Shown one piece after another: positions 1 through 64,000 of a stretch of 64,000 nucleotides of DNA; the first letter of the stretch is position 1, and every line of letters begins with the position of its first letter. The DNA is from Nannocystis bainbridge. GTDB lineage: Bacteria > Myxococcota_A > Polyangia > Nannocystales > Nannocystaceae. Below the pieces are notes generated by a model, which was given only the letters and a program-made list of their open reading frames with translations, ran no database searches and was not told the DNA's origin. The translations under genes and the position numbers were made by a program. Where the stretch lies: the NCBI RefSeq assembly GCF_028368995.1, contig NZ_JAQNDL010000001.1, positions 2,592,001-2,656,000 of the forward strand. The letters are read 5' to 3'.

Positions 1-1247
1 ACCAGCGTCGGCGTGCCGTCGATCTTTCGGTCGCCGAACTCGAGCTCGAGCACGCGGTCGCCCGGGGTGACGAACATCGTAGCGCAGTCCTCGCCCATGC
101 ACGCCGGATCGGTCGGCGCGTCGAGCCCGTACACGTTGAAGCCGCCGAGGTTGGGCGTCATGCCGGTGATCGGGTGCTCCGTGCCCGGCTCGAGCACGGC
201 CGCCACGGAGCAGCCGACCGACTTGAGGTCGGCGTCGTAGATCTGCAGCTCGGCCATGAACTCGCTGGCGCGAAAGTCGACGCTGACCACCTCGCTGGCG
301 ACCGGCGCGAACGAGCCGGTCGCCGCCGTCGTCGCCCCCGGCAGCATCGCCGGCAACGACAGCTCGGCCGCCTCCGCCAGCACGTAGCGCTGGGCGAACG
401 ACCACGGGTCCTGCAATTCGGCCCCGGTCGGCGCCGCCACCAGCGGCCCCGCGACCAGGTGACCGAGCCAAAGATCGTCGCCCTTGGTGGCATCGACCAG
501 CGGCCAGCCGCCGCGGCCCGTGTCGGGCCGCCACGCGATCGTCCATGCATCGATCTCCGTCGCCCCCAATTGCGGCGAGCCCGACGTGTCCTCCGCATCG
601 AGCACGGGGAACTGCAGCATCAGCGCGTCGGCGTCGTGCGAGTAGAGCTCGAACTGATCCTCCGGCCCGAGCGGCGCCAGATCGCCGACCGAAAGCGTCA
701 GCCCCGTCGCCGCCTCCCCCGTCGCCGCGACGTCCGGCCGCCCGGCGAAGATCCCCGCGTAGTTGCCGAGCTTGCGCGCCTGCGCGACGAACACGAGCTG
801 CTGCCCCGGCGCGTCCGGCAGCTCCGGCTCCGCCGGCCTGCGCGTGCGCAGCTGATACACCGCCTCCGGCACGCCCGCGAACTCGAGCCGCGCCTTCTCC
901 TCGGAGAACAGCGCCGGATAGGTCTGCCCGACCGCGACGATCGCCATCGATGCGTGATCGAGCAGCGGATCGCGGGTCACCACGACCTCGGCCGCGTCAC
1001 GCGGCCGATACGTGCGCACCGCCGAGGCGATCACGCCGGCGAACACCTCCTCCGGCTCGCCGGTCGTCGGCTCCTCGCTCGGCCCCGTCGTCGGTGTCGC
1101 GTCGGTCGTCGGCCCCTCGCCGCCCTCGCTGGTGCTGCTGCTGCTGCCGTCGGTGGTCGTCGCCGGCGCCGCGACGATCGGCGTCGGACAGCCGGCGAGG
1201 GTCAGCAACAGGCCGCTCGCACCCGTCAAGCTCGAGGACAATCGCAT
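1..1247 (-). CDS. Lipoprotein with Ser/Thr-rich linker, unknown function (3' end outside window)
   Basis: Translated by hand, as it is not in the ORF track because it runs off the edge. ATG at 1247 with GGAG upstream; MRLSSSLTGASGLLLTLAG-C lipobox, a TTTDGSSSSTSEGG linker, then a frame open to position 1. Confidence 0.8.
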   Translation of the reverse strand, partial: MRLSSSLTGASGLLLTLAGCPTPIVAAPATTTDGSSSSTSEGGEGPTTDATPTTGPSEEPTTGEPEEVFAGVIASAVRTYRPRDAAEVVVTRDPLLDHASMAIVAVGQTYPALFSEEKARLEFAGVPEAVYQLRTRRPAEPELPDAPGQQLVFVAQARKLGNYAGIFAGRPDVAATGEAATGLTLSVGDLAPLGPEDQFELYSHDADALMLQFPVLDAEDTSGSPQLGATEIDAWTIAWRPDTGRGGWPLVDATKGDDLWLGHLVAGPLVAAPTGAELQDPWSFAQRYVLAEAAELSLPAMLPGATTAATGSFAPVASEVVSVDFRASEFMAELQIYDADLKSVGCSVAAVLEPGTEHPITGMTPNLGGFNVYGLDAPTDPACMGEDCATMFVTPGDRVLELEFGDRKIDGTPTL

Positions 1248-1420
1248 CGCTCCAATCTCCTGCAGATCGGCGCACGCATACAACCCCTCCGCGGCGCGGG
1301 CCCGCGGCCCCACTGCGAGTCGCCGCCCCATATGCGCCGCAGCGCGGCCGACGCTCGCGAGCGTTAGCGCGCGAGCGGCCAGCAGCCCGCACGCCCGCGC
1401 TTCGGGCATCATCGCCGCCC

Positions 1421-3007
1421 GTGTTCGCCCGCCGCGAAATCGGCACCGCCCTGGCGCTCGCCGGCATCGCCGGCCTGTCGTGCCTGGTCCGCCTGCCCGG
1501 CTTCCGCGAGGGCGGGTTCGCCTCCCACGACGTCGGCGGGATCCTCTACGAGGCAATGCTCCTGCGCGCCGGCGGCCTGCCCTACGTCGACGCGATCGAG
1601 CTCAAGGCCCCGGGCACCTTCTACCTCGCCACCGTGCTCGCCGGCCCCGACGGGCGTGACATCGCCGCCTTCCAGATCGCCGCCAACCTGGTCGCCCTCG
1701 CCTCCTTGTTGGTGCTCGCCGTGCTCGCCTGGCGGCTGTGGGGCGCCCGCGCGGCCGTCGTCGCCGCCGCGCTGTACGCCCTGCACGACGCCCACCTCGA
1801 CAGCATGGACGCCAACTACGTCACCTGGGCCCAGCTGCCGGCGATCGCCGCCGGGCTGTGCGCGGCGCGGGCGGCCGCCTGGCGCGAAGAACCTGTCTCT
1901 TCGCGCAGGTCCTTCGGGACATGGCTCCTGGGCGGGGTGATGTGCGGCCTGGCCGCGCTGTGCAAGCAGCCCTCCGGCGTCGTGCTCCTGCCGGTGTTGT
2001 TCTGGGCCGTGTGCCCGCCGGGGCGCCGCGACCTCCGGGCCGGTCTCGCCGTGCTCGCCGGCTTCCTGCTCGCGCACCTGCCGGTCGGCCTGCACTACCT
2101 CGCCCGCGGCCACCTCGGCGCGCTGCTCGGCGGCTACGTGTGGAACCCGTGGGGCTTCGAGTACATCGCCCGCAACACGGCCGCCACCGCGCCGGCGCGG
2201 GCCGCCTGGGAGCTGCTCGCGGCGGCGGTCCACTTCCTGGCCCTGCCGCTGGCGCTGGCGCTGTTGGCCCTGACCGCCCGTCCTCGAGGACATGCCGCGA
2301 AGGACATGTCCCAAGGTACTCCATCCCATGTCTCGAAGGACAGCCGCGAGGTCCCCGGCGCCACCCGCTTCCTGCTCGCCTGGACCGCCGCCGCCGTGGC
2401 CGCCGCCGCCACCGGCCTGCGCTTCTACAAGGGCTACTGGCTCGGCGTCCTGCCGCCGCTGTGCCTCCTCGCCGCCGCGCCGTGGGGCGTCTGCGCCGCT
2501 GCCCCGTGGCGACGCGGCTGGCCGCGCCTCGTGCTCGCCCCGCTGATCCTCGCCCTGACCGTGCGCGCCGCCTGGGCCGTGCGCCTGACGCGAGACGACC
2601 GCGCCCGCCCGCACGACGAGGGCGCCCGCGCGATCGGTCGCTGGCTCGGCGACCGCACCGGCCCGGACGACACCATCTGGGTGTGGGGCTGGCACCTGTG
2701 GGGCGTGCACGCCTACAGCGGCCGGCTGTCGGCCAGCCGCGTCTACAAGACCCTCGGCCTGCTGACCACCACGCCCGACGACACCTGGCGCACCCCCGCC
2801 GGCCCGCCGCAGATGCTGGCCGACGGCCCGTGGGCGCAGCAGCTCCTGCGCGACCTGGCCGCCGCTCCGCCGGCGTTCGTGGCGATCGGCGGCACGGCCC
2901 CGAAGCACGAATTCCCGGCCCTGCGCCGCTTCCTCGCCGCGCACTACGTCCGCGACTACGGCCTGCGCTTCGGCAAGGTGGAGATCTGGCGCCGCGCGGA
3001 CCGCTGA
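1421..3007 (+). CDS. GT-C type membrane glycosyltransferase (ArnT/PMT-like)
   Basis: Multi-TM protein with D-x-G-x-x-Y...GGLPYVDAIELKAPG and LAALCKQP motifs. Start GTG 1421 is estimated; the ORF-track extension to 545 is low-complexity. Confidence 0.75.
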   Translation: MFARREIGTALALAGIAGLSCLVRLPGFREGGFASHDVGGILYEAMLLRAGGLPYVDAIELKAPGTFYLATVLAGPDGRDIAAFQIAANLVALASLLVLAVLAWRLWGARAAVVAAALYALHDAHLDSMDANYVTWAQLPAIAAGLCAARAAAWREEPVSSRRSFGTWLLGGVMCGLAALCKQPSGVVLLPVLFWAVCPPGRRDLRAGLAVLAGFLLAHLPVGLHYLARGHLGALLGGYVWNPWGFEYIARNTAATAPARAAWELLAAAVHFLALPLALALLALTARPRGHAAKDMSQGTPSHVSKDSREVPGATRFLLAWTAAAVAAAATGLRFYKGYWLGVLPPLCLLAAAPWGVCAAAPWRRGWPRLVLAPLILALTVRAAWAVRLTRDDRARPHDEGARAIGRWLGDRTGPDDTIWVWGWHLWGVHAYSGRLSASRVYKTLGLLTTTPDDTWRTPAGPPQMLADGPWAQQLLRDLAAAPPAFVAIGGTAPKHEFPALRRFLAAHYVRDYGLRFGKVEIWRRADR

Positions 3008-3145
3008 AATGACATGTCCATTGCGACATGTTCATGTCGCCATGTCATTCCCCCGCGGCCGACCGCGACGACCGGGCAAAGATCGACCGATCGCAGGCAA
3101 ACCCGCGCCCTGGCGCCGATGCGACGCCAGGCCGACATTGGCGGC

Positions 3146-4183
3146 ATGCGAACGCGACGGACTCGACGCGGAGGCCTCACGCGGCGGCGGTTGCTCGGAT
3201 GGGCCGGGCTGACCGGCCTGCTGGGGTGCTCGCGCCGCTCGCCCGTCGCGCCCCCGCAGGAGGGCTCGACCATGGATTTCGACATCGTCATCGTCGGCGG
3301 CGGACCGGCCGGCCTCAGCGCCGCCCTCGCGCTCGGGCGCGCCCGCAAGCGCGTGCTCGTGTGCGACGCCGGCGCGCCGCGCAACCTCGCCGCCGCCCAC
3401 ATCCAGGGCTTCGTCACCCGCGACGGCACGCCGCCCGCGGAGTTCCGCCGGATCGCCCGCGCCGAGCTGACCGCCTATCCGGGCGTCGTCGTGCGCGACA
3501 CCCGGGTGCTCGACATCGCCGCGCAGGCCCCCGACGCCTTCGCCGTCACCCTCGCCGGCGACGCCCGCGTGACCGCGCGCCGCGTGCTGCTGTGCACCGG
3601 CCTCGTCGACGAGCTGCCGCCGCTGCCCGGCATCGCCGAGTTCTGGGCCACCAGCGTGCATTTGTGCCCCTACTGCCACGGCTGGGAGCTGCGCGAGCGG
3701 CCGCTCGGCTACCTGTGCCCGGACCCGGCGATGCTCGAGTGGGCGCTGCTGCTGCGCGGCTGGTCGCCCACGGTCGTGGTGTTCACCGACGACGCCTTCG
3801 CCGTGCCCGCCGACACGCGCGCGCACCTGCAGCAGGCCGGCGTGGCGATCGAGCCGCGCAAGCTGAAGCGGCTGGTCGGCGCCGGCACGCTGACCGCGGC
3901 CGAGCTGACAGACGGCGACCGGATCGCCATCGAGGGCCTGTTCGTGCGGCCGAAGCAGCATCAGGTCCCGATCGTCGCCGGCCTCGGGCTCACGCTCGAC
4001 GAGCACGGCTTCGTCAAGGTCGACGATTTTAAGCAGACCTCGCGCCCGGGCATCTACGCCGCCGGCGACCTCACGACCGGCCTGCAGGGCGCCATCTTCT
4101 CCGCCGCCGCCGGCTACCTCGCCGGTGCCGCGATCAACCACGGCCTGACGACCGAGCTGGCGCTGCGCGGCGAGCTCGAGTGA
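3146..4183 (+). CDS. NAD(P)/FAD-dependent oxidoreductase, thioredoxin-reductase-like
   Basis: DIVIVGGGPAGLSAA FAD motif, CPYC redox motif, TSRPGIYAAGD. Alternative start ATG 3272 has a GGAGG RBS; start 3146 adds a Tat-like plus lipobox leader. Confidence 0.9.
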   Translation: MRTRRTRRGGLTRRRLLGWAGLTGLLGCSRRSPVAPPQEGSTMDFDIVIVGGGPAGLSAALALGRARKRVLVCDAGAPRNLAAAHIQGFVTRDGTPPAEFRRIARAELTAYPGVVVRDTRVLDIAAQAPDAFAVTLAGDARVTARRVLLCTGLVDELPPLPGIAEFWATSVHLCPYCHGWELRERPLGYLCPDPAMLEWALLLRGWSPTVVVFTDDAFAVPADTRAHLQQAGVAIEPRKLKRLVGAGTLTAAELTDGDRIAIEGLFVRPKQHQVPIVAGLGLTLDEHGFVKVDDFKQTSRPGIYAAGDLTTGLQGAIFSAAAGYLAGAAINHGLTTELALRGELE

Positions 4184-4191
4184 CCGCGCCT

Positions 4192-4251
4192 CATGTCCTC
4201 GAGGACATGCTCTTGAGGCCATGTCCTCGAGCAAATGTCCTCAAGGACATC
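4192..4251. repeat. 14-bp-phased GACATGTC-type array between convergent genes
   Basis: CAT cores at 4192, 4206, 4220, (AAT 4234) and 4248. Confidence 0.85.
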
Positions 4252-4261
4252 AACAAAAAAA

Positions 4262-5092
4262 TCACTCGGCCCGCGCGCGCCGCTGCTCCGCGCGCCAGGC
4301 CGCCGGCGTGCAGCCGTGCTCGCGGCGGAACAGACGGATGAAGTGCGTGGGGTCGAGGTCGCCGACCCGCCCTGCGATCGCCTCGACCGTCTCGTCGCTG
4401 GTGAGCAGGCGCCGGCGGGCCTCTGCCAGCCGCCCGGCGGCGATCCACTGGTGGGCAGTGCGGCCCGTGGCCCGCCGCAGCGCCGTCGTCACGTACGCCG
4501 GCGAGCGGCCCAGCGCCGCCGCGACGTCGCGCAGCGAGATCGGCGCGAGGCAGCGGCGCTCGATGAACCGCAGCGCCTGCGCCACCACCGGCGCCGCCGA
4601 CGACGGGTCCCCCGCCGGCGCCGCGCGCACGACCTCGGCCAGCACCAGCGTCAACAGGCTGCGCTGCACCTGCGCCTGCAGGGCCGTCGGCGCCTGCGAC
4701 GACTCCTCGCGCAGCTCGGCGATCACCCGCCGCAGGTGCTCCTGACGCGGGCCCGGGATCGGCAGCACCGCGGCCGCGCCGGCCCGCACGCGCTCGAACG
4801 GCTCGAGCAGCGCCGCGTGCTCGGAGGCCGCCAGGTAGACCGGGTCGAAGCCGACGCCCCACGCCTCGGCCCCGCCGCCGCAGATCGTCCGGTGCGCCTC
4901 GCCGGCCGGCACGAGCTGCACGTCCCCGGCCTCGACCCGCACGCGTCCGCGCTGCTCGACCTCGGCGCGGCCGTCGACGTAGAACACCACCGCCGCGAAG
5001 CCGTGCACCACCGGCCGCTGCGGGCCGACGCAGCGGCCCACCTGGTGGTGCCGGACGAACACGGGCCGGTCTTCGCTGCGATCGAGGCGCAT
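4262..5092 (-). CDS. AraC family transcriptional regulator
   Basis: N-terminal cupin (VQLVPAGEAH) and C-terminal double HTH (LRDVAAALGRSPAY...FIRLFRREHGCTPAAWR). Confidence 0.92.
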   Translation of the reverse strand: MRLDRSEDRPVFVRHHQVGRCVGPQRPVVHGFAAVVFYVDGRAEVEQRGRVRVEAGDVQLVPAGEAHRTICGGGAEAWGVGFDPVYLAASEHAALLEPFERVRAGAAAVLPIPGPRQEHLRRVIAELREESSQAPTALQAQVQRSLLTLVLAEVVRAAPAGDPSSAAPVVAQALRFIERRCLAPISLRDVAAALGRSPAYVTTALRRATGRTAHQWIAAGRLAEARRRLLTSDETVEAIAGRVGDLDPTHFIRLFRREHGCTPAAWRAEQRRARAE

Positions 5093-5104
5093 GCCTCAGG
5101 CGTA

Positions 5105-5138
5105 ATGCAATCCGAATCCACTTGCAACCCGATTGCAT
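5105..5138. promoter_or_regulatory. Putative operator upstream of the AraC gene
   Basis: Inverted repeat ATGCAATC-N18-GATTGCAT with an internal TGCAACCCG copy; AT-rich patch 13 bp from the start codon. Confidence 0.45.
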
Positions 5139-5456
5139 AAATACCGCCCACCTGCGACCCGAGCACGAGGATGGCGCCAGGCGGCCGACCCCGGCTCACT
5201 TCCGCGAGCGCGGAGCCGCCGCGAGCTGTCGCCGGCCGGGCGCATCACGGCTCGCAATCCACCGTGCGTCTCACGGTCGGCTTCGCCCTCGCCACGCGCC
5301 GCTCTCGATGACATGTGAGCCGCTGCACGACGCCAGCGCGCCTCGAGGTTCGCGTGCATCGACGGCCCCGCGTGTCCGCACGCCCGCGTGAGCCCGGCGA
5401 CGCGCCGACCCCTGGCGAGCGCCGGCGGGCTTCCGCTATGGTGACCGTCCACTCCC

Positions 5457-6986
5457 ATGTCGACCCGCTGTCTGCTGTTCGTCCCGCTCCTCCTCTCCCT
5501 CGCCTGCGGCGGCAGCGACCCGGGCGCCAGCACCGGCACCGACGATTCGACCTCGACCGGCCCCGGCAATTCGACCGGCACCACCGCCAACCCCGGCCCG
5601 ACCAGCACCAGCGTCGACCCGACCACCTCGAATTCGACGACCGGCAGCCCCACCGGCACCACCACCACCACCGGTGACGACACGACCACGACCTCGAGCC
5701 CCGTCACCTCGACGACGACGAGCACCACCGACGGGCCCGACACGACCACCACCACCGGCGATCCCGACACCACCACCGGCGGCGTGATCGACGGCTTCCT
5801 CATCGGCGTGCACACGGCCGACGTCTCGCCGACCGACGCGCACCTCAACAAGAACGTCTACATGGGCGCCTACGGGGCCCCGTTCACGCGCGGCCCGGCC
5901 CAGGGCGTGCACGACGCCATCTTCGCCCGCAGCTTCGCCATCGAGGGCGACGGCGGCGGCGTGATCATGTCGATCGTCGACCTGCCCGGCATGGGCAACC
6001 AGAACACCCGCGCCGTGCGCCAGAAGGTCGCCGAGCTCACCGGCCTCGACGAGGGCCAGATCCTCGTCGGCACCACCCACAGCCACTCCGCGCCCGACCT
6101 CATGGGCCTGTGGGGCGGCGTGCCCGGCGACTACCGCGACTACATCAACGACGAGATCGCCCACAGCATGGCCGCCGCGTGGGACGCCCGCGTCCCGGCC
6201 ACGCTGGCGGTCGCCACCGTCAAGGCGCCCAACAACAACCGCCGCGGCTGGGGCTTCACCGACGACGACATGACGATCCTCGACGCCAAGGACCTCGACG
6301 GCGAGCGCATCGGCACGCTCGTCAACTTCGCCGCCCACCCGGTGATCCTCGGCGAGGGCAACAAGGAGATCTCGTGCGACTACGTCGGCTACTCGGTCCA
6401 GAAGATCGAGGCGGCCCTCGGCGCGCCCGCCAGCCTGTTCAACGGCGCCCTCGGCGACGCCACGCCCAAGGTCCCCGCCGGCGAGTACCCCGACGATTTC
6501 GCCCGCGCCCAGGCCTACGGCGAGCTGCTCGCCGACCTCGCCATCGCCGCCGTCGAGACCGCCGAGCCGGTCGAGGGCTCGCTGGTGTGGTCGCACACCG
6601 AGTGGGAGCAGGGCGTCGACAACCTGCTGTTCCAGCTGGCCGCCGGGCTCGGGATCCTCCAGTTCGACTTCGAGTCGATGGGCCTGTCGCAGGTCGTCAC
6701 CACCCAGAGCACCTACTTCCGCCTCGGCACCCAGATCCAGGGCGTGGCCTTCCCCGGCGAGTCGCTGACCCGCAACGGCCTGGCGATCAAGGAGACCATG
6801 AAGGCCCCGCACAAGCTGATCCTCGGCAACACCGGCGACGCCCTCGGCTACTTCATCCCCAGCGACGAGTGGCAGACCGGCAAGAACGACAACTACGAGG
6901 AGACGGTGTCCCTCGGCAAGACCGCCGGCGACACCGCCCGCAACAAGATCAACGCCCTGGTCACCGCCGACAACGCCAACTTCTGA
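5457..6986 (+). CDS. Lipoprotein with Thr-rich linker and neutral/alkaline ceramidase-like domain
   Basis: LSLAC lipobox, long Thr/Ser linker, GVHDAIFARS, THSHSAP and NFAAHPV motifs. Confidence 0.75.
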   Translation: MSTRCLLFVPLLLSLACGGSDPGASTGTDDSTSTGPGNSTGTTANPGPTSTSVDPTTSNSTTGSPTGTTTTTGDDTTTTSSPVTSTTTSTTDGPDTTTTTGDPDTTTGGVIDGFLIGVHTADVSPTDAHLNKNVYMGAYGAPFTRGPAQGVHDAIFARSFAIEGDGGGVIMSIVDLPGMGNQNTRAVRQKVAELTGLDEGQILVGTTHSHSAPDLMGLWGGVPGDYRDYINDEIAHSMAAAWDARVPATLAVATVKAPNNNRRGWGFTDDDMTILDAKDLDGERIGTLVNFAAHPVILGEGNKEISCDYVGYSVQKIEAALGAPASLFNGALGDATPKVPAGEYPDDFARAQAYGELLADLAIAAVETAEPVEGSLVWSHTEWEQGVDNLLFQLAAGLGILQFDFESMGLSQVVTTQSTYFRLGTQIQGVAFPGESLTRNGLAIKETMKAPHKLILGNTGDALGYFIPSDEWQTGKNDNYEETVSLGKTAGDTARNKINALVTADNANF

Positions 6987-7073
6987 GCCCCGGCGCACCT
7001 GCACCTTTGGACATGCCCGATCGAGCCTGCCCGTTCGGACATGCTCGATCGGACATGACCCACCCTCGCCCGC

Positions 7074-7625
7074 CTAGCCCGGCACGCGCGCGGGCCGGCC
7101 GTCCGGGGGCGTCGGCGCGACCACGCGGAACGTGACGCGCACGCGGTCGATGTGGCCGTCGCCGTCGGCCACGGAGATCGGCAGGACCCAGTCGCCCGGC
7201 TCGGAGAGATCGAGCGCGAGGGTCCACTGCGTCCCCTCGGAGTTGGTCGGCCAGCCCTCGGGGAAGAACGCCGAGGCGGTCGCCCCGGTCGGCGGGTCGA
7301 CGGCCTCGAACGTCAGCATCAGCGGGTAGGTCGGCGTCTCCATCGTGGACTCGTCGTCGTCGTCCATGAAGTCCGGCCCCGTGCGCACGTCGAGGGCGAC
7401 CCGCGTCCGCCCCGGCACCGACGGCCAGGCGAAGTTGCTGTTGGGGAACGGCGAGAACTCGAGCACGTAGAGCCCCTCGTCGGTCTCGATCGGCCGCCCC
7501 GCGACCACGTACTGGACCGACATGTCCGGCTCGCCCCCCGGGGCCGGCTCCGTCGGCGGAGCGCACCCGCCCGTCATCAGCAGCCCCGCGATCGTGCAAC
7601 CCATCAGCCCGCCGAAGTTCGACAT
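7074..7625 (-). CDS. Hypothetical lipoprotein (probable Ig-like fold)
   Basis: ATG 7625 with GGAGG RBS; LLMTGGC lipobox; C-terminal LDLSEPGDWVLPISV. The rest of ORF 7074..10505 is a shadow frame. Confidence 0.75.
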   Translation of the reverse strand: MSNFGGLMGCTIAGLLMTGGCAPPTEPAPGGEPDMSVQYVVAGRPIETDEGLYVLEFSPFPNSNFAWPSVPGRTRVALDVRTGPDFMDDDDESTMETPTYPLMLTFEAVDPPTGATASAFFPEGWPTNSEGTQWTLALDLSEPGDWVLPISVADGDGHIDRVRVTFRVVAPTPPDGRPARVPG

Positions 7626-7855
7626 ACGACCTCCTGCCGCCAAGCGTAGCCCGCGAGCCGGCGACGACCACCCGCAGCGCTTGCGCGGGCCGGCCCCGCC
7701 GCCGGTAGGAATTGCTCGCAGCCGGCCAAGACGACCGGGCGAGCGACGATATGTCCCGAGAGACATATGACAGATTCCAGCGGGCCCGGCTCGTGACATG
7801 TCTCCATGGACATGTCCTTCGCGCCCTGTCCGCCTGCCCCTCGGGACAGGCGGGC

Positions 7856-9310
7856 TCAGGAGATGTCGTGCTTCTTCAGCAGCCGCTTGAGCTGGTCGCG
7901 GCTGCGCAGCCCGAGCTCGCGCCAGGCCCGGTCGCGCACCCCGCCGACGCGGGCCAGCGCGGCGACGATCTGCTCGCGCGACAGCTCGCGCGGGTCGGTC
8001 GAATCGGCGCTGGCGGCGGTCGGCGGCGGGGTAGCCGGGCGGACCACAAAATCGGCCGGCAGGTCGAGCAGCGAGCCCGAGCTGGTGGCGATCGCCCGCC
8101 ACAGCAGCTCGGTCAGCTCGCGGGTGTGGGCGCTGAAGCGATGGTGCGCCAGCGCCACCACCAGGCGGGCACCGAGCACCGGCTCGCCGCCGACGAAGAA
8201 GCGCTCGGCGATCGCCGGGTCGCGGGCCGCGAACCCGCGCAGCAGGTGCCGCGCCACCAGCACCACGTCCTCCGGTCGCTCGCCGAAGCCGGGCACGCCG
8301 ACGCGGTGGGCGAAGCGGGCCAGGAAGTCGTGCTTGAGCTCGCCGGGCTGGCGGTTGGTGGCCGCCAGCACGCGCACGTCGGCGGCGCGCATCGACGAGT
8401 CGCCGAGGCGCTGGTACTCGCCGCTGTCCATCACCCGCAGCAGGCTCGCCTGCAGCGTCTCCGACAGCTCGCCGATCTCGTCGAGGAACAGCGACGAGCG
8501 GTCGGCGTCGCCGAACAGCCCGCTGCGATCGGGCGTGCCCGGGCTCGGATAGTCCTTGAGGTTGCCGAACAGCTCGGGGTCGATCAGCCGCTCGGGGATC
8601 GTCGCCGCGTTGCGGGCGATCAGCGGCCGCGCGCCGCGGCTCGAGGCGGCGTGGATCGCCCGCACCACCAGCTCCTTGCCGGCCCCGCTCGGCCCCTCGA
8701 CCAGCACGTGCCCGTCGCGCTGGGCCAGGAACAGGATCTGCTGGCGCAGCAGCCACGCCGCCGGCGACTCGCCGACCAGCCCGAACCGGTCGACCGTGCC
8801 GAACGGGAACACGTCGGGCCAGCCGCCCGGCCGCGGCCAGTCGAGCGGCCGCCGCGTCACCAGCAGCACGAACCGACCGACCGCCTCGATCGTGTCGCCG
8901 GGCGCGACCGCGGCCTCGCGGGTCGGCTGGTCGTTGATCCGCAGCTCGCCCTTGCCGATGCCCTCGACCGCCAGCTCGTCGCCCTGCTCGAGCGTGATGC
9001 GGATCTGCCAGCGCGACACCCGGGCCGCCTGGAACGGCCCGCGCTCCTCGCTCGAGAACGGCCGCAGCCGCCGCAGCGTCAGCGGCAGCGAGCCGTCCTC
9101 GTAGCTCTCGATCGCCCGCCCGAGCGTGAAGCTCATGCCCCGCGCCGTCGGCGGCAGCACCACGACCTCGCCGACCCGCTCCGGCTCGTCGTGCGACCAC
9201 AACACCACCAGCGCCGGCGCGAACCGCTGCGGCGCCGTGAAGTCGCGGTCGTAGACGATCTCCGCCGTCTCCGACAGCGTCGACTCGTGCGGTTGTCGTC
9301 GACCCTGCAT
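7856..9310 (-). CDS. NtrC-type AAA+ transcriptional regulator with N-terminal FHA-like domain
   Basis: Walker A GPSGAGKE, Walker B LFLDEIGE, VRVLAATN, C-terminal Fis-like HTH. The GAFTGA loop is replaced. Confidence 0.88.
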   Translation of the reverse strand: MQGRRQPHESTLSETAEIVYDRDFTAPQRFAPALVVLWSHDEPERVGEVVVLPPTARGMSFTLGRAIESYEDGSLPLTLRRLRPFSSEERGPFQAARVSRWQIRITLEQGDELAVEGIGKGELRINDQPTREAAVAPGDTIEAVGRFVLLVTRRPLDWPRPGGWPDVFPFGTVDRFGLVGESPAAWLLRQQILFLAQRDGHVLVEGPSGAGKELVVRAIHAASSRGARPLIARNAATIPERLIDPELFGNLKDYPSPGTPDRSGLFGDADRSSLFLDEIGELSETLQASLLRVMDSGEYQRLGDSSMRAADVRVLAATNRQPGELKHDFLARFAHRVGVPGFGERPEDVVLVARHLLRGFAARDPAIAERFFVGGEPVLGARLVVALAHHRFSAHTRELTELLWRAIATSSGSLLDLPADFVVRPATPPPTAASADSTDPRELSREQIVAALARVGGVRDRAWRELGLRSRDQLKRLLKKHDIS

Positions 9311-9482
9311 GCTCGTCGGCCGACGTTATGCAGTTCGCCCGCGCGATGCCAGCGGGAAGCGTCCTCCGCACAATGCGCGCTTTCGCCCGACGGGGCCCGC
9401 CGCCCCGCTCGCTGCAATTCCGAACCACAGCCCGGATTACCTCGCGGACACCTGCTCGCCGCACCATCGCCGCCCGTGAGCG

Positions 9483-10277
9483 ATGCGCGCCTCGACCTCT
9501 CGCGCCGGTGCCCCGCCGCCGCCGCCGCTGCGCCGCGCGCCAGCCCTCGGCGCGCGCGGCTCGAGCCGCGGACCCGCGATCCCGCGGCGGCCCGCGGTCA
9601 CCATCGCCGGGGTCGTCACCGCCCGTCCGCTCGCCACCCGCCCGCCGTCGCCGCGCTGCCCGCCCGCGAGGGCGACGCACGGGACGAACGGCTTCCGCCC
9701 GCCGCCGGGCGTCCCGTGGTCGGGCTCGAAGTCGCAGCGCCTGGGCGCCGCCGCGGAGGCCGCGGATCCTCGACCTGGCCGAAAGAGCAGGCCGGCGCTC
9801 GCCGCGGACCCGCGCGCCGCCCCACCCTCGCCCGCCCGCCCGGCCAAGACCGCCGCTCTCCGCTGCGGCGGGACGCCGGCGCTCGCGGCGGTCGTCCGCG
9901 ACGGCCTCGCCGGCGTCCTCGGCCTCTATGTCCTTCGGGACAGACCAGCGGACCCGCGCCCCGACGCATCGCCGCCGCTGCTCGACGGCGTCCTCGGCCT
10001 CTATGTCCTTCGGGACAGACCAGCGGACCCGCGCCCCGACGCATCGCCGCCGCTGCTCGACGGCGTCCTCGGCCTCCATGTCCTTCGGGACATCCCACGG
10101 GGTCCTGCCCCCGACGCCCCGACGTCGATCGAACATGGCCCCGGGGACATGTCGATGGCGCCGCCCCGGCGTCCGGCGCTCCGCCGTCACCGCCTCCGCC
10201 GGCCCTCCGCGCCGCTCCCACCGGGCCCGTCGCGGCCGCTCCCCCCGCTGCCGCAGCGTCGCCTGCCATTTTTTTAA
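9483..10277 (+). CDS. Doubtful Pro/Arg-rich ORF containing a 25-aa repeat
   Basis: Fills the gap between genes and carries repeated DGVLGLYVLRDRPADPRPDASPPLL, but has no recognisable domain. Confidence 0.25.
   Translation: MRASTSRAGAPPPPPLRRAPALGARGSSRGPAIPRRPAVTIAGVVTARPLATRPPSPRCPPARATHGTNGFRPPPGVPWSGSKSQRLGAAAEAADPRPGRKSRPALAADPRAAPPSPARPAKTAALRCGGTPALAAVVRDGLAGVLGLYVLRDRPADPRPDASPPLLDGVLGLYVLRDRPADPRPDASPPLLDGVLGLHVLRDIPRGPAPDAPTSIEHGPGDMSMAPPRRPALRRHRLRRPSAPLPPGPSRPLPPLPQRRLPFF
9912..10095 (+). repeat. 75-bp tandem repeat, about 2.4 copies
   Basis: Unit GGCGTCCTCGGCCTCTATGTCCTTCGGGACAGACCAGCGGACC... starts at 9912, 9987 and 10062. Each copy contains TGTC-N6-GACA. Confidence 0.92.
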
Positions 10278-10428
10278 GCATGTCTTCTTCGCCATCTCGG
10301 ATCTCCCTCTCGCGCGACGCGAACGACCCGGAGCGCCTGCGCGCCCCGGGCCCCTGGAAGACCGACCGACGGGCGCGCGGCTCGCTCCCTGGCGCGAGCG
10401 CGGCTGTGCGGGCGGTCGGCGGCGGCGG

Positions 10429-10914
10429 TCAGTCGTGCAGGCCGAGCCACATACACACTTCGATGTCGATGAAGATCGGCGTGCTGCCCTGACCGTCGTC
10501 GTCATCGTCGTGGTGGTCGTCCCAGCGCGCCCCCGCGGTGCAGAACGCCGCCCCGTCGCCTTCGCACTGGCTGCGGCAGGTCGCCGCCCGCTCGGCCTGA
10601 CAGGCCCCCAGCGCCGAGGCCGAGCGCGCGCGGTCGCCGAGCGCGTCGAGACACAGCGGCGTCATCGCCTCCGCCGTGCAGCTCGCCAGGCACTGCGGGC
10701 CCTGGTGGATCTCGCAATCATAGTCGCGGTCGACCGCCAGCTGGACCGCGACGCAGATCAGCAGCTCGAACGAATCGTCGTCGCAGCCGTCGCCCCAGCA
10801 GAACTCGGTCGCCGGCGCCGGCGTGGCCAGCGGGCGCGCCTCGCCCTCCGCGGAGATCGCGAACGGGAGGGCGAACGCGAGGAGCGGGGCGAGCATCATC
10901 ATCTTACGCATCAT
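10429..10914 (-). CDS. Secreted Cys-rich protein (paralog family A, copy 1)
   Basis: ATG 10914 after AAAGGA; signal peptide; C...CRSQCEGDGAAFC; His/Asp-rich tail. Confidence 0.8.
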   Translation of the reverse strand: MMRKMMMLAPLLAFALPFAISAEGEARPLATPAPATEFCWGDGCDDDSFELLICVAVQLAVDRDYDCEIHQGPQCLASCTAEAMTPLCLDALGDRARSASALGACQAERAATCRSQCEGDGAAFCTAGARWDDHHDDDDDGQGSTPIFIDIEVCMWLGLHD

Positions 10915-11327
10915 GGTGAGTCCTTTCGCAGCGGCGCCGGTGTGCATTCCGGAGCCGCCCCGAATCCTACGCCGACGACCTCGCCGCGCAACCGCGGCCT
11001 GTAGCGACCCGCACGAATGATCATAGTCGTCACACGACTTTCGACATTCAGCCAAAGTCCGCGAGCGCCGAAGACGGCGCCGCCGGGGGCGTCATTCCGA
11101 CGCCCCCGGCCGACTCCGTCCGCAGCGCCCTGCGGCCGCGATGATTCGCCTCGAAACGCGGGGGTGGGCCCCCGCTCCGCCGCGCGCCCGGGCGGACGCC
11201 GAGGCCCCCGACCTGTCCGCACTCCCCAGGACGTCAGGTCGCGCTGGCCCCGGAGCCGCCCGCGACGGGCCCGTCGTCCGCGTGCAGGACGCGGACCCGT
11301 CACGCGCGCGCGCCGGTCCCGGGGCGA

Positions 11328-11843
11328 TTAACCGGCCTCGATGCCGGGGCCGATGCACGCGAGTAGATCGACGAACACCGCCGAATCACCGCCGGCGTAC
11401 GAATCGACGCAGTCCTCGTCCCCCTCCTCGCAACCGGCGAATGCCTGGCTCGGTCGCTCGCGCTCGCAGAACGCGGCCCCGGCGACCTCGCACTGGCTGC
11501 GGCATACCGCCACGGTCTCGGTCTGACAGGCCGCGAGGTCGCGGGGCGTCGCCCGGTCGCCCACCTCGTTCAGGCACCCCTGGCCGACCGCGTCGAACGT
11601 GCAGGAGACCAGGCACGCCGGCCCCTTCCGCACCTCGCACGCGCGGGCCTCGAACCCGAACTGCAGCCCCGCGCACCGCGCGAGGTCGAGCCCGGGCGGC
11701 TCGTCGTCGCTGCAATCGTCGGCCCCGCAAAATTCGGCCTCCGGTAGCTCCGCCGTCGCCGGCCGCGCCGCGGTCACCTGGGACAGCACGAACGGCAATG
11801 CGAACCCAAAAGTAGTCGCTGACACCATGACAAATCGCAGCAT
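11328..11843 (-). CDS. Secreted Cys-rich protein (paralog family A, copy 2)
   Basis: ATG 11843 after GAAGGAG; same Cys spacing as copy 1 (EFC...CRSQCEVAGAAFC). Confidence 0.8.
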   Translation of the reverse strand: MLRFVMVSATTFGFALPFVLSQVTAARPATAELPEAEFCGADDCSDDEPPGLDLARCAGLQFGFEARACEVRKGPACLVSCTFDAVGQGCLNEVGDRATPRDLAACQTETVAVCRSQCEVAGAAFCERERPSQAFAGCEEGDEDCVDSYAGGDSAVFVDLLACIGPGIEAG

Positions 11844-12258
11844 CTCGTCGCTCCTTCGGTCGCCGGCCATTCGCCGGGACGCATGGTCCGAATATTTCGC
11901 CCCTCGTCCGCGACTGCCACGAGACGGTGTGGAGATGCGCAACCCCGGGGCGACGCCCGCGCCCCCCAGAAGCCCGCGAAAGCCTGCCCATCGCCCGAGG
12001 AACACCGTTATCGCCGAGCGCGGCGCGCTCCGGACGGCGGCTGGGCCGCCCGTGCGGGTCTCCACAATCGCGACCCGAAGCGCACGCTGCCGCAATCGCC
12101 TACATCGGCGACGACCTCGGCGATCGGGCACCTCGCTTTACAAACGGCGATTCGTCGCTCGCGGCTAACCCCGCGGGATCGTTGCCGCGGCGCCGCGGGC
12201 GAGCTCGCCGCCGGAGCCGGCCGCGCACCGCCAACGGTCCTGTGGCGGCCCCTCGCTG

Positions 12259-13722
12259 CTATTTCTTGTCGAGCGACACGGAGCCGACATCGAACACTTC
12301 ACCGGGCTTCATCTCGACCCCCAGGTCCGAGCCCATCGTGATCCGCCACTTGCCCTCGGAGTTGATGGCGATCCCGTACGCGCCGAGCGGCACCTCCGCG
12401 AACGTCCACTCGCCGTTGCTGTCGGTCCTGCCGGCGAACTTGACCGAGCTGTCGGCGCACGGTGACTTGGTGAACATCATGCTCGGGCTCGGGCACAGCT
12501 CGACCTCGATCCCGACCACCGGCTGCCCGCCGCGCAGCAGCTTGCCCTTGAGCCCGCCCGTCTGGATCGGTCCGGCTGTCGGCAGCTCGGCCGGGCCCGC
12601 GCCGGCCACGGCCACGCCGACCACCTCGCCCGACAGCTCCGGCACCGCGCCTGACCGCCATTCGATCTTCGCGTCACCCGGCCCGAGGATCGTCACCCCG
12701 ATCTCGCTCCCGACCCACACCCGCCCCGCCGCGTCGACCGCCAGCGCTCGCACGCCCTCGGACATGTAGTCCTTCTTCCGCCACACCTTCGTGGTCGTCG
12801 GCGTCGAGATCACGAGGTCGAACAGGTTGCGCGCCGCGATCGTGCCATCTGTCCCGAGAGCCAGGTCGCTGTACGACGGGATGCTGCCGCCGCCGAGCTT
12901 GACCGCCACCGCGTCGGCCGGCCCCGGCCCCAGCTTGATCAGCGTCGCCGACGCCAGCGCATAGACCGTCCCGTCGGCCGCGCGCTCGATCCCCTCCATG
13001 AACAGCCGGTCCTTGATCTTCCCCAGGTCGAGCGTGCTCCACGTCCCCCTGTCCTTGACGTGGATCCCGTTCGACGAAGCGACCCACACCTTGCCCGCGC
13101 GGTCGACCGCGATCGCCTTGACCATGTCGTCGCCGGCCCCGATCGTCGCCTTCTCCTCGCGCGTCCACGCCTTGCCGTCCCAGTGCGACACCCCGCCGAA
13201 GCCCGCCACCCACAGGTCGTCGTCGGCGGTCACGAACAGCTCGTCGATCGTCCCGGTCTCCTTGAAGTCGCCGCGCGCGACCTCCTTGAACTCGTCGGCG
13301 GCGAGCGTCGGCAGCTTGTAGATCGTCTCGAACCCGACCACCCACAGCGCCCCGTCGTCGGCGACGTGGAGGTTCTTGATCAGCCTGTCCGGCCCGTTCG
13401 CCAGCGGCGTGAACTTGCCCTGATCGAGCCGCACGATCCCCTTCTTGTCGATGGCGAAGAACGCCGGCCCCGGCACCTGCGGCGCCGGCGGCGACGTCGG
13501 TGTCGGCGTCGCCGCCGGCTCGCCCGGCTCCGCCGGCGGCTCGGCCTTCGTCGCGTCCTTCGTCTCGTCCTTCGCCTCGAGCTTCGCCTCCGGCGCTGGC
13601 GGCGGCGTCGTCTTGCTCACCTGCAGCTCCGGCCTGGCGACGAGCGGCGGGCTCGTGGTCTCGCCGCAGGCCAGCGCGAACGACCCGAACAGCAGCGCGA
13701 GGGACCTGGGGGCTTGTTTCAT
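12259..13722 (-). CDS. Lipoprotein with beta-propeller repeats and C-terminal carboxypeptidase-regulatory-like domain
   Basis: FALAC lipobox, Pro-rich linker, repeated AVDxAGxVWV blades, TDSNGEWTFAEVPLGAY. Confidence 0.8.
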   Translation of the reverse strand: MKQAPRSLALLFGSFALACGETTSPPLVARPELQVSKTTPPPAPEAKLEAKDETKDATKAEPPAEPGEPAATPTPTSPPAPQVPGPAFFAIDKKGIVRLDQGKFTPLANGPDRLIKNLHVADDGALWVVGFETIYKLPTLAADEFKEVARGDFKETGTIDELFVTADDDLWVAGFGGVSHWDGKAWTREEKATIGAGDDMVKAIAVDRAGKVWVASSNGIHVKDRGTWSTLDLGKIKDRLFMEGIERAADGTVYALASATLIKLGPGPADAVAVKLGGGSIPSYSDLALGTDGTIAARNLFDLVISTPTTTKVWRKKDYMSEGVRALAVDAAGRVWVGSEIGVTILGPGDAKIEWRSGAVPELSGEVVGVAVAGAGPAELPTAGPIQTGGLKGKLLRGGQPVVGIEVELCPSPSMMFTKSPCADSSVKFAGRTDSNGEWTFAEVPLGAYGIAINSEGKWRITMGSDLGVEMKPGEVFDVGSVSLDKK

Positions 13723-13923
13723 GGGCGCGCGAGGGTGCCACGACCGCGCCCGCCGCGAGAAGCCCCGAACGCCGCCTCGCAGCGGACGCGGCCGTCCCGT
13801 GTCTGCCTCGAAGGCTGGCGCCGATGTCGTGACGTCGGCGCCGCGTCCGGCGTTCGAGGGTCCGCGGGGGCGAGAAAACCCTGTACCCGCGCCGCGGTGC
13901 GATTGTTGCACCGCACGCCATCG

Positions 13924-14484
13924 ATGCCGCAGTTCAAGCTTCGATCCCGCCACCTGCTCGCCCTTTCCCTCGCCGCCCTCGCCCCTGCCTGCGACCCCGA
14001 GGAGGCCCTGGAGGAGATGGTGGTGTCCTCGGTGCGTCGCCCCTGTGTCGGCCTCGAGCCGATGCTCTGCCTCCGCTACGCCGAGGACGGCGGCGAGTTG
14101 AAGTCCCACTATTCCGGCATCCAGGACTTCACCCACCGCTGGGGCGTCGAGACGCGCCTGCGCTACCACGTCGAGGCCGTCGAAAAACCCGACGCCGACG
14201 CTCCGAGCGAGCACTGGATCGCCGACGAGATCGTCAGCGAAGCGCAGGACCCCGTCGGCACCCGGTACGACTTCAATTTCCATGAGAGCGCGCCGGACAG
14301 CGGCTGGTTCGTGGCCTCGGGCGAGCGGCTGCGCATGATCGACACCGAGGTCGACTGCGCCCCGGCGCTGTGCGCCGAGGTCCTGAGCCGGCTCGCCGCC
14401 AGCACCCCCTTCGCCGCCGGATTCGAGCTCACCGCCGACGAGGCCGTGCCGCTGCGCCTGGTCTCGCTGCAGGACATCCCCTAG
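13924..14484 (+). CDS. DUF4377-like lipoprotein
   Basis: LAPAC lipobox; CVGLEPMLCL...IQDFTHRWG...PDADAPS pattern. Confidence 0.7.
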   Translation: MPQFKLRSRHLLALSLAALAPACDPEEALEEMVVSSVRRPCVGLEPMLCLRYAEDGGELKSHYSGIQDFTHRWGVETRLRYHVEAVEKPDADAPSEHWIADEIVSEAQDPVGTRYDFNFHESAPDSGWFVASGERLRMIDTEVDCAPALCAEVLSRLAASTPFAAGFELTADEAVPLRLVSLQDIP

Positions 14485-14535
14485 CCGTTCGGACATGCCC
14501 GACGGGACATGCCCCTTCGGGCATGTCCCGAATCA

Positions 14536-16377
14536 TCACACCCTGCGCGTCACCAGCGAGTCGTAGAGCGCCGGGGTGTCGGCTTGCAGGCCCTCGAACC
14601 ACTGGAAGAACTTCGGCAGCATCGCCTTTTGGTCTGGCGTCAGGTAGTCGAAGTTGGACCCGCGGTCGTTGACCTCCCAGAACTCGGGCGTATCGAGGTT
14701 GGCCAGCTCGATCCACATCGAGCGCAGGCGGCGGGGGTCTTCCAGGCGCATGTCTTCGGCGATCCGGCGCGCCAGCGACGACGCGCCGTAGACCAGGTAG
14801 TGCGTCGCCAGCTTGATCTGGGCCTTTCGCACCCCGCGCAGCGCCTTGGCCTTGTCGGACGACTCGGTCGCGTCGTCGACCGCGAGGAAGATCTTGAGCA
14901 GATCGTCGTGGCACTCGCTGCTGAGCTGGAACGCCCGCTGGCACATCGTGCCGATGTCGTGGGCGATCACCTCGGCCACGAACGCCATGTTGCGCTGGAA
15001 CGCCACCCCCGAGTAGTAGCGCATGCGGTGCGCGATCTCGATGGCGCGGTCGGCCAGCGTCTTGTCGCGGTCGATCACCGTCGGCTTCGACCGCTTGCCG
15101 ATCTCGAGCACCGTCTCGCCGAGCTGGCGGTACTGGTGGAGGATGTTGTACGCGGTGCGGATGTCCGACGCGTTGAGGGTCGCGCGCAGGTACGTGTTGA
15201 AGAACTTGATCGTCAGGTCGAGCGCGCGCAGGTCGCCGTAGACCGAGGCGGCCTCGCCGAGGCGGCGGGTGTTGATGGCGAGCAGGTAGCAGATGTCCTT
15301 GATCTGGCTCTGCCCCTCGGTGAACAGCATCTGGTACTGGCGCAGCACCTTCCACTCGAGCCAGGTCCGGCGGTGGCGGAGGTCGGTGATCGCCTCTGGC
15401 GACAGCGACACGAAGTCAGGGCTCTGGCGGTCGGGGATCTTGAACCACTCGAGCACCATGCCGTTCTTCATCTCGCCGTACTCGACGCAGAACTCGCGCA
15501 GCGCGTCGATCGTCGTCGAGACGATGTTCTTGTCCTTCTGCTGCAGCGCGTTGAGGCCGATGTTGGTCAGGTGCTCGACCGCCTCGACCGCGCTGCGCTG
15601 GCGCTGCTCGATGGTGATCGACTGACGGCCGAGCTTGGTGGTGCAGGCGTCGAGCCCGTTGGTCTTGATGCGGCCGATGATCTTGTTCGGGTCGAGGAAG
15701 TCGAACACGTACGCGAAGTACGGGAACAGCAGCAGCAGGCTGGCCGTCATCAGCACCATGGAGAACATCACGTCCCAGCGCGGGCCGGCGTAGTCGGCCC
15801 CGTCGAGCGAGAAGTTCACCCACACCACGAACAGCGTCGAGACGACGAAGAACCCGAGCACCAGCATGTTGGTGCGCGCGCGGAAGAACAGCACCGTGAT
15901 GTGCGGCGTGAACCGGGTCGCCGCCAGCTGGACGATGATGCTCGAGACGGTGAGCGCCAGCCCGAGGACCGCCGCCATCACCTCGCCGAGCCCGCCGACG
16001 GTGTTCTGCGCCTTCTCGAGGTCCTGGTGGATCAGCCGGTCGACCAGGCTCAGCTCGTCGGCGCCGGTGTACGACAGCACGTTGAGCCAGAACGACAGCA
16101 GGTAGAACACCACCACCACGGCGCCGATCATCACCAGCGGCACCGACCACGTCTTGAGGGCCAGGCGGTACTGCCCGCGGGCCTGCTGCCGGCGCCGGAT
16201 CTCCGCCTCGCGCGGCTGGCCGTCGACCGGCAGCCGGCGGAGGATCATCGACCGGCTGGCGTGGAGCGTGTCGTCGAGCTTCTCCTCGCGCGTGACCGCG
16301 GTCGGCGACACGCTCGGCTCCTGCGGTCGCTGCGGCGGCGGCTGCGGCCCCTGCGCTGCCTTCGGCTCGTCGTCCAC
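14536..16377 (-). CDS. DUF2254-like membrane protein with helical C-terminal domain
   Basis: TM segments with IIVQLAATRFTP. Start GTG near 16377 is estimated. Confidence 0.75.
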   Translation of the reverse strand: MDDEPKAAQGPQPPPQRPQEPSVSPTAVTREEKLDDTLHASRSMILRRLPVDGQPREAEIRRRQQARGQYRLALKTWSVPLVMIGAVVVVFYLLSFWLNVLSYTGADELSLVDRLIHQDLEKAQNTVGGLGEVMAAVLGLALTVSSIIVQLAATRFTPHITVLFFRARTNMLVLGFFVVSTLFVVWVNFSLDGADYAGPRWDVMFSMVLMTASLLLLFPYFAYVFDFLDPNKIIGRIKTNGLDACTTKLGRQSITIEQRQRSAVEAVEHLTNIGLNALQQKDKNIVSTTIDALREFCVEYGEMKNGMVLEWFKIPDRQSPDFVSLSPEAITDLRHRRTWLEWKVLRQYQMLFTEGQSQIKDICYLLAINTRRLGEAASVYGDLRALDLTIKFFNTYLRATLNASDIRTAYNILHQYRQLGETVLEIGKRSKPTVIDRDKTLADRAIEIAHRMRYYSGVAFQRNMAFVAEVIAHDIGTMCQRAFQLSSECHDDLLKIFLAVDDATESSDKAKALRGVRKAQIKLATHYLVYGASSLARRIAEDMRLEDPRRLRSMWIELANLDTPEFWEVNDRGSNFDYLTPDQKAMLPKFFQWFEGLQADTPALYDSLVTRRV

Positions 16378-16427
16378 GGGCGCCACGGTAGCAGAGGTCG
16401 AGCCGCTGGGGTTAGAGTGCCCCGGCC

Positions 16428-17237
16428 ATGCTGCTGGCCATCGACGTGGGCAATTCCAACACATCCATCGGGGTGTTCGCGGGGGCCGAGCTGCGATGCG
16501 AGCTGCGCCTCGCCACCCAGCGCAACTGGACCCGCGACGAGCTCGCGGTCGCCGTCGAGCGCGTGCTTGCGCTCGTCGGCATCCGCTTCGCCGACCTGCG
16601 CGACGCCGTGGTCGCCAGCGTGGTCCCGCCGGTGGTCGGCCCGCTCCTGCGGGCCCTGTCGCACTACGCGGGGCTCGAGGCCCTGGTCGTCGAGCCGGGC
16701 CTGCCGACCGGCATGCCGATCCTTTACGACCCGCCGCACGAGGTCGGCGCCGACCGGATCGTCGCGGCCGTGGCGGCCCACAGCCGCTACGGCGCGCGCG
16801 GCACGGCGGGCGCTTCCGAGCCGCCGTGCGGGGTCCTCGTCGTCGATTTCGGCACCGCCACGACCTTCGACGTCGTCACCCCCGCGCCCGAGTACCTCGG
16901 CGGCGTCATCGCCCCGGGGATCGGCATCAGCGCCGACGCCCTGTTCGCCCGCGCCGCCAAGCTCCCGCGCGTCGACATCACCCGCCCCGCCCGCGTCATC
17001 GGCACCAACACGATCATGGCCGTGCAGTCCGGACTCCTGTACGGCTACGTCGGCCTGGTCGAGGGCATGATCCGCCGGATCCGCGGCGAGCTCGATCACC
17101 CCGTCACCGTCGTCGCCACCGGCGGCTTCGCCCCCGACGTCGCCCGCGAGACCGACGTGATCGACGTCGTCGACGACGCCCTCGTGCTCGAGGGCCTGCG
17201 CATCGTCCACGGCCTCCATCGCCCGCCCGCCGCCTGA
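16428..17237 (+). CDS. coaX: Type III pantothenate kinase
   Basis: LLAIDVGNSN, EVGADRI, VVDFGTATTFD, YLGGVIAPG, VATGG, LVLEGL. Confidence 0.97.
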   Translation: MLLAIDVGNSNTSIGVFAGAELRCELRLATQRNWTRDELAVAVERVLALVGIRFADLRDAVVASVVPPVVGPLLRALSHYAGLEALVVEPGLPTGMPILYDPPHEVGADRIVAAVAAHSRYGARGTAGASEPPCGVLVVDFGTATTFDVVTPAPEYLGGVIAPGIGISADALFARAAKLPRVDITRPARVIGTNTIMAVQSGLLYGYVGLVEGMIRRIRGELDHPVTVVATGGFAPDVARETDVIDVVDDALVLEGLRIVHGLHRPPAA

Positions 17238-17288
17238 CGGCGCCCCCGCCGCGGGCCCCTGCCACCCGCATGTGGTACGGTTCGAGCC

Positions 17289-17861
17289 GTGGAGGCCGCG
17301 CGCAAGCTCAAGACCTACGAGGATCTGCTGGCGATCCCCGAAGAGGTGCGCGCCGAGCTGCTCGCCGGCGAGATCATCGCCCAGCCCGGCGGCCTGTCCG
17401 ATCACAGCCGCGTGCAGCGCAGCATGAGCCGCTTCATCGGCGGCCCTTTCGACGACGACACCGACGGCCCGGACGGTTGGTGGATCTTCCTCGAGATGGA
17501 CGTCCGCTTCACGCGCCACGACGTCACCCGCCCGGACCTGGTCGGCTGGCGCCGCTCCCGGCTGCCCGCTCCCGCCGGCATGCGCCCGATCGACGTCGTC
17601 CCCGACTGGATCTGCGAGGTCCTCTCGCCCTCCAACGCCCGCCACGACCGCGTGTTCAAGGCCCGGCTGTACGCCGAGCACGGCGTCCCTTATTACTGGC
17701 TGATCGACCCGGCCGAGCGGACCCTCGAGGCTTATGTCCTTCGGGACAGCCAGTGGCTGCGCGCCGGCGCCTGGGACGACACCGAGGTCGCCCGCGTCCC
17801 GCCGTTCGAGGCCATCGAGCTGCCGGTCGGTCGGCTGTTCTTCCCGCGGCCGCCGACCTGA
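17289..17861 (+). CDS. Uma2 family endonuclease-fold protein
   Basis: RPDLVGWR, PDWICEVLSPS, DRVFKARLYAEHGVPYYWLIDP. Confidence 0.93.
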   Translation: MEAARKLKTYEDLLAIPEEVRAELLAGEIIAQPGGLSDHSRVQRSMSRFIGGPFDDDTDGPDGWWIFLEMDVRFTRHDVTRPDLVGWRRSRLPAPAGMRPIDVVPDWICEVLSPSNARHDRVFKARLYAEHGVPYYWLIDPAERTLEAYVLRDSQWLRAGAWDDTEVARVPPFEAIELPVGRLFFPRPPT

Positions 17862-17871
17862 CCCTTCGGCC

Positions 17872-18774
17872 ATGTTGCACCCGCCCCTCAGCGACGCCCG
17901 CCTCGGCGCCCGCGTGCACCGGCTGGTCGGCCCCGACGCCGGCCCCGCGCAGCGCGAGCTCGCCGCCCGCGCCCTCGTGCCTGCCTCCGGCAGCGACACC
18001 TGGCTCGCGCTCTATCACCTGTGGGCGCTCGGGCACGCGCCGCACGCCGACATCGCCGGTCGCACCGCCGTCGAGCTCCCGGGCCCTGCCATCTTCGCCG
18101 CCCTGGCCGACCCGCTGCTGCCCGCCCCCGCGCTCGACTTCATGGCCCGCCGCCGGCTCACCCACGCCGACGAGCTCGCCGTGCTCGTGCGCCACCCGCA
18201 GGTCGACGCCGACACCCTCGCGCTGGTCGCCCGCTGCGGCCCCCCGCGCGCCTGCGAGGCGATCGCCCTCGCGCACGCGCGCATGCTCGCCGCCCCCGCC
18301 ATCCTCGCCGCCCTCGCCCGCAACCCGCGCTGCCCGGGCGCCATCCTCCACGCGGCCGTCGAGCTCGGCGCCCGCGAGCGCGCCCCCGGCCTGCGCGGCC
18401 TGCTGCAAGCCTTGCTCTCGGGACATGTCCCTCACGACAGGTCCGACGATCACGCCGCGCGCCAGCTCGCCGCCCTCCGCTCGCGCGCCGGCGACGACCT
18501 CGACCCGGCCCCGCCGCTGCCGCCCGATCCGCCCGTCGACGACCTGCCGGTCCCGCTCGCGCCCGCGCTCGCCCCTCTGCCGCTTGCGCCCGCCAGATCG
18601 CTCCCACCGCCCGCCGCCGGCGTCGCCTGCGTCCTCGATCCCACGACCCCGCTGCCGCTGGCGATGAGCCTGCTGTGGCGCCTGCGTCGGCCCGACCTGC
18701 GCCGCGTCGCCGACGCCCGCCGCCTCCCCCGCCCGCTCGTCGCCGCCGCCCGCCGGAGGCTCGGCCCATCATGA
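17872..18774 (+). CDS. Hypothetical helical-repeat protein
   Basis: ATG 11 bp after the Uma2 stop; LVRHP and ALARNPRCP helical repeats. Confidence 0.6.
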   Translation: MLHPPLSDARLGARVHRLVGPDAGPAQRELAARALVPASGSDTWLALYHLWALGHAPHADIAGRTAVELPGPAIFAALADPLLPAPALDFMARRRLTHADELAVLVRHPQVDADTLALVARCGPPRACEAIALAHARMLAAPAILAALARNPRCPGAILHAAVELGARERAPGLRGLLQALLSGHVPHDRSDDHAARQLAALRSRAGDDLDPAPPLPPDPPVDDLPVPLAPALAPLPLAPARSLPPPAAGVACVLDPTTPLPLAMSLLWRLRRPDLRRVADARRLPRPLVAAARRRLGPS

Positions 18775-18841
18775 CTCACCCGTCCCGCATGCTCCGCTCG
18801 TCGCTCTCCTCTCGCGCTGCCCGCCCCGGGAGGCCTTGCCC

Positions 18842-19861
18842 ATGAATCGCCTCCGCATCGCCCTCGCGCGCTGGGGCGGCATGTTGCTGCGTCCGCGGGC
18901 CACCGTCGCCGCCCTCTCGCCCGACGACGGCGCGCGGGACGGCCTCGTCTTCATCCTGCTCCTGGCCGTCGGCGCCCACCTCTTGCCGCTCGGCGACGCC
19001 GTGGCCGACTTCTCCGCCATGGCCAGCTTCGCCGCCCTCCCCGCCTTGCTGGCGGGCTTCACCGTCCTCATCCCCTGGCTCGTCACCACCCTCGCCGTCG
19101 AGGCCATCCTCGGCCCCCTGCGGTCCTTCCGGGCCGCCCTCTGCATGCTGCCGATGCTGCTCGCGGTCGTGTTCGCGCGCCTCGCCGCCGGCCTCGGCCA
19201 CCCGCTACCTGTCCCCAAGTACAGCCTCGAGATCGCCGGCGCCGTGCTGGCCGCCGGCCTCGCGCTGTGGGTCCGGCCCGCCGTGTGCCTGTCCCCGGAG
19301 ACAGCCGCCCCCGCGCCCCGCCGCCCTGCCTCCGCCCTCGTCGGCGCCCTCGTCCTGCTGCTGCCGCTCATCAGCGCCGGCCGCGACGCCGCCGACCTCG
19401 CCGCCCACTGGCAGACCCTCGCCCCCGTGGCCGTCGGCGAGGCCGTGCCCGATTTCCATGCCGAGGACCTCGAAGGCGCCGACTTCACCACCGCCGACCT
19501 GCGCGGCGGGGCGCGCCTGCTGGTCTTCTTCACCAGCTGGTGCGGCGTCTGCAACGACGAGATGAGCAAGTATGTCGCGCTTCATCAGGACCTCGCGAGC
19601 AGCGGCTTCGAGGTCGTCGGCGTCAACTGCGACCGCGAGGGCGACCAGCGGGCGATCGCCGCCCGTTACCGCGACGACAAGCAGTTGCCCTTCCGCATCG
19701 TGCTCGACCGCGGCGCGCTGGCCCGCGCCTTCCGCCTGTCCGTCTACCCCCACCTCGTGCTGGTCGACGCGCTCGGGCAGATCCGCTGGGTCCACCAGGG
19801 CCGGGCGATGGACAGCACCCTGCGCGACGCCATCGCCGCGGCCACCCGGCCAGACCCCTGA
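18842..19861 (+). CDS. TlpA/ResA-like thiol-disulfide oxidoreductase with N-terminal multi-TM domain
   Basis: VPDFHAEDLEG, FFTSWCGVC, YPHLVLVDALG. Confidence 0.85.
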   Translation: MNRLRIALARWGGMLLRPRATVAALSPDDGARDGLVFILLLAVGAHLLPLGDAVADFSAMASFAALPALLAGFTVLIPWLVTTLAVEAILGPLRSFRAALCMLPMLLAVVFARLAAGLGHPLPVPKYSLEIAGAVLAAGLALWVRPAVCLSPETAAPAPRRPASALVGALVLLLPLISAGRDAADLAAHWQTLAPVAVGEAVPDFHAEDLEGADFTTADLRGGARLLVFFTSWCGVCNDEMSKYVALHQDLASSGFEVVGVNCDREGDQRAIAARYRDDKQLPFRIVLDRGALARAFRLSVYPHLVLVDALGQIRWVHQGRAMDSTLRDAIAAATRPDP

Positions 19862-20049
19862 GCCGCCGCGCGCCGCTGCTCGCCTGCGCCTCGCTGGCGA
19901 CGACGGCCTCGATCGCCACCCCGCGCTCGGCCTCGCGCTCGCCACGTCCGCCACATCGAAGTCGGCGACGTGTACGATCCAGCCGGCCAGTGATGCACCG
20001 GTCGCAGCGGCGGCTTCGACCTCGACGCGCTGGCCGCCGTGCACGCGCC

Positions 20050-20616
20050 ATGAGCTTCCACCTCTACAACCGACACGCCCAGGCCCACGTCGGCAAGCGC
20101 TTCCCCGGCGCCACCGTCCTCGACCTGACCTCGCGCGGACCTGACCCATGGGTCAGGTTCAGCCCCTTCTACCCGCACGGCGCCATCCCCTTGCCGTTCA
20201 CCCCTGGCCGCACCGCCGCCTCGGTCGAGGGCGTGTGGCAGGCGCTCAAGGTGTTCGCCACCGAGGACGTCGACCCGAGCAAGCTCGACGTCACCGCCAT
20301 GAAGGGCCTCAAGCGCACCGTGCGGCGCCTGGGCGCCTGCCTCGGCCACCGCGACGGCCTCGGCGGCGCGCGCCTGCTGGCGTACGGCGAGGCGCGCCGG
20401 CAGATCTACCTGCCCACCTACCGCTGGGTCCTGGACCATCACCTCGGCGCCGAGCTCGCCGAACTGCGCCGCCTCGGCGCCGAGGGCCCGGTCGTCCTGC
20501 TCGACTACGAGACCAACCCCGACCCCGACGACCTCAGCCGCCCGCTGTCCCACGTCGGCCTGGTCATCCACCTGCTCCAAGGGACATGGCCGCAAGAACC
20601 TGTCCCTTCCGCCTGA
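20050..20616 (+). CDS. DUF6939-like (NADAR-like) protein
   Basis: DLTSRGPDPWVRFSPFYPHG, SVEGVWQALKVF, ARRQIYLPTYRW, LLDYETN. Confidence 0.75.
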   Translation: MSFHLYNRHAQAHVGKRFPGATVLDLTSRGPDPWVRFSPFYPHGAIPLPFTPGRTAASVEGVWQALKVFATEDVDPSKLDVTAMKGLKRTVRRLGACLGHRDGLGGARLLAYGEARRQIYLPTYRWVLDHHLGAELAELRRLGAEGPVVLLDYETNPDPDDLSRPLSHVGLVIHLLQGTWPQEPVPSA

Positions 20617-20689
20617 ATTTTCGGATGGGCATGCCGCGTGAGAGCGCGGCGTCCTCGTCAGCTCCCTGGCCGATCGCGCAGCCCCTCCG

Positions 20690-20914
20690 CTAGCTGCGGC
20701 TGCGCAGGCGCTCGAGCGCCTGGACCAGCGACTCGAACGCCACCCGCTCGGCCTCCGTCCGCGACAGCTCGCCGTCGACCTCGCAGATGGCAGCGCGCTC
20801 GTCGAAGCGCAGCCGCAGGTCGTCGCGCGTCGCGTCGTCCCGCACCTGCGCCAGCAGCGTCGCCGCCTGCCGAGCCCACCGGCTCGGCCCCGTCCCCGCA
20901 CTCACGGCCTTCAC
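20690..20914 (-). CDS. Small protein with ERAAIxExDG motif
   Basis: GTG 20914 after AGAGGGG; FDERAAICEVDGELSRTEAERVA. Confidence 0.6.
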   Translation of the reverse strand: MKAVSAGTGPSRWARQAATLLAQVRDDATRDDLRLRFDERAAICEVDGELSRTEAERVAFESLVQALERLRSRS

Positions 20915-21334
20915 GTCCCCTCTATGCCCCAGCCCTCGCCGGCCCGCCACGCGCCCTTCCGCGCGGCGCACATTCGCCCGGCGCGACCGTGCGCATCACA
21001 TGTCCTTCAAGACATGTTCATGGGCGATTGCGCCCCGCTCCGCCCGGTTCGGAGATCGACCTGGCGGAAAGGACAGCACCCGATCTTCACTACTTCACGA
21101 TTTAAACATGTCCTCAAAGACATGTAAACCGTCCAAGCGGCGGCATCTTCGTCAGCTCGAGCAGCATCGCGACAGCGACACCAGCCCTGCAGGCCGATCG
21201 TCACCCGCAGGCGGGTGAGCGGTCACGCTCTTGGCGCGTCGGAGATCATGTCCCTTGGGACATGCCGTCCCACCGCGCCCCGAATCCGCTGCGTCAACAT
21301 GCGAGCCAGCGGCAGCGTGCCACCGGCGCGAGCA

Positions 21335-22318
21335 TCACGGCAGCGGCCCCTCGCAGATGAACTTGAAGCTGTGGTCGCACATGTGATCGGCCCACTTGCC
21401 CTTCTCACCGGGGTAACCGAACACGCCGTCGCTGTCGAGCACCAGCATGCAGTCCGCGTTCTCCCACAGCAGCCACTCTTGATTGTTGGGCTCGTTGTTG
21501 CCCCACCCGTCGCCGGCCACGGCGGTGCCGTCGGACACCCACTTGAAGGTGCCCTCGGTCTCGCGATCGTTGCCGCCGAGCCACCACTGATTGGTGTTGC
21601 CCATCTCCTGCAGGAAGAAGTCGTGCTCGGCCCCGCCGTCGTCCTTGGCCAGGTGCAGCCCGTCCGCCACGCAGAACGCTTCGGCGTCCAGCCAATTTTT
21701 CCCCTCGGTGCAGAAGTAATAGAGCCGATCTTCACGCACGCGGAAGCGACACTTCTTGCACTCGTTGTTGTTGTGCTCGGGCTCGAACTCGTCGAACGAC
21801 CCGTCGCAATCGTTGTCGATCCCGTCGCACATCTCCTCGATCCCCGGATGCGCGTTGGCCGACATGTCATTGCAATCGGTGTTGTCCGGCACCCAGCCTT
21901 GCTCGCCCTCGCAGACCAGCATCGGCATGTTCGGGTCGCCGTAGTTGTCGTTGTCGAAGTCCTTGTAGGCCATCACCAGCGGGCAGCCGGTCGTGCCTGG
22001 CCCGGTCGTGCTGCTCACCGGCTCCGTCGTGGTGTCGGGCTCGGTCGTCGAGGTCGTCGCCGTCGTCGTCGTCGCCGGCATCGATGTCGGATCGCCGCTC
22101 GGATCGCCGGTGCCCTCGCTCATCGACTCCGAGCCCGACACGCCGAGCGTCGTCTCGCTCGTGTCCGTCGGCCCGTCCTCGCTCGTCGGCGCCGGCCCGG
22201 TCGTCGTCCCCGAGGAGGTCGGTCCGGCCCCGCCGCTCGTCTCCGGCGTCTCGCCCAGCCCCGAGGCATCGAACGTGCAGCCCGCGAGCGCGACCACCAG
22301 GACTCCGACCCTTCGCAT
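21335..22318 (-). CDS. Lipoprotein with Thr-rich linker, MopE-type Cys/Asp repeat and C-type lectin domain
   Basis: LAGC lipobox; DCND..AHPG..EMCDGIDNDCDG; WLDAEAFC, WLGGND..EGTFKW, EPNN, KWADHMC...FICE. Confidence 0.9.
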   Translation of the reverse strand: MRRVGVLVVALAGCTFDASGLGETPETSGGAGPTSSGTTTGPAPTSEDGPTDTSETTLGVSGSESMSEGTGDPSGDPTSMPATTTTATTSTTEPDTTTEPVSSTTGPGTTGCPLVMAYKDFDNDNYGDPNMPMLVCEGEQGWVPDNTDCNDMSANAHPGIEEMCDGIDNDCDGSFDEFEPEHNNNECKKCRFRVREDRLYYFCTEGKNWLDAEAFCVADGLHLAKDDGGAEHDFFLQEMGNTNQWWLGGNDRETEGTFKWVSDGTAVAGDGWGNNEPNNQEWLLWENADCMLVLDSDGVFGYPGEKGKWADHMCDHSFKFICEGPLP

Positions 22319-22422
22319 CGCCGAGCACTCTAGCTGGAACCCCGACTTCGCGGGCCGCCTGCACCCGCCGAAGCCTCACGCGCGCGAGCGCGAGCGCGCG
22401 CCGGCTTTGATACACTCGCGAC

Positions 22423-23058
22423 ATGCGCACGCGCTTCGCCTCCATGCTCGCAGCCCTGCTCGCTTGCACGCCCGTAACGGCCGACGCGCCGCCCAGCCAA
22501 CCGCCCGCGCCGGGCTTGCCCGCGACCTCGGCCCCGCCTCCGACCACGCCGGCGCCGGCCCCACAGCCCGCGCCGGCTTCGCTCGAAGAGCGCAACGTCT
22601 CCACGTCGGCGGGCACGGCCGGCGGCGTGACCGTGCTGTGGCCGCGCATCATCCCGCGGGAGATCGTCGACGACAACCGCGGCCTCGCCTCGGCGCTGCA
22701 GCAGCAGATGCAGCGCATCGTCGAGAAGCACCTGCCGGGCCGCCCGATCGATTTCCGCCCCGAGCCCGAGCGCGTGTGCCCCAAGGATGGCTGCGCCGGC
22801 GTGTCGGTCGGTCTGCTGCTCTCGCGCCAGGGCCAGGGCTGCCTGGTCATCGCCCTGATCTCCCGCCCCGGTGTGTCGCCGACCAAGATCGTCCCCTGGG
22901 TCGGCAAGGTCCAGCTCCGCGCCGACACCGTCGGCTTCCGCGAGTGGCCCGAGTCGCAGATCACCGTCGACGACTACGTCCCCTGCAACTCGCTGCTCAC
23001 GACGATGGACGCGCAGGAGCCCGCGATCGCAGCGGCGCTGCAGGCCGCCGCGCAGTAA
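22423..23058 (+). CDS. Hypothetical lipoprotein
   Basis: LLAC lipobox, Pro-rich linker, globular domain with 4 Cys. Confidence 0.75.
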   Translation: MRTRFASMLAALLACTPVTADAPPSQPPAPGLPATSAPPPTTPAPAPQPAPASLEERNVSTSAGTAGGVTVLWPRIIPREIVDDNRGLASALQQQMQRIVEKHLPGRPIDFRPEPERVCPKDGCAGVSVGLLLSRQGQGCLVIALISRPGVSPTKIVPWVGKVQLRADTVGFREWPESQITVDDYVPCNSLLTTMDAQEPAIAAALQAAAQ

Positions 23059-23322
23059 GCTCGGTCATCCAGGCCAATATATGTCCCGAGGGACAGGCGC
23101 CGCCGCGCGGGCGACCTGTCCTTCGAGACATCACCAGCCGCGCCATCCGCCGCATGTCCCTCGGGACACTTTTATTCGAGTCGCCGCGGCTCGCCCCCGA
23201 GAGCCCCGGCGTGCTCGGCAGGCCGCTGCGGCCCTGCGCTGGCCCCGGCGGCCCCGCGGACGGGGTTCGCCGGCCGCCCGCTGTAGCCGGCGCGACAACG
23301 TGCCACACTCGCCCGCGCCCGC

Positions 23323-25026
23323 ATGTCGCCCCTCGAGCCCAAGCGCCGCGCGCTCCTGCGCTGGACCGTCGGCTACACGCGCCCTGACTTCACCGCCGAC
23401 CTGCTGGCGGGCGCGACCACGGCGGTGCTGCTCGTGCCGCAGGCGATGGCTTACGCCATGCTCGCCGGCCTGCCGCCGATCGCTGGCCTCTACGCCGCCC
23501 TCGCCCCGCCGCTCGTCTACGCCGTGCTCGGCACCTCGCGGCGGCTCGCGGTCGGCCCCGTCGCGCTCGACTCGCTGCTCACCGCCGCCGCTCTTGCTCC
23601 GCTGGCTGGCGGCGACCTCGGCACCTACGTGGCCGCGGCCGCCGCCCTGGCGATCCTCGCTGGCAGCTTCCAGGCGCTGACCGGCGCCCTGCGCCTCGGC
23701 TTCGTCGTCAACTTCCTCTCGCTGCCGGTGCTGCGCGGCTTCACCTCGGCCGCCGCGATCCTCATCATCGCCAGCCAGCTCGGCTCGTTGCTCGGGCTGC
23801 GGCTGCCGAGCAGCGCCGCCATGTGGCCGCTGCTCGTCGCCCTCGCCGAGCAGTTGCGGGCCGTGCACCTGCCGACCGTCGCCCTCGGCCTCGGCGCCGT
23901 GCTCACCCTCGTCGCCCTCGGCAATTTCCGCGGCAAGGCCCTGCTCGTGGTCGTGCTCGCCACCGTCGCCGGGCACCTGTTTGCCCTCGACGACCGCGGC
24001 CTCGCCCTGCTCGGTCCGGTGCCCTCGGGCCTGCCCGTGCCGACGTGGCCCGCCGTCGACGGCGAGTTGCTGCTCGCCCTCGCCCCCGCGGCCGCGCTGA
24101 TCGCCCTCATCTCGTTCATGGAGGCGTTCTCGTCCGGTCTCGCCGTCGCGCGCCGCGGCGAGGTCGTCGAGCCCGACCAGGAGCTGCTCGCGCTCGGCTT
24201 CGCCAACATCGCCGCCGGCCTCGTGCGCGGCTACCCGATCGCCGGCGGCCTGTCGCGCACCGCCGTCAACGCCCAGGCCGGCGCTCGCAGCCCGCTCGCC
24301 GGCGTCGTCACGGCCGCGATCGTCGCCCTCACCCTCGCGCTGTTCGCCCCGCTGCTCGCCACGCTGCCGCGCGCCGTGCTGTCGGCGATCATCGTCGTCG
24401 CCGTCGCGCGCCTGGTCGACGTCGCGTTCGTCCGTCAGCTCCGGCGCACTCGCCCCCGCGAGCTCCTGCCGCTGGCGATCACCTTCGCCACCACCCTCGC
24501 GCTCGGCGTCGGCCTCGGCCTCGCGTTCGGCGTCGGCGCCTCGCTGCTGCTGTTCGTGCTCCGCACCACCCGCCCGCACACCGCCTTGCTCGGCCGCCTG
24601 CCGGGCACGCAGGTCTACCGCAACGTCCTCCGCTTCCCCGACGCCGAGACCGTGCGCGGGGTCGTGATCATCCGCCTCGACGCGCCGCTGTACTTCGCCA
24701 ACGCGACCTACCTGATCGACGAGATCCGGCGCCGGATCGCCGCCGAGCGCGCGCGCGCGGTGGTGATCGACGCCGGCGGCGTGCACGACATCGACGTCTC
24801 GGCGCTCGCCAACCTGCGCGAGTTCCTCGGCGAGCTGCGCCAGCACGGCATCGACCTGTACTTCGCCGACCTCAAGGGCCCCGTGCGCGACGTCCTGGCC
24901 CGCAGCGGCCTCACGGCGGAGCTCGGCCCCGACCGCTTCAGCTTCACCACCCACGAGGCGGTCCAGCGCGCCAGCGACGGCCTCGCCGCCTCGCCCGATC
25001 CAAGGGCGACGCAAGCCTGGCCGTGA
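23323..25026 (+). CDS. sulP: SulP family anion permease with STAS domain
   Basis: VPQAMAYAMLAGLPPIAGLY, GGLSRTAVN, LYFANA, DIDVSA. Confidence 0.95.
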   Translation: MSPLEPKRRALLRWTVGYTRPDFTADLLAGATTAVLLVPQAMAYAMLAGLPPIAGLYAALAPPLVYAVLGTSRRLAVGPVALDSLLTAAALAPLAGGDLGTYVAAAAALAILAGSFQALTGALRLGFVVNFLSLPVLRGFTSAAAILIIASQLGSLLGLRLPSSAAMWPLLVALAEQLRAVHLPTVALGLGAVLTLVALGNFRGKALLVVVLATVAGHLFALDDRGLALLGPVPSGLPVPTWPAVDGELLLALAPAAALIALISFMEAFSSGLAVARRGEVVEPDQELLALGFANIAAGLVRGYPIAGGLSRTAVNAQAGARSPLAGVVTAAIVALTLALFAPLLATLPRAVLSAIIVVAVARLVDVAFVRQLRRTRPRELLPLAITFATTLALGVGLGLAFGVGASLLLFVLRTTRPHTALLGRLPGTQVYRNVLRFPDAETVRGVVIIRLDAPLYFANATYLIDEIRRRIAAERARAVVIDAGGVHDIDVSALANLREFLGELRQHGIDLYFADLKGPVRDVLARSGLTAELGPDRFSFTTHEAVQRASDGLAASPDPRATQAWP

Positions 25027-25094
25027 CATGTCTACGAAGACATGCTCCTAAGAGCATATCCTCAAGAACATGTCCCTCGTGACATGTCTCAAAG
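25025..25094. repeat. 14-bp-phased GACATGTC-type array (5 units)
   Basis: gacatgtctacgaa/gacatgctcctaag/agcatatcctcaag/aacatgtccctcgt/gacatgtctcaaag. Confidence 0.9.
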
Positions 25095-25214
25095 AATGAG
25101 ACCGTCTGCGTCCCCGAGCCGCGGACTCCTCGTCGCTCTCCGGAGTTGCAACGCGTCGTCCGCGTCGCGCACGAGCCGCCGCGCGAGGCCTCGCGCGACG
25201 GCCCGTCGCTCCTC

Positions 25215-26018
25215 TCAACCGCGACCGAGCGCGCGGCGGATCGCCGCCTCGACCGGCACGTAGTCGCCGTCCGCCCGCTCGAGCTGGAACGGCTCGCGCG
25301 GCAACAGGGGTGGCTGCGCGAGGAATCGCGGCCGCGCCCCGCGGTGAGGCTGCGCCGAGTGGACCAGGAACGGGTGGCACAGGTACACCGTCCCGGCAGC
25401 GCCGACCGCCAGCGCCTCGGGCAGATGCGCCGACCCGGCGAACCCGTCGGCCGCGAGCTCGCCCAGGCTCAGCCCCGCCTCGCCGGCCGGCGCCAGTTGC
25501 TGCGCGATCGCCAGGTGCGAGCCGACCCGGATCCGCGTCGGCGCGTCGTCCTCGCCGACGTCGGAGAACAGGAACAACATCAGCAGCGCGCGCCCCTTCG
25601 AGGCGATGTTGGTGCGCCAGGCCATGAAGTCCGGGTTCGCGAGGCCGAAGCTGGCGTCGACGTGCCAGCCCGCGTCGCCTGGATCGGTCGGCGACGGGAA
25701 GCGCACCGGGAACGTGCCGAGCATCCCGCAGGGCGACCAGCGACCGCGCCCGACCAGCCGGTCGAAGGCGTCGCGCAGCACCGCCGTGTTCGCGGCGGCG
25801 ACGAACGGCGGCTGACCGTACATGCCGAGCCGGATCACCGGCCGCGACCAGGTCGTGGGGTCGTCGGGGTCGCAGCCGGTGTCGCGCCAGAGGATCGCGC
25901 GGGCCTCGTCGGCGAGCTCGTGCGGGAAGGCGTGGTCGATGCGGACGAAGCCGTCGCTGATGAATTTCTCGATGTCCGCGTCGCCGAGCGCGCGGAAGGA
26001 ATTGTCGTGGGCAGTCAT
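25215..26018 (-). CDS. Phytanoyl-CoA dioxygenase family (Fe/2OG) protein
   Basis: FISDGFVRI, GWHVD (HxD), GTVYLCHPFLVHSAQ. Confidence 0.9.
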   Translation of the reverse strand: MTAHDNSFRALGDADIEKFISDGFVRIDHAFPHELADEARAILWRDTGCDPDDPTTWSRPVIRLGMYGQPPFVAAANTAVLRDAFDRLVGRGRWSPCGMLGTFPVRFPSPTDPGDAGWHVDASFGLANPDFMAWRTNIASKGRALLMLFLFSDVGEDDAPTRIRVGSHLAIAQQLAPAGEAGLSLGELAADGFAGSAHLPEALAVGAAGTVYLCHPFLVHSAQPHRGARPRFLAQPPLLPREPFQLERADGDYVPVEAAIRRALGRG

Positions 26019-26118
26019 GTGAAGTCTCTCCGATCGCGCCGACCCGCCGCGCCGCGGGGCGCGTGAGGGCCGGCAGTTCAGCCGTGGGCGCCGGGCGCCC
26101 GGTTCGAAGCGAGGGGCT

Positions 26119-26163
26119 TCAAACGCCTTGGAAGAAGGCCGAAGCGATCGTGAACATCATCAT
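26119..26163 (-). other. Putative 14-aa leader peptide MMMFTIASAFFQGV
   Basis: Short uORF 100 bp upstream of the dioxygenase, followed by GC hairpins. Confidence 0.4.
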
Positions 26164-26564
26164 GTCGCGTCCACCCTAGCCGACCCGGGCCCGCGGTTCA
26201 AGCCGCCGCCGCGGTCGTCGAACTTCATGTCTCATGGGACATGTTTTAGTTCGGCACCTCTCCCGCGAGCAGGCGCGCACGGCGACGAGAATGTCGGATG
26301 GGACATGTCCCGTCGACCATCCCATGTTTCGGCGAACGGCACCGGCCCACCCCGCGAGGACCTGCCCACCGCCGCGTCCGCTCGCCGCCGACGGCATGAA
26401 AGCGAGCGCCTCGTCCCCGCCCAATCGCGCGCCAGCGCCCGCGGCGACGACCTCGCGCAAAACGCCCTCCAGCGGCCCCGGCGGGCGCCTCCCCGCCGGT
26501 TCGGATGGTCCGCTCCAGATAACGCAGCTCGCGTATACGAGCCCTGCAACCCCGGGCGAACACC

Positions 26565-26984
26565 ATGGCCTTCGACAGCGACACCCTCAACTCGATCTAC
26601 GCGTCCACTCAGGGCTTCTGTCATCGTTGCCGCCGCAAGCTCGCGTTCTCGCGGTTCGGTTGCGACGACGGTCGCGGCGCCTGGGACATCGACGCCGTCC
26701 GTCCGCACCCCAAGGTCACCGCCTTGCTGCCGGGCTGCCTGCGCTGCGTGCAGAAGCCGACCCCACGGCGCGTGCCGAGGCGAACCTCCGCACCGGCGCC
26801 CGCGGTCGTCGTCGACAAAAAGCCGGCCGCGAGCGAACCCCATGGCGAGCCGCCCGGGACCTCCGACGAGCCGCCGATCGGCGACACCGCCCTCGTCGGC
26901 GGCGCCGCCGGGGCCGTGCTCGGCGGCCTGTGGGGCGCCGTGCTCGGCGGCCTCATCGCCATCGGCCTCCAGCTGTGGGGCTGA
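26565..26984 (+). CDS. Degenerate HNH-like zinc-binding domain plus C-terminal glycine-zipper TM
   Basis: GFCHRCRRKL...GAWDID...CLRC; GGAAGAVLGGLWGAVLGGLI. Confidence 0.7.
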   Translation: MAFDSDTLNSIYASTQGFCHRCRRKLAFSRFGCDDGRGAWDIDAVRPHPKVTALLPGCLRCVQKPTPRRVPRRTSAPAPAVVVDKKPAASEPHGEPPGTSDEPPIGDTALVGGAAGAVLGGLWGAVLGGLIAIGLQLWG

Positions 26985-27028
26985 TTTTTAAAGACATGGC
27001 TTGAAGGACATATCGCTTATCTGACCTG

Positions 27029-27063
27029 ACCCGTGCGAGCTCGGCACCCGAGCTCGCACGGGT
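27029..27063. terminator. Perfect 16-bp hairpin between convergent genes
   Basis: ACCCGTGCGAGCTCGG-cac-CCGAGCTCGCACGGGT. Confidence 0.7.
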
Positions 27064-27091
27064 TCCTTGCGCTCGACCGACGAGCGGTCGC

Positions 27092-27457
27092 TCAGCCGGG
27101 CACGAACTCGAACGGGTAGCTCACCTGCACCCAGCCGTCGCTGGACGCCGGGAACTTCCACGTCTGCACGGCCGCCGCCACGCAGCTCTCGACCTTCGCG
27201 TCGGCGATCGTCGAGCCTTGCTGGATCTGGCTACTGCTGACCTCCCCGCTGGGGACGATCTCGAAGTCCACCGTCAGCTTGCCGGCCAGCGTCGGTTTGC
27301 GCGCCAGGCCCTCGTCATAACATTGGCGGACCTCCTGGAGGTGCGTTTGCACGACCTCGCGGATCTCCTCCTTGTCGAGCGGGACGCCGCCGGCCTGGGC
27401 CGGGCCCGTCGCCGTCACGATCGTGGTGATGAGCCCTGCTGAAAACAATCTGCGCAT
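27092..27457 (-). CDS. AgmX/PglI C-terminal (TonB-C-like) domain secreted protein
   Basis: Signal peptide; IREVV..VRQCY..GL..PTLAGKLTVDF...C...WKFP...VSYPF. Confidence 0.88.
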   Translation of the reverse strand: MRRLFSAGLITTIVTATGPAQAGGVPLDKEEIREVVQTHLQEVRQCYDEGLARKPTLAGKLTVDFEIVPSGEVSSSQIQQGSTIADAKVESCVAAAVQTWKFPASSDGWVQVSYPFEFVPG

Positions 27458-27716
27458 GATGTCGTGTCTCCTGTTCGCTCCGTCTCACGAGCCCGCGAGC
27501 GCGGAGTTCCCGGGCCTGTGATCTTGTCGCCTGCCTCGATCCGCCGACGCCCGCGACTTACGAGACCCGCGGGTCGACGCGCATCTCCGGAGATCGTCAG
27601 CGGCTCGGGGCCACGGGCGCACGCGCGCATGGCCCTGGAACCCCGCCAAACAGCCCTTCTCGTGCTTTTTTGCGCCGATCGGGAACCCGCGGCGGCCCCG
27701 CCCGTGACACCCTCCC

Positions 27717-28328
27717 GTGACCGCCCTCGCCTCGCGGGACCCTGACGCCGTGCAGCCCCGACCACCGCCCGACGAGCTCGACGAACTCACCCTGGCCCGC
27801 GCGCAGCGGGGTGACGCGAGGGCGCGCAGGGACCTCGTGGTGCGCTACCAGCGGCCGGTGTTCGCCCTGCTGTCGCGCATGCTGCACGGGCGAGCCGCCG
27901 CGCCGCTGGTCGAGGACCTGGCCCAGGAGACCTTCTTGCGGGTGTTTCGCGCCCTCGAGGGCTTCGATCGCCGCGGCCCGGCGCGGCTCTCGACCTGGAT
28001 CTTGACGATCGCCAGCCGGCTGGCGATCGACGAATTGCGGCGGCGCCGGCCCGAGGTCGCCCCGATCGATCCGTCCGCCGAGCCTGCGGGCCACGCCGCC
28101 GCCGACGCCGACGCCGAGCGCGTGCGTCTGGCCGCTGCCCTGCAGCACGCGATCGACGATCTGTCCCCCGAGTTCCGCGCCGCCTTTATGCTGCGCGAGT
28201 ACCACGAGCTCGAATACTCCGAGATCGCCGACAACCTGCAGGTCGATCTCGGCACCGTGAAGTCTCGACTGTCTCGCGCTCGCGCCGCCCTGCGCCGCGC
28301 CCTGGAGGAGGTGTACCGTGCACGATGA
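27717..28328 (+). CDS. ECF RNA polymerase sigma factor
   Basis: EDLAQETFLR, LSTWILTIA, YSEIA...GTVKSRLSRAR. Confidence 0.95.
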   Translation: MTALASRDPDAVQPRPPPDELDELTLARAQRGDARARRDLVVRYQRPVFALLSRMLHGRAAAPLVEDLAQETFLRVFRALEGFDRRGPARLSTWILTIASRLAIDELRRRRPEVAPIDPSAEPAGHAAADADAERVRLAAALQHAIDDLSPEFRAAFMLREYHELEYSEIADNLQVDLGTVKSRLSRARAALRRALEEVYRAR

Positions 28329-30021
28329 ACCCCGCACCGACGCCGAGCGCCGCGCCCTCGCGGCGTTCACCGCTGCCGAGCCGCCGCCCGACTTCGCCGA
28401 CCGCGTGCTCGCGGCCGTCGCCGCCGAGGGCCAGCGCGAGCCCGGACATGTCCCGCTCGGCCGCCTGTTCGGCCTCGGCTGGCCCCGCCTCGCCGGCGTC
28501 GCCGCGGCCGGGGTCGTCGCCGTCGCCGTCGCTGCGGTCGCCGCCGCGTCCGCCGGCTGGATGCCCGCATGGACAGGTCTCTCGCGACATGTCCCCGAGG
28601 TCATGCCCGCCGAGCCCGCGCGCGACGACGCCCCGGTGACCGCGGCTCTGCCCCCGGGCCCGCCGACGCCAGCGCTGGCGCTGCCGGCCGACCTCGCGGA
28701 CCGCGTCGACGCCTACGTCGGCGCGTTCGGCCGCAACTACGGCGACGCCTTCAAGTTCCACGGCGTGGTCGGCGTGGTCAAGGACGGCGAGCTGGTGCTG
28801 ACCCGCGGCTACGGCCGGGCCGACATCGAGCGCGACAGCCCGATCGACGCCGACACGAAGTTCAAGATCGGCTCGCTGACCCAGACCTTCACCGCAGTGG
28901 CGGTGCTGCAGCTGCGCGACCGCGGCCTCGTCGACCTCGACGCACCTGTCCGCAAGTACATCCCCGACTATCCGGCGCTCGGCAACCGGATCACCGTGCG
29001 CCACCTGCTCACCCACACCTCGGGGATCCCCAGCTACACCGACGCGGCCGTGTTCGCGGTCGGGCACACGCGCGCCGTCGCGGCCGCCGACGTGCGGGCG
29101 ATCTTCCAGGACATCGAGCTGGAGTTCGCGCCGGGCACCGACTTCGACCTCAGCAACTCGGGTTATTTCATGCTCGGGCTGTTGGTCGAGCAGGTCGCGC
29201 GCCAGCCGTTCGCCGACTACCTGCGGGAGAACGTGCTCGCGCCCGCGGGTATGAAGAACAGCGGGGTCGGCCTCGCCGCGACCGCGCTCGGCCACGAGTT
29301 CGACGAGAACGAGGTGCTCGTGCCCGCGGCGCAGCGCCATCCTTCGGCCTACGGCGCGGCCGCCGGCATGGTCTCGACCGCCGCCGACCTGGCCCGCTGG
29401 GACCGCGCCCTGCGCACCCCGGGCCTCGTGCTGGCGCAGAAGAGCCTCGACGAGATGACGACCGTCGTGCGCGACGAGTACGGCATGGGCTGGTTCGTGC
29501 GCACCGACGCCACCGGACCTATCGCCTGGCACCCCGGCGGCGTCGAGGGTTACAACGCCACGATCGCCCGCTTCCTCGGCGACGGCGTGACCGTGTTCGT
29601 GCTGGCCAACACCGAGGCCGTCGACACCCGCGCGATCGCCTACGACGTGGCGCAGATCGCCCACGGCGGCGACGTCGCGCCGCCGCGCGAGTACGACGAG
29701 ATCCGGCTTTCGAGCGCGCAGCTCGGTCGCTACGTCGGCACCTTCGCGTTGACCGAGACGTCGCACAAGCAGCTGAAGGGCTTGGTCGAGGACGGCGAGC
29801 TCCTGGCGATCGAGCAGGTCCGCGTGTTCCGCACCGGCGACCGCCTGTGGATGAACGTGCCGGAGCACGGCGACAAATGGATGCACTTCATGGGCGACGA
29901 CCGGTTCTTCTTCAAAGATCCGTCGGCCACGATCGCCGAGTTCGGGCCTCCGGGCGCCCCCGTCGCTCATCTCACGCTGCAGTCCGGGGAACTGCGTTTC
30001 ATCCTCAAGAAGAAGGAGTGA
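28318..30021 (+). CDS. Anti-sigma-like N-terminus, TM and beta-lactamase-family (serine hydrolase) domain, probably inactive
   Basis: Overlaps the sigma stop codon. PPPDFADRVLAA then TM; FKIGSLTQ, LLTHTSGIP, LSNSGY, WHPGG. Confidence 0.85.
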   Translation: MHDEPRTDAERRALAAFTAAEPPPDFADRVLAAVAAEGQREPGHVPLGRLFGLGWPRLAGVAAAGVVAVAVAAVAAASAGWMPAWTGLSRHVPEVMPAEPARDDAPVTAALPPGPPTPALALPADLADRVDAYVGAFGRNYGDAFKFHGVVGVVKDGELVLTRGYGRADIERDSPIDADTKFKIGSLTQTFTAVAVLQLRDRGLVDLDAPVRKYIPDYPALGNRITVRHLLTHTSGIPSYTDAAVFAVGHTRAVAAADVRAIFQDIELEFAPGTDFDLSNSGYFMLGLLVEQVARQPFADYLRENVLAPAGMKNSGVGLAATALGHEFDENEVLVPAAQRHPSAYGAAAGMVSTAADLARWDRALRTPGLVLAQKSLDEMTTVVRDEYGMGWFVRTDATGPIAWHPGGVEGYNATIARFLGDGVTVFVLANTEAVDTRAIAYDVAQIAHGGDVAPPREYDEIRLSSAQLGRYVGTFALTETSHKQLKGLVEDGELLAIEQVRVFRTGDRLWMNVPEHGDKWMHFMGDDRFFFKDPSATIAEFGPPGAPVAHLTLQSGELRFILKKKE

Positions 30022-30124
30022 TCCGCAGTAATCCGCAGCGAGCCGGCGAGCCGCAGCGGGCGCCGAGCGATATTTGACAACGCCGCGCCGGCGCTCGTAT
30101 CGTGCCGGCTGGGGGATCTGCTCA

Positions 30125-30862
30125 ATGTCCAAACGTTCTGTACTCTCGGGCCATGTCGTGACGCGCAGCTTGATGTTCGCCCTGCCGTGGGCGCTCCTGG
30201 CCGCGCCCGCTTGCGACGGCGGCGAGCGCAAGTCGATCGCCGACCAGATCGGTCCGCCGACCAAGAAGCTGTCGGAGCTCAAGCAGGACAGCGGCGTGTC
30301 GGATGAGGAGCTGGCGCGCCGCCGCAAGGAGGCCGGCTTCAAGACCAAGTCCGAGGTCGACGCCGAGCTGGCGGCCGAGAACGCCAAGGAGATGGAGAAG
30401 TCCGAGCGCGAGTGGATCAAGACGCGCATCAAGGAGTACAAGCAGCTCGACGTCGACACCCGCAAGTTCATCGACGACGTCGAGAAAGAGGCCGGCAAGT
30501 GGGCCGCCGCCAAGGACCCGCAGAAGGCCGCCGACAAGGGCGTCAAGCCGCTGCAGGACCGCTTCAAGGCGCTGATCAAGCAGATCGACAAGCTGTCCGA
30601 GCGCAGCACCAAGGGCGGCAACACCCAGGCCAGCTACAACAAGCTGTTCCGCCCGCTCGAGGAGGTCGCGAACAACCTCGGGCCGGCGATCGCCAGCGAG
30701 GCCGGGTTCACCGAGGCCCTCAAGAACGCGCGCACCGAGCTCGATGGGCTCGACAAGGCGCTCGAGGAGATCGAGAAGGACGAGACCCTCACGGTCAACA
30801 AGTTCAAAGACGGCGAGGGTGAGGGCGACGCCGAGGCCAAGGACGCGAAGAAGAAGAAGTAA
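30125..30862 (+). CDS. Lys/Glu-rich coiled-coil lipoprotein
   Basis: AAPAC lipobox, helical charged body. Start is uncertain. Confidence 0.8.
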   Translation: MSKRSVLSGHVVTRSLMFALPWALLAAPACDGGERKSIADQIGPPTKKLSELKQDSGVSDEELARRRKEAGFKTKSEVDAELAAENAKEMEKSEREWIKTRIKEYKQLDVDTRKFIDDVEKEAGKWAAAKDPQKAADKGVKPLQDRFKALIKQIDKLSERSTKGGNTQASYNKLFRPLEEVANNLGPAIASEAGFTEALKNARTELDGLDKALEEIEKDETLTVNKFKDGEGEGDAEAKDAKKKK

Positions 30863-31000
30863 GGGCGAGCGCCGCCGCGCGCGCCCTGGCGCGATTTCTC
30901 CAGGGCGGCCTCCATCCCTCTCCGTCACGCCCCTCCCGTCCGCGCGCAGGCGTTTGCGGGCGGCGGACAGCGGTTCGGTCGCGTATCCTCCCGGCCACCG

Positions 31001-32089
31001 ATGTCCGCCGTCACCATCGCGCTGTTCGTCCTCGGCCTCGTCCTCCTCGTCGTCGGCGCCGAGCTGCTGGTCGGGGGCGCCGCGCGCCTGGCCGCGCGCC
31101 TCGGCATCTCGCCGCTGGTCATCGGCCTGACGGTGGTCGCCTTCGGCACCTCGGCGCCGGAGCTGGCCGTCTCGGTCAGCGCCGCGATGTCGGCCGACGG
31201 CGCCGACGTGGCGCTCGGCAACGTCGTCGGCAGCAATATCTTCAACGTCCTGTTCATCCTCGGCGTCTCGGCCCTGATCGCGCCGCTGCTGGTCCAGCGC
31301 CAGCTGGTCCGCTTCGACGTGCCGCTGATGATCGTCGCCAGCGGCGCGTGCTGGCTGATGGCGCTCGACGGCAACATCGGCCGCGTCGACGGCATCCTCC
31401 TGTTCGCCGCCCTGCTGGTCTACACCTTCATGCTGCTGCGGATCGCCCGCCGCGCCGGCGACAGCAGCGAGGAGGAGGTGCCGCTCGCCAAGCCCGGCAG
31501 CGCGACGGCGAAGGTGCCTGTCCAATTGGCCATGTTGGTGGCGGGCCTGGCGATGCTGGTGCTCGGCTCGGGCTGGCTGGTCGACGGCGCGGTCGCGTTC
31601 GCCCGCCTGTTCGGGGTCAGCGAGCTGGTCATCGGCCTGACGATCGTCGCCGCCGGGACCTCGCTGCCCGAGGTCGCGACGTCGGTGCTGGCGGCGATCC
31701 GCGGCCAGCGCGACATCGCCGTCGGCAACGTCGTCGGCAGCTGCATCTTCAACATCTTCTGCGTCCTCGGCATCAGCGCCGCGGTCGCCCCAGGCGGCGT
31801 CACCGTGGCCCCGGCCGCGCTGGCCTTCGACATCCCGGTGATGACCGCGGTCGCCATCTCCTGCTTGCCGCTGTTCCTCACCGGCGGCGGCCTGGCCCGC
31901 TGGGAGGGCGCGCTGTTCCTGTTCTACTACGTCGCCTACACGGCCTACTTGATCCTCGCGTCGCAGCAGCACGAGGCGCTGGCGACCTACGGCATGGCGA
32001 TGCGCTACGTCGCCTTGCCGCTGACGGGCCTCACGCTGCTGCTCGGCCTCGTGCTCGAGCTGAAGCAGCGCAACGCCAGGGCCGCGTGA
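31001..32089 (+). CDS. Calcium/sodium antiporter (YrbG family)
   Basis: Two alpha repeats, GTSAPE and GTSLPE; GNVVGSNIFN. Confidence 0.95.
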   Translation: MSAVTIALFVLGLVLLVVGAELLVGGAARLAARLGISPLVIGLTVVAFGTSAPELAVSVSAAMSADGADVALGNVVGSNIFNVLFILGVSALIAPLLVQRQLVRFDVPLMIVASGACWLMALDGNIGRVDGILLFAALLVYTFMLLRIARRAGDSSEEEVPLAKPGSATAKVPVQLAMLVAGLAMLVLGSGWLVDGAVAFARLFGVSELVIGLTIVAAGTSLPEVATSVLAAIRGQRDIAVGNVVGSCIFNIFCVLGISAAVAPGGVTVAPAALAFDIPVMTAVAISCLPLFLTGGGLARWEGALFLFYYVAYTAYLILASQQHEALATYGMAMRYVALPLTGLTLLLGLVLELKQRNARAA

Positions 32090-32220
32090 GGCCGTGAAGC
32101 GAGCGCCCGCGACGCGCAACGCGCTGCGCGGCGCGGCTGACCGAGCGTGGTGATTTCGCCGTCCTCCGCGCGCGTGGCCGTGCAGGTGACCGCCCGGCGC
32201 GGATCGGCTACCGTCGCCGC

Positions 32221-34422
32221 GTGGCTGAAGGCGAAGCGCTCCCGATCCCCGTCCCGCCCGAACTCGACCCGCCCGAATTGACGCGCGGGCCGCTGCTGCT
32301 CGGGGTGCTGCTCGGGATCGTGTTCGGCGCCTCGTCGATCTACCTCACCCTCAAGGTCGGCCTCACCGTCTCGGCGTCGATCCCCGTCGCGGTGCTGGCG
32401 ATCACCGTCCTGCGCGCCCTCAGTCGCGCGCTCGGGACCCGCCGCTCGACCATCCTCGAGAACAACACCGTGCAGACGGCCGGCTCGGCCGGCGAGTCGA
32501 TCGCGTTCGGCGTCGGCGTCACCATGCCGGCGCTGATGATCCTCGGCTACGACATGGACATCGGCCGCGTGATGCTGGTGGCCATCCTCGGCAGCATCCT
32601 CGGCGTGCTGCTGTTCTCGCCGATGCGCCGGCCGATGATGGCCGACAAGACGCTGGCGTTCCCCGAGGGCACCGCCTGCGCCGAGGTGCTGAAGGTCGGC
32701 GAGCGCGGCGGGTCGACCGCCCGCACCGTGTTCAGCGGCTTCTTCGTCGGCCTGTTCTACAAGCTGGCGATGGCGGGCGCGCACCTGTGGAAAGAGGTGC
32801 CGACGTGGGTCTCGGGTGGGATCAAGACGGTCGCCACGCCGCAGGGCGACCTCACGGTGAGCACGCCGGGAGTACTGCCGGGCGGCTCGGTGGGCGCCGA
32901 GATCTCGCCGGAGCTGCTCGGGGTCGGCTACATCGTCGGCCTGCGCGTCGGCGGGATCATGCTCGGCGGCGGCGTGCTGTCGTACCTGGTGCTGATCCCG
33001 ATGATCAAGTTCTTCGGCAGCGCCAGCCCCGACGCGCTGGTGTTCCCGGCGACCAAGCCGATCGCGTCGATGGGCATCGACGACATCCGCAACGCCTACG
33101 TGCTCTACATCGGCGCCGGCGCGGTCGCGGCCGGCGGCATCATCAGCATGGCGCGCTCGCTGCCGACGATCTTCACGTCGCTGCGCGCCGGCCTGTCGTC
33201 GCTCGGCAGCGGCAAGGGCAAGACCGAGGTGCTCCGCACCGAGCGCGAGCTGTCGATGAAGACAGTGCTGCTCGGCGCACTCGCGGTGATCGCGGCGATC
33301 AGCCTGTCGCCGTTCTTCCCGGTCGGCTTCCTCGGCGCGCTGCTGATGGGCCTGTTCGCGTTCCTGTTCGTCACCGTGTCGGGCCGCCTGACCGGCGAGA
33401 TCGGCTCGTCGTCGAACCCGATCTCCGGCATGACGGTGGCGACCCTGCTGCTGACCTGCCTGATCTTCCTCGCCGCCGACTGGGTCGGGCCCGAGCACCG
33501 CCTCGGCGCGCTCACCATCGCCGGCGTCGTCTGCGTGGCCGCCAGCGTCGGCGGGACCACGGCGCAGTCGCTGAAGACCGGCGCGCTGATCGGCGCGACC
33601 CCGCGGCGGCAGCAGATCACGATGATCATCGGCTCGGCCACCTCGGCGCTGGTGATCGGCTTCACGCTGCTGCTGCTCAACAACGCCAGCACCGTCTACA
33701 CCCTCAAGCACGAGGCCGCCGGGGTGCACGCGCCGGCCGACGTGCCGCTCGGCCCGGCCGAGCCGCTGCGCGGGCCCGAGGCGCTCGCCGATGCGGCCAG
33801 CTACCGGGTGCTGCAGCTGCCCAAGCCGCGCGACGGCATCCCGGCCGGAAAGTACCTGGTCGATGAGACAGGCGCGATCAAGTACCTGGTCGACCCCGGC
33901 ATCAACGGCCGCGTCAAGAAGCGCGACGACGACACGCCGGTGGTCAAGTACGACGCGCCCAAGGCGAGCCTGATGGCGCTCATCACCGACGGCATCCTGA
34001 CCCAGCAGCTGCCGTGGGTGCTCGTCATCCTCGGGGTGATGATCGCCGCCACGCTCGAGCTGGCAGGTGTCAGCGCGCTGCCGTTCGCCGTCGGCGTGTA
34101 CCTGCCGATCGCCGCCAGCGCGCCGATCTTCGTCGGCGGCCTCGTGCGTCACTTCGCCGACCGCGCCCGCCAGCGCCGGCGCGTGTCCGCGGGCATGGCC
34201 GCCGAGAGCGAGCTCGAGGCCGAGTCGAGCCCGGGCGTGCTGATGTCGAGCGGCCTCATCGCCGGCGGGGCGATCGCCGGCATCGGCCTGGCCCTGCTGG
34301 CGCTCGCGCCGTCGGTGCAGCACGCGATCAACTTCGGCGAGACCGCGGAGCTCGGCGACCTCGGCTCGCTGATCCCGTTCGGCCTGCTCGTCGCCGGCCT
34401 GGTGGTGATGGCGCGCCGCTGA
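32221..34422 (+). CDS. OPT family oligopeptide transporter
   Basis: LKVGLTVSASIP, ENNTVQT, FPEGTACAEVL, SSNPISGMT, LKTGALIGATP. Confidence 0.95.
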   Translation: MAEGEALPIPVPPELDPPELTRGPLLLGVLLGIVFGASSIYLTLKVGLTVSASIPVAVLAITVLRALSRALGTRRSTILENNTVQTAGSAGESIAFGVGVTMPALMILGYDMDIGRVMLVAILGSILGVLLFSPMRRPMMADKTLAFPEGTACAEVLKVGERGGSTARTVFSGFFVGLFYKLAMAGAHLWKEVPTWVSGGIKTVATPQGDLTVSTPGVLPGGSVGAEISPELLGVGYIVGLRVGGIMLGGGVLSYLVLIPMIKFFGSASPDALVFPATKPIASMGIDDIRNAYVLYIGAGAVAAGGIISMARSLPTIFTSLRAGLSSLGSGKGKTEVLRTERELSMKTVLLGALAVIAAISLSPFFPVGFLGALLMGLFAFLFVTVSGRLTGEIGSSSNPISGMTVATLLLTCLIFLAADWVGPEHRLGALTIAGVVCVAASVGGTTAQSLKTGALIGATPRRQQITMIIGSATSALVIGFTLLLLNNASTVYTLKHEAAGVHAPADVPLGPAEPLRGPEALADAASYRVLQLPKPRDGIPAGKYLVDETGAIKYLVDPGINGRVKKRDDDTPVVKYDAPKASLMALITDGILTQQLPWVLVILGVMIAATLELAGVSALPFAVGVYLPIAASAPIFVGGLVRHFADRARQRRRVSAGMAAESELEAESSPGVLMSSGLIAGGAIAGIGLALLALAPSVQHAINFGETAELGDLGSLIPFGLLVAGLVVMARR

Positions 34423-34475
34423 TGCTCGCCGCGGGCCTGCCCGGCAGGCCCGCCGTTCGCCCGCGGCGCCGCGGG

Positions 34476-35258
34476 TCACACCGGCAGCTGATAGCGCCAG
34501 TGTGACAGCGGGTCGCGGCGGATGAACACGTGCATGCCGCCCTCGCCGGCCGCGACGGTGAAGATCGAGCGGTCGACGCTCCACTCGTAGCCGAGAGTGG
34601 TCACGTCGACATGAATCAAGAGCCATGTCGGAAAGGGCAGGCGCCACAAAAAATCGCGGACGAACTCGGGGAGGCTGGCGAACTTGCCGGCGTAGACCGG
34701 GAGCGCCTCGTTGACGCCGTTGTCGCCGAAGCGCGCCCGCAGGAGCCCGCGCACGTGCTCGGCCTGCTGCGCCTCGTCCTCGCCGCCCTCGTCGCCGAGG
34801 CGGAAGGCGTACAGCGTGCCCTCGCGCTCGACGGTCCAGAAGTGCCGCTGCAGGTGCATGTCGAGGCCGATGCCGGCCAGGTCGGTGCGCGGGTGGATCT
34901 GCCCGGTGAAGCCGAGCGCGCCGCGGGCGAACGCCGCAAAATCGCTGTAGGCCCCGAAGTAGGCGCCGACGTAGGAGAACGGCCGCGCCGGCTCGGGCAC
35001 GCCCGGGTCGCTGGGCCGCGCCAGTCGATTGCCGCGCCGCAGCACCCGCGCGTTGCTCAGCTCGCGGTGGTGGCTGCGAAAGCGATCGACGAGCGCGTCG
35101 ACCTCGTCGAACAGCCGCGCGACGTCGGGGTCGCCCTCGCTGACGGCCGCGCGCTGCAGTGACGCGACGGCGGTCTTGACCAGCTCCTGGGCAAACCCCG
35201 CGGCGGTGATGCGGACGTCGCGGGTGATCTCGTGTCGAGTCCGCTGCCTGAAGTCCAT
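34476..35258 (-). CDS. Hypothetical protein with two ArdA-C-terminal-like repeats
   Basis: YFGAYSDFAAFAR...FWTV...LYAF and YAGKFASLPEFVR...PTWL..HVD...IFTV...MHVF. Confidence 0.6.
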   Translation of the reverse strand: MDFRQRTRHEITRDVRITAAGFAQELVKTAVASLQRAAVSEGDPDVARLFDEVDALVDRFRSHHRELSNARVLRRGNRLARPSDPGVPEPARPFSYVGAYFGAYSDFAAFARGALGFTGQIHPRTDLAGIGLDMHLQRHFWTVEREGTLYAFRLGDEGGEDEAQQAEHVRGLLRARFGDNGVNEALPVYAGKFASLPEFVRDFLWRLPFPTWLLIHVDVTTLGYEWSVDRSIFTVAAGEGGMHVFIRRDPLSHWRYQLPV

Positions 35259-35582
35259 GCGTGGCCTCGCTCTGCACGCGATCATACCCGAGCTCGCCAT
35301 GTCCCCACAAGTCCCCTTCCGTATTCTTCAGTCCCCTCCAGTGCCCATGCGTCCCGCCTCGGCCGCACGCGACTTGGGCCCGGACGCCTCCCCGACACGA
35401 GCGTCAAAAAACGTCCAAAGCGGCCGGGGCAGCAGCCAAGGCCGCGAGTGCGCGAAACCACTTTTCATCCGCGCACGAAGTCGGATATGTTGGTGGGTCG
35501 CGCGCGTGGGGCCCGACGTGCTCACGGGTCCGCGCCGAAGCTCGCGCGGCGAGCGACGCCGAGAAGCTGGTAACGTGGGCCC

Positions 35583-36320
35583 GTGGCGCTCACCGACGAA
35601 CAAGCGTGGACTCTGACCTCGGCCGGCCTCGTCGCGCTGGCCGACGGCGTGCTCAAGGGCGGCGAGGCGACGCGGATCCTGGCGCTGGCCAGCGAGCAGC
35701 TGGCGGCCGAGGAGCAGGACGCGTGGATCGATCGGCTCGCCGACGCGACGGCGCTGTGGGATCACGCGCGCCGGTTGCCGCGCCCGCCGGCCGAGCGAGC
35801 CCCCGACATCCTGCGCCGCGCCTGGTCGATCGCGCTGGTCGACGGCGAGGGCAGCGCGGAGGAGGCGGAGGTGCTGGGCCGCGTCGGCGAGCTGCTGGCG
35901 GTCGACCGCGAGCAGCTGACGGCGTGGCGCAAGGCGTGGACCGGCGAGGCGAGCGAGCTGGCGCAGTACGTGGCCGCGTTCGCGGCGCTGATGCTGCACC
36001 GCCGCGCCGACGCGGCGCGCGAGCCGAGGCAGGCGATCGATGACGCCGGCCGGTCCGAGTTCCGCGCGCTGCTGGCCCAGCTGCCGCTCACCGAGTCGCG
36101 CCGCAACCGGGCCCTGCGGCTGATCGATCAGGAGCCGACGCTCGACGAACTCGCCGGCGCGCTGCAGCTGGCCGACCCGGCCCGCCGCGGCCAGGCGCTC
36201 GAGGAGATCGCCCGGCTGATCCGCGGCAGCAACCACGGCGCCGTCGGCCGCCAGCTGTTCCTCGCCCTCGCCGCCCGCATGGCGGTCCCCGAGGACGTGG
36301 CGCGCGTGATCCTCGGCTGA
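35583..36320 (+). CDS. TerB-like domain protein (probably tandem domains)
   Basis: LVALADGVLKGGE, IALVDGEGSAEEAEVL..VGELL, and a second degenerate unit ending LAARMAV. Confidence 0.7.
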   Translation: MALTDEQAWTLTSAGLVALADGVLKGGEATRILALASEQLAAEEQDAWIDRLADATALWDHARRLPRPPAERAPDILRRAWSIALVDGEGSAEEAEVLGRVGELLAVDREQLTAWRKAWTGEASELAQYVAAFAALMLHRRADAAREPRQAIDDAGRSEFRALLAQLPLTESRRNRALRLIDQEPTLDELAGALQLADPARRGQALEEIARLIRGSNHGAVGRQLFLALAARMAVPEDVARVILG

Positions 36321-36503
36321 GGCGACCTGTCCCCGGGGACATCCTCCGACGGAGTTATGGAAATTTGCTTGGGCCTGTCCCGAAGGACAGGCCCATGGCG
36401 GCTGCCAGGCTCGACCGCACGACCGAGCGCGTCACCTTCCGCGCAGGACGCGGACTCCGCCGTCCGCGCATTCACGGACTGCGTGCTCACGCGGGCGAGC
36501 GGC

Positions 36504-36968
36504 TCAGATCATCGGCCGGTTGGGAGCGGCGGGCAGCTGCTCGAGCATCCGCTCCAGGCGCGTCAGGTGGTCCTGAGAGTGGTCGAGCAGGCCCTGGATC
36601 TCCCGCAGGATGTCGGCGTCCAGCTGCGGGTCCGACAGCAGCTTGGCGTAGCCCTCGTAGCCGACGACTTCGCCGCGGTGCAGCACGCGCAGCGGGACCT
36701 CGTCGTTGACGATCGAGGCCAGGCGCTCGAGGCCGGTCGTCAGCGAGCCCCAGGCGCCCGAGCTCTCGGGCTCGAGCCCGCCGTGCTGGCGGATGATCGC
36801 GCCGAGCCGGTTGACCGCGCTGACGTGGTCCTCGCGCAGGCGGACCAGCTCGGCCTCCTCATTTTGACCGGCGAACTTCTGCAGCGCGCGGTCGTAAGCT
36901 TCGATCGCGGACAGCTCGCCGCGGTATTGCGACATGAGCGAGTCCATGAGCGGCTTGGATAGTGCCAT
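36504..36968 (-). CDS. DUF2383/ferritin-like domain protein
   Basis: GELSAIEAYDRAL, DHVSAV..L...I, SSGAWG, GE..GYEGY; GGAGG RBS. Confidence 0.85.
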   Translation of the reverse strand: MALSKPLMDSLMSQYRGELSAIEAYDRALQKFAGQNEEAELVRLREDHVSAVNRLGAIIRQHGGLEPESSGAWGSLTTGLERLASIVNDEVPLRVLHRGEVVGYEGYAKLLSDPQLDADILREIQGLLDHSQDHLTRLERMLEQLPAAPNRPMI

Positions 36969-37086
36969 GGGCGGGTCCTCCGAACGCAACCGTGACCGAC
37001 GACACCGCGCTGTCAAGCGCCCGGGCAGCGGCCCCGGCGCCGCCAGCGGACGCGACCGTGGCGCGAACGGCTGGCGCGGCGGCGCG

Positions 37087-37133
37087 GATGTCTCTTTGCA
37101 CATGTCCTCACGGACATGCCTCTTGGGACATCC
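37087..37133. repeat. 14-bp-phased GACATGTC-type array (4 units)
   Basis: Cores at 37087, 37101, 37115 and 37129. Confidence 0.85.
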
Positions 37134-37388
37134 AGGAGCACGAGCGCCCCGCGCGTGGCCGCGCCGAGCCGGACGCGTCACTGGGGCGACTGGCCCGGTG
37201 GCGGCCTCGGCTTCACACTGAACGGGATGGAGGCGCTCTTGGCCATGCTGCTGATGCCGCTGCTGCTGGTGGCGCCGCTGGGCGAGGCGCTCGAGCGGCG
37301 GCGCGACCGGCTGCACGACCGTGAGGTCGAGCGGGCCTGGGGCCAGACCTGGATGCGGGTGCACGGGCCGCGCGCGTGGGCCTTCGGC

Positions 37389-38186
37389 TCAGGGTGCTGC
37401 AGGCTTCACGAAGCGCACCACGAAGCGATCGGCCGTGCCGCGCTTCCCCGCCGCCGCCGCGGCCGTCGGCGCCGCGTTCCAGTCGCGCGGGTCGTCCGGG
37501 TTGCGGAGAAATTCCGCCGACCCCGCGCGCTCGAAACCCGCCTGTAGCACCTCGTCGACGACCGTCGACTCCTCGACGCGGTGCAGCGACTCGGCCTCGC
37601 CGGCGCCCGCCCCTGCGCGCGCGCTGTGATCGACGATGACGTAGAACCCGCCGGGGCGCAGCGCGGCGAAGATGGCCTGGTTCATGCGCGCGCGGTCGGT
37701 GCCCATCCAGAAGGTGTCGTGATAGAAGAGCACGTTGATCACGCCGTCGAGCTCGCGGGCCTCGGACGGCAGCGGATCGTCGAACTCGCGGTCGACGCGG
37801 ACCACGTTGCGCAGCTCCGGCGTCGCCAGCCGCTCGGTCCACGCCGGCTCCACGAACCGCGTCGTCACGAATTTGTTGTTCTGCGCATACACCACGCCGT
37901 CAGGCCCGACCGCACGCGCCAGCAAGAAGGTGGTGTAGCCGCGCCCCGCACCGAGGTCGGCGAGCCGCATGCCCGGGCGCAGGGCCAGGAACCGCAGCAG
38001 CTCCTCGGGCCTCCGCCCCGCGTCGAGCTCCCGCTCCGCGGGCGGCCGGGCCGGGTCCTCGACGATCGCCCGGATCGCCGCGTCGTCGAGCCCGGGGCCC
38101 GCGTCGGGCGCCCGGATCACGGCCGGCTCGGCTGCCGGATGGCAGGCAATCAGCGCGAGGAGGAGGAGCGCGGCGCGGCGGAGCAT
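37389..38186 (-). CDS. Exported class I SAM-dependent methyltransferase
   Basis: LIAC lipobox; DAGRRPEELL, DLGAGRGY, LRPGGFYVIVDH, LRNPDD. Confidence 0.9.
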   Translation of the reverse strand: MLRRAALLLLALIACHPAAEPAVIRAPDAGPGLDDAAIRAIVEDPARPPAERELDAGRRPEELLRFLALRPGMRLADLGAGRGYTTFLLARAVGPDGVVYAQNNKFVTTRFVEPAWTERLATPELRNVVRVDREFDDPLPSEARELDGVINVLFYHDTFWMGTDRARMNQAIFAALRPGGFYVIVDHSARAGAGAGEAESLHRVEESTVVDEVLQAGFERAGSAEFLRNPDDPRDWNAAPTAAAAAGKRGTADRFVVRFVKPAAP

Positions 38187-38667
38187 CGCGCGCAACCTAG
38201 CACCGCGCGCGCACGCGGTCACAATTGTCGCGCGCGTGAGCCCCGGCCCGGGGGCTCACAGCGGCATGCGACAACCGATCGCCACGGCCAGGACCGCGGT
38301 GACGGCGATCACGATCGCCAACCTCCGCAGCACCCGGCCGCGCGAACAAAAGAACATGTCCGAAGGGACACCCACGGCTCTGCGCGGGAGATCGACCCCG
38401 GAGGTCCTGCCGGCAGAAATTTCCGGGGCCTTCACCAGCCGCCGCGCTCGGCCGGCCGACCTGCGCGGCTCACCGCGGCATGTCCCCAGGGACATGTTCG
38501 ATCGACCCCGTGGAGGACCGGCGCCTGAGGACCGACGACGAGCGAGCGCGCGCACCCCCGGCAACGCGCGACGCGGGGGCGGCCATTCCCCGGGCGGCCT
38601 CCGGGTCCGCGTGGTCTCACGCCCGCCGGGACGACGCGCGGGGACGCGGACGTGCGAAGCTCCGCGC

Positions 38668-40380
38668 GTGCCTGGCCTGCCCGTCTGGACCCGCCTCTGC
38701 CCTGTCGACGTGTTGCGTCACCCGGTCATCGCCGGCGTCGCCGAGCTGCTGGCCGGCCAGGACGTGCAGGCCGCGCTGCACGAGGGTCAGCGCGCGGGCA
38801 CCTACCCCACCGATGTCGTCGCCGCGCTGCGGCGGATCGGCGTCGCTCGCCTTTTCACCGACGAGGCCGAGGTGTTCCACCTCTGCGGCCTCAACGCGAT
38901 CGCGGCGGCCGTCGACGGTTCGCTGGCGATCACCCTCGGCGTCAACGCCCTCGCGCTGTTGCCCGTGCACCTCGGCGCCAGCCCCGAGCTGCGCGCCCGC
39001 ACCTTCAAAAAGATCAACGACGGCGCGTTCGCGGCGATGCTGCTGACCGAGCTCGATCACGGCTCCAACCTGCTGCGCAACGAGGCCGCCGCCGCGCCGC
39101 ACCCCGAGGGCGGCTACCGCCTGACCGGCGAGAAGCACCTCATCAACGGCGCCACCCGCCACGACGTGCTCGTCTCGTTGATGCGGACCGCCCGCGGCGG
39201 CGCGGTCGCGTTCGGCGACTTCTCGGTGTTCTGCGTCGACCGCGACGACAGCGTCGAGGCCCTGCCGCGCTGGTCGACCCTGCCGGCGCGCGCGGCCGAC
39301 ATCGCCGGGGTCCGGTTCCACGGCACACATGTCCCCGAGGACAGCCTCGTCGGCAAGCTCGGCGACGGCTTCAGCCTGGTCCAGCGCACCCTCACCCTGT
39401 CGCGCGGCGGGATCAGCGGGCTCGCGTCCGGCTGCGCCTCGGGGGCGCTGGCGCTGGCGCTGCACTACGCCCACACCCGCGACGTCTACGGCGCCCCGAT
39501 CGTCGGCCTCGACGCGATCGCCGATCACCTCGTCGTGCACGCCGAGCTCGACCTCGTCGCCGCGGCGATGGCGGTCAAGGCCGCGGTGGCCGCCAACGCG
39601 CTCGGCATCGGCGCGGCGATCTACACCGCCGCGGCCAAGCTGGCCTGCTGCGCCCTGGCCGAGGAGGCGGTCGAGCAGGGCCGCCGCGTCGTCTCGAGTC
39701 GCGCGCTGCTGGCCGATCGCCCTTATGAGAAGTTCGTCCGCGACGTCACCCTCTACGGGGTGTTCGACGGCACCAGCCACCTGATGCTGACCGACCTGAG
39801 CCTGCGCCTGCCGCAGATCGTCAAGGCCCGCGACGAGGTCGAGCCGACGCTGCCGCGGGTCGCCGCGATGTTCGCCGCGCCCCCGCGTCCGCTCGCGGCG
39901 CTCGGCGACGCGCGTGCCCCGGTGCGTCACCTCGATCTTTCGGCCCATGCCCGGGCCCTCGACGCGATCGACGGCGGCGTCGGCTTCACCGCCTTCGTCG
40001 CCCTCGCCGACGCCGTCGTCGCCCTCGGCCGCGGCCTCCGCGGGCACAAGGCGTGGAACGACCAGGGCGTGCGGTTCGCCCTCGCCGAGGCGCTGGCGTG
40101 GATCGAGTGCGCCTTCGCCACGGCCGAGCTGGCCGACCCGGCCCGGCGCGCGGCCCTCGGCGCGCCCGCCTTGCCTTCGGGACAGGCTGTCCCGCGGGAC
40201 ATCCTCGTCGGCGCCCTCGCCGGCCTCGGCCTGCGCGCCCGCGCCCGCCTGCTCGAGGTCACCGCGCTCGCCGGCCTGCCTGTCCCGACGGACATGTCGC
40301 AGGTCGAGGCCGACCTCGTGGCCGCCCGCGCCGCCGCCCGCCCGGGCGCGCGCGCGTGGGTCCGCGCCCTGACCCCGTGA
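38668..40380 (+). CDS. Acyl-CoA dehydrogenase family protein
   Basis: LTELDHGSNL, LTGEKHLINGA, RDVTLYGVFDGT. Start (38668 or 38710) is uncertain. Confidence 0.88.
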   Translation: MPGLPVWTRLCPVDVLRHPVIAGVAELLAGQDVQAALHEGQRAGTYPTDVVAALRRIGVARLFTDEAEVFHLCGLNAIAAAVDGSLAITLGVNALALLPVHLGASPELRARTFKKINDGAFAAMLLTELDHGSNLLRNEAAAAPHPEGGYRLTGEKHLINGATRHDVLVSLMRTARGGAVAFGDFSVFCVDRDDSVEALPRWSTLPARAADIAGVRFHGTHVPEDSLVGKLGDGFSLVQRTLTLSRGGISGLASGCASGALALALHYAHTRDVYGAPIVGLDAIADHLVVHAELDLVAAAMAVKAAVAANALGIGAAIYTAAAKLACCALAEEAVEQGRRVVSSRALLADRPYEKFVRDVTLYGVFDGTSHLMLTDLSLRLPQIVKARDEVEPTLPRVAAMFAAPPRPLAALGDARAPVRHLDLSAHARALDAIDGGVGFTAFVALADAVVALGRGLRGHKAWNDQGVRFALAEALAWIECAFATAELADPARRAALGAPALPSGQAVPRDILVGALAGLGLRARARLLEVTALAGLPVPTDMSQVEADLVAARAAARPGARAWVRALTP

Positions 40381-40602
40381 CGCCGCTCGCGGCCTCGGGC
40401 TGACCTGTCCCTGCGGACAGCTACCACTGCGCTCCCGCGCCGCCCTCCCGCGCGATCGGCCCCGCCGCCCTGCGCACACTGTGCGGCCCCTCGGGTTAGC
40501 TGTCGCTATTCCGGTGTGACTTCCATGAAGCGACTGAGCGACTGCTGCCGCGGCCTGCGACGGCGCGGCCGTCCGGCCCGTGGTAGCGTCGTCGCCGCGA
40601 CG

Positions 40603-41535
40603 ATGCACTACCGACTCGAGCACCGGCGGCCCATCGACACCGCGATCGCGCAGCTGCGCTTCTCGCCCGACGGCGAGCGCCTGGCGCTGCTGACCGGCGA
40701 CAAGAAGAACAGCGTGCAGCTGCTGCAGTGCAGCGACCTCGCGCCGCTCGGGGCCCCGCGCTTCCTCCGTCACGACCTCGCCTTCGCCGGCGACGGCGCG
40801 CTGTTCGTCGCCGGTAAGACCATCCAGCGCCACGAGCTCGCCGAGGCCGGCGTCGGCAAGGCGACCCTCTCGATCGACGGCGACAAGAAGGGCCTCACGC
40901 AGATCGCCGCCTCGCCCGACGGCCGCTGGCTGGCGCTGCACAAGCACCTCGACGATCTCGAGCTGTGGTACCTCGGCGATGCGCAGCCGACCCGGCGCGC
41001 CAGCGTGCGCGCCAGCGTGCTCGTCGAGCTCGGCTTCCGGCCCGACAGCGGCCAGCTATGGTTCACCAGCCGGGTCTCGAGCCCGCTCCAGCTGCAGACG
41101 ATCGACCTCGATCCGGCCGGCTCCGATCTACGACCGACGCCGATCCGGCCGCTGCCCGGGGTGTTCGTCTACAGCCCCGTGCGCGCGGCCCCGGGCGGCC
41201 TCGTGGCCGTGAGCGACCAGCACGCCGACCTCGTGCTGCTCGAATGGGGCGCCGCCGAGCCGCGCCCGCTCGGCCTGCGCGCGCTGTGGGGCGACCGCTT
41301 CCCCGAGGACCTGGCCGTCTCGCCCGACGGCAGCCACGTCGCAGTCACCGCCCGCGACTCCGACACCCACCTGCGCGTCAGCGCGGCCGCCCTCGCCGGC
41401 GACGCCGAGCCGTTCACGTTCCGCTGGGAGGGCCGGACCACCAGCACCGCGGTGGCCCTGACCGCCGGCGGCGCCCGCCTGGCCGTGGCCCGCCGCACCT
41501 CGCCGAGCACGCTCTACATGTTTTTAAAGACATGA
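40603..41535 (+). CDS. WD40-like beta-propeller protein
   Basis: FSPDGERLA, ASPDGRWLA, FRPDSGQL, VSPDGSHVA repeats. Confidence 0.8.
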   Translation: MHYRLEHRRPIDTAIAQLRFSPDGERLALLTGDKKNSVQLLQCSDLAPLGAPRFLRHDLAFAGDGALFVAGKTIQRHELAEAGVGKATLSIDGDKKGLTQIAASPDGRWLALHKHLDDLELWYLGDAQPTRRASVRASVLVELGFRPDSGQLWFTSRVSSPLQLQTIDLDPAGSDLRPTPIRPLPGVFVYSPVRAAPGGLVAVSDQHADLVLLEWGAAEPRPLGLRALWGDRFPEDLAVSPDGSHVAVTARDSDTHLRVSAAALAGDAEPFTFRWEGRTTSTAVALTAGGARLAVARRTSPSTLYMFLKT

Positions 41536-41590
41536 CCCAAAGGACAGGGTCATTACGACATGTTTTCGAGAACATGTCCTGACAGACACT
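41515..41590. repeat. 14-bp-phased GACATGTC-type array (6 units) between convergent genes
   Basis: Cores at 41517, 41531, 41545, 41559, 41573 and 41587; overlaps the WD40 stop codon. Confidence 0.9.
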
Positions 41591-41600
41591 CTTCAAATCA

Positions 41601-43046
41601 TTACCCGAGCTCGGGTCCGGGGCGTTCGGCGACCTCGCGGGCCAGCTTGCCGAGGGTGCGGACCGCGTGGGCCAGCAGGTCGGACCACGGGTAGCCGCAG
41701 CTCATGCGGATGCAGTTGGCGAACCGCGGCTTGGCCGAGAAGATCGGCCCGGGCGCGACGCTGATGCCGTGGGCCAGGGCGCGCGCGTGCAGCTCGAGCG
41801 CCGGCGTGCCCGGCGGCAGCTCGACCCACAGCACGAAGCCGCCGGCCGGGCGCGACACCCGGGTGCCGGCGGGGAAGTGCTCGGCGATCGCCGCGCTGAC
41901 CTGCTCGACCTGGGCCTGCAGCTTGCGCCGCATCGCCCGCAGGTGGTGCTCGTAGCCGCCGTTCTCGACGAAGTCGGCGATCGCCAGCTGCGGCAGCGTC
42001 GGCGTCGCCACGCTGTTGGCGAACTTGAGCTGCTCGACCTGCTCGCGGAACCGGCCCGGCATCGCGTAGCCGACCCGGTAGCCGGGCGCCAGCGTCTTGG
42101 TGAACGACGAGCACAGCATCACCAGCCCGGCCTCGTCGAACGCCTTGGCCGGGCGCGGCATCGCCTGGCCGAAGTAAAGCTCGCCGTAGATGTCGTCCTC
42201 GATCAGCGGGATGTCGCGGCGCGCCAGCATCTCGACCAGCCGCTGCTTGGCCGCGTCGCGCATCGACGCTCCGAGCGGCTGGCTGACCACCGGCAAGCAC
42301 AGCACCGCCTTGATCTTGTGGGCCGCCAGCGCCTCCTCGAGCGCGTCGAGATCCATCCCGGTGCCCGGCTGGCACGGGATCTCGAGCGCGCGGATCCGCA
42401 GGCCCTCGATCAGCTGCAGCAGGCCGAAGTACAGCGGGCTCTCGATCGCCACCGTGTCGCCCGGCTGGGCCACCACGCGCAGGCACAGGCCCAGCGCCTC
42501 CATCGCGCCGACGGTGGTGACCACGTCGTCGGCCGTGACGGCGCAGCCGCGTTCGACCGCGCGGCGGGCGATCTGTCGCCGCAGCGCCGGGCAGCCGGGC
42601 GGCGGATCGTAGGACACGCCGACAGCCCCCGACGCGCGGGCGATCCGCGCCAGGGTGGCGTTGAGGCGGTCGGTCGGCAGCAGCTCCGGGCTCGGCGTGG
42701 CCGCCCCGAACGGCACGATGTGCGGGTCGCGGGTGGCCCCGTAGACCTTGGCCACCAGGCTCGCCACCGACACCTTCGAGGCCGTCGTCGAGGTCCGCGG
42801 CGCCCGCGGCTCGGGCAGCGTCGCGCAGCGCCGGCGCACGTAGTGGCCCGACTGCGGCCGCGCCTCGATCAGGCCGCTGCCCTCGAGGTGCTGGTAGGCC
42901 TGGATCACCGTCGACACGCTGACGCCCTGCTGCTTGCTCAGGCGCCGCACCGACGGCACGCGGTCGCCCGGGCGCAGCGCCCCGCGCTCGATGAGCCCGG
43001 CCACGTGGGCCGCCACCCGCTCGTAGAGCAACGCCCCCGCGTCCAC
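41601..43046 (-). CDS. MocR/GntR family regulator (wHTH plus PLP aminotransferase domain)
   Basis: LRPGDRVPSVR..S....VSVSTV..AY, IEDDIYGEL, SFTKTLAPGYRVG. Confidence 0.95.
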   Translation of the reverse strand: MDAGALLYERVAAHVAGLIERGALRPGDRVPSVRRLSKQQGVSVSTVIQAYQHLEGSGLIEARPQSGHYVRRRCATLPEPRAPRTSTTASKVSVASLVAKVYGATRDPHIVPFGAATPSPELLPTDRLNATLARIARASGAVGVSYDPPPGCPALRRQIARRAVERGCAVTADDVVTTVGAMEALGLCLRVVAQPGDTVAIESPLYFGLLQLIEGLRIRALEIPCQPGTGMDLDALEEALAAHKIKAVLCLPVVSQPLGASMRDAAKQRLVEMLARRDIPLIEDDIYGELYFGQAMPRPAKAFDEAGLVMLCSSFTKTLAPGYRVGYAMPGRFREQVEQLKFANSVATPTLPQLAIADFVENGGYEHHLRAMRRKLQAQVEQVSAAIAEHFPAGTRVSRPAGGFVLWVELPPGTPALELHARALAHGISVAPGPIFSAKPRFANCIRMSCGYPWSDLLAHAVRTLGKLAREVAERPGPELG

Positions 43047-43108
43047 GACACCAGCCTACCTCGCCGCGGCGGGTGGGACCAGCACAGCCCGGCCGGCGCC
43101 CGGCCGGC

Positions 43109-43140
43109 ACAGTTGCAGCGAACTGCAACTGTACCGGTAC
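43109..43140. promoter_or_regulatory. Putative MocR operator
   Basis: ACAGTTGCAG-cgaa-CTGCAACTGT perfect inverted repeat plus overlapping GTACCGGTAC palindrome in the divergent intergenic region. Confidence 0.6.
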
Positions 43141-43195
43141 CATCTCGGTCCTTCTGCATCTGTTACGGTCGGGGTCGCCGGCCCATGCTGTGGCC

Positions 43196-44140
43196 ATGGC
43201 TTCCTCCTCCGGCGTCTGGATCGCCCCGCCCGTGCGGATCGCCTGGGACCGGGCCGCCGCCTCCGCGACCCGCCCGGCGCGCGCGAGGCCGCCGATGATG
43301 ATCGTCGCGGCGATGCTCGCGGTGTATTTCCTGTGGGGCTCGACCTACCTGGCGATCCGCGTCGCGCTCGAGACGATCCCGCCGTTCTCGCTCGGGGCCA
43401 TGCGGTTCCTGATCGCCGGCGGCGGGCTCTACGCGGCGCTGCGCCTGTTCGGCGCGCCCAAGCCGACCGCCGCCGAGTGGCGCACCTCGTTCCTCACCGG
43501 CGCGCTGCTGTTCGTGGCCGGCAACGGCTTCGTGGTGCTCGGCGAGCAGTGGGTCAGCTCCGGCCTGGTCGCGCTGGTGGTCGGGACCATGCCGCTGTGG
43601 GCCGCCCTGTTCGGCCGCGCCGCCGGGCAGCCGCCGACCACCCGCGAGTGGCTGGGCCTCGGCCTCGGCTTCGCCGGCGTCGCCATCCTTCAGCTCGGCG
43701 GCGAGCTCGCGGGCGCCGGCCTCGGCGCGCTGCTGGTCCTGCTCGCCCCGGTCTGCTGGGCCCTCGGCGTGGTCCTCGGCCGCTCTCGCCCGCTGCCGGC
43801 CGGGCCGATGGCCGCCGCCACCCAGATGCTGGCCGGCGGCGTGATGATGGCCGGCATCGCCGCCCTGCTGGGCGAGGCACCGGCTGTCCCTTCGGCCAGG
43901 TCCATGGCGGCCGTGCTCCACCTGGTCGTCAGCGGCTCGCTGATCGGCTTCACCGCCTACGGCTACCTGCTGCGCCGGACCCGGCCCGCCGTCGCCAACA
44001 GCTACGCCTACGTCAACCCGGTGGTCGCCATCGTGCTCGGCGCCGCTCTGGCCAGCGAGCCGGTCGGCCCGCTGACCTGGCTGGCGACCGCGGTGATCCT
44101 GTCCGGCGTGGTCGTCATCGGCCTCGGCGGCAAGCGCTGA
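43196..44140 (+). CDS. EamA/DMT exporter (YedA-like)
   Basis: VYFLWGSTYLAIR, GSLIGFTAYGYLL, YAYVNPVVA. Confidence 0.93.
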   Translation: MASSSGVWIAPPVRIAWDRAAASATRPARARPPMMIVAAMLAVYFLWGSTYLAIRVALETIPPFSLGAMRFLIAGGGLYAALRLFGAPKPTAAEWRTSFLTGALLFVAGNGFVVLGEQWVSSGLVALVVGTMPLWAALFGRAAGQPPTTREWLGLGLGFAGVAILQLGGELAGAGLGALLVLLAPVCWALGVVLGRSRPLPAGPMAAATQMLAGGVMMAGIAALLGEAPAVPSARSMAAVLHLVVSGSLIGFTAYGYLLRRTRPAVANSYAYVNPVVAIVLGAALASEPVGPLTWLATAVILSGVVVIGLGGKR

Positions 44141-44194
44141 TGCATGTCCTTCAGGGCATGTCCTCGAGGACATGCCACCTCGGGGCCATGTCTT

Positions 44195-44602
44195 TCAGCT
44201 CCGCGGCCCGTCGTAAACCTGGACGCTGACGCGGATCTGCCCCGAGTTGTCCTCGTGGTTCGAGTCCCAATAATAAAACAGCAGCGTGCCCTCGGTCAGG
44301 ATCGTCATGCTCAGGTGGGTGCCGACGCCGAAGAACGTGGCGCCGCCGTCGAGGCTGCCGACCAGCGCGCCGTACAAGAACGCCTGGGCGCCGCGGCCGA
44401 ACAGCCCGTAGTCGCCGCCCAGCGGGTTGCCGAGGCCGTTCGCGTTCGAGGTCCGGTCGGCCACGCCGGCGCTCCACGTGTCCTCGGGATCGACGTGGAT
44501 CACCAGCAGCTGCCCCGGCGACAGCGCGATCGCGGTGTCGAGGGCGGCCCCGCCCGAGATGCTGTGCTTCCTCGCGTCCACCACGAATGCGCCCTGCGCC
44601 AT
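44195..44602 (-). CDS. PA-IL/LecA-like lectin
   Basis: LDTAIAL..G, WSAG, YGALVGSL, D...DNSG.I.V; no signal peptide. Confidence 0.6.
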   Translation of the reverse strand: MAQGAFVVDARKHSISGGAALDTAIALSPGQLLVIHVDPEDTWSAGVADRTSNANGLGNPLGGDYGLFGRGAQAFLYGALVGSLDGGATFFGVGTHLSMTILTEGTLLFYYWDSNHEDNSGQIRVSVQVYDGPRS

Positions 44603-44837
44603 GAACCCCTCCCGACCCTGCGGTCGTCGCGGTTCGTGGACCGGGACCTCGCGACCGTCAAGCCGGCCTCGCGTCGCGCCCGGCGAACGCCGACCCGGCG
44701 CGCGCGAGCCGTCGCCGCCGCGCGGCTCGGCGGCGTGCGGGGCCGCCGTGACGCGCACGAGCGCGCGCCGACGACATGTCCCGCAGGACATGTGATGCGC
44801 AGTTACGACCTGTCCCGCGGGACAGGCCGCCGCGGCG

Positions 44838-45665
44838 TCACGCCGCCTCGTCTTCCAGCAGGCGGAAGTTGCGGCGGGCCAGCTCGAGGTTGTCGTTGTC
44901 CCACGGGTGGAAGCTCGGGCGCAGGTACTCGCGCAGCCCGCGGAGGAACACCCGGCGGATGATCGGCTCGCGCTGCTGCGTCGCTCGCAGCTGGCGCAGC
45001 GCCTCGCGCAGGCTCAGGTCCTTCTCCTGGCGCATCAGCATCACCGCGCCCGCCAGCCAGAACGCCCCCAGCAGCGTCGTCGCCAGCGCCATCCCGGCCA
45101 TCCGCAGCGCATAGCTCGGGCGCACCTGCTTCAGCACGTCGAAGGCCACCGCCTTGTGCTCGATCTCCTCGGCCGCGTGCCAGCGGAGCAGCCGCTGCAT
45201 CTTCGGGTGCACCACCGCCAGCGTGCCCTGGTCCGTCAGCGCCCCCTCGGCCATGATCGCCGTGTAGTGCTCGAGCGCCGCCGTCACCGACAGGCGCAGC
45301 GCCGGCGGGCTGATGCGCTCGATGAAGTCGAACGCCACGCGCTTGTACACCCGCAGGAACGTGTCGATGTCGTAGCCCTGGCCGCGCAAGATCTCGAACA
45401 CGCGCTCGTGCTCGTGCGCGTGGCGGCCCTCCTGGCCGAAGAACCCGCGGATCTGCTCGCGCAGCGTCGGGTCGTCGATCGCGCCCATGTAGTGGCGGAC
45501 GGCCCGCACGAAGAAGCGCTCGCCCATCGGGAAGATCAGGTGCAGCGCGTTGCCGATGGCCGTCGACACCGGCAGCCCGGCCATCCAGTGGCGCGGCAGA
45601 TCGTCGAGGTCGAATTCCATCGCTCGCGGCTTGATGGGTCCCAGGTCGGCGGGGGCGTGCTGCAT
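44838..45665 (-). CDS. Predicted metal-dependent hydrolase (ferritin-like HExxH family)
   Basis: FPMGERFFV, GQEGRHAHEH, LEHYTA, WHAAEEIEHKAVAFD, FHPW. Confidence 0.9.
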   Translation of the reverse strand: MQHAPADLGPIKPRAMEFDLDDLPRHWMAGLPVSTAIGNALHLIFPMGERFFVRAVRHYMGAIDDPTLREQIRGFFGQEGRHAHEHERVFEILRGQGYDIDTFLRVYKRVAFDFIERISPPALRLSVTAALEHYTAIMAEGALTDQGTLAVVHPKMQRLLRWHAAEEIEHKAVAFDVLKQVRPSYALRMAGMALATTLLGAFWLAGAVMLMRQEKDLSLREALRQLRATQQREPIIRRVFLRGLREYLRPSFHPWDNDNLELARRNFRLLEDEAA

Positions 45666-45782
45666 CGAGAACCTCCTGTGCGCATCGAGCGTACCGCCTA
45701 TTGAATCAGAGTCAATAGCCGCTCGGAACCCTCTGTGGCGGGTCTCAGCGCCCCCGTCACAGCACAGCGCGCGAAACCGCCC

Positions 45783-47168
45783 TCAGTCGTCGAAGGTCGG
45801 ATGCACGATCCACAGGCTCGGCCAGAGCGACGGTTCGACCCGCGCGAGGTCGACGGACGGATCGATCATCAACTGCGGCCTGCGCCCGTTGAGCGACACC
45901 AGCGCGACCACGCGGACCTCGATCGCCGCGTGCCCGCGCGCCCGCAGGTCGTCGGCGAGGAAGCGGGCGTACTGCAGGATCATCTCTGGCCGGCCGCTCA
46001 TCTCCTGGCGCTGCCAGCCCGGCAGACGTCCGGCCAGGTCGATCTTCCACGACGCGCCGAGCTCGGGATCACTGGCGAAGAAGCGGACGTAGCCGTTCTT
46101 GTCGCGCAGCTTCATGCGCCACGCGAACTTGTGGCCCTCCTCGGTCCACGCCACGTCGCCCGGATAAAGCCAGTGGCGCAGCGGGAACAGCAGCTGCCAG
46201 CCGACATAAAGCCCCAGGGCCACCAGCGTCGCCCGCTGCGCGCGCCCGAGGTGAGCCGGCGGACCGGCGACGATCGGCGCCGGCGACGGCGGCGCGCCGA
46301 CGCGGGCCGCGACGCGGTTCCACAGCCGGCGCGGCCAGTCCGGTTCGAAGAAGATCGTGGTCGCCGCGATCATCACCCACGGGAAGATGCCGATCGAGAA
46401 CACCGCCGCGTTGATCAGGTGGAAGCTCAGCGCCAGCACGTAGGCGAGCGCGCGCGTCGGTCGCCACAGCAGCGCCGGCACCACCAGCAGATCGAACCCG
46501 AGCCCGCCCCAGCTGAAGAAGTACGGCGCCCACCACTCGCGCAGCAGCGGCCCGGCGAGCGGCAGGTCGGCGCTCTCGGCCAGCCACGTGCGCATCGGCT
46601 CGCCGCGCAGCCAGTCGGGGTTCAGCTTGGCCAGCCCGGCGTAGAAGTACGGGATCCCGATCTGCGCCCGCAGCAGCCACAGCGCCCACGCCGGGGCCGT
46701 ATCGGCGCGCAGCCGCGGCCGCAGCCAGGCGTCGACCGACGCGGCCCGGTGCGCCGGCACGAACATCATCAAGAAGCTGACCAGCGCCAGCAGATAGATG
46801 TGATTGAGGTAACAGCTCTGCTCGAGCAGGAACACGTACGAGATGCCGACGAAGAACACCGCCGCGGCCGTGCGGTACCACAGCCCGATCGTCACGCACA
46901 GCGCCGCCAGCCCGAGCACCCCGAACACCACGTGCATGCCGTCGCCGGCGAGCGGCCGCACCCAGTCGAGGGCGAAGAACGTGAAGTGGAACTCCGGCTC
47001 GATGTAGAGCGGGCCGATGTCGGGCAGGTCGCGCCACACCTCGACGAACATCAGGAGGCCGAACAGCACCCGGAAGCACGCCAGCGAGGCGATGTCGACG
47101 GTGGCGAACAGCCGGCGCGAGGCGAGCGGCAACAGCGAGGCGACGGGCCTGGGCATGGCCGGCGGCAT
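45783..47168 (-). CDS. Vitamin K-dependent gamma-carboxylase-like protein (HTTM plus lumenal domain)
   Basis: SLACFRVLFG, YLNHIYL, YFYAGLAKLNPDWL, IGIFPW, WTEEGHKFAWRM, SLNGR..Q..IDPSVDL. Start is 47168 or 47156. Confidence 0.9.
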   Translation of the reverse strand: MPPAMPRPVASLLPLASRRLFATVDIASLACFRVLFGLLMFVEVWRDLPDIGPLYIEPEFHFTFFALDWVRPLAGDGMHVVFGVLGLAALCVTIGLWYRTAAAVFFVGISYVFLLEQSCYLNHIYLLALVSFLMMFVPAHRAASVDAWLRPRLRADTAPAWALWLLRAQIGIPYFYAGLAKLNPDWLRGEPMRTWLAESADLPLAGPLLREWWAPYFFSWGGLGFDLLVVPALLWRPTRALAYVLALSFHLINAAVFSIGIFPWVMIAATTIFFEPDWPRRLWNRVAARVGAPPSPAPIVAGPPAHLGRAQRATLVALGLYVGWQLLFPLRHWLYPGDVAWTEEGHKFAWRMKLRDKNGYVRFFASDPELGASWKIDLAGRLPGWQRQEMSGRPEMILQYARFLADDLRARGHAAIEVRVVALVSLNGRRPQLMIDPSVDLARVEPSLWPSLWIVHPTFDD

Positions 47169-47403
47169 AGCGCCGATCGTCGGCGACGCAGCCCGCCCGC
47201 TCCGCGCCCGCCCTCGCGCGCGTACATCCTCGCCTTCGCGCCCGCGCGAGCTGCCCGGCGGGGCCGCCATCCGAGCGAGCGTCCGCCGAATGCTCGCTCG
47301 CCTGGTGCCATGATTCGCGACTGAGCCCGCTTGATGCCGCCCTCGACCCGACGCATAGAAGCTACCGGTCCGCCACTGGCAAATGGGTGGAGGAGGAGTT
47401 GTC

Positions 47404-47772
47404 ATGCGAATGAGAATCAACGAATACACCTGGATTCATACGACGATCTTCGCGCTCGCGGCCGCATTCGCGACGACCGCGTGCGACGAGACTGAGGCGA
47501 TCGACGAGGAGGCGCTGGCCGTCGAGCCGGTCGACGAAGACGAACCCGAGGCGGGTCAGGTCGACGGCCAGACGGTCGACGAGCTGACCGACGACGAGGA
47601 GGAGGTCAGCGCCGACGAGGAGCGCCGCCGCGGGCACGACGACGACGACGGCTGGGGCCGCCGGCGTCACGGCCACGACGACGACGACGGCTGGGGCCGT
47701 CGGCGCCGCCACGACGACGACGGCTGGGGCCGCCGCCGCCACGGCGGTCGCGACGGGTGGGGTCGCCACTAG
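47404..47772 (+). CDS. Acidic lipoprotein/precursor with four C-terminal DGWG repeats
   Basis: Strong GGAGGAGGAG RBS; ATTAC lipobox; 46-aa E/D-rich segment; RRRGHDDDDGWG-type repeats. Confidence 0.85.
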   Translation: MRMRINEYTWIHTTIFALAAAFATTACDETEAIDEEALAVEPVDEDEPEAGQVDGQTVDELTDDEEEVSADEERRRGHDDDDGWGRRRHGHDDDDGWGRRRRHDDDGWGRRRHGGRDGWGRH

Positions 47773-47847
47773 ACGAACGCTGCGGCCGACCGCGCCCGCG
47801 ATCTCCATCGCGGGCGCGGCCGGCCGTCGCCTCGTCGGAGACACCGC

Positions 47848-48360
47848 ATGATCCTCCGGACCCGCATCTTGCTGCTCGGCGCCGCCGCCTTCCACCTCGC
47901 GCTCGTCGTGCTCGGCGGGCTCGGCTTCTGCCTGTGGGGCGCCGGCCCGCTCGGGCCGCTCTTGACGTATTACGCCGCGCTGACCGGGGCCGACAGCGGC
48001 TACGGTTTCTACGCGCCCTCGGTCGGCGACCCGCCGACCCTGACGCTGACGATCGTCGACGACGAAGGCCGCGCCCGCCTCGAGAGCCTCGCGCCGCGGA
48101 TCACCCGCGAGGCCGACATCCGCGTCGAGGACCTCATCGAGGTGTTCCACAACCGCCGCATCGACGAGGCCGTGCGCGCCCGCCTGGCCGCCTCGTGGGC
48201 CGCGGAGCTGTTCTCGCGCCACCCGTCGGCGCGCAGCGTCACCGTCGACATGGGCTTTCATCGCGTGCCCTCGCTGGTGGCCGCCAGCCGCGGCGCCCCC
48301 ACCCGCTGGCGCTCGGTCTACCGGGCCCGCGTGGTCCGCCCGGGCGGAGGTGAACCATGA
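47848..48360 (+). CDS. SdpA/DUF5819-like small membrane-anchored partner of HTTM protein
   Basis: N-terminal TM, YGFYAP motif; stop overlaps the next start (ATGA). Confidence 0.65.
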   Translation: MILRTRILLLGAAAFHLALVVLGGLGFCLWGAGPLGPLLTYYAALTGADSGYGFYAPSVGDPPTLTLTIVDDEGRARLESLAPRITREADIRVEDLIEVFHNRRIDEAVRARLAASWAAELFSRHPSARSVTVDMGFHRVPSLVAASRGAPTRWRSVYRARVVRPGGGEP

Positions 48361-49340
48361 AGGCTCGACTTCACGCGCTCGCCCGCGCGGTCGATCGCTT
48401 CTGCTTCGCGCCCGCGCGCCCGGCCCCGCTGGTGGCCCTGCGCATCGGCCTCGCGGCGGTCCTGCTGGCCCAGGCGCTGCAGATCGCGCCGCTCTATCAC
48501 GCGCTCTATCACCACCGCGGCCTGCTGCGCGGCCCGCTCAAGGACAGCTTCGTGTCCGGCCACCTGCCGCGGCTCGGCGAGCTGCTGGCGTCGCCGTTCG
48601 AGTCGCAGGTCCTGGCGGTCCTCGGCGCGCTCTACGTCGCCAGCCTGGTCGGCATGCTGCTCGGCTGGCGCACCCGCGCCAGCACCTGCGCCGCCTGGCT
48701 GCTGCACTTCGTGTTCATGCGCCTGGCCCCGCACACCAACTACGGCGCCGACGACTTCGCCAACATCTTCCTGTTCTATTCGACCGTCGCCCCCGGCGGC
48801 GCCGCGCTGTCGCTCGACCGGCGGGCCGGTCGGGCGCATGACCTCCCGACCGCCGGCACGCGCCTGGCGATCCGCGTGATGCAGCTCCACCTCTGTCTCG
48901 CCTATCTGCTGTCCGGCCTGGAAAAGGCGCTCGGGCAGCAATGGCGTGACGGCGAGGCGATCTGGCGCTCGCTCGTGGCCCAGGGCTACGCGCTGCTGGA
49001 CTTCACCTGGCTGGCCCACGTGCCGTGGCTGGCGACCGTGGCCGGCTGGTCGGTGCTGGTCGTCGAGATCGGCTACGCGGTGTTTGTCTGGCCGGCGGTC
49101 ACGCGCCGCGGGTGGGTGGCCGCGGTCGCGGCGATGCACGCCGGCATCGGGGTCTTCATGGGCCTCCACGTGTTCGCGGGCGTGATGATCGTCCTGACGG
49201 TGTCGATGTTCGGGATCAGCGCAGAGCCCGCTAAATCCGTCGGAGAACTTCGAAATCGGCCGCGCGACTTCTTGCCCGCGCCGGCCGCGTCTTCGGGTAC
49301 CGTGGACCGTGGCCAGGGCGCCCCGCCGCGAACCGGATGA
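48357..49340 (+). CDS. HTTM domain protein (SdpB-like)
   Basis: ALRIGLA, LLGWRTR, LSLDR, QLHLCLAYLLSGLEKALGQQWRDGEA, MHAGIGVFMGL. Confidence 0.88.
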   Translation: MKARLHALARAVDRFCFAPARPAPLVALRIGLAAVLLAQALQIAPLYHALYHHRGLLRGPLKDSFVSGHLPRLGELLASPFESQVLAVLGALYVASLVGMLLGWRTRASTCAAWLLHFVFMRLAPHTNYGADDFANIFLFYSTVAPGGAALSLDRRAGRAHDLPTAGTRLAIRVMQLHLCLAYLLSGLEKALGQQWRDGEAIWRSLVAQGYALLDFTWLAHVPWLATVAGWSVLVVEIGYAVFVWPAVTRRGWVAAVAAMHAGIGVFMGLHVFAGVMIVLTVSMFGISAEPAKSVGELRNRPRDFLPAPAASSGTVDRGQGAPPRTG

Positions 49341-49938
49341 GACCCGCGAACGCGCGCGGCTGCAGGTCGACGAGCGTCGGGCCCAGCTCGTCGCGCTGGG
49401 CCTGCGCCTGTTCAGCGAGCGCAGCTACGACGAGCTGTCGATCGACGACATCGCCAGCGCGGCCGGGATCTCCAAGGGGCTGCTCTATCACTATTTCTCG
49501 AGCAAGCGCGATTTCTACGCCGCGACCGTGCGCAGCGCCGCCGAGTCGCTGCTCGCCCGCACCGACCCGGCCGGGCACGGCCCCGACCCCGAGGCGCTGC
49601 TGGCCGCGCTCGACCAATATCTACAGTTCGCCGAGGAGCACGCCAGCGCCTACGTGGCCCTGATGCGCAGCGGCGTCGGCCACGACGCCGAGGTCGCGGC
49701 GATCGTCGAGGACACGCGCGCCCGCTTCGTCGCCCGCCTGGCCGGCCGCCTCGGCCTGTCCGAGATGCCGCCGCGCGTGCGCCTGGCCCTGCGCGGGTGG
49801 GTCGGCTGCGTCGAGGGCTCGAGCCTCGACTGGCTGGCTCGCCGCGACCTCCCCCGCGAAGATCTGCGCGACCTGCTGGCGCAGCTGCTGCTCGCCACGC
49901 TGATGGCCGTCGAAGCCACCCCGCAAGCGGCCGAGTGA
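49309..49938 (+). CDS. TetR family transcriptional regulator
   Basis: LFSERSYDELSIDDIA..AGISKGLLYHYFSSKRD. Confidence 0.95.
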   Translation: MARAPRREPDETRERARLQVDERRAQLVALGLRLFSERSYDELSIDDIASAAGISKGLLYHYFSSKRDFYAATVRSAAESLLARTDPAGHGPDPEALLAALDQYLQFAEEHASAYVALMRSGVGHDAEVAAIVEDTRARFVARLAGRLGLSEMPPRVRLALRGWVGCVEGSSLDWLARRDLPREDLRDLLAQLLLATLMAVEATPQAAE

Positions 49939-50096
49939 CAGTCACCGCGATCGGCGGTCGCGCGATTCGTCGCCGCCGCCGCGCACCCAAGAATAAATGC
50001 AGGCCCGACGAGGGCGAGCCGCAGCTCGCCCCCGCCGGACCTGCCGGGCGAGCGTGACACTGGTCGTCTCGGTCACGCCCGCCGCATCCCTTCACC

Positions 50097-50444
50097 TCAA
50101 TCGCGCTCGCCGAAGCAGCGGTGCTCGACCCCGCCGCGGCCGCGACAGAACTGCTTCGCGCGCCGGACGCAGAGGTCGCGGTTGCCCCGGATACGGACCT
50201 TGTCGGTCACTCGGTGATAGCGATTGCCGCGCTCGCAGCGGGCCAGGCAGTAGCCGCGCACGTGGAAATCGTCGTCGTCGTAACACTCCCACCGCGAGGC
50301 CTCGCTCGGGTCCACCTCGTCGGTGAACTCGTCGATCGAGACGTCGGCCAGGGCGGCCGCCGCCTCTTCGGCCAGCGCCTCGACCGGCTGCTCGGGCGCC
50401 GCAAGAGCGGCCCACGCACTGAACAGTGCATTGAAAATCATCAT
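50097..50444 (-). CDS. Secreted Cys6 prepropeptide (defensin-like architecture)
   Basis: GAGAGGAG RBS; hydrophobic N-terminus, acidic pro-segment, Arg-rich C-terminal domain with six Cys. Confidence 0.75.
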   Translation of the reverse strand: MMIFNALFSAWAALAAPEQPVEALAEEAAAALADVSIDEFTDEVDPSEASRWECYDDDDFHVRGYCLARCERGNRYHRVTDKVRIRGNRDLCVRRAKQFCRGRGGVEHRCFGERD

Positions 50445-50491
50445 GACACCTTCTCCTCTCACGATCGAATGTTCGCATCCACGCGCAACGT

Positions 50492-50522
50492 GGCACCCGT
50501 CGCGTCCAATGCGACGGGTGCC
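50492..50522. promoter_or_regulatory. 12-bp perfect inverted repeat upstream of the Cys6 peptide gene
   Basis: GGCACCCGTCGC-N7-GCGACGGGTGCC. Confidence 0.45.
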
Positions 50523-50686
50523 GGGAACCATGAGCCTGGTCCGCGCCGCCGTCGAGCAGGCTCTGCCGCGAAATTATGCGCCGGGCGGGCCGCCCGCGGC
50601 GGGCGGGCGGCAGTATGTACATATGTCCATCAGGACATATTGATCATATGCGCGGGTCTGCACATTGGCCCGCGCGCGGCCGACCG

Positions 50687-53266
50687 TCAGCGCTCGCGGT
50701 CGCGCCGCGCCAGCACCACCGCCGCGATGCCGACGCACAGCGCCGTGTACGCCAGCAGCACGCCCCAGACCTCGAGCACGTGCGCGGTCGAGGGGTCGTA
50801 ATCGACGGTCGGGTAGACGGGGCAGCTCAGCGGGTTGCCGGGGATCGTGCAAGCGGCGAAGTCCCGCGGCGGCTGCAAATGGGTGACCGAGCCGAACGCC
50901 TCCATGGCCCAGCGCGCGCTGGTGACGTACGACAGCGGCGCGAGCCCGGCCGGCAAGGACACCAGCGCCATCGCCAGCAGCAGCTGCGGCACGAGCACCA
51001 GCGGCACCACGCTCATCGCCCGGTCGGAGGTCGTCGAGGTGCTCGACAGCAGGAGGCCCATGCCGAGCCCCGACAGAGAGCTCAAGAAGGTGGTGACCAG
51101 CAGGCTGCCGAAGAACCCCAGCCCCGCGACCCCGCGCACCACCGACACCGGCCCGTTCGCGGTGAAGGTCGTCACCGCCGCCGAGAAGTCGACCTTGGCC
51201 GCCAGCACCGTCAGCAGCACGATCGACTGCACGAGGCAGATCGCCGCCAGCACCACGAACTTGGCCAGCAGGTACGGGCCGATCCGCAGGTTCGCCAGCC
51301 GCTCGCGGCGGTAGATGGCCCGCTCTTTGGTCAGCTCGCGCGCCGAGCACAGGATCCCGCACCACACCGCGACCAGGGCGACGAGGAACAGCACCAGGCG
51401 CCCGTGCGAGCTCTGGAGGTCCTGCAGCGCGCCCTGGCGAGCCACGAGCACCAGGATCGCGCCGATGATCGGGGCCTGCAGCAGCAAGGTCGCCAGGTTG
51501 CGCCGGTCGACCGCCAGCAGCCGAATGTTGCGGCGGACCAGGATCACCCACTGCTGCCACGCCGACACCCGCGCCGTCTCCGGCCGGTCCTCCGGCGTGG
51601 TGCCGCCGACCTTCATCGCCGTCATCGTCATCGACGACCGGCTCTGCGTGCTGTGCAGCTTGCTCGGCTTGACCGCGGGCCCGCGCGCCTCGCCGGCCAG
51701 ACGCTCGACGATGTAGCGCGTGCGGGCGTCCGAGCGGCGGAACCGCAGCTCCCACAGCTCGGCCAGCGACGGCTCGCCGCGCTCGTGGGCCTCGCGCCAG
51801 CGGGCGTACTCGCTGCGCAGCTCGCCGAGCACCAGCGGGTGCGACTCGTGGGCGTCGCCCTCGACCTTGGTGTAGATGTCGGCGAAGTCGCCGCTGCGGA
51901 CCCCGAAGTGCTGCAGCGCCTCGGCCGGCGGCCCGAACCACACCAGCCGCGCGTCGGCCATGAACGCGATGTGATCGCATTGATGGATGTTGGCGGTCGC
52001 GTGGGTGACCATCACGATCGTGCGCCCGCCGTCGGCCAGCCGGCGCAGCGTGTACATCAGCCGCTTCTCGAGCCCGGGGTCGAGCCCCGAGGTCGGCTCG
52101 TCGAGGAAGAACAGGCTCGGGTCGGCCAGCAGCTCGGCGGCGATCGAGACCCGCTTGCGCTGGCCGCCCGACAGCTGGCTGATGCGCGTGGTCCGGCGGT
52201 CTTCGATGTCGACGTCGGCCAGCACCCGCTCGACCCGCGCCGCGATCTCGGCGTCGCCGGTGTCCTCGGGCAGGCGCAGCTGGGCGGTGAAGCGCAGCGC
52301 CTCGTCGACGGTGAGCGTCTGGTGGAGGATGTCGCTCTGCGGGACGTAGCCGACCTGGCCGCGGTAGGCGGCGAAGTTCGCGTAGTAGTCGTCGCCGTTG
52401 ACCAGCACGTCGCCCTCGCTGGCCCGGCTGAAGCCCGACAGCGCGCCGAGCAGCGTCGACTTGCCCGCGCCCGAGCCGCCGACGATCGCCACGAACTCGC
52501 GCGGCAAGATCGCCAGCGACACGCGGTCGAGGATCACCTTGCCGCCGCCGACCACCCGCACGAGCCGCCGCGCCTTGAGCTCGATCGCCCCGCGGTGGTC
52601 GTACGAATCGAGCGAGCGCCCGTCGTAGGCCAGCTTGAACGGCCCCACCTGAATGATGTCACCACGCGCCAGCTTCTTGCTGAGCTGGACCCGCTCGCCG
52701 TTGACGAAGGTGCCGTTGGCGCTGCCGAGGTCGCGCACCTCGTGGCCATCCGCCAATGCCCGTACGGTCGCGTGCCGCCGCGACACCAGCAAGCTCGCCA
52801 GCGTCAGCTCGCAGCCCTCGCGGCCGATCGTGACCTCGGGCTGGTCGAGCCGACAGCGCGGCACCGACTCGTCCGGCGGCGCCATCGTCCGCGCCAGCCG
52901 CTGGTAGGTCATCGTCACGAAGCTGCCGGTGTACGGATCGCCGACCCGCAGCACGTCGCCGTGGCGCAGCTCGTGCTCGGACACCTGGTGTCCGTTGAAC
53001 ATCAGGCTGCACGGCCCGCCGAGGTCGCGGACGCGATAGCCGTCACCGACGCCGGTCGGCTCGAACCGCAGCTGATGCGCCGCGACGAACTCGGCCTTGA
53101 CGACGATCCGGTTGTCGTCGGCGCGACCGAGGCGGAACGGCTTGCCGTCGAGCGGGTACGGCACCTCGCGCTTGTTCGGCTCGCGCACCACCAGCCGCGA
53201 CGCTTGCAGCCGCACGGCCCAGGTCACTTCCGGCGACGGTTCGTCGCTGTCGGGCGTCAGCTCCAC
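50687..53266 (-). CDS. FHA-FHA-ABC ATPase-permease fusion (Rv1747-like ABC exporter)
   Basis: Two FHA domains (LGRADDN; IGR..VSRRHA..DLGSANGTFVNG), GGSGAGKST, LSGGQRKR, LDEPTSGLD, ABC2 membrane domain. Start is uncertain. Confidence 0.93.
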   Translation of the reverse strand: MELTPDSDEPSPEVTWAVRLQASRLVVREPNKREVPYPLDGKPFRLGRADDNRIVVKAEFVAAHQLRFEPTGVGDGYRVRDLGGPCSLMFNGHQVSEHELRHGDVLRVGDPYTGSFVTMTYQRLARTMAPPDESVPRCRLDQPEVTIGREGCELTLASLLVSRRHATVRALADGHEVRDLGSANGTFVNGERVQLSKKLARGDIIQVGPFKLAYDGRSLDSYDHRGAIELKARRLVRVVGGGKVILDRVSLAILPREFVAIVGGSGAGKSTLLGALSGFSRASEGDVLVNGDDYYANFAAYRGQVGYVPQSDILHQTLTVDEALRFTAQLRLPEDTGDAEIAARVERVLADVDIEDRRTTRISQLSGGQRKRVSIAAELLADPSLFFLDEPTSGLDPGLEKRLMYTLRRLADGGRTIVMVTHATANIHQCDHIAFMADARLVWFGPPAEALQHFGVRSGDFADIYTKVEGDAHESHPLVLGELRSEYARWREAHERGEPSLAELWELRFRRSDARTRYIVERLAGEARGPAVKPSKLHSTQSRSSMTMTAMKVGGTTPEDRPETARVSAWQQWVILVRRNIRLLAVDRRNLATLLLQAPIIGAILVLVARQGALQDLQSSHGRLVLFLVALVAVWCGILCSARELTKERAIYRRERLANLRIGPYLLAKFVVLAAICLVQSIVLLTVLAAKVDFSAAVTTFTANGPVSVVRGVAGLGFFGSLLVTTFLSSLSGLGMGLLLSSTSTTSDRAMSVVPLVLVPQLLLAMALVSLPAGLAPLSYVTSARWAMEAFGSVTHLQPPRDFAACTIPGNPLSCPVYPTVDYDPSTAHVLEVWGVLLAYTALCVGIAAVVLARRDRER

Positions 53267-53352
53267 GCAAGCCTTGTATTTGCAGGATCCAGCCGGCACC
53301 CGCGAATGTCAACGTTTCTGGGCAATTTCCCCACGATGTGTATGCTTGGGGC

Positions 53353-53925
53353 ATGACCACGAGGACCCAGATCTGTCAGACCCAGTCCCGCGTGCAGGCC
53401 CGGTCGGCCGTGAGCCTTGTTCCTCGCGGGCTCGTCCTCGCCGCCGCGCTCGTCGCCGTCGCCTGCGACGACTCCGCCGAGCAGCGTAAACCTGGCCCGA
53501 CGCCGGCGGTCCCCGCGGTCGACCGCACCAAGGACACGCCGCCGGCCGAGCCCAAGCCGACGCGCCCTGCCACCGGCGCCGACACGCCGACGAGCCCGAC
53601 CGCGACCGACCCGAAGCCCTCCACCGGCTCGCCCACCGACGTCGCCGCGGTCGTGCGCACCTACAGCGGCTGCTACAGCGATTGCGTCTCCGAGAAGAAG
53701 GCGACCAACCGCGAGACCTGCAAGCTGACCTGCGACGACGCCGCCGAGGCCGCGATCGAGAGCATGCCCGGCGGTCCGTCGAAGGAGAAGTTCAAGGCCG
53801 CGGCCGCCAGCTTCACCGGCTGCGTCAACTCCTGCTTCGCCGACAAGAGCCTCAACACGACCAACCGCGCCACCTGCGTGTTGACCTGCCAGGACGCCGC
53901 CGAGGTCGCCGCGATCGGCAAGTGA
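53353..53925 (+). CDS. Lipoprotein with duplicated CX3C...CX3C module
   Basis: VAVAC lipobox, Pro/Thr linker, GCYSDC..TNRETCKLTC and GCVNSC..TNRATCVLTC. Confidence 0.8.
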   Translation: MTTRTQICQTQSRVQARSAVSLVPRGLVLAAALVAVACDDSAEQRKPGPTPAVPAVDRTKDTPPAEPKPTRPATGADTPTSPTATDPKPSTGSPTDVAAVVRTYSGCYSDCVSEKKATNRETCKLTCDDAAEAAIESMPGGPSKEKFKAAAASFTGCVNSCFADKSLNTTNRATCVLTCQDAAEVAAIGK

Positions 53926-53942
53926 CCTCCGGCGCAGCGCGC

Positions 53943-54938
53943 TCAAAACCGCGCCATCACGCCCAATCCGGTCGGCAGCACCCGCGCGCTCCGGACCGAC
54001 CGCGGCGCGCGATTGCGCACCAGCGCGACGATCCCCAGCGTCAACAGCACCGCCCCCGACACCGCCAGCGCCGCCCCGCCCCAGCCGGTGTTGAAGAGCC
54101 AGCGGCAGTCGCCGTCGGCGTCGACCTCGGCGCCCGTGCAGCGCTTCTTGAACGGCAGGTCGTCGAGCGCGAGCAAGGCCACGCCCGCGCCGAACAGCAG
54201 CACGCCGCCGCCGACCGCCGCCCCGCCGAGCGCCCGCTGCCGCGGGCTGCCAGGGGTGCGCTGCAGCGGGATCACGAGGTCCTCGCGCGCGCCGGCGACG
54301 AACGTCAGCTCGCGCTCCTCGGCGACGAAGCCCGGCATGGTCACGCGGATCTTCCGCGCCCCGGCGAGCAGCGGCCGCTCGAGCGGAGTGGTGCCGACGA
54401 GCTCACCGTCGACGTGGACCCGCGCGCCGCTCGGCCGGGTGTCGAGGATCAACATCGGCGGGCCTTGCCCGAGCGCGGCCAGCCGCGTCTGCAACAGGGC
54501 GCCCTGCGAATCCAGCAGGTCGGCGACCTCGCCGACGCCGCAGATCTCGCACCGCTCCTGCGACTTGAAGAGCACCGCGCCGGAGCCCGCGTCGACCAGC
54601 TCGAGCTCGAGCAAGAAGTCGCGGCTCTTCATCGTGATCGACGTGCGCACCAGGTGCGTCGCGCCCGCCTCGCGCAACCGCTCGAGCGCATCGCCGGCGC
54701 GGTCGGCCGCGTCCTGCTCGACCAGCGCGAAGCTGCCACGCCCGAGCCCGCGCCGCAGGCCCACGACCCAACCCTTGCGCGTGGCCTCGTCGACCTGCCC
54801 CTCGAGCTTGAGCGGCACCACGGCGATCCGCACCGATTCGGCCGGCGTCGCCGCGTTTTCGGCCGGCGCGGCCCTCACCACCCCGGCGGGCGGCATCGCC
54901 AGCAGCCACCCGAGAAGCACGCAAAGCGGGACCCGCAC
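53943..54938 (-). CDS. PEGA domain-containing protein
   Basis: Signal peptide; TRPSGARVHVDGELVGTTPL...G.RKIRV..PGF; C-terminal TM hairpin. Confidence 0.88.
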   Translation of the reverse strand: MRVPLCVLLGWLLAMPPAGVVRAAPAENAATPAESVRIAVVPLKLEGQVDEATRKGWVVGLRRGLGRGSFALVEQDAADRAGDALERLREAGATHLVRTSITMKSRDFLLELELVDAGSGAVLFKSQERCEICGVGEVADLLDSQGALLQTRLAALGQGPPMLILDTRPSGARVHVDGELVGTTPLERPLLAGARKIRVTMPGFVAEERELTFVAGAREDLVIPLQRTPGSPRQRALGGAAVGGGVLLFGAGVALLALDDLPFKKRCTGAEVDADGDCRWLFNTGWGGAALAVSGAVLLTLGIVALVRNRAPRSVRSARVLPTGLGVMARF

Positions 54939-55074
54939 CCCCGTACCCTAGCATCAACGCCCGCGCCCCAGTGCGCCCGCGGGGGCGTGCCCGCACCGCG
55001 CGAAATCGCGCACCGTGGTTCTCACCCCTTGTCCTGGCCCCCCTTGGCCGCCCACACTCGAAGCGCCCGCCCGG

Positions 55075-57531
55075 ATGCCCGCGCCGCCCCGAGACCTGAT
55101 CCCGGCCCCGCTCGTGCCCGCCCCGCCGCGCGGCCCCGCGGGCCTTGCCGCGGCCGTCGACTCCTGGACGATCTCGTTCGACGAGCCGCCGGCGCCCGAT
55201 CGCCCTGACGACCGCGCCGTCACGCGCAAGGACCACCTCGGGCAGGCGCCACCGCCGGTCCGCCAGGACGACCGCGCCGTCACTCGCAAGGAGCTCAGCG
55301 GCCCGCGGCCCGACGCCATCACCCGCAAGGACGCAGGCCCGGGCGACGAGGCCCGCCCCGAACCAGTGCGCCCGCTCGCCGGCAAGACCGGTCGCGGCGG
55401 CCCCGGCCGCGTCATCACGCGCAGCGGCGCCGCGCAGGGCAACGCCGACAGCAAGCAGGTCCGCCTGTTGCCCGGCCGCCGGGTCCCCGGGACCCGCTAC
55501 CGCCTGATCCGCTGGCTCGGCGAGGGCGGCATGGGCGTCGTCTACGAGGCCGAGCACGAGGACATCGAGCGCCGCGTGGCCCTCAAGATCCTCCGCCACG
55601 AGGCCAGCGAAGACCCGCAGCAGGCGGCCCACTTCCGCGACGAGGCCCGCGCCGCCAGCCGGATCGGCTCGCCCAACATCGTCGAGATCTTCGACTTCGG
55701 CGAGCTGCCCGACGGCCGCCTGATGTTCGCGATGGAGCTGCTGAACGGCCACGGCCTCGACAGCGAGCTCGACAAGTGTCCGATGGACCAGGCGCGGATG
55801 ATCGGGATCCTGCGCCAGGTCTGCAAGGGCCTGGCGGCGGCGCACGAGGTCGGGATCATCCACCGCGACGTCAAGCCCGACAACATCATTTTGGTCGGCC
55901 ACAACGGCAAGGCCGATTGGGTCAAGGTCGTCGATTTCGGCATCGCCACCGTGCACGCCGAGACCGACGCCGGGGCCGCCGGCACGCCGCACTACATGGC
56001 ACCCGAGCAGGTGCTGGGCCAGAGCTTCGACGGCCGCCTCGACATGTACTCGTTCGGCTGCACCGCCTACGAGCTGCTGGTCGGCAAGCCGCCGTTCGTG
56101 GCGCCGACGATCGAGGAGATCCTCGAGCATCAGCTGGCCAAGACGCCGACGCCGCCGTCGGAGCTGTGTCCGCCGGGCTCGGTGCACCCGGCGCTCGAGG
56201 CGGTGATCCTGCGCTGCCTCGAGAAGGAGCCGGACCACCGCTACCGCGACATGCGGGACGTCGAGGCCGCCCTGTGCGAGGCCCAGATCGCCGCCGGCCT
56301 GCACACCGCCTACGACGACCTCGCGCTGCCCGAGGTCGACGCCGACCGCTACGAGCGGCTGCGCCGCGACATGCCGCAGCCGGGCATGATCCGCCAGCGA
56401 CGGCGGTGGCTGTGGCCGGCGATCGCCGGCGCCAGCACCTTGCTGGCGCTGCTGCTGGCGCTCGCGCTATGGAACCTGCGCCGCGCGCCCGCGCCGGAGG
56501 AGCAGCTCGCCGTCGACACCCTCGTCAACGACGCGCGGGCCGCCGGCGCCCGCGCCTACTGGGTCTACCCGCCCGAGGACGAGCCCCAGCTGACCGCGCT
56601 GCTGAAGATCCGCGCGCTCGAGGAGCTGCGCGGCGGGGCCCGCTCGCTGGCCAACGGCAAGGCGATCGAGCTGCGCGAGGAGTTCGCGCAGACGCTGGTC
56701 CGGCTCGGCGATCAGTACTGGGAGATGGACGGCGGCAAGCCGTTCGCCCGCGACTACTACATCCAGGCGGTGCTGTTCGACCCGAACGACGTCCGCGCCC
56801 GCGAGCGCTCCGGCGTGACCCCGGGCTTCATCTCCGACCTCGAGGACCGGGCCCTCAGCGGCGGCTTCACCCCGGCCGAGCTGCGCAACACCGGCGTGCT
56901 GGTGGCGCTCGCCGAGGAGGACACGAGCAAGCGCGACAGGGCGCTGCTCGACCTCGTCGACGGCGCCGACAACACGTCGCTGGTGATCGCCGCGTCGGCC
57001 GAGAAGCTGGTCCAGTCGACCCAGGCGCGGCCGAAGGGCGGGCGCCGTGCGAACGAGGCCCGGCCCGAGACGACCGCCGCCGAGCCCGGCGCGCCGCAGC
57101 CGTCCGCGGCCCAGCCCGAGCCCGAGCCGAGCACGCCGAGCAAGCCACCCGCGGCCGGCAGCAAGCGCGACGTCAAACAGTCGACCACGCTGGCCAAGGA
57201 CGCCCGCTCCGCCCTGGCCTCCGGCGACCGCAAGCGGGCCGAGACGCTCTTCCACCAGGCGCTGGCCGCCGACAACCGCAACGCGGTGGCGCTGATCGGC
57301 CTGTCGGACCTCGAGTTCGACAAGGGCGCCCACCAGCGCGCCGCCGACTACGCCGAAAAGGCGATCGCCGCCGCGCCGAAGACCGCCCTCTACCACCTCA
57401 AGCTCGGCGACGCCTACTTCAAGCTGCTGCGCTACGCCGACGCCCGCCGCGCCTACGACAAGGCCAAGGAGCTCGGCTCCCGCGACGCCGACGAGCGCCT
57501 CACCAAGCTCAAGGCCAAGCTCGGCAAGTAG
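55075..57531 (+). CDS. Membrane Ser/Thr protein kinase (Pkn type) with C-terminal TPRs
   Basis: LGEGGMGVVY, VALK, HRDVKPDN, DFG, GTPHYMAPE, TM, TPR repeats. Start is 55015 or 55075. Confidence 0.95.
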   Translation: MPAPPRDLIPAPLVPAPPRGPAGLAAAVDSWTISFDEPPAPDRPDDRAVTRKDHLGQAPPPVRQDDRAVTRKELSGPRPDAITRKDAGPGDEARPEPVRPLAGKTGRGGPGRVITRSGAAQGNADSKQVRLLPGRRVPGTRYRLIRWLGEGGMGVVYEAEHEDIERRVALKILRHEASEDPQQAAHFRDEARAASRIGSPNIVEIFDFGELPDGRLMFAMELLNGHGLDSELDKCPMDQARMIGILRQVCKGLAAAHEVGIIHRDVKPDNIILVGHNGKADWVKVVDFGIATVHAETDAGAAGTPHYMAPEQVLGQSFDGRLDMYSFGCTAYELLVGKPPFVAPTIEEILEHQLAKTPTPPSELCPPGSVHPALEAVILRCLEKEPDHRYRDMRDVEAALCEAQIAAGLHTAYDDLALPEVDADRYERLRRDMPQPGMIRQRRRWLWPAIAGASTLLALLLALALWNLRRAPAPEEQLAVDTLVNDARAAGARAYWVYPPEDEPQLTALLKIRALEELRGGARSLANGKAIELREEFAQTLVRLGDQYWEMDGGKPFARDYYIQAVLFDPNDVRARERSGVTPGFISDLEDRALSGGFTPAELRNTGVLVALAEEDTSKRDRALLDLVDGADNTSLVIAASAEKLVQSTQARPKGGRRANEARPETTAAEPGAPQPSAAQPEPEPSTPSKPPAAGSKRDVKQSTTLAKDARSALASGDRKRAETLFHQALAADNRNAVALIGLSDLEFDKGAHQRAADYAEKAIAAAPKTALYHLKLGDAYFKLLRYADARRAYDKAKELGSRDADERLTKLKAKLGK

Positions 57532-57535
57532 GCCG

Positions 57536-57586
57536 GATGTCCCTCGGGACATGCCCGCTCGGGCATGTCCATGAGGACATGTCCCG
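57536..57586. repeat. 14-bp-phased GACATGTC-type array (4 units) between convergent genes
   Basis: Cores at 57536, 57550, 57564 and 57578. Confidence 0.88.
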
Positions 57587-57591
57587 CGGCG

Positions 57592-58506
57592 CTACTCGCC
57601 GACCTCGACCCGCCGGACCAGCATCGTGAAGCTCTCGAGCGCGTGGCAGCAGGTGTTGTACTGCGCCCGCTCGACGTCGATGGCGAAGCTCTCGCCGCCG
57701 CCGATCGCCAGCTCGCCGCGGTGGCCGGAGAACAGGCTCAGGGCCTGGCCTTCGAGCGTGAAGTCGAGCTGGTACGAGGTCTCGAGCGCGTCGAAATGGA
57801 CCGGGCCGCACGCCTCGGTGAGCTCGATGGCGATCGGCGCGAACACCTCGGGGATGAGGCCGCCGACCCGCGGCGCGAACCCGGCCGCCAGCAGGGCGTC
57901 GTCGGCGGCGGCGCGCAGCTCGAGCTGCTTCTCCGAGTAGACCTCGAGGTTCTCGAAGCGCGAGGCCAGCTGCACGTTGTCGCCCGCGGCCCACGCGACC
58001 TCGCCCTCGGGCGCGGCCGGCAAGATCAGCTTCGCGCTGCGCGGCACGTCGCCGTCGAGGCAGGTCAGCGTCGTGACCGACTTGCCCGCCTCCGTCGCCA
58101 CCGCGCCGACCGTGCACGGCAGGTCGACGTCGTGGTGGCCGTCCGAGTCGTCGATCTCCACCACGAATTCGGCCAGCGCCGCCGGGTCGCTCTCCGAGCA
58201 AGCGGCCGGCAGCTCGCCCTCGGTCTCTCCCTCTGTCTCTCCCTCTGTCGCGCCCTCCGTCGCGCCCTCCGTCGCACCCTCCGTCGCGCCCTCCGTCGGA
58301 TCGACGCCCGTATCGGTCGGCTCGGTCGCGCCTTCGGTCGCCCCTTCGGTCGCCCCTTCGGTCGCCCCTTCGGTCACGCCCTCGGTCGCTCCTTCGGTCT
58401 CCTGCGGCGCCGTCTGCGACGAGCCTTCCTGCGCGGTGGAGCACGCCATCGCACCGCAGCACAAACCCGTGAACACCCAGTAATTAAAGCCACGAAACGC
58501 AATCAT
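57592..58506 (-). CDS. Lipoprotein with (TEGA)n linker
   Basis: GAMAC lipobox; 12-bp TEGA/TEGE repeats at about 58218-58400; Cys-containing C-terminal domain. Confidence 0.85.
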   Translation of the reverse strand: MIAFRGFNYWVFTGLCCGAMACSTAQEGSSQTAPQETEGATEGVTEGATEGATEGATEGATEPTDTGVDPTEGATEGATEGATEGATEGETEGETEGELPAACSESDPAALAEFVVEIDDSDGHHDVDLPCTVGAVATEAGKSVTTLTCLDGDVPRSAKLILPAAPEGEVAWAAGDNVQLASRFENLEVYSEKQLELRAAADDALLAAGFAPRVGGLIPEVFAPIAIELTEACGPVHFDALETSYQLDFTLEGQALSLFSGHRGELAIGGGESFAIDVERAQYNTCCHALESFTMLVRRVEVGE

Positions 58507-58648
58507 GCTGCCGGTGTAGCACAGGCGCGAGGGCCCGCAAAAGCCTGCAGCCGACGGTCACGCGATTTCTCGAGCGAGACATGCCCGCACGGTATGTCAC
58601 TCGCGCCATGACACGCCGGACATAGTGAACCATCGCTGTCTCGGAGAA

Positions 58649-58987
58649 CATGTCTCCCGGGACATGTTATTCGCGCGCCGCCCTGGCGCACGCGCGCGCG
58701 CGCGCTCGCCTGTACGCACGAGCAGCGACCTCGATGCACATGTCTCTCGGGACATGTCTCGCGCGCCGTCCTGGCGCACGCGTGCGCGACCGGACGCACG
58801 AGCAGGCGACCTCGATGCACCTGTCTCTCGGGACATATGACTCGCGCGCCATCCTGGCGCTCTCGCGCCATCCTCGCGCACGCGTGCGCGCTCCATCCAC
58901 ATGTCTCTCGGGACATCCACCCCTGGCGCTCGAGCACCTCGCGTCTCGCCGCGCGCCTCGCCTTGCGACCTGTCCCCGAGGACATCC
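58649..58987. repeat. Composite degenerate tandem array, 5 units of 69-90 bp
   Basis: Units headed by (CA/CC)TGTCTCTCGGGACAT-like sequences at 58649, 58739, 58820, 58900 and 58969, with shared CGCGCGCC.TCCTGGCGC and CGACCTCGATGCAC blocks. Confidence 0.85.
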
Positions 58988-59134
58988 TCTCCGCCTCGCC
59001 CCTCCTCCCCTGCGCCCGGACCGCACCCGCGTGCGGCCCGTCGCACCGCCCAGGCCGCCCCGGTTGCCCTTCCGCACGCCCCTCCGGCCGCCTGCCGCGG
59101 CCTCCCCGCCTCGCGCGCTGCTACACTCGCGCGC

Positions 59135-60031
59135 GTGACCGCAGCTCCGGCCCCGTGGCTCGTCGTGCGTCGCCTCGGCGGACTCGTCCGCTTCAGCCAC
59201 ACCGTCTTCGGCCTGCCGTTCGCGCTCGCCGCGGTCGCGCTCGCCCACCGGCACGCGCTCGCGCACGGCGGGCCCGGCCTCGACCTCGGGCGCCTCGCGC
59301 TGATCGTGCTCGCCTTCACGGCTGCGCGCACCGCCGCCATGGGCTTCAACCGGATCGTCGACCGCCGGATCGACGCCGCCAACCCGCGCACCGCCATGCG
59401 CGAGCTGCCCGCCGGCCTGGTCTCGCTGCGCGCCGCCGTCCTGCTGACCGTCGTCGCCTCTGTGGCCTTCCTCGGCTGCGCCTGGCTGCTCGGGCCCGTG
59501 CCCCTGTTGCTGTCGCCGGCCTGCCTGCTGGTCGTGCTCGCCTACAGCTATTTCAAGCGCTTCTCGTGGGCGGCCCACCTGGTGCTCGGCGTCGCGCTGG
59601 CGCTGGCGCCCGGAGGCGCGTGGGTGGCCGTCACCGGCGATCTCGCCGCGCCCGCGACCCCGCTGTGGCTGATGCTCGCGGTCGCCACCTGGGTCGCCGG
59701 CTTCGACATCCTCTACAGTCTGCAGGACGAAGCCTTCGATCGCGAGCAGCGGCTGCACTCGATCCCCGTCCGCTTCGGCACCGTCGGCGCCCTCGTCTTC
59801 AGCGGCCTCCTCCACGTCGCCACCGTCGCCGCGCTGATGGTCGTGCACGTGCGCGAGGGCCTCGGCGTCGTCCACGGCGTCGGCGTGGCCCTGATCGCGG
59901 CGATCCTCGTCTACGAGCACGCGATCGTGCGCCCCGGCGATCTCAGCCGGATCGACAAGGCGTTCTTCGATCTCAACGGCTACATCAGCCTGGCTTACCT
60001 CGCCTGCGCCCTGATCGCCACGCTGCTGTAG
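59135..60031 (+). CDS. mqnP: UbiA-family prenyltransferase, MqnP-like (futalosine menaquinone pathway)
   Basis: RFSHTVFGLPFA, AMGFNRIVDRRIDAANPRT..RELP.G, AGFDILYSLQD, AFFDLNGYIS. Confidence 0.8.
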   Translation: MTAAPAPWLVVRRLGGLVRFSHTVFGLPFALAAVALAHRHALAHGGPGLDLGRLALIVLAFTAARTAAMGFNRIVDRRIDAANPRTAMRELPAGLVSLRAAVLLTVVASVAFLGCAWLLGPVPLLLSPACLLVVLAYSYFKRFSWAAHLVLGVALALAPGGAWVAVTGDLAAPATPLWLMLAVATWVAGFDILYSLQDEAFDREQRLHSIPVRFGTVGALVFSGLLHVATVAALMVVHVREGLGVVHGVGVALIAAILVYEHAIVRPGDLSRIDKAFFDLNGYISLAYLACALIATLL

Positions 60032-60091
60032 CCACACGGCGAATTCGCGGCTGCCCACGACAGCCCCGCGCTGGCTCGAGCGCCTCCCCTC

Positions 60092-60562
60092 GTGCGACGC
60101 TCTGGCCATGCCGAAGCGCCGCAGCGGACCGCCGCAGCGATTCCGTCGCTGCACGACCAGGAGCTGACCGGCGGGCCGCTCGAGCAGGCAGTCCGCCTCG
60201 TCGTCTGTCCCCGCTGCGACGGCTGCGCCCGCTTCGTCACCGACTACGTCGGCGATCCGCCGCCGACGCGCAAGCGCCGGATGTACTGCCGCGCCTGCAG
60301 CTTCGTGCAAGACGAGCCGACCAGCGCCGAGCCGTGGCTGCGCACGATGTGCTGCGGCCACGTGCTGTGGGCCCACGACGCCGAGCACCTGCAATTGCTC
60401 GAGGACGACGTGCGCAGCCCGCTGCGCGAGCGCCTCCGCATCCGCCTGGGCGAACGGGCGCTGCTGGCTCGCCTGCCGCGCTGGCTCATCCTCGCCCGCC
60501 ACCGCGACGAGGTCTTGCGAGCCCTCGCCCGCCTGCGCCGCATGATGGTCGCTGAAGCCTGA
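60092..60562 (+). CDS. Zinc-ribbon hypothetical protein
   Basis: CPRC...CRAC, WL..MCCGHVLWA...HL, LPRW. Confidence 0.7.
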   Translation: MRRSGHAEAPQRTAAAIPSLHDQELTGGPLEQAVRLVVCPRCDGCARFVTDYVGDPPPTRKRRMYCRACSFVQDEPTSAEPWLRTMCCGHVLWAHDAEHLQLLEDDVRSPLRERLRIRLGERALLARLPRWLILARHRDEVLRALARLRRMMVAEA

Positions 60563-61074
60563 CCCTCGCGCTCGCTGCGTCGCAACATGTCCATCGGGAC
60601 ATCTGCAACGATTCCCGTGCGCGACCTGGTGCGCCGGCGAATAAACCAGCGCTCGCCGTTGGGAAGAATGGATGCACCGGCACCCGATGTCATCCTTCGG
60701 CCTCACTGTCAGTTCCTCTCCCACGCGCGAATCACCGCCCGAGAGCGCCCGGCTCGCGAAAGCGCGTGGTCACGAGCCTCGGATCTCGAAAGATCCGCGC
60801 GCGTGGCCCCGCATCGTTCATCGCAGAAAAGGTGACGAGAGCGGCCGGTTCGCGCCAGGAGTCGCATGCACCGTTACTCCGGCCGCTCTCGTCGGGAGCG
60901 TGTGGCCCACCGTGTCCCGGAGGACAGCGGTGGCCACCTTCGAATCCTTGCACGAAGGGGACGAGACGCGGCGAGCTCGCAAGGAGGTCCTGGTCAAGCG
61001 AGCTCGCCGCGCTCATCGAAGGGGGTCGGGCCAGCCAGCGGCGATCGCGGCCGGGCCCGCAGTCGGTCCTGCGA

Positions 61075-61875
61075 TTACTCGCAGAAGAAGAAGCCGGCGT
61101 AGATGTCGCCGTCGCAGAACAGCGCGCCGCCGAGGTTACAAGCCGCCTGGCAGTGGGCCATCAGGCCGGCCTGGCAGGCCGCCATCTCGTGAAGGCTGCA
61201 GTCCTCGCCGAGCTCGACGATGCACGCCGCCTCGACCGCCACCGGCGAGCACTTGGCGAGGCACTCGAGGCCCAGGTCGACCGCGCACTCCACGTTGGCC
61301 CCGAGGTTCACGTCGAGGCAGATGTCGAGGTCGAGGTCGACGTCCGCATCGAGGTCGACGTCGAAGCAGGCGTCGAGCAGCCCGTCGAGGTCGATGTCGA
61401 TGTCGATGCCGAGGTCGATGTCGATGCCGAGGTCGTCGCCGCAGCCCGCCGACCCGAGGAACACGCCGTCGCAGAACAGCGCGCCGTCAGCCTCGATCTC
61501 CGCCTCGCAGTGGGCCGTCACGTCGGCCACGCAGTCGAGGAACGCGTCGAGGCCACAATCGACGCCGAGCTCGGCGATGCACGCGGCTTCGACGCTGAGC
61601 GGATTGCAGTAAAGCTCGGCCTCGAGGTCCTTGACGATCGCGCAATCAGCTCCGAGACCGACCTCGATGTCGAAGCACTTGCCGAGGTCGAGGTCGATGT
61701 CGCCGTCGAGGTCGATGTCGATGTCGAGGTCGAGCCCCAATCCTCCCCAGCCCGGGAAGCCGCCGCCACAGCCGTTCTCGCAGCCGTGGGCGTCGGCAGA
61801 GGGGGTCGTGACGACGATCCCGGCGGTGGTGGCGAACGCGGCGGCGACGAAGATGGAAGAGATGATGCGGGTCAT
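61075..61875 (-). CDS. Secreted Cys/Asp-rich protein with two family-A domains and (D-hydrophobic)n tracts
   Basis: GGAAGG RBS; signal peptide; DLDIDIDLD tracts; two units ending GALFCDG. Confidence 0.85.
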   Translation of the reverse strand: MTRIISSIFVAAAFATTAGIVVTTPSADAHGCENGCGGGFPGWGGLGLDLDIDIDLDGDIDLDLGKCFDIEVGLGADCAIVKDLEAELYCNPLSVEAACIAELGVDCGLDAFLDCVADVTAHCEAEIEADGALFCDGVFLGSAGCGDDLGIDIDLGIDIDIDLDGLLDACFDVDLDADVDLDLDICLDVNLGANVECAVDLGLECLAKCSPVAVEAACIVELGEDCSLHEMAACQAGLMAHCQAACNLGGALFCDGDIYAGFFFCE

Positions 61876-62690
61876 GGTGAGCCTTCCTTCCGGTGTCGGA
61901 AAGTGTGTAGATCGCTGGTAGATGGGGGTCTACGCGGCGAGGAGACCATCGAGTCGCCGCGGAGGATCCCGGCAGGCGACATTGACGAGGCAACCATGGG
62001 GCGCACGTCGATCGGGGCAAGCAAAAAATCGTGGGTGGACGATGCGCCCCGGGGTCCAATGGCCGCGTGGTCGGTTCGCTACACCGCCGTCAGAGCCGCT
62101 GCAGAGGCTCTTTCGGCCAAATTGATAGATCCGAGTGCAACGCGACAAAGGCCGGGCCGAGCCCGGTCTCAGGCCGGCGGGTTGCGGAAGCCGCGCTGCG
62201 AATTCCAGCGTTTGGGCGGCAATTGCTGGCGAATTGGCACGATAGCAGTCCGCGCGAACGACCAATTCATTGCCAGCACCTGCAAACTGTAGGCAACGGT
62301 AGCCACGTGGCCGGCGCCGTCCATCGCCGATTCGGCGCCATGCCACGCACGAGTCCGCCAGTGTGATGATTCCGGGCTCATCCAGCCGAATCGCGGTATG
62401 CCGCCGCTTCACGACCGATTCGGCCGATGAGCCCGGCCCCGCTCCGCCTTGCATATCCGAGGATTGATCAGGGGCCACCCGAGCGAGGGTGAGGACAATT
62501 CATTGGCCCGATCGCGGGACACTCCCGACATTTGGCCTCGACGGCCGCGCTCGCCGATAAACCACGTTCACACGGGCGTAGCAGCGCCTGGAACACGTTT
62601 CTATCGACGATGACGTCTCCCCGGCGCAGCGGCTCGGCCCGGTGCTGTCAAATGCAGGTGCTACGATATGTCTCTTCCGACATATGGTTA

Positions 62691-64000
62691 TTATCGCGGG
62701 GCTCGCAGCACGTACTCCCGCTCGAGCGTCTTGCCGCGGCGCTCGATCGTCAGCGTCAGCCGCCCGCGGGACAGCACCGCGTCGGTGTCCCACAGGAAGT
62801 CCTGGCCCACCGGCACGCCGTCGACGGCGACGATCTGGTCGCGGGTGCGGAGATCGAGCCGGCGCATCACGTCGCTGCCGTACGCGCCTCCGACCCGGAA
62901 CCCGACCAGCTCACCGTCCTTGCCGTCCGGCCTGAACCATCCGCCCTCGAGCAGCGCCTCCGGATCGATGTCCCCGGCGACGATGGCAGGATCGATCTCG
63001 CAGCGGCTGTGGTCGTAGGTGCAGCGCACCCCCTCGGCGAGCTCCGGCGTGTTCGCGACGACGGTGCCGGCCGAGAAGTCGAGGTACCCGCGCTCGCCCG
63101 GGCTGCGGCGGTCGGGCTCGTCGGCGCTCGCGGTCCGCAGCGCCTGCGCGCCGGCCACGTCGCCGACGTACTCGAGCAGCGCCGCCTGCTGTTCACGCAG
63201 CCACCCGCGCCGCGCCGCGTCGGTCTCGCCGCGCAGCGCGCTCGTGAACTCGTGGAGCGCCACGCGCACCGGCTCGCACGCGGACCGCGTGTCCTCGACC
63301 GAGGCGCAGCCGCCCGCGGGCACCACGTGGCGCACGTGCGCCGCCGCGACGATCGCCAGGTCGGCGGCCAGGCGGCGCCGCAGTCGGTGCTCCGCCGGCA
63401 GCTTGGCCAGCGCCGCGCGCAGGCCGTCCCACGCCGCCAGCCGTGCGTGGTCGCTGTGCGGCCCGGCCTCGAGCAGCTCGGCCTCGGCGGCCCACGCCCG
63501 CGCCGCGACATCGGCGAACCCGGCCGTCGCGCTCGCCTCCGCGACCGTGCGCAACGCCTTGAGGGCGCGCGTGCGCGGCGGCGGCTTGCGCTCGAGATGA
63601 ACGATGCGCTCGCCCGAGCGCGGATCGTTGTACGTGAACTTGTTCGGCTCGTCCGACGGATCGTGAAATTGGAGGACGCCGACAGCGAGGTCGATCTCGG
63701 CGTTGACGCGCGCGTCACCCAGCAACATCGCCGACGCCAGCGCTTCCATGTTCTTGCCCATCTCCGGCTGCCGCGCCGCCGCCAAAGCCCGCGGCGCGTA
63801 ACCGGCGGCCAACAGCAAGCGCGCGCGCCAGCCCGCGCGCCGGGTCGCCGCGAAGCCCTGGCTGGTGAGCGTGTTGTAGAGCGACGGCTCCGCGCAGTCG
63901 GCGAGGTCGGGCAAGAACTCCGCCGCGTGTCCGACCAGCGCCGCGCTCTCGCGGGCCCCCTCCGCCACCACCGTCGCAAGATCGTCGAGCGCGCCGAGGC
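62691..64000 (-). CDS. Large helical protein with C-terminal GspC-type PDZ-like domain (5' end outside window)
   Basis: Frame open to the window edge; LVGFRV...LDLRTRDQIVAVDG...LTLTIERRGK. Confidence 0.7.
   Translation of the reverse strand, partial: LGALDDLATVVAEGARESAALVGHAAEFLPDLADCAEPSLYNTLTSQGFAATRRAGWRARLLLAAGYAPRALAAARQPEMGKNMEALASAMLLGDARVNAEIDLAVGVLQFHDPSDEPNKFTYNDPRSGERIVHLERKPPPRTRALKALRTVAEASATAGFADVAARAWAAEAELLEAGPHSDHARLAAWDGLRAALAKLPAEHRLRRRLAADLAIVAAAHVRHVVPAGGCASVEDTRSACEPVRVALHEFTSALRGETDAARRGWLREQQAALLEYVGDVAGAQALRTASADEPDRRSPGERGYLDFSAGTVVANTPELAEGVRCTYDHSRCEIDPAIVAGDIDPEALLEGGWFRPDGKDGELVGFRVGGAYGSDVMRRLDLRTRDQIVAVDGVPVGQDFLWDTDAVLSRGRLTLTIERRGKTLEREYVLRAPR

Follow-up and report, generated by a model that had tools for sequence, protein, structure and literature searches.

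A palindromic dyad repeated at a strict 14-bp period in Nannocystis bainbridge: candidate sites for a dimeric DNA-binding factor

The 64,000-nucleotide stretch of the Nannocystis bainbridge genome analysed here (the window) is dotted with short palindromic sequences, many of them in arrays with an exact 14-bp period. What is the repeated unit, what sets its spacing, and what might read it? An earlier note on this DNA had listed 23 places at which the motif occurs and had given 1893 as its start, and the motif is present at all of them and at 1893. The note had missed the N4 dyad as the true unit, the copies inside genes and the low-copy presence in two sister genera.

The unit and its spacing

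The 14-bp phasing that the earlier note proposed is real and extends over the whole 11.05-Mb genome, where CATG pairs number 3736 at 14 bp, 2073 at 28 bp, 1586 at 42 bp, 751 at 56 bp and 383 at 70 bp; a distance of 13 bp gives 72 pairs and one of 15 bp 262. As that note expected, the autocorrelation peaks at 14, 28 and 42 bp, and the same 14-bp peak is found in the assemblies of five related species. Expectations for the window were obtained from dinucleotide-preserving shuffles. GACATGTC occurs there 17 times (0.88 expected; the highest shuffle gave 5 and none of 100 reached 17), and ACATGT-N8-ACATGT, with up to two mismatches, 46 times (0.26 expected).

The choice of GACATGTC as the core unit did not hold, since the spacer-centred TGTCC-N4-GGACA is commoner (1987 exact copies in the genome vs 956 decamers). 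The elementary unit is a 16-bp dyad, M-TGTCC-N4-GGACA-K. Only 0-16 copies per spacing are found when TGTCC and GGACA are separated by N0-N3 or N5-N10. In the opposite order, GGACA-N0-TGTCC has 956 copies, compared with 4-19 at other spacings. The corresponding decamer, GGACATGTCC, is the joint of two abutting dyads; the N4 partner arm is present in 760 of its 956 copies, and the 14-bp period results because such joints arise where two dyads abut. Both joints are also found alone, as 1145 N4 dyads with no abutting arm and 196 decamers with no N4 partner. Successive good dyads are separated by 14, 28, 42, 56 and 70 bp in 485, 305, 232, 128 and 64 cases, respectively, and never by 13 or 15 bp. 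Fourteen base pairs is about 1.33 helical turns, so that three units make four turns, which is arithmetic and not a result.

The word MTGTCC was found 140 times in the window, compared with 56 expected. On our reading of the coordinates the excess sits in dyads, ie the enriched thing is the dyad and not the single word. The form CTGTCC-N4-GGACAG has 413 exact copies. Arm sequence and 14-bp phase are kept and the spacer is free, so the earlier description, in which phase was conserved and spacers varied, stands with the arms added to what is conserved. The spacer has base preferences at its outer positions, independent of the arms: the first is not A and the last not T (4% each). Spacers are AT-richer, as had been described: about 51% AT in arrays of at least four units (from the position matrix) and 39.6% across all exact dyads, compared with 28.5% for the genome. 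Neighbouring spacers inside one array are nearly independent, with perfect direct matches at 2.9-5.2% (vs 0.8-1.4%) and perfect reverse-complement matches at 1.5-3.7% (vs 1.1-1.4%).

Position relative to genes

Exact 14-bp spacing is kept over five units at 4189-4254, 6995-7060, 25024-25089 and 41514-41579, and over four units at 37084-37135 and 57533-57584. The first of these arrays follows an oxidoreductase gene (3191..4183, plus strand), starting 6 bp past its stop codon, and is missing from the orthologous gap in genomes G010 and G007. The array at 57533..57593 follows a Ser/Thr kinase gene, 2 bp past its stop codon, and five out of five relatives have arrays there. Three-unit arrays lie directly past the end of a PMT_2-type glycosyltransferase gene (3010..3047), between two genes of the minus strand (14491..14528, with 8 bp to the stop codon of 14536..16386), and in a convergent gap where an EamA transporter gene ends, starting on its stop codon (44140..44177). 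The last keeps to its gene end in relatives with extra genes inserted, and is also spanned by one soil-metagenome contig. A 5-6-unit array fills the convergent gap at 41514..41588, with the stop codon of ORF 40516..41535 inside its second unit; it is an array in all five relatives, with differing unit numbers and spacers. Spacers also differ among the four relatives that have the array at 37084..37135. Single dyads occur 8 bp (26992..27015) and 21 bp (60583..60606) past stop codons, and two dyads (36323..36394) lie just past that of a TerB-domain gene, the second of which is a perfect 18-mer that contains an 11-bp inverted repeat.

Other gaps are occupied as well. The array at 6995..7060 lies in the gap between genes 5436..7004 (minus) and 7152..7649 (plus), and that at 25024..25089 in the divergent gap between 23131..25014 (minus) and 25146..26066 (plus). 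A dyad, a three-unit array and a further dyad share a single intergenic gap (7747..7848), three separate dyads one long intergenic region (20996..21267), and pairs of single dyads are found between genes at 38352..38499 and in a divergent gap at 44772..44829. A single dyad upstream of gene 50648..53356 (50621..50640) is kept in four relatives, and a weak one, ATATGTCT-N4-CGACATAT, lies near the called start of gene 62652..66026 (62666..62685). Less regular groups were found at 9929..10154 (three identical dyads in a 75-bp tandem repeat, then one dyad), 23082..23168 (three single dyads at distances of 35 and 38 bp), 26223..26310 (two dyad loci) and 58637..58989 (five dyad loci at intervals of approximately 80-90 bp, inside longer repeats that are degenerate). 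In the window, arrays are flanked by unrelated genes.

Dyads also occur inside genes. A two-dyad array (1889..1926) lies within the coding region of the PMT_2-type membrane glycosyltransferase (ORF 545..3007, plus strand), and the PMT_2 match, residues 53-209 of ORF 1454-3007, spans it, so that this is a verified in-gene case. Further along, 3+1 dyads (2279..2342) are read in frame as ...RGHAAKDMSQGT... within one of this protein's loops; two relatives have about 190 bp extra at this loop, bearing 4-5 further dyads, and the expansion is in frame. A three-dyad array (28562..28608) precedes the beta-lactamase-fold domain of ORF 28318..30021 and is kept in five out of five relatives. Four single dyads at 39330, 40188, 40281 and 40406 (39330..40424) are inside a long ORF call. 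Their arms are conserved in relatives, with spacers varying at 40188 and 40281; the first is identical in all five relatives, and for 40406 no aligned counterpart was found.

Genome-wide gene positions came from a purpose-written, crude caller that over-extends starts and made at least one wrong-strand call, and in-gene counts are therefore upper estimates. Dyad density is 5-6 times higher between genes than inside them, and dyads are frequent just past stop codons. Array ends fall 0-20 nt from a stop codon in 412 of 2170 cases and from a start codon in 112 of 2010. The preference for gene 3' ends and convergent junctions claimed before is thus real, and mild in this genome: arrays are held by 31.8% of convergent gaps and 24.8% of divergent gaps. 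Deep within predicted genes there are 664 exact dyads, compared with 0-5 at control spacings, and in-gene dyads use all three reading frames (792, 408 and 381). Inserting a 14-bp unit into a gene would cause a frameshift, which favours a de novo origin of the in-gene copies. In 50-kb bins, dyad density rises with GC content (Spearman 0.51), and the lower-GC bins with fewer copies may be foreign DNA.

The stop-codon positions, the filled convergent gaps and the array that stays at its gene end could be accounted for by a stem-loop acting in RNA, which would end transcripts bidirectionally or protect 3' ends, with arrays as multiple hairpins. That divergent gaps nearly match convergent ones, and that there are hundreds of in-gene copies, already argues against it.

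Conservation, pairing and copying

Genomes G000 and G010, of two species, agree at 90.9% of 367,773 aligned bases. Across 35 exact dyads, 335 of 350 arm positions (95.7%) are unchanged, compared with 112/140 for their spacers and 567/700 for their flanks (80-81%), and with 1742/1980 for lone TGTCC/GGACA words (Fisher p = 3.9e-6 vs lone words, 4e-12 vs flanks). Gaps bearing dyads coincide: 35 bear them in both genomes, 19 in G000 only, 6 in G010 only and 35 in neither (odds ratio 10.7, p = 9e-7). In the window, four other relatives agree on the constraint. Copies range from 309 to 1755 in Nannocystis, the only genus in which arrays were found, and from 45 to 250, mostly at gene 3' ends, in two sister genera.

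Base-pairing was examined in the genome studied here. Beside 3264 lone dyads, flank positions 2-6 pair at chance level and position 1 slightly above it (1721 vs 1514 expected), and stem extension of the perfect 18-mers of this genome is the same as in shuffles (71.8% vs 71.9% paired cells). Among 556 dyads oriented by their upstream gene no consistent loop bias was found, and G.U-type mismatches were as frequent as A.C-type (102 vs 98). Sequence is conserved, not pairing, and the signal is symmetric at the DNA level. Weak positive covariation at the two variable positions in this genome (odds ratios about 2, worked out from counts) could be a local GC effect. The consensus flanks have no run of T, and no Rfam family matched the window.

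Of 15 perfect sites in the sister genera, about 11 overlap a stop codon or follow one within about 60 nt, and 7 of these are in convergent gaps; the bases flanking the sites lengthen the stem to a modest degree (covariation 0.145 vs 0.094, reached by 18 of 500 shuffles). These sites look like terminator-type hairpins, and in one of them, L107, a run of T comes after a 12-bp stem. That favours a role in RNA there. For the genome studied here, the equal sense-strand mismatches and the lack of stem extension do not bear out an RNA-level terminator; the arms are, moreover, conserved well beyond the needs of pairing, and we consider an RNA stem-loop improbable.

A selfish palindrome of the REP/BIME kind, copied as single-stranded DNA through a hairpin or cruciform, with arrays as BIME clusters, would suit an element that is lineage-specific, high-copy, mostly intergenic and 3'-end-favouring. 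The regular clustering, the varying unit number at one locus between species, the in-frame expansion of the protein loop in two relatives and the modest stem extension in the sister genera fit as well. A search of this genome (90% complete) found no Y1/RAYT transposase, however. Long repeats are few in it, and the ends of three repeat families that were looked at lack the motif. Conservation is limited to 5 bp per arm, with no compensatory change in this genome, and loop-less decamer joints occur alone. The nearly unrelated spacers, even of neighbours, speak against copying, which would bring spacers along, as do the approximately 660 exact in-gene copies. The REP/RAYT-type system raised earlier is accordingly unlikely.

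Arm conservation itself fits sequence-specific drive (biased repair, methylation-linked or uptake) equally well as selection for binding. The dyad might then be a HIP1-like word, held by an orphan methyltransferase with biased repair, or by own-species DNA uptake or recombination via a dimeric receptor, with arrays merely marking places that tolerate many copies. Adenines of the two arms are on opposite strands at a distance of 9 bp, as is typical of Type I methylation targets, and the bins of lower GC, possibly foreign DNA, have fewer dyads. The more than 100-fold excess both inside and between genes, the conserved orthologous sites and the lack of any sign of an RNA or peptide role match features reported for HIP1 (PMC5861425). 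Drive leaves unexplained why abutting neighbours keep a distance of exactly 14 bp, with 13 and 15 bp never seen. In the only genus-conserved HsdM-HsdS pair the two recognition domains differ from each other, as expected for an asymmetric target. Uptake sequences are single words that are enriched as such, and here single arm words are unenriched outside dyads. We regard drive as a rather unlikely explanation.

A candidate binding site and its analogues

The copies are kept between species and are most likely docking sites for a DNA-binding protein. At a probability of roughly 45%, our preferred reading is that the dyads are sites for a dimeric factor that binds double-stranded DNA, side by side on arrays. 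A sequence-specific dimer would read the word 5'-M TGTCC (Y N N R) GGACA K-3' genome-wide, one 5-bp arm per monomer, with arm centres 9 bp apart. A second allowed contact would join neighbouring dimers through arms set back to back, GGACA|TGTCC, whose centres are separated by 5 bp. It is this contact that is proposed to give gap-free rows of dimers, and so the strict 14-bp period, successive dimers being rotated by about 120 degrees. The ancestor shared with the two sister genera may have carried tens to hundreds of copies of the word, most of them at the 3' ends of genes; in Nannocystis it would have multiplied 10- to 30-fold and been assembled into arrays. Copies would arise by point mutation where tolerated, most densely between genes and past stop codons and more thinly in genes, and then be retained by purifying selection or sequence-specific drive.

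The earlier note's cooperatively binding protein is the reading that fits most tests, and the protein itself was not found; the genes downstream of 14 perfect sites include no DNA-binding Pfam family. Binding on arrays would be cooperative, and the cellular role might be nucleoid organisation or the marking of transcription-unit ends. If dyads are indeed bound, thousands of strong sites would require a very abundant protein.

The earlier note had not recognised a described element, and a literature search found no published description of a hyper-abundant phased dyad in Nannocystis, a soil myxobacterium. MetJ met-boxes, operators bound side by side by dimers, and LuxR/GerE-type 6-N4-6 boxes are likewise dyad-symmetric sites in gap-free repeats on which dimers can touch. 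Such operators number few to tens per genome and lie in promoters, whereas the dyads number thousands, mostly off promoters. CTGTCC-N4-GGACAG, with its 413 copies, fits the published CviR box consensus, CTGNCCNNNNGGNCAG, letter for letter. The autoinducer domain gave one borderline match only (23.7 bits), and the CviR/LuxR-type resemblance may serve as a lead, not as membership.

DUS of Neisseria and USS of Pasteurellaceae are also present in thousands of genus-specific copies, coding and non-coding, with inverted pairs at gene 3' ends. They are oriented single words, enriched alone; here only the exact-N4 dyad is enriched, in strict 14-bp phase. The closest analogues are HIP1 and the REP/BIME elements. 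Like REP/BIME/REPIN with RAYT in Enterobacteria and Pseudomonas, the dyads are lineage-specific palindromes, mostly intergenic or at 3' ends, in regularly spaced arrays whose size differs between relatives. They differ in having no RAYT found, arms of only 5 bp without compensatory change, nearly unrelated spacers and many in-gene copies, and the unit is half the length of a REP.

HIP1, GCGATCGC, is the highly iterated palindrome of cyanobacteria, in 15- to 300-fold excess in and between ORFs; its conservation between genomes led to selection being inferred, no RNA or peptide role is reported to have been found, and a nucleoid or DNA-level role was proposed (PMC5861425). Later papers reportedly link HIP1 to methylases and transformation. 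Unlike HIP1, a contiguous 8-mer of another phylum, the dyad is bipartite (5+4+5) with flank preferences, is arranged in gap-free phased arrays, reaches a 5-6 times higher density between genes and has no known cognate methyltransferase. As with HIP1, it is more than 100-fold in excess, lies both inside and between genes, and has conserved arms.

The dyad and its phase

The source genome assembly comprises 11.05 Mb in five contigs, with a G+C content of 71-72%; the window covers C1:2592001-2656000. An earlier note had described a palindromic core, GGACA-N0-TGTCC, recurring at a strict 14-bp period, and the motif was present at every position it named. Its frequency in the window was well above chance; 17 copies of GACATGTC were observed against 0.88 expected, and ACATGT-N8-ACATGT, with up to two mismatches, occurred 46 times against 0.26. 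The autocorrelation of CATG that the note had predicted was also observed genome-wide, pairs at 14, 28, 42, 56 and 70 bp numbering 3736, 2073, 1586, 751 and 383, compared with 72 at 13 bp and 262 at 15 bp.

The decamer core was not, however, the basic unit. It occurs 956 times in the source genome (4-19 for the remaining spacings), whereas TGTCC-N4-GGACA, referred to here as the dyad, has 1987 exact copies, with only 0-16 for N0-N3 and N5-N10. A partner arm at N4 is found on at least one side of 760 of the 956 decamers, the other 196 standing alone, and the joint itself is loopless. The abutting arm is absent from 1145 of the 1987 dyads. In 1755 copies the dyad is preceded by A or C and followed by T or G, ie MTGTCC-N4-GGACAK, for which the backwards control gave a single match. 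Within the spacer, A is rare at the first position and T at the last (4% each). These preferences define the word as M-TGTCC-YNNR-GGACA-K, and the arrays as dyads placed end to end. There are 413 exact copies of CTGTCC-N4-GGACAG.

A dyad-based catalogue of the source genome contains 5446 loci, of which 3264 are single and 1140, 495, 163, 209, 130, 33, 10 and 2 hold two to nine dyads, respectively. Good dyads succeed one another at 14, 28, 42, 56 and 70 bp, never at 13 or 15 bp. A first, decamer-based catalogue had given 2536, 796, 396, 285, 245, 101, 27, 9, 1, 1 and 2 arrays of 2 to 12 units; its single-unit class was left out as noise, with 5114 lone matches compared to 5550 for a control palindrome. 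The half-word MTGTCC occurs 140 times in the window (56 expected). Approximately 45 of its copies fall outside dyads, no more than chance would give in the window, coordinates being judged by eye.

Gene context and conservation

Gene positions were obtained with a crude home-made caller, which over-extended starts and placed at least one gene on the wrong strand. By these crude calls, 25-32% of intergenic gaps contain an array (31.8% of convergent and 24.8% of divergent gaps), and an array end lies 0-20 nt from the stop codon in 412 of 2170 cases and from the start codon in 112 of 2010. Long arrays frequently span the whole gap, stop codon to stop codon. The same caller placed 916 exact dyads in the 15% of the genome it assigned as intergenic. 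A further 664 belong to the 59% of the genome confidently assigned as deep-genic (0-5 at the control spacings), and these in-gene dyads occupy all three reading frames. One coding case was confirmed: the ORF at 545..3007 on the + strand encodes a PMT_2-type membrane protein, with a two-dyad array inside the PMT_2 domain. A loop of the same ORF (window 2279-2342) carries 3+1 further dyads, and in G010 and G007, two of the five relatives from the same genus, it is about 190 bp longer, in frame, with 4-5 additional dyads. By eye, the expansion consists of 3-4 added units of about 40-45 bp, each encoding roughly ...PQDMSPxT.... Scanning 40 genes of the window showed those adjoining arrays to be mutually unrelated. 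Dyad loci are found on every contig and are sparser in 50-kb bins of lower GC content.

Some dyads sit within larger repeats. A 75-bp unit is repeated in tandem at window 9906-10092 (2.5 copies, 98% match), with one identical dyad per copy (TGTCCTTCGGGACA). Degenerate, GCGCGC-rich repeats of 80-90 bp at 58640-58990 hold one dyad each and are preceded by two 12-bp tandem arrays at 58215-58399. On the second contig, three perfect 18-mer dyads lie 58 and 70 bp apart (C2:1404089-1404234), and the 589-aa gene downstream of them gave no Pfam match.

Synteny of the window is kept with all five relatives, and the array-bearing gaps are mostly common to them and the source genome. In the comparison with G010, 16 gaps of the window contain arrays in both genomes, four in the source genome alone, one in G010 alone and 13 in neither. 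The claim that phase is conserved rather than sequence was borne out, as the CATG joints stay in register while unit number and all the spacers differ between relatives; the 14-bp CATG peak was seen in all five relatives sampled. An array remains on the 3' end of its gene even where other genes are inserted alongside in the relatives. Intergenic DNA of the genus turns over fast. In G007, the orthologue of window 4184-4272, a five-unit array in the source genome, is an unrelated tandem repeat with units of about 50 bp (GCATCCGCATCGCTTCGAGTGACGCGAGCC...).

For a wider comparison, 480 kb of G010 was aligned with the source genome (367,773 aligned bases, 90.9% identity). The arms of 35 exact dyads were identical at 335 of 350 positions, compared with 112 of 140 in the spacers, 567 of 700 in the flanks and 1742 of 1980 in lone TGTCC or GGACA words outside dyads (Fisher test on arm conservation, p = 3.9e-6 relative to lone words and 4e-12 relative to flanks). 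Dyads therefore lie in fast-changing DNA, but the rate of change in their arms is 3-5 times lower than in the surroundings. Gaps with dyads also coincided, 35 in both genomes, 19 in the source genome alone, six in G010 alone and 35 in neither (odds ratio 10.7, p = 9e-7).

Occurrence in other taxa and pairing of the arms

The strict three-unit pattern was found in the source genome and in six of ten further genomes of the genus, and in none of 30 genomes from different genera. Across the genomes of 185,579 species it matched 31 loci, 28 of them in Nannocystis records, which include named strains. Two matches outside the genus, in an Alphaproteobacteria MAG and in Nocardiopsis, were rejected as true arrays, being plain tandem copies with identical spacers. 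Another locus (L033), on a myxobacterial MAG contig, has three units with unlike spacers directly past a stop codon and looks like a true array; this MAG may be a relative. The exact two-dyad array gave no match in 150 genomes of the class outside the genus, nor in viral contigs, and 100 kb from each of three more genera of the family showed neither the 14-bp CATG peak nor an alternative phased motif. In the fragmented contigs of four DNA runs from soil metagenomes, one contig spans an array.

The dyad itself is more widespread. In its 16-mer form it numbers 1755, 1545, 519 and 309 in four Nannocystis genomes, and the CTGTCC-N4-GGACAG form 497, 255, 169 and 23 in four more. Two sister genera, g2 and g4, have 49-68 and 45-248 copies of the 16-mer, respectively, in four of four genomes each; another genus has 2-10, and the 11 remaining genera have 0-4, as do the backwards controls. 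One g4 genome has 248 copies and its three congeners 45-111, and it resembles a halfway step in amplification, outside Nannocystis. Fifteen perfect 18-mers from g2 and g4 were placed relative to ORFs called by a simple picker, and some 11 of them lay on a stop codon or within approximately 60 nt past it, seven in convergent gaps, and their flanks extend the stem modestly (covariation 0.145 compared to 0.094, a value reached in 18 of 500 shuffles). At one site a 12-bp stem is followed by a T run. The presence of the dyad in both sister genera implies that the word predates Nannocystis. In g2 and g4 its appearance is closer to that of a hairpin at gene 3' ends; in Nannocystis the word was multiplied and arrayed, and no stem extension is observed any longer.

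In the source genome, five tests speak against a structure maintained by pairing, and a hairpin made of 5-bp arms and a 4-nt loop is weak. Deviations in one unit of an array are hardly compensated by the neighbouring unit, and spacers within an array are near-independent, in direct and inverted comparison alike. For the 3264 single dyads, pairing of the flanks is at chance level at positions 2-6 and slightly above it at position 1, and perfect 18-mers showed no stem extension (71.8% of cells paired, 71.9% when shuffled). No consistent strand bias was seen in the loops of 556 dyads oriented by the upstream gene. Weak covariation at the two variable positions (odds ratios of approximately 2, derived from counts) could be an effect of local GC content. 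A long-hairpin array, with unit i pairing with unit n+1-i or adjacent spacers pairing, was rejected, spacer complementarity being close to chance. Tandem duplication as the source of the arrays was also rejected; pairs of identical spacers one to four units apart amount to 2.9-5.2%, compared to 0.8-1.4% by chance.

These data bear on whether the dyad acts in RNA, as a terminator. Its placement at 3' ends and the longer stems of g2 and g4 point that way. An intrinsic terminator, however, is a GC-rich hairpin followed by a U run and tolerates G.U over A.C on the transcribed strand, while the consensus flanks of the dyad have no T run and mismatches of G.U and A.C type are about equally frequent among the 556 oriented dyads (102 and 98). 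In 20 kb of the window (36001-56000), two of 11 terminator-like matches touch a dyad. We regard an RNA-level terminator as very improbable.

Candidate partners and comparison with known systems

A search of the whole window against Rfam at gathering thresholds gave no match. The earlier note had suggested a search for a RAYT-type (REP-associated Y1) transposase flanked by such arrays; PF01797 gave no match in the source genome (90.5% complete), while the control search matched six of 14 reference genomes. Repeated stretches of at least 400 bp number 29, mostly copies of a 5.3-kb unit (presumably the rRNA operon) and repeats at contig ends, with three small families in addition. The contig-end repeats, of 3.5-20 kb (C1 4515655-4536530, C2 0-3513 and 3021544-3033751, C5 710377-717528), recur from one contig end to another and were probably left unresolved by the assembly. 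Long repeats and insertion sequences were dismissed as carriers of the dyad, being few and the ends of the small families being without the motif.

Candidate binding proteins were also sought. The P53 domain (PF00870) had no match in the source genome, and its control search likewise matched none of 14 reference genomes. An autoinducer-binding domain gave a single borderline match of 23.7 bits (cut-off 23) at C2:1753985-1754362 (locus L081), in an open frame of 1275 aa. An autoregulated binder was not supported, as the 14 genes downstream of perfect 18-mers belong to no DNA-binding family. A Type I pair, HsdM (N6_Mtase and HsdM_N) followed by a two-domain HsdS, lies at C1:2005000-2009000 (4035-8002 of locus L104) among housekeeping-type neighbours, namely NAD kinase, a response regulator with GGDEF and an RRM protein; no HsdR was found by Pfam among the ORFs tried within about 6 kb. 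The pair has matches in every one of the 11 genomes of the genus, and genus-wide presence is unusual for a specificity subunit. It was rejected as the dyad-recognising factor because the two recognition domains of HsdS are unlike each other, which makes a palindromic target unlikely.

The dyad is best explained by a dimeric factor reading double-stranded DNA, to which we assign a probability somewhat short of one half (about 0.45). This reading rests on the all-or-none N4 spacing, arms kept without pairing, strand symmetry, in-gene origin at places where insertion is impossible, and constraint; it is held at that level since no protein was found. Such a factor could bind side by side in exact register. 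A bolder extension, which we consider unlikely, is that an ancestral 3'-end site became a genome-wide boundary system in Nannocystis, with plugs of polymerised dimers at the ends of transcription units. The ancestral sites would have numbered between a few dozen and a few hundred, at gene 3' ends. An abundant dimeric protein would then polymerise along gap-free arrays of 2-9 dyads through two DNA-encoded contacts, one with 9 bp and one with 5 bp between arm centres, each dimer being rotated by about 120 degrees relative to the last. The resulting spiral nucleoprotein plugs would mark transcription-unit ends, where they would terminate transcription as roadblocks, confine supercoils or anchor the nucleoid. 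If true, bacteria would possess an equivalent of insulator elements, and a filament-forming protein at gene ends would represent a new principle in the organisation of bacterial chromosomes or transcription units.

The dyad is a real repeat, amplified in the genus, with a very strict grammar, signs of selection and a putative function only. No description of it was found in a literature search covering a minority of subscription journals, and it is apparently undescribed. We class it with the hyper-abundant palindromes. To our knowledge, HIP1, REP and similar short palindromes have gone for decades without a functional explanation. The dyad has an unusually sharp grammar, in which the two arms are separated by exactly four bases and neighbours abut with no gap at all. 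The purifying constraint on it is measurable, and its copy number supplies a natural dose series: about 50-250 in two sister genera, compared with about 1750 exact copies, and arrays besides, in Nannocystis.

Several known systems share features with it. The published LuxR/GerE-type CviR box CTGNCC-N4-GGNCAG is matched by the dyad letter for letter, and the joint GGACATGTCC equals a published half-site of the p53 response element RRRCWWGYYY; both are resemblances only, and a LuxR-type regulon has tens of promoter sites, with which the number and placement of dyads do not fit. DNA uptake sequences (DUS/USS) are oriented single words enriched on their own, while the MTGTCC half-word is not enriched outside dyads in the window. 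The dyad resembles REP/BIME in its high copy number, lineage specificity and clustering between genes. A REP-like hairpin element mobilised by a yet-unseen enzyme would also agree with the 3'-end placement and the sister-genus stem extension. Three of the four defining features of REP/BIME fail, however: extragenic confinement, in view of the 664 deep-genic dyads and the PMT_2 case; a compensated hairpin, no compensatory pairing being seen in the source genome; and a cognate Y1 transposase. The REP-like system suggested earlier is consequently not upheld, and we judge this explanation quite unlikely.

The closest analogue is HIP1, which is reported to be hyper-abundant and conserved inside and between ORFs, and for which a role in the nucleoid has been put forward (PMC5861425). 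The dyad shows the HIP1-type genome-wide excess of at least 15-fold (1987 copies against 0-16 at control spacings) and conservation at orthologous places within and between ORFs (335 of 350 arm positions). HIP1, however, is a contiguous 8-mer, GCGATCGC, with cognate orphan methylases and no arrays, whereas the dyad is a different, bipartite word. Maintenance by a HIP1-like drive would account for both the excess and the conservation; we consider such a drive rather doubtful. Should it nevertheless keep the word, the dyad would be a second, independent HIP-like case, and one far richer in sequence information.
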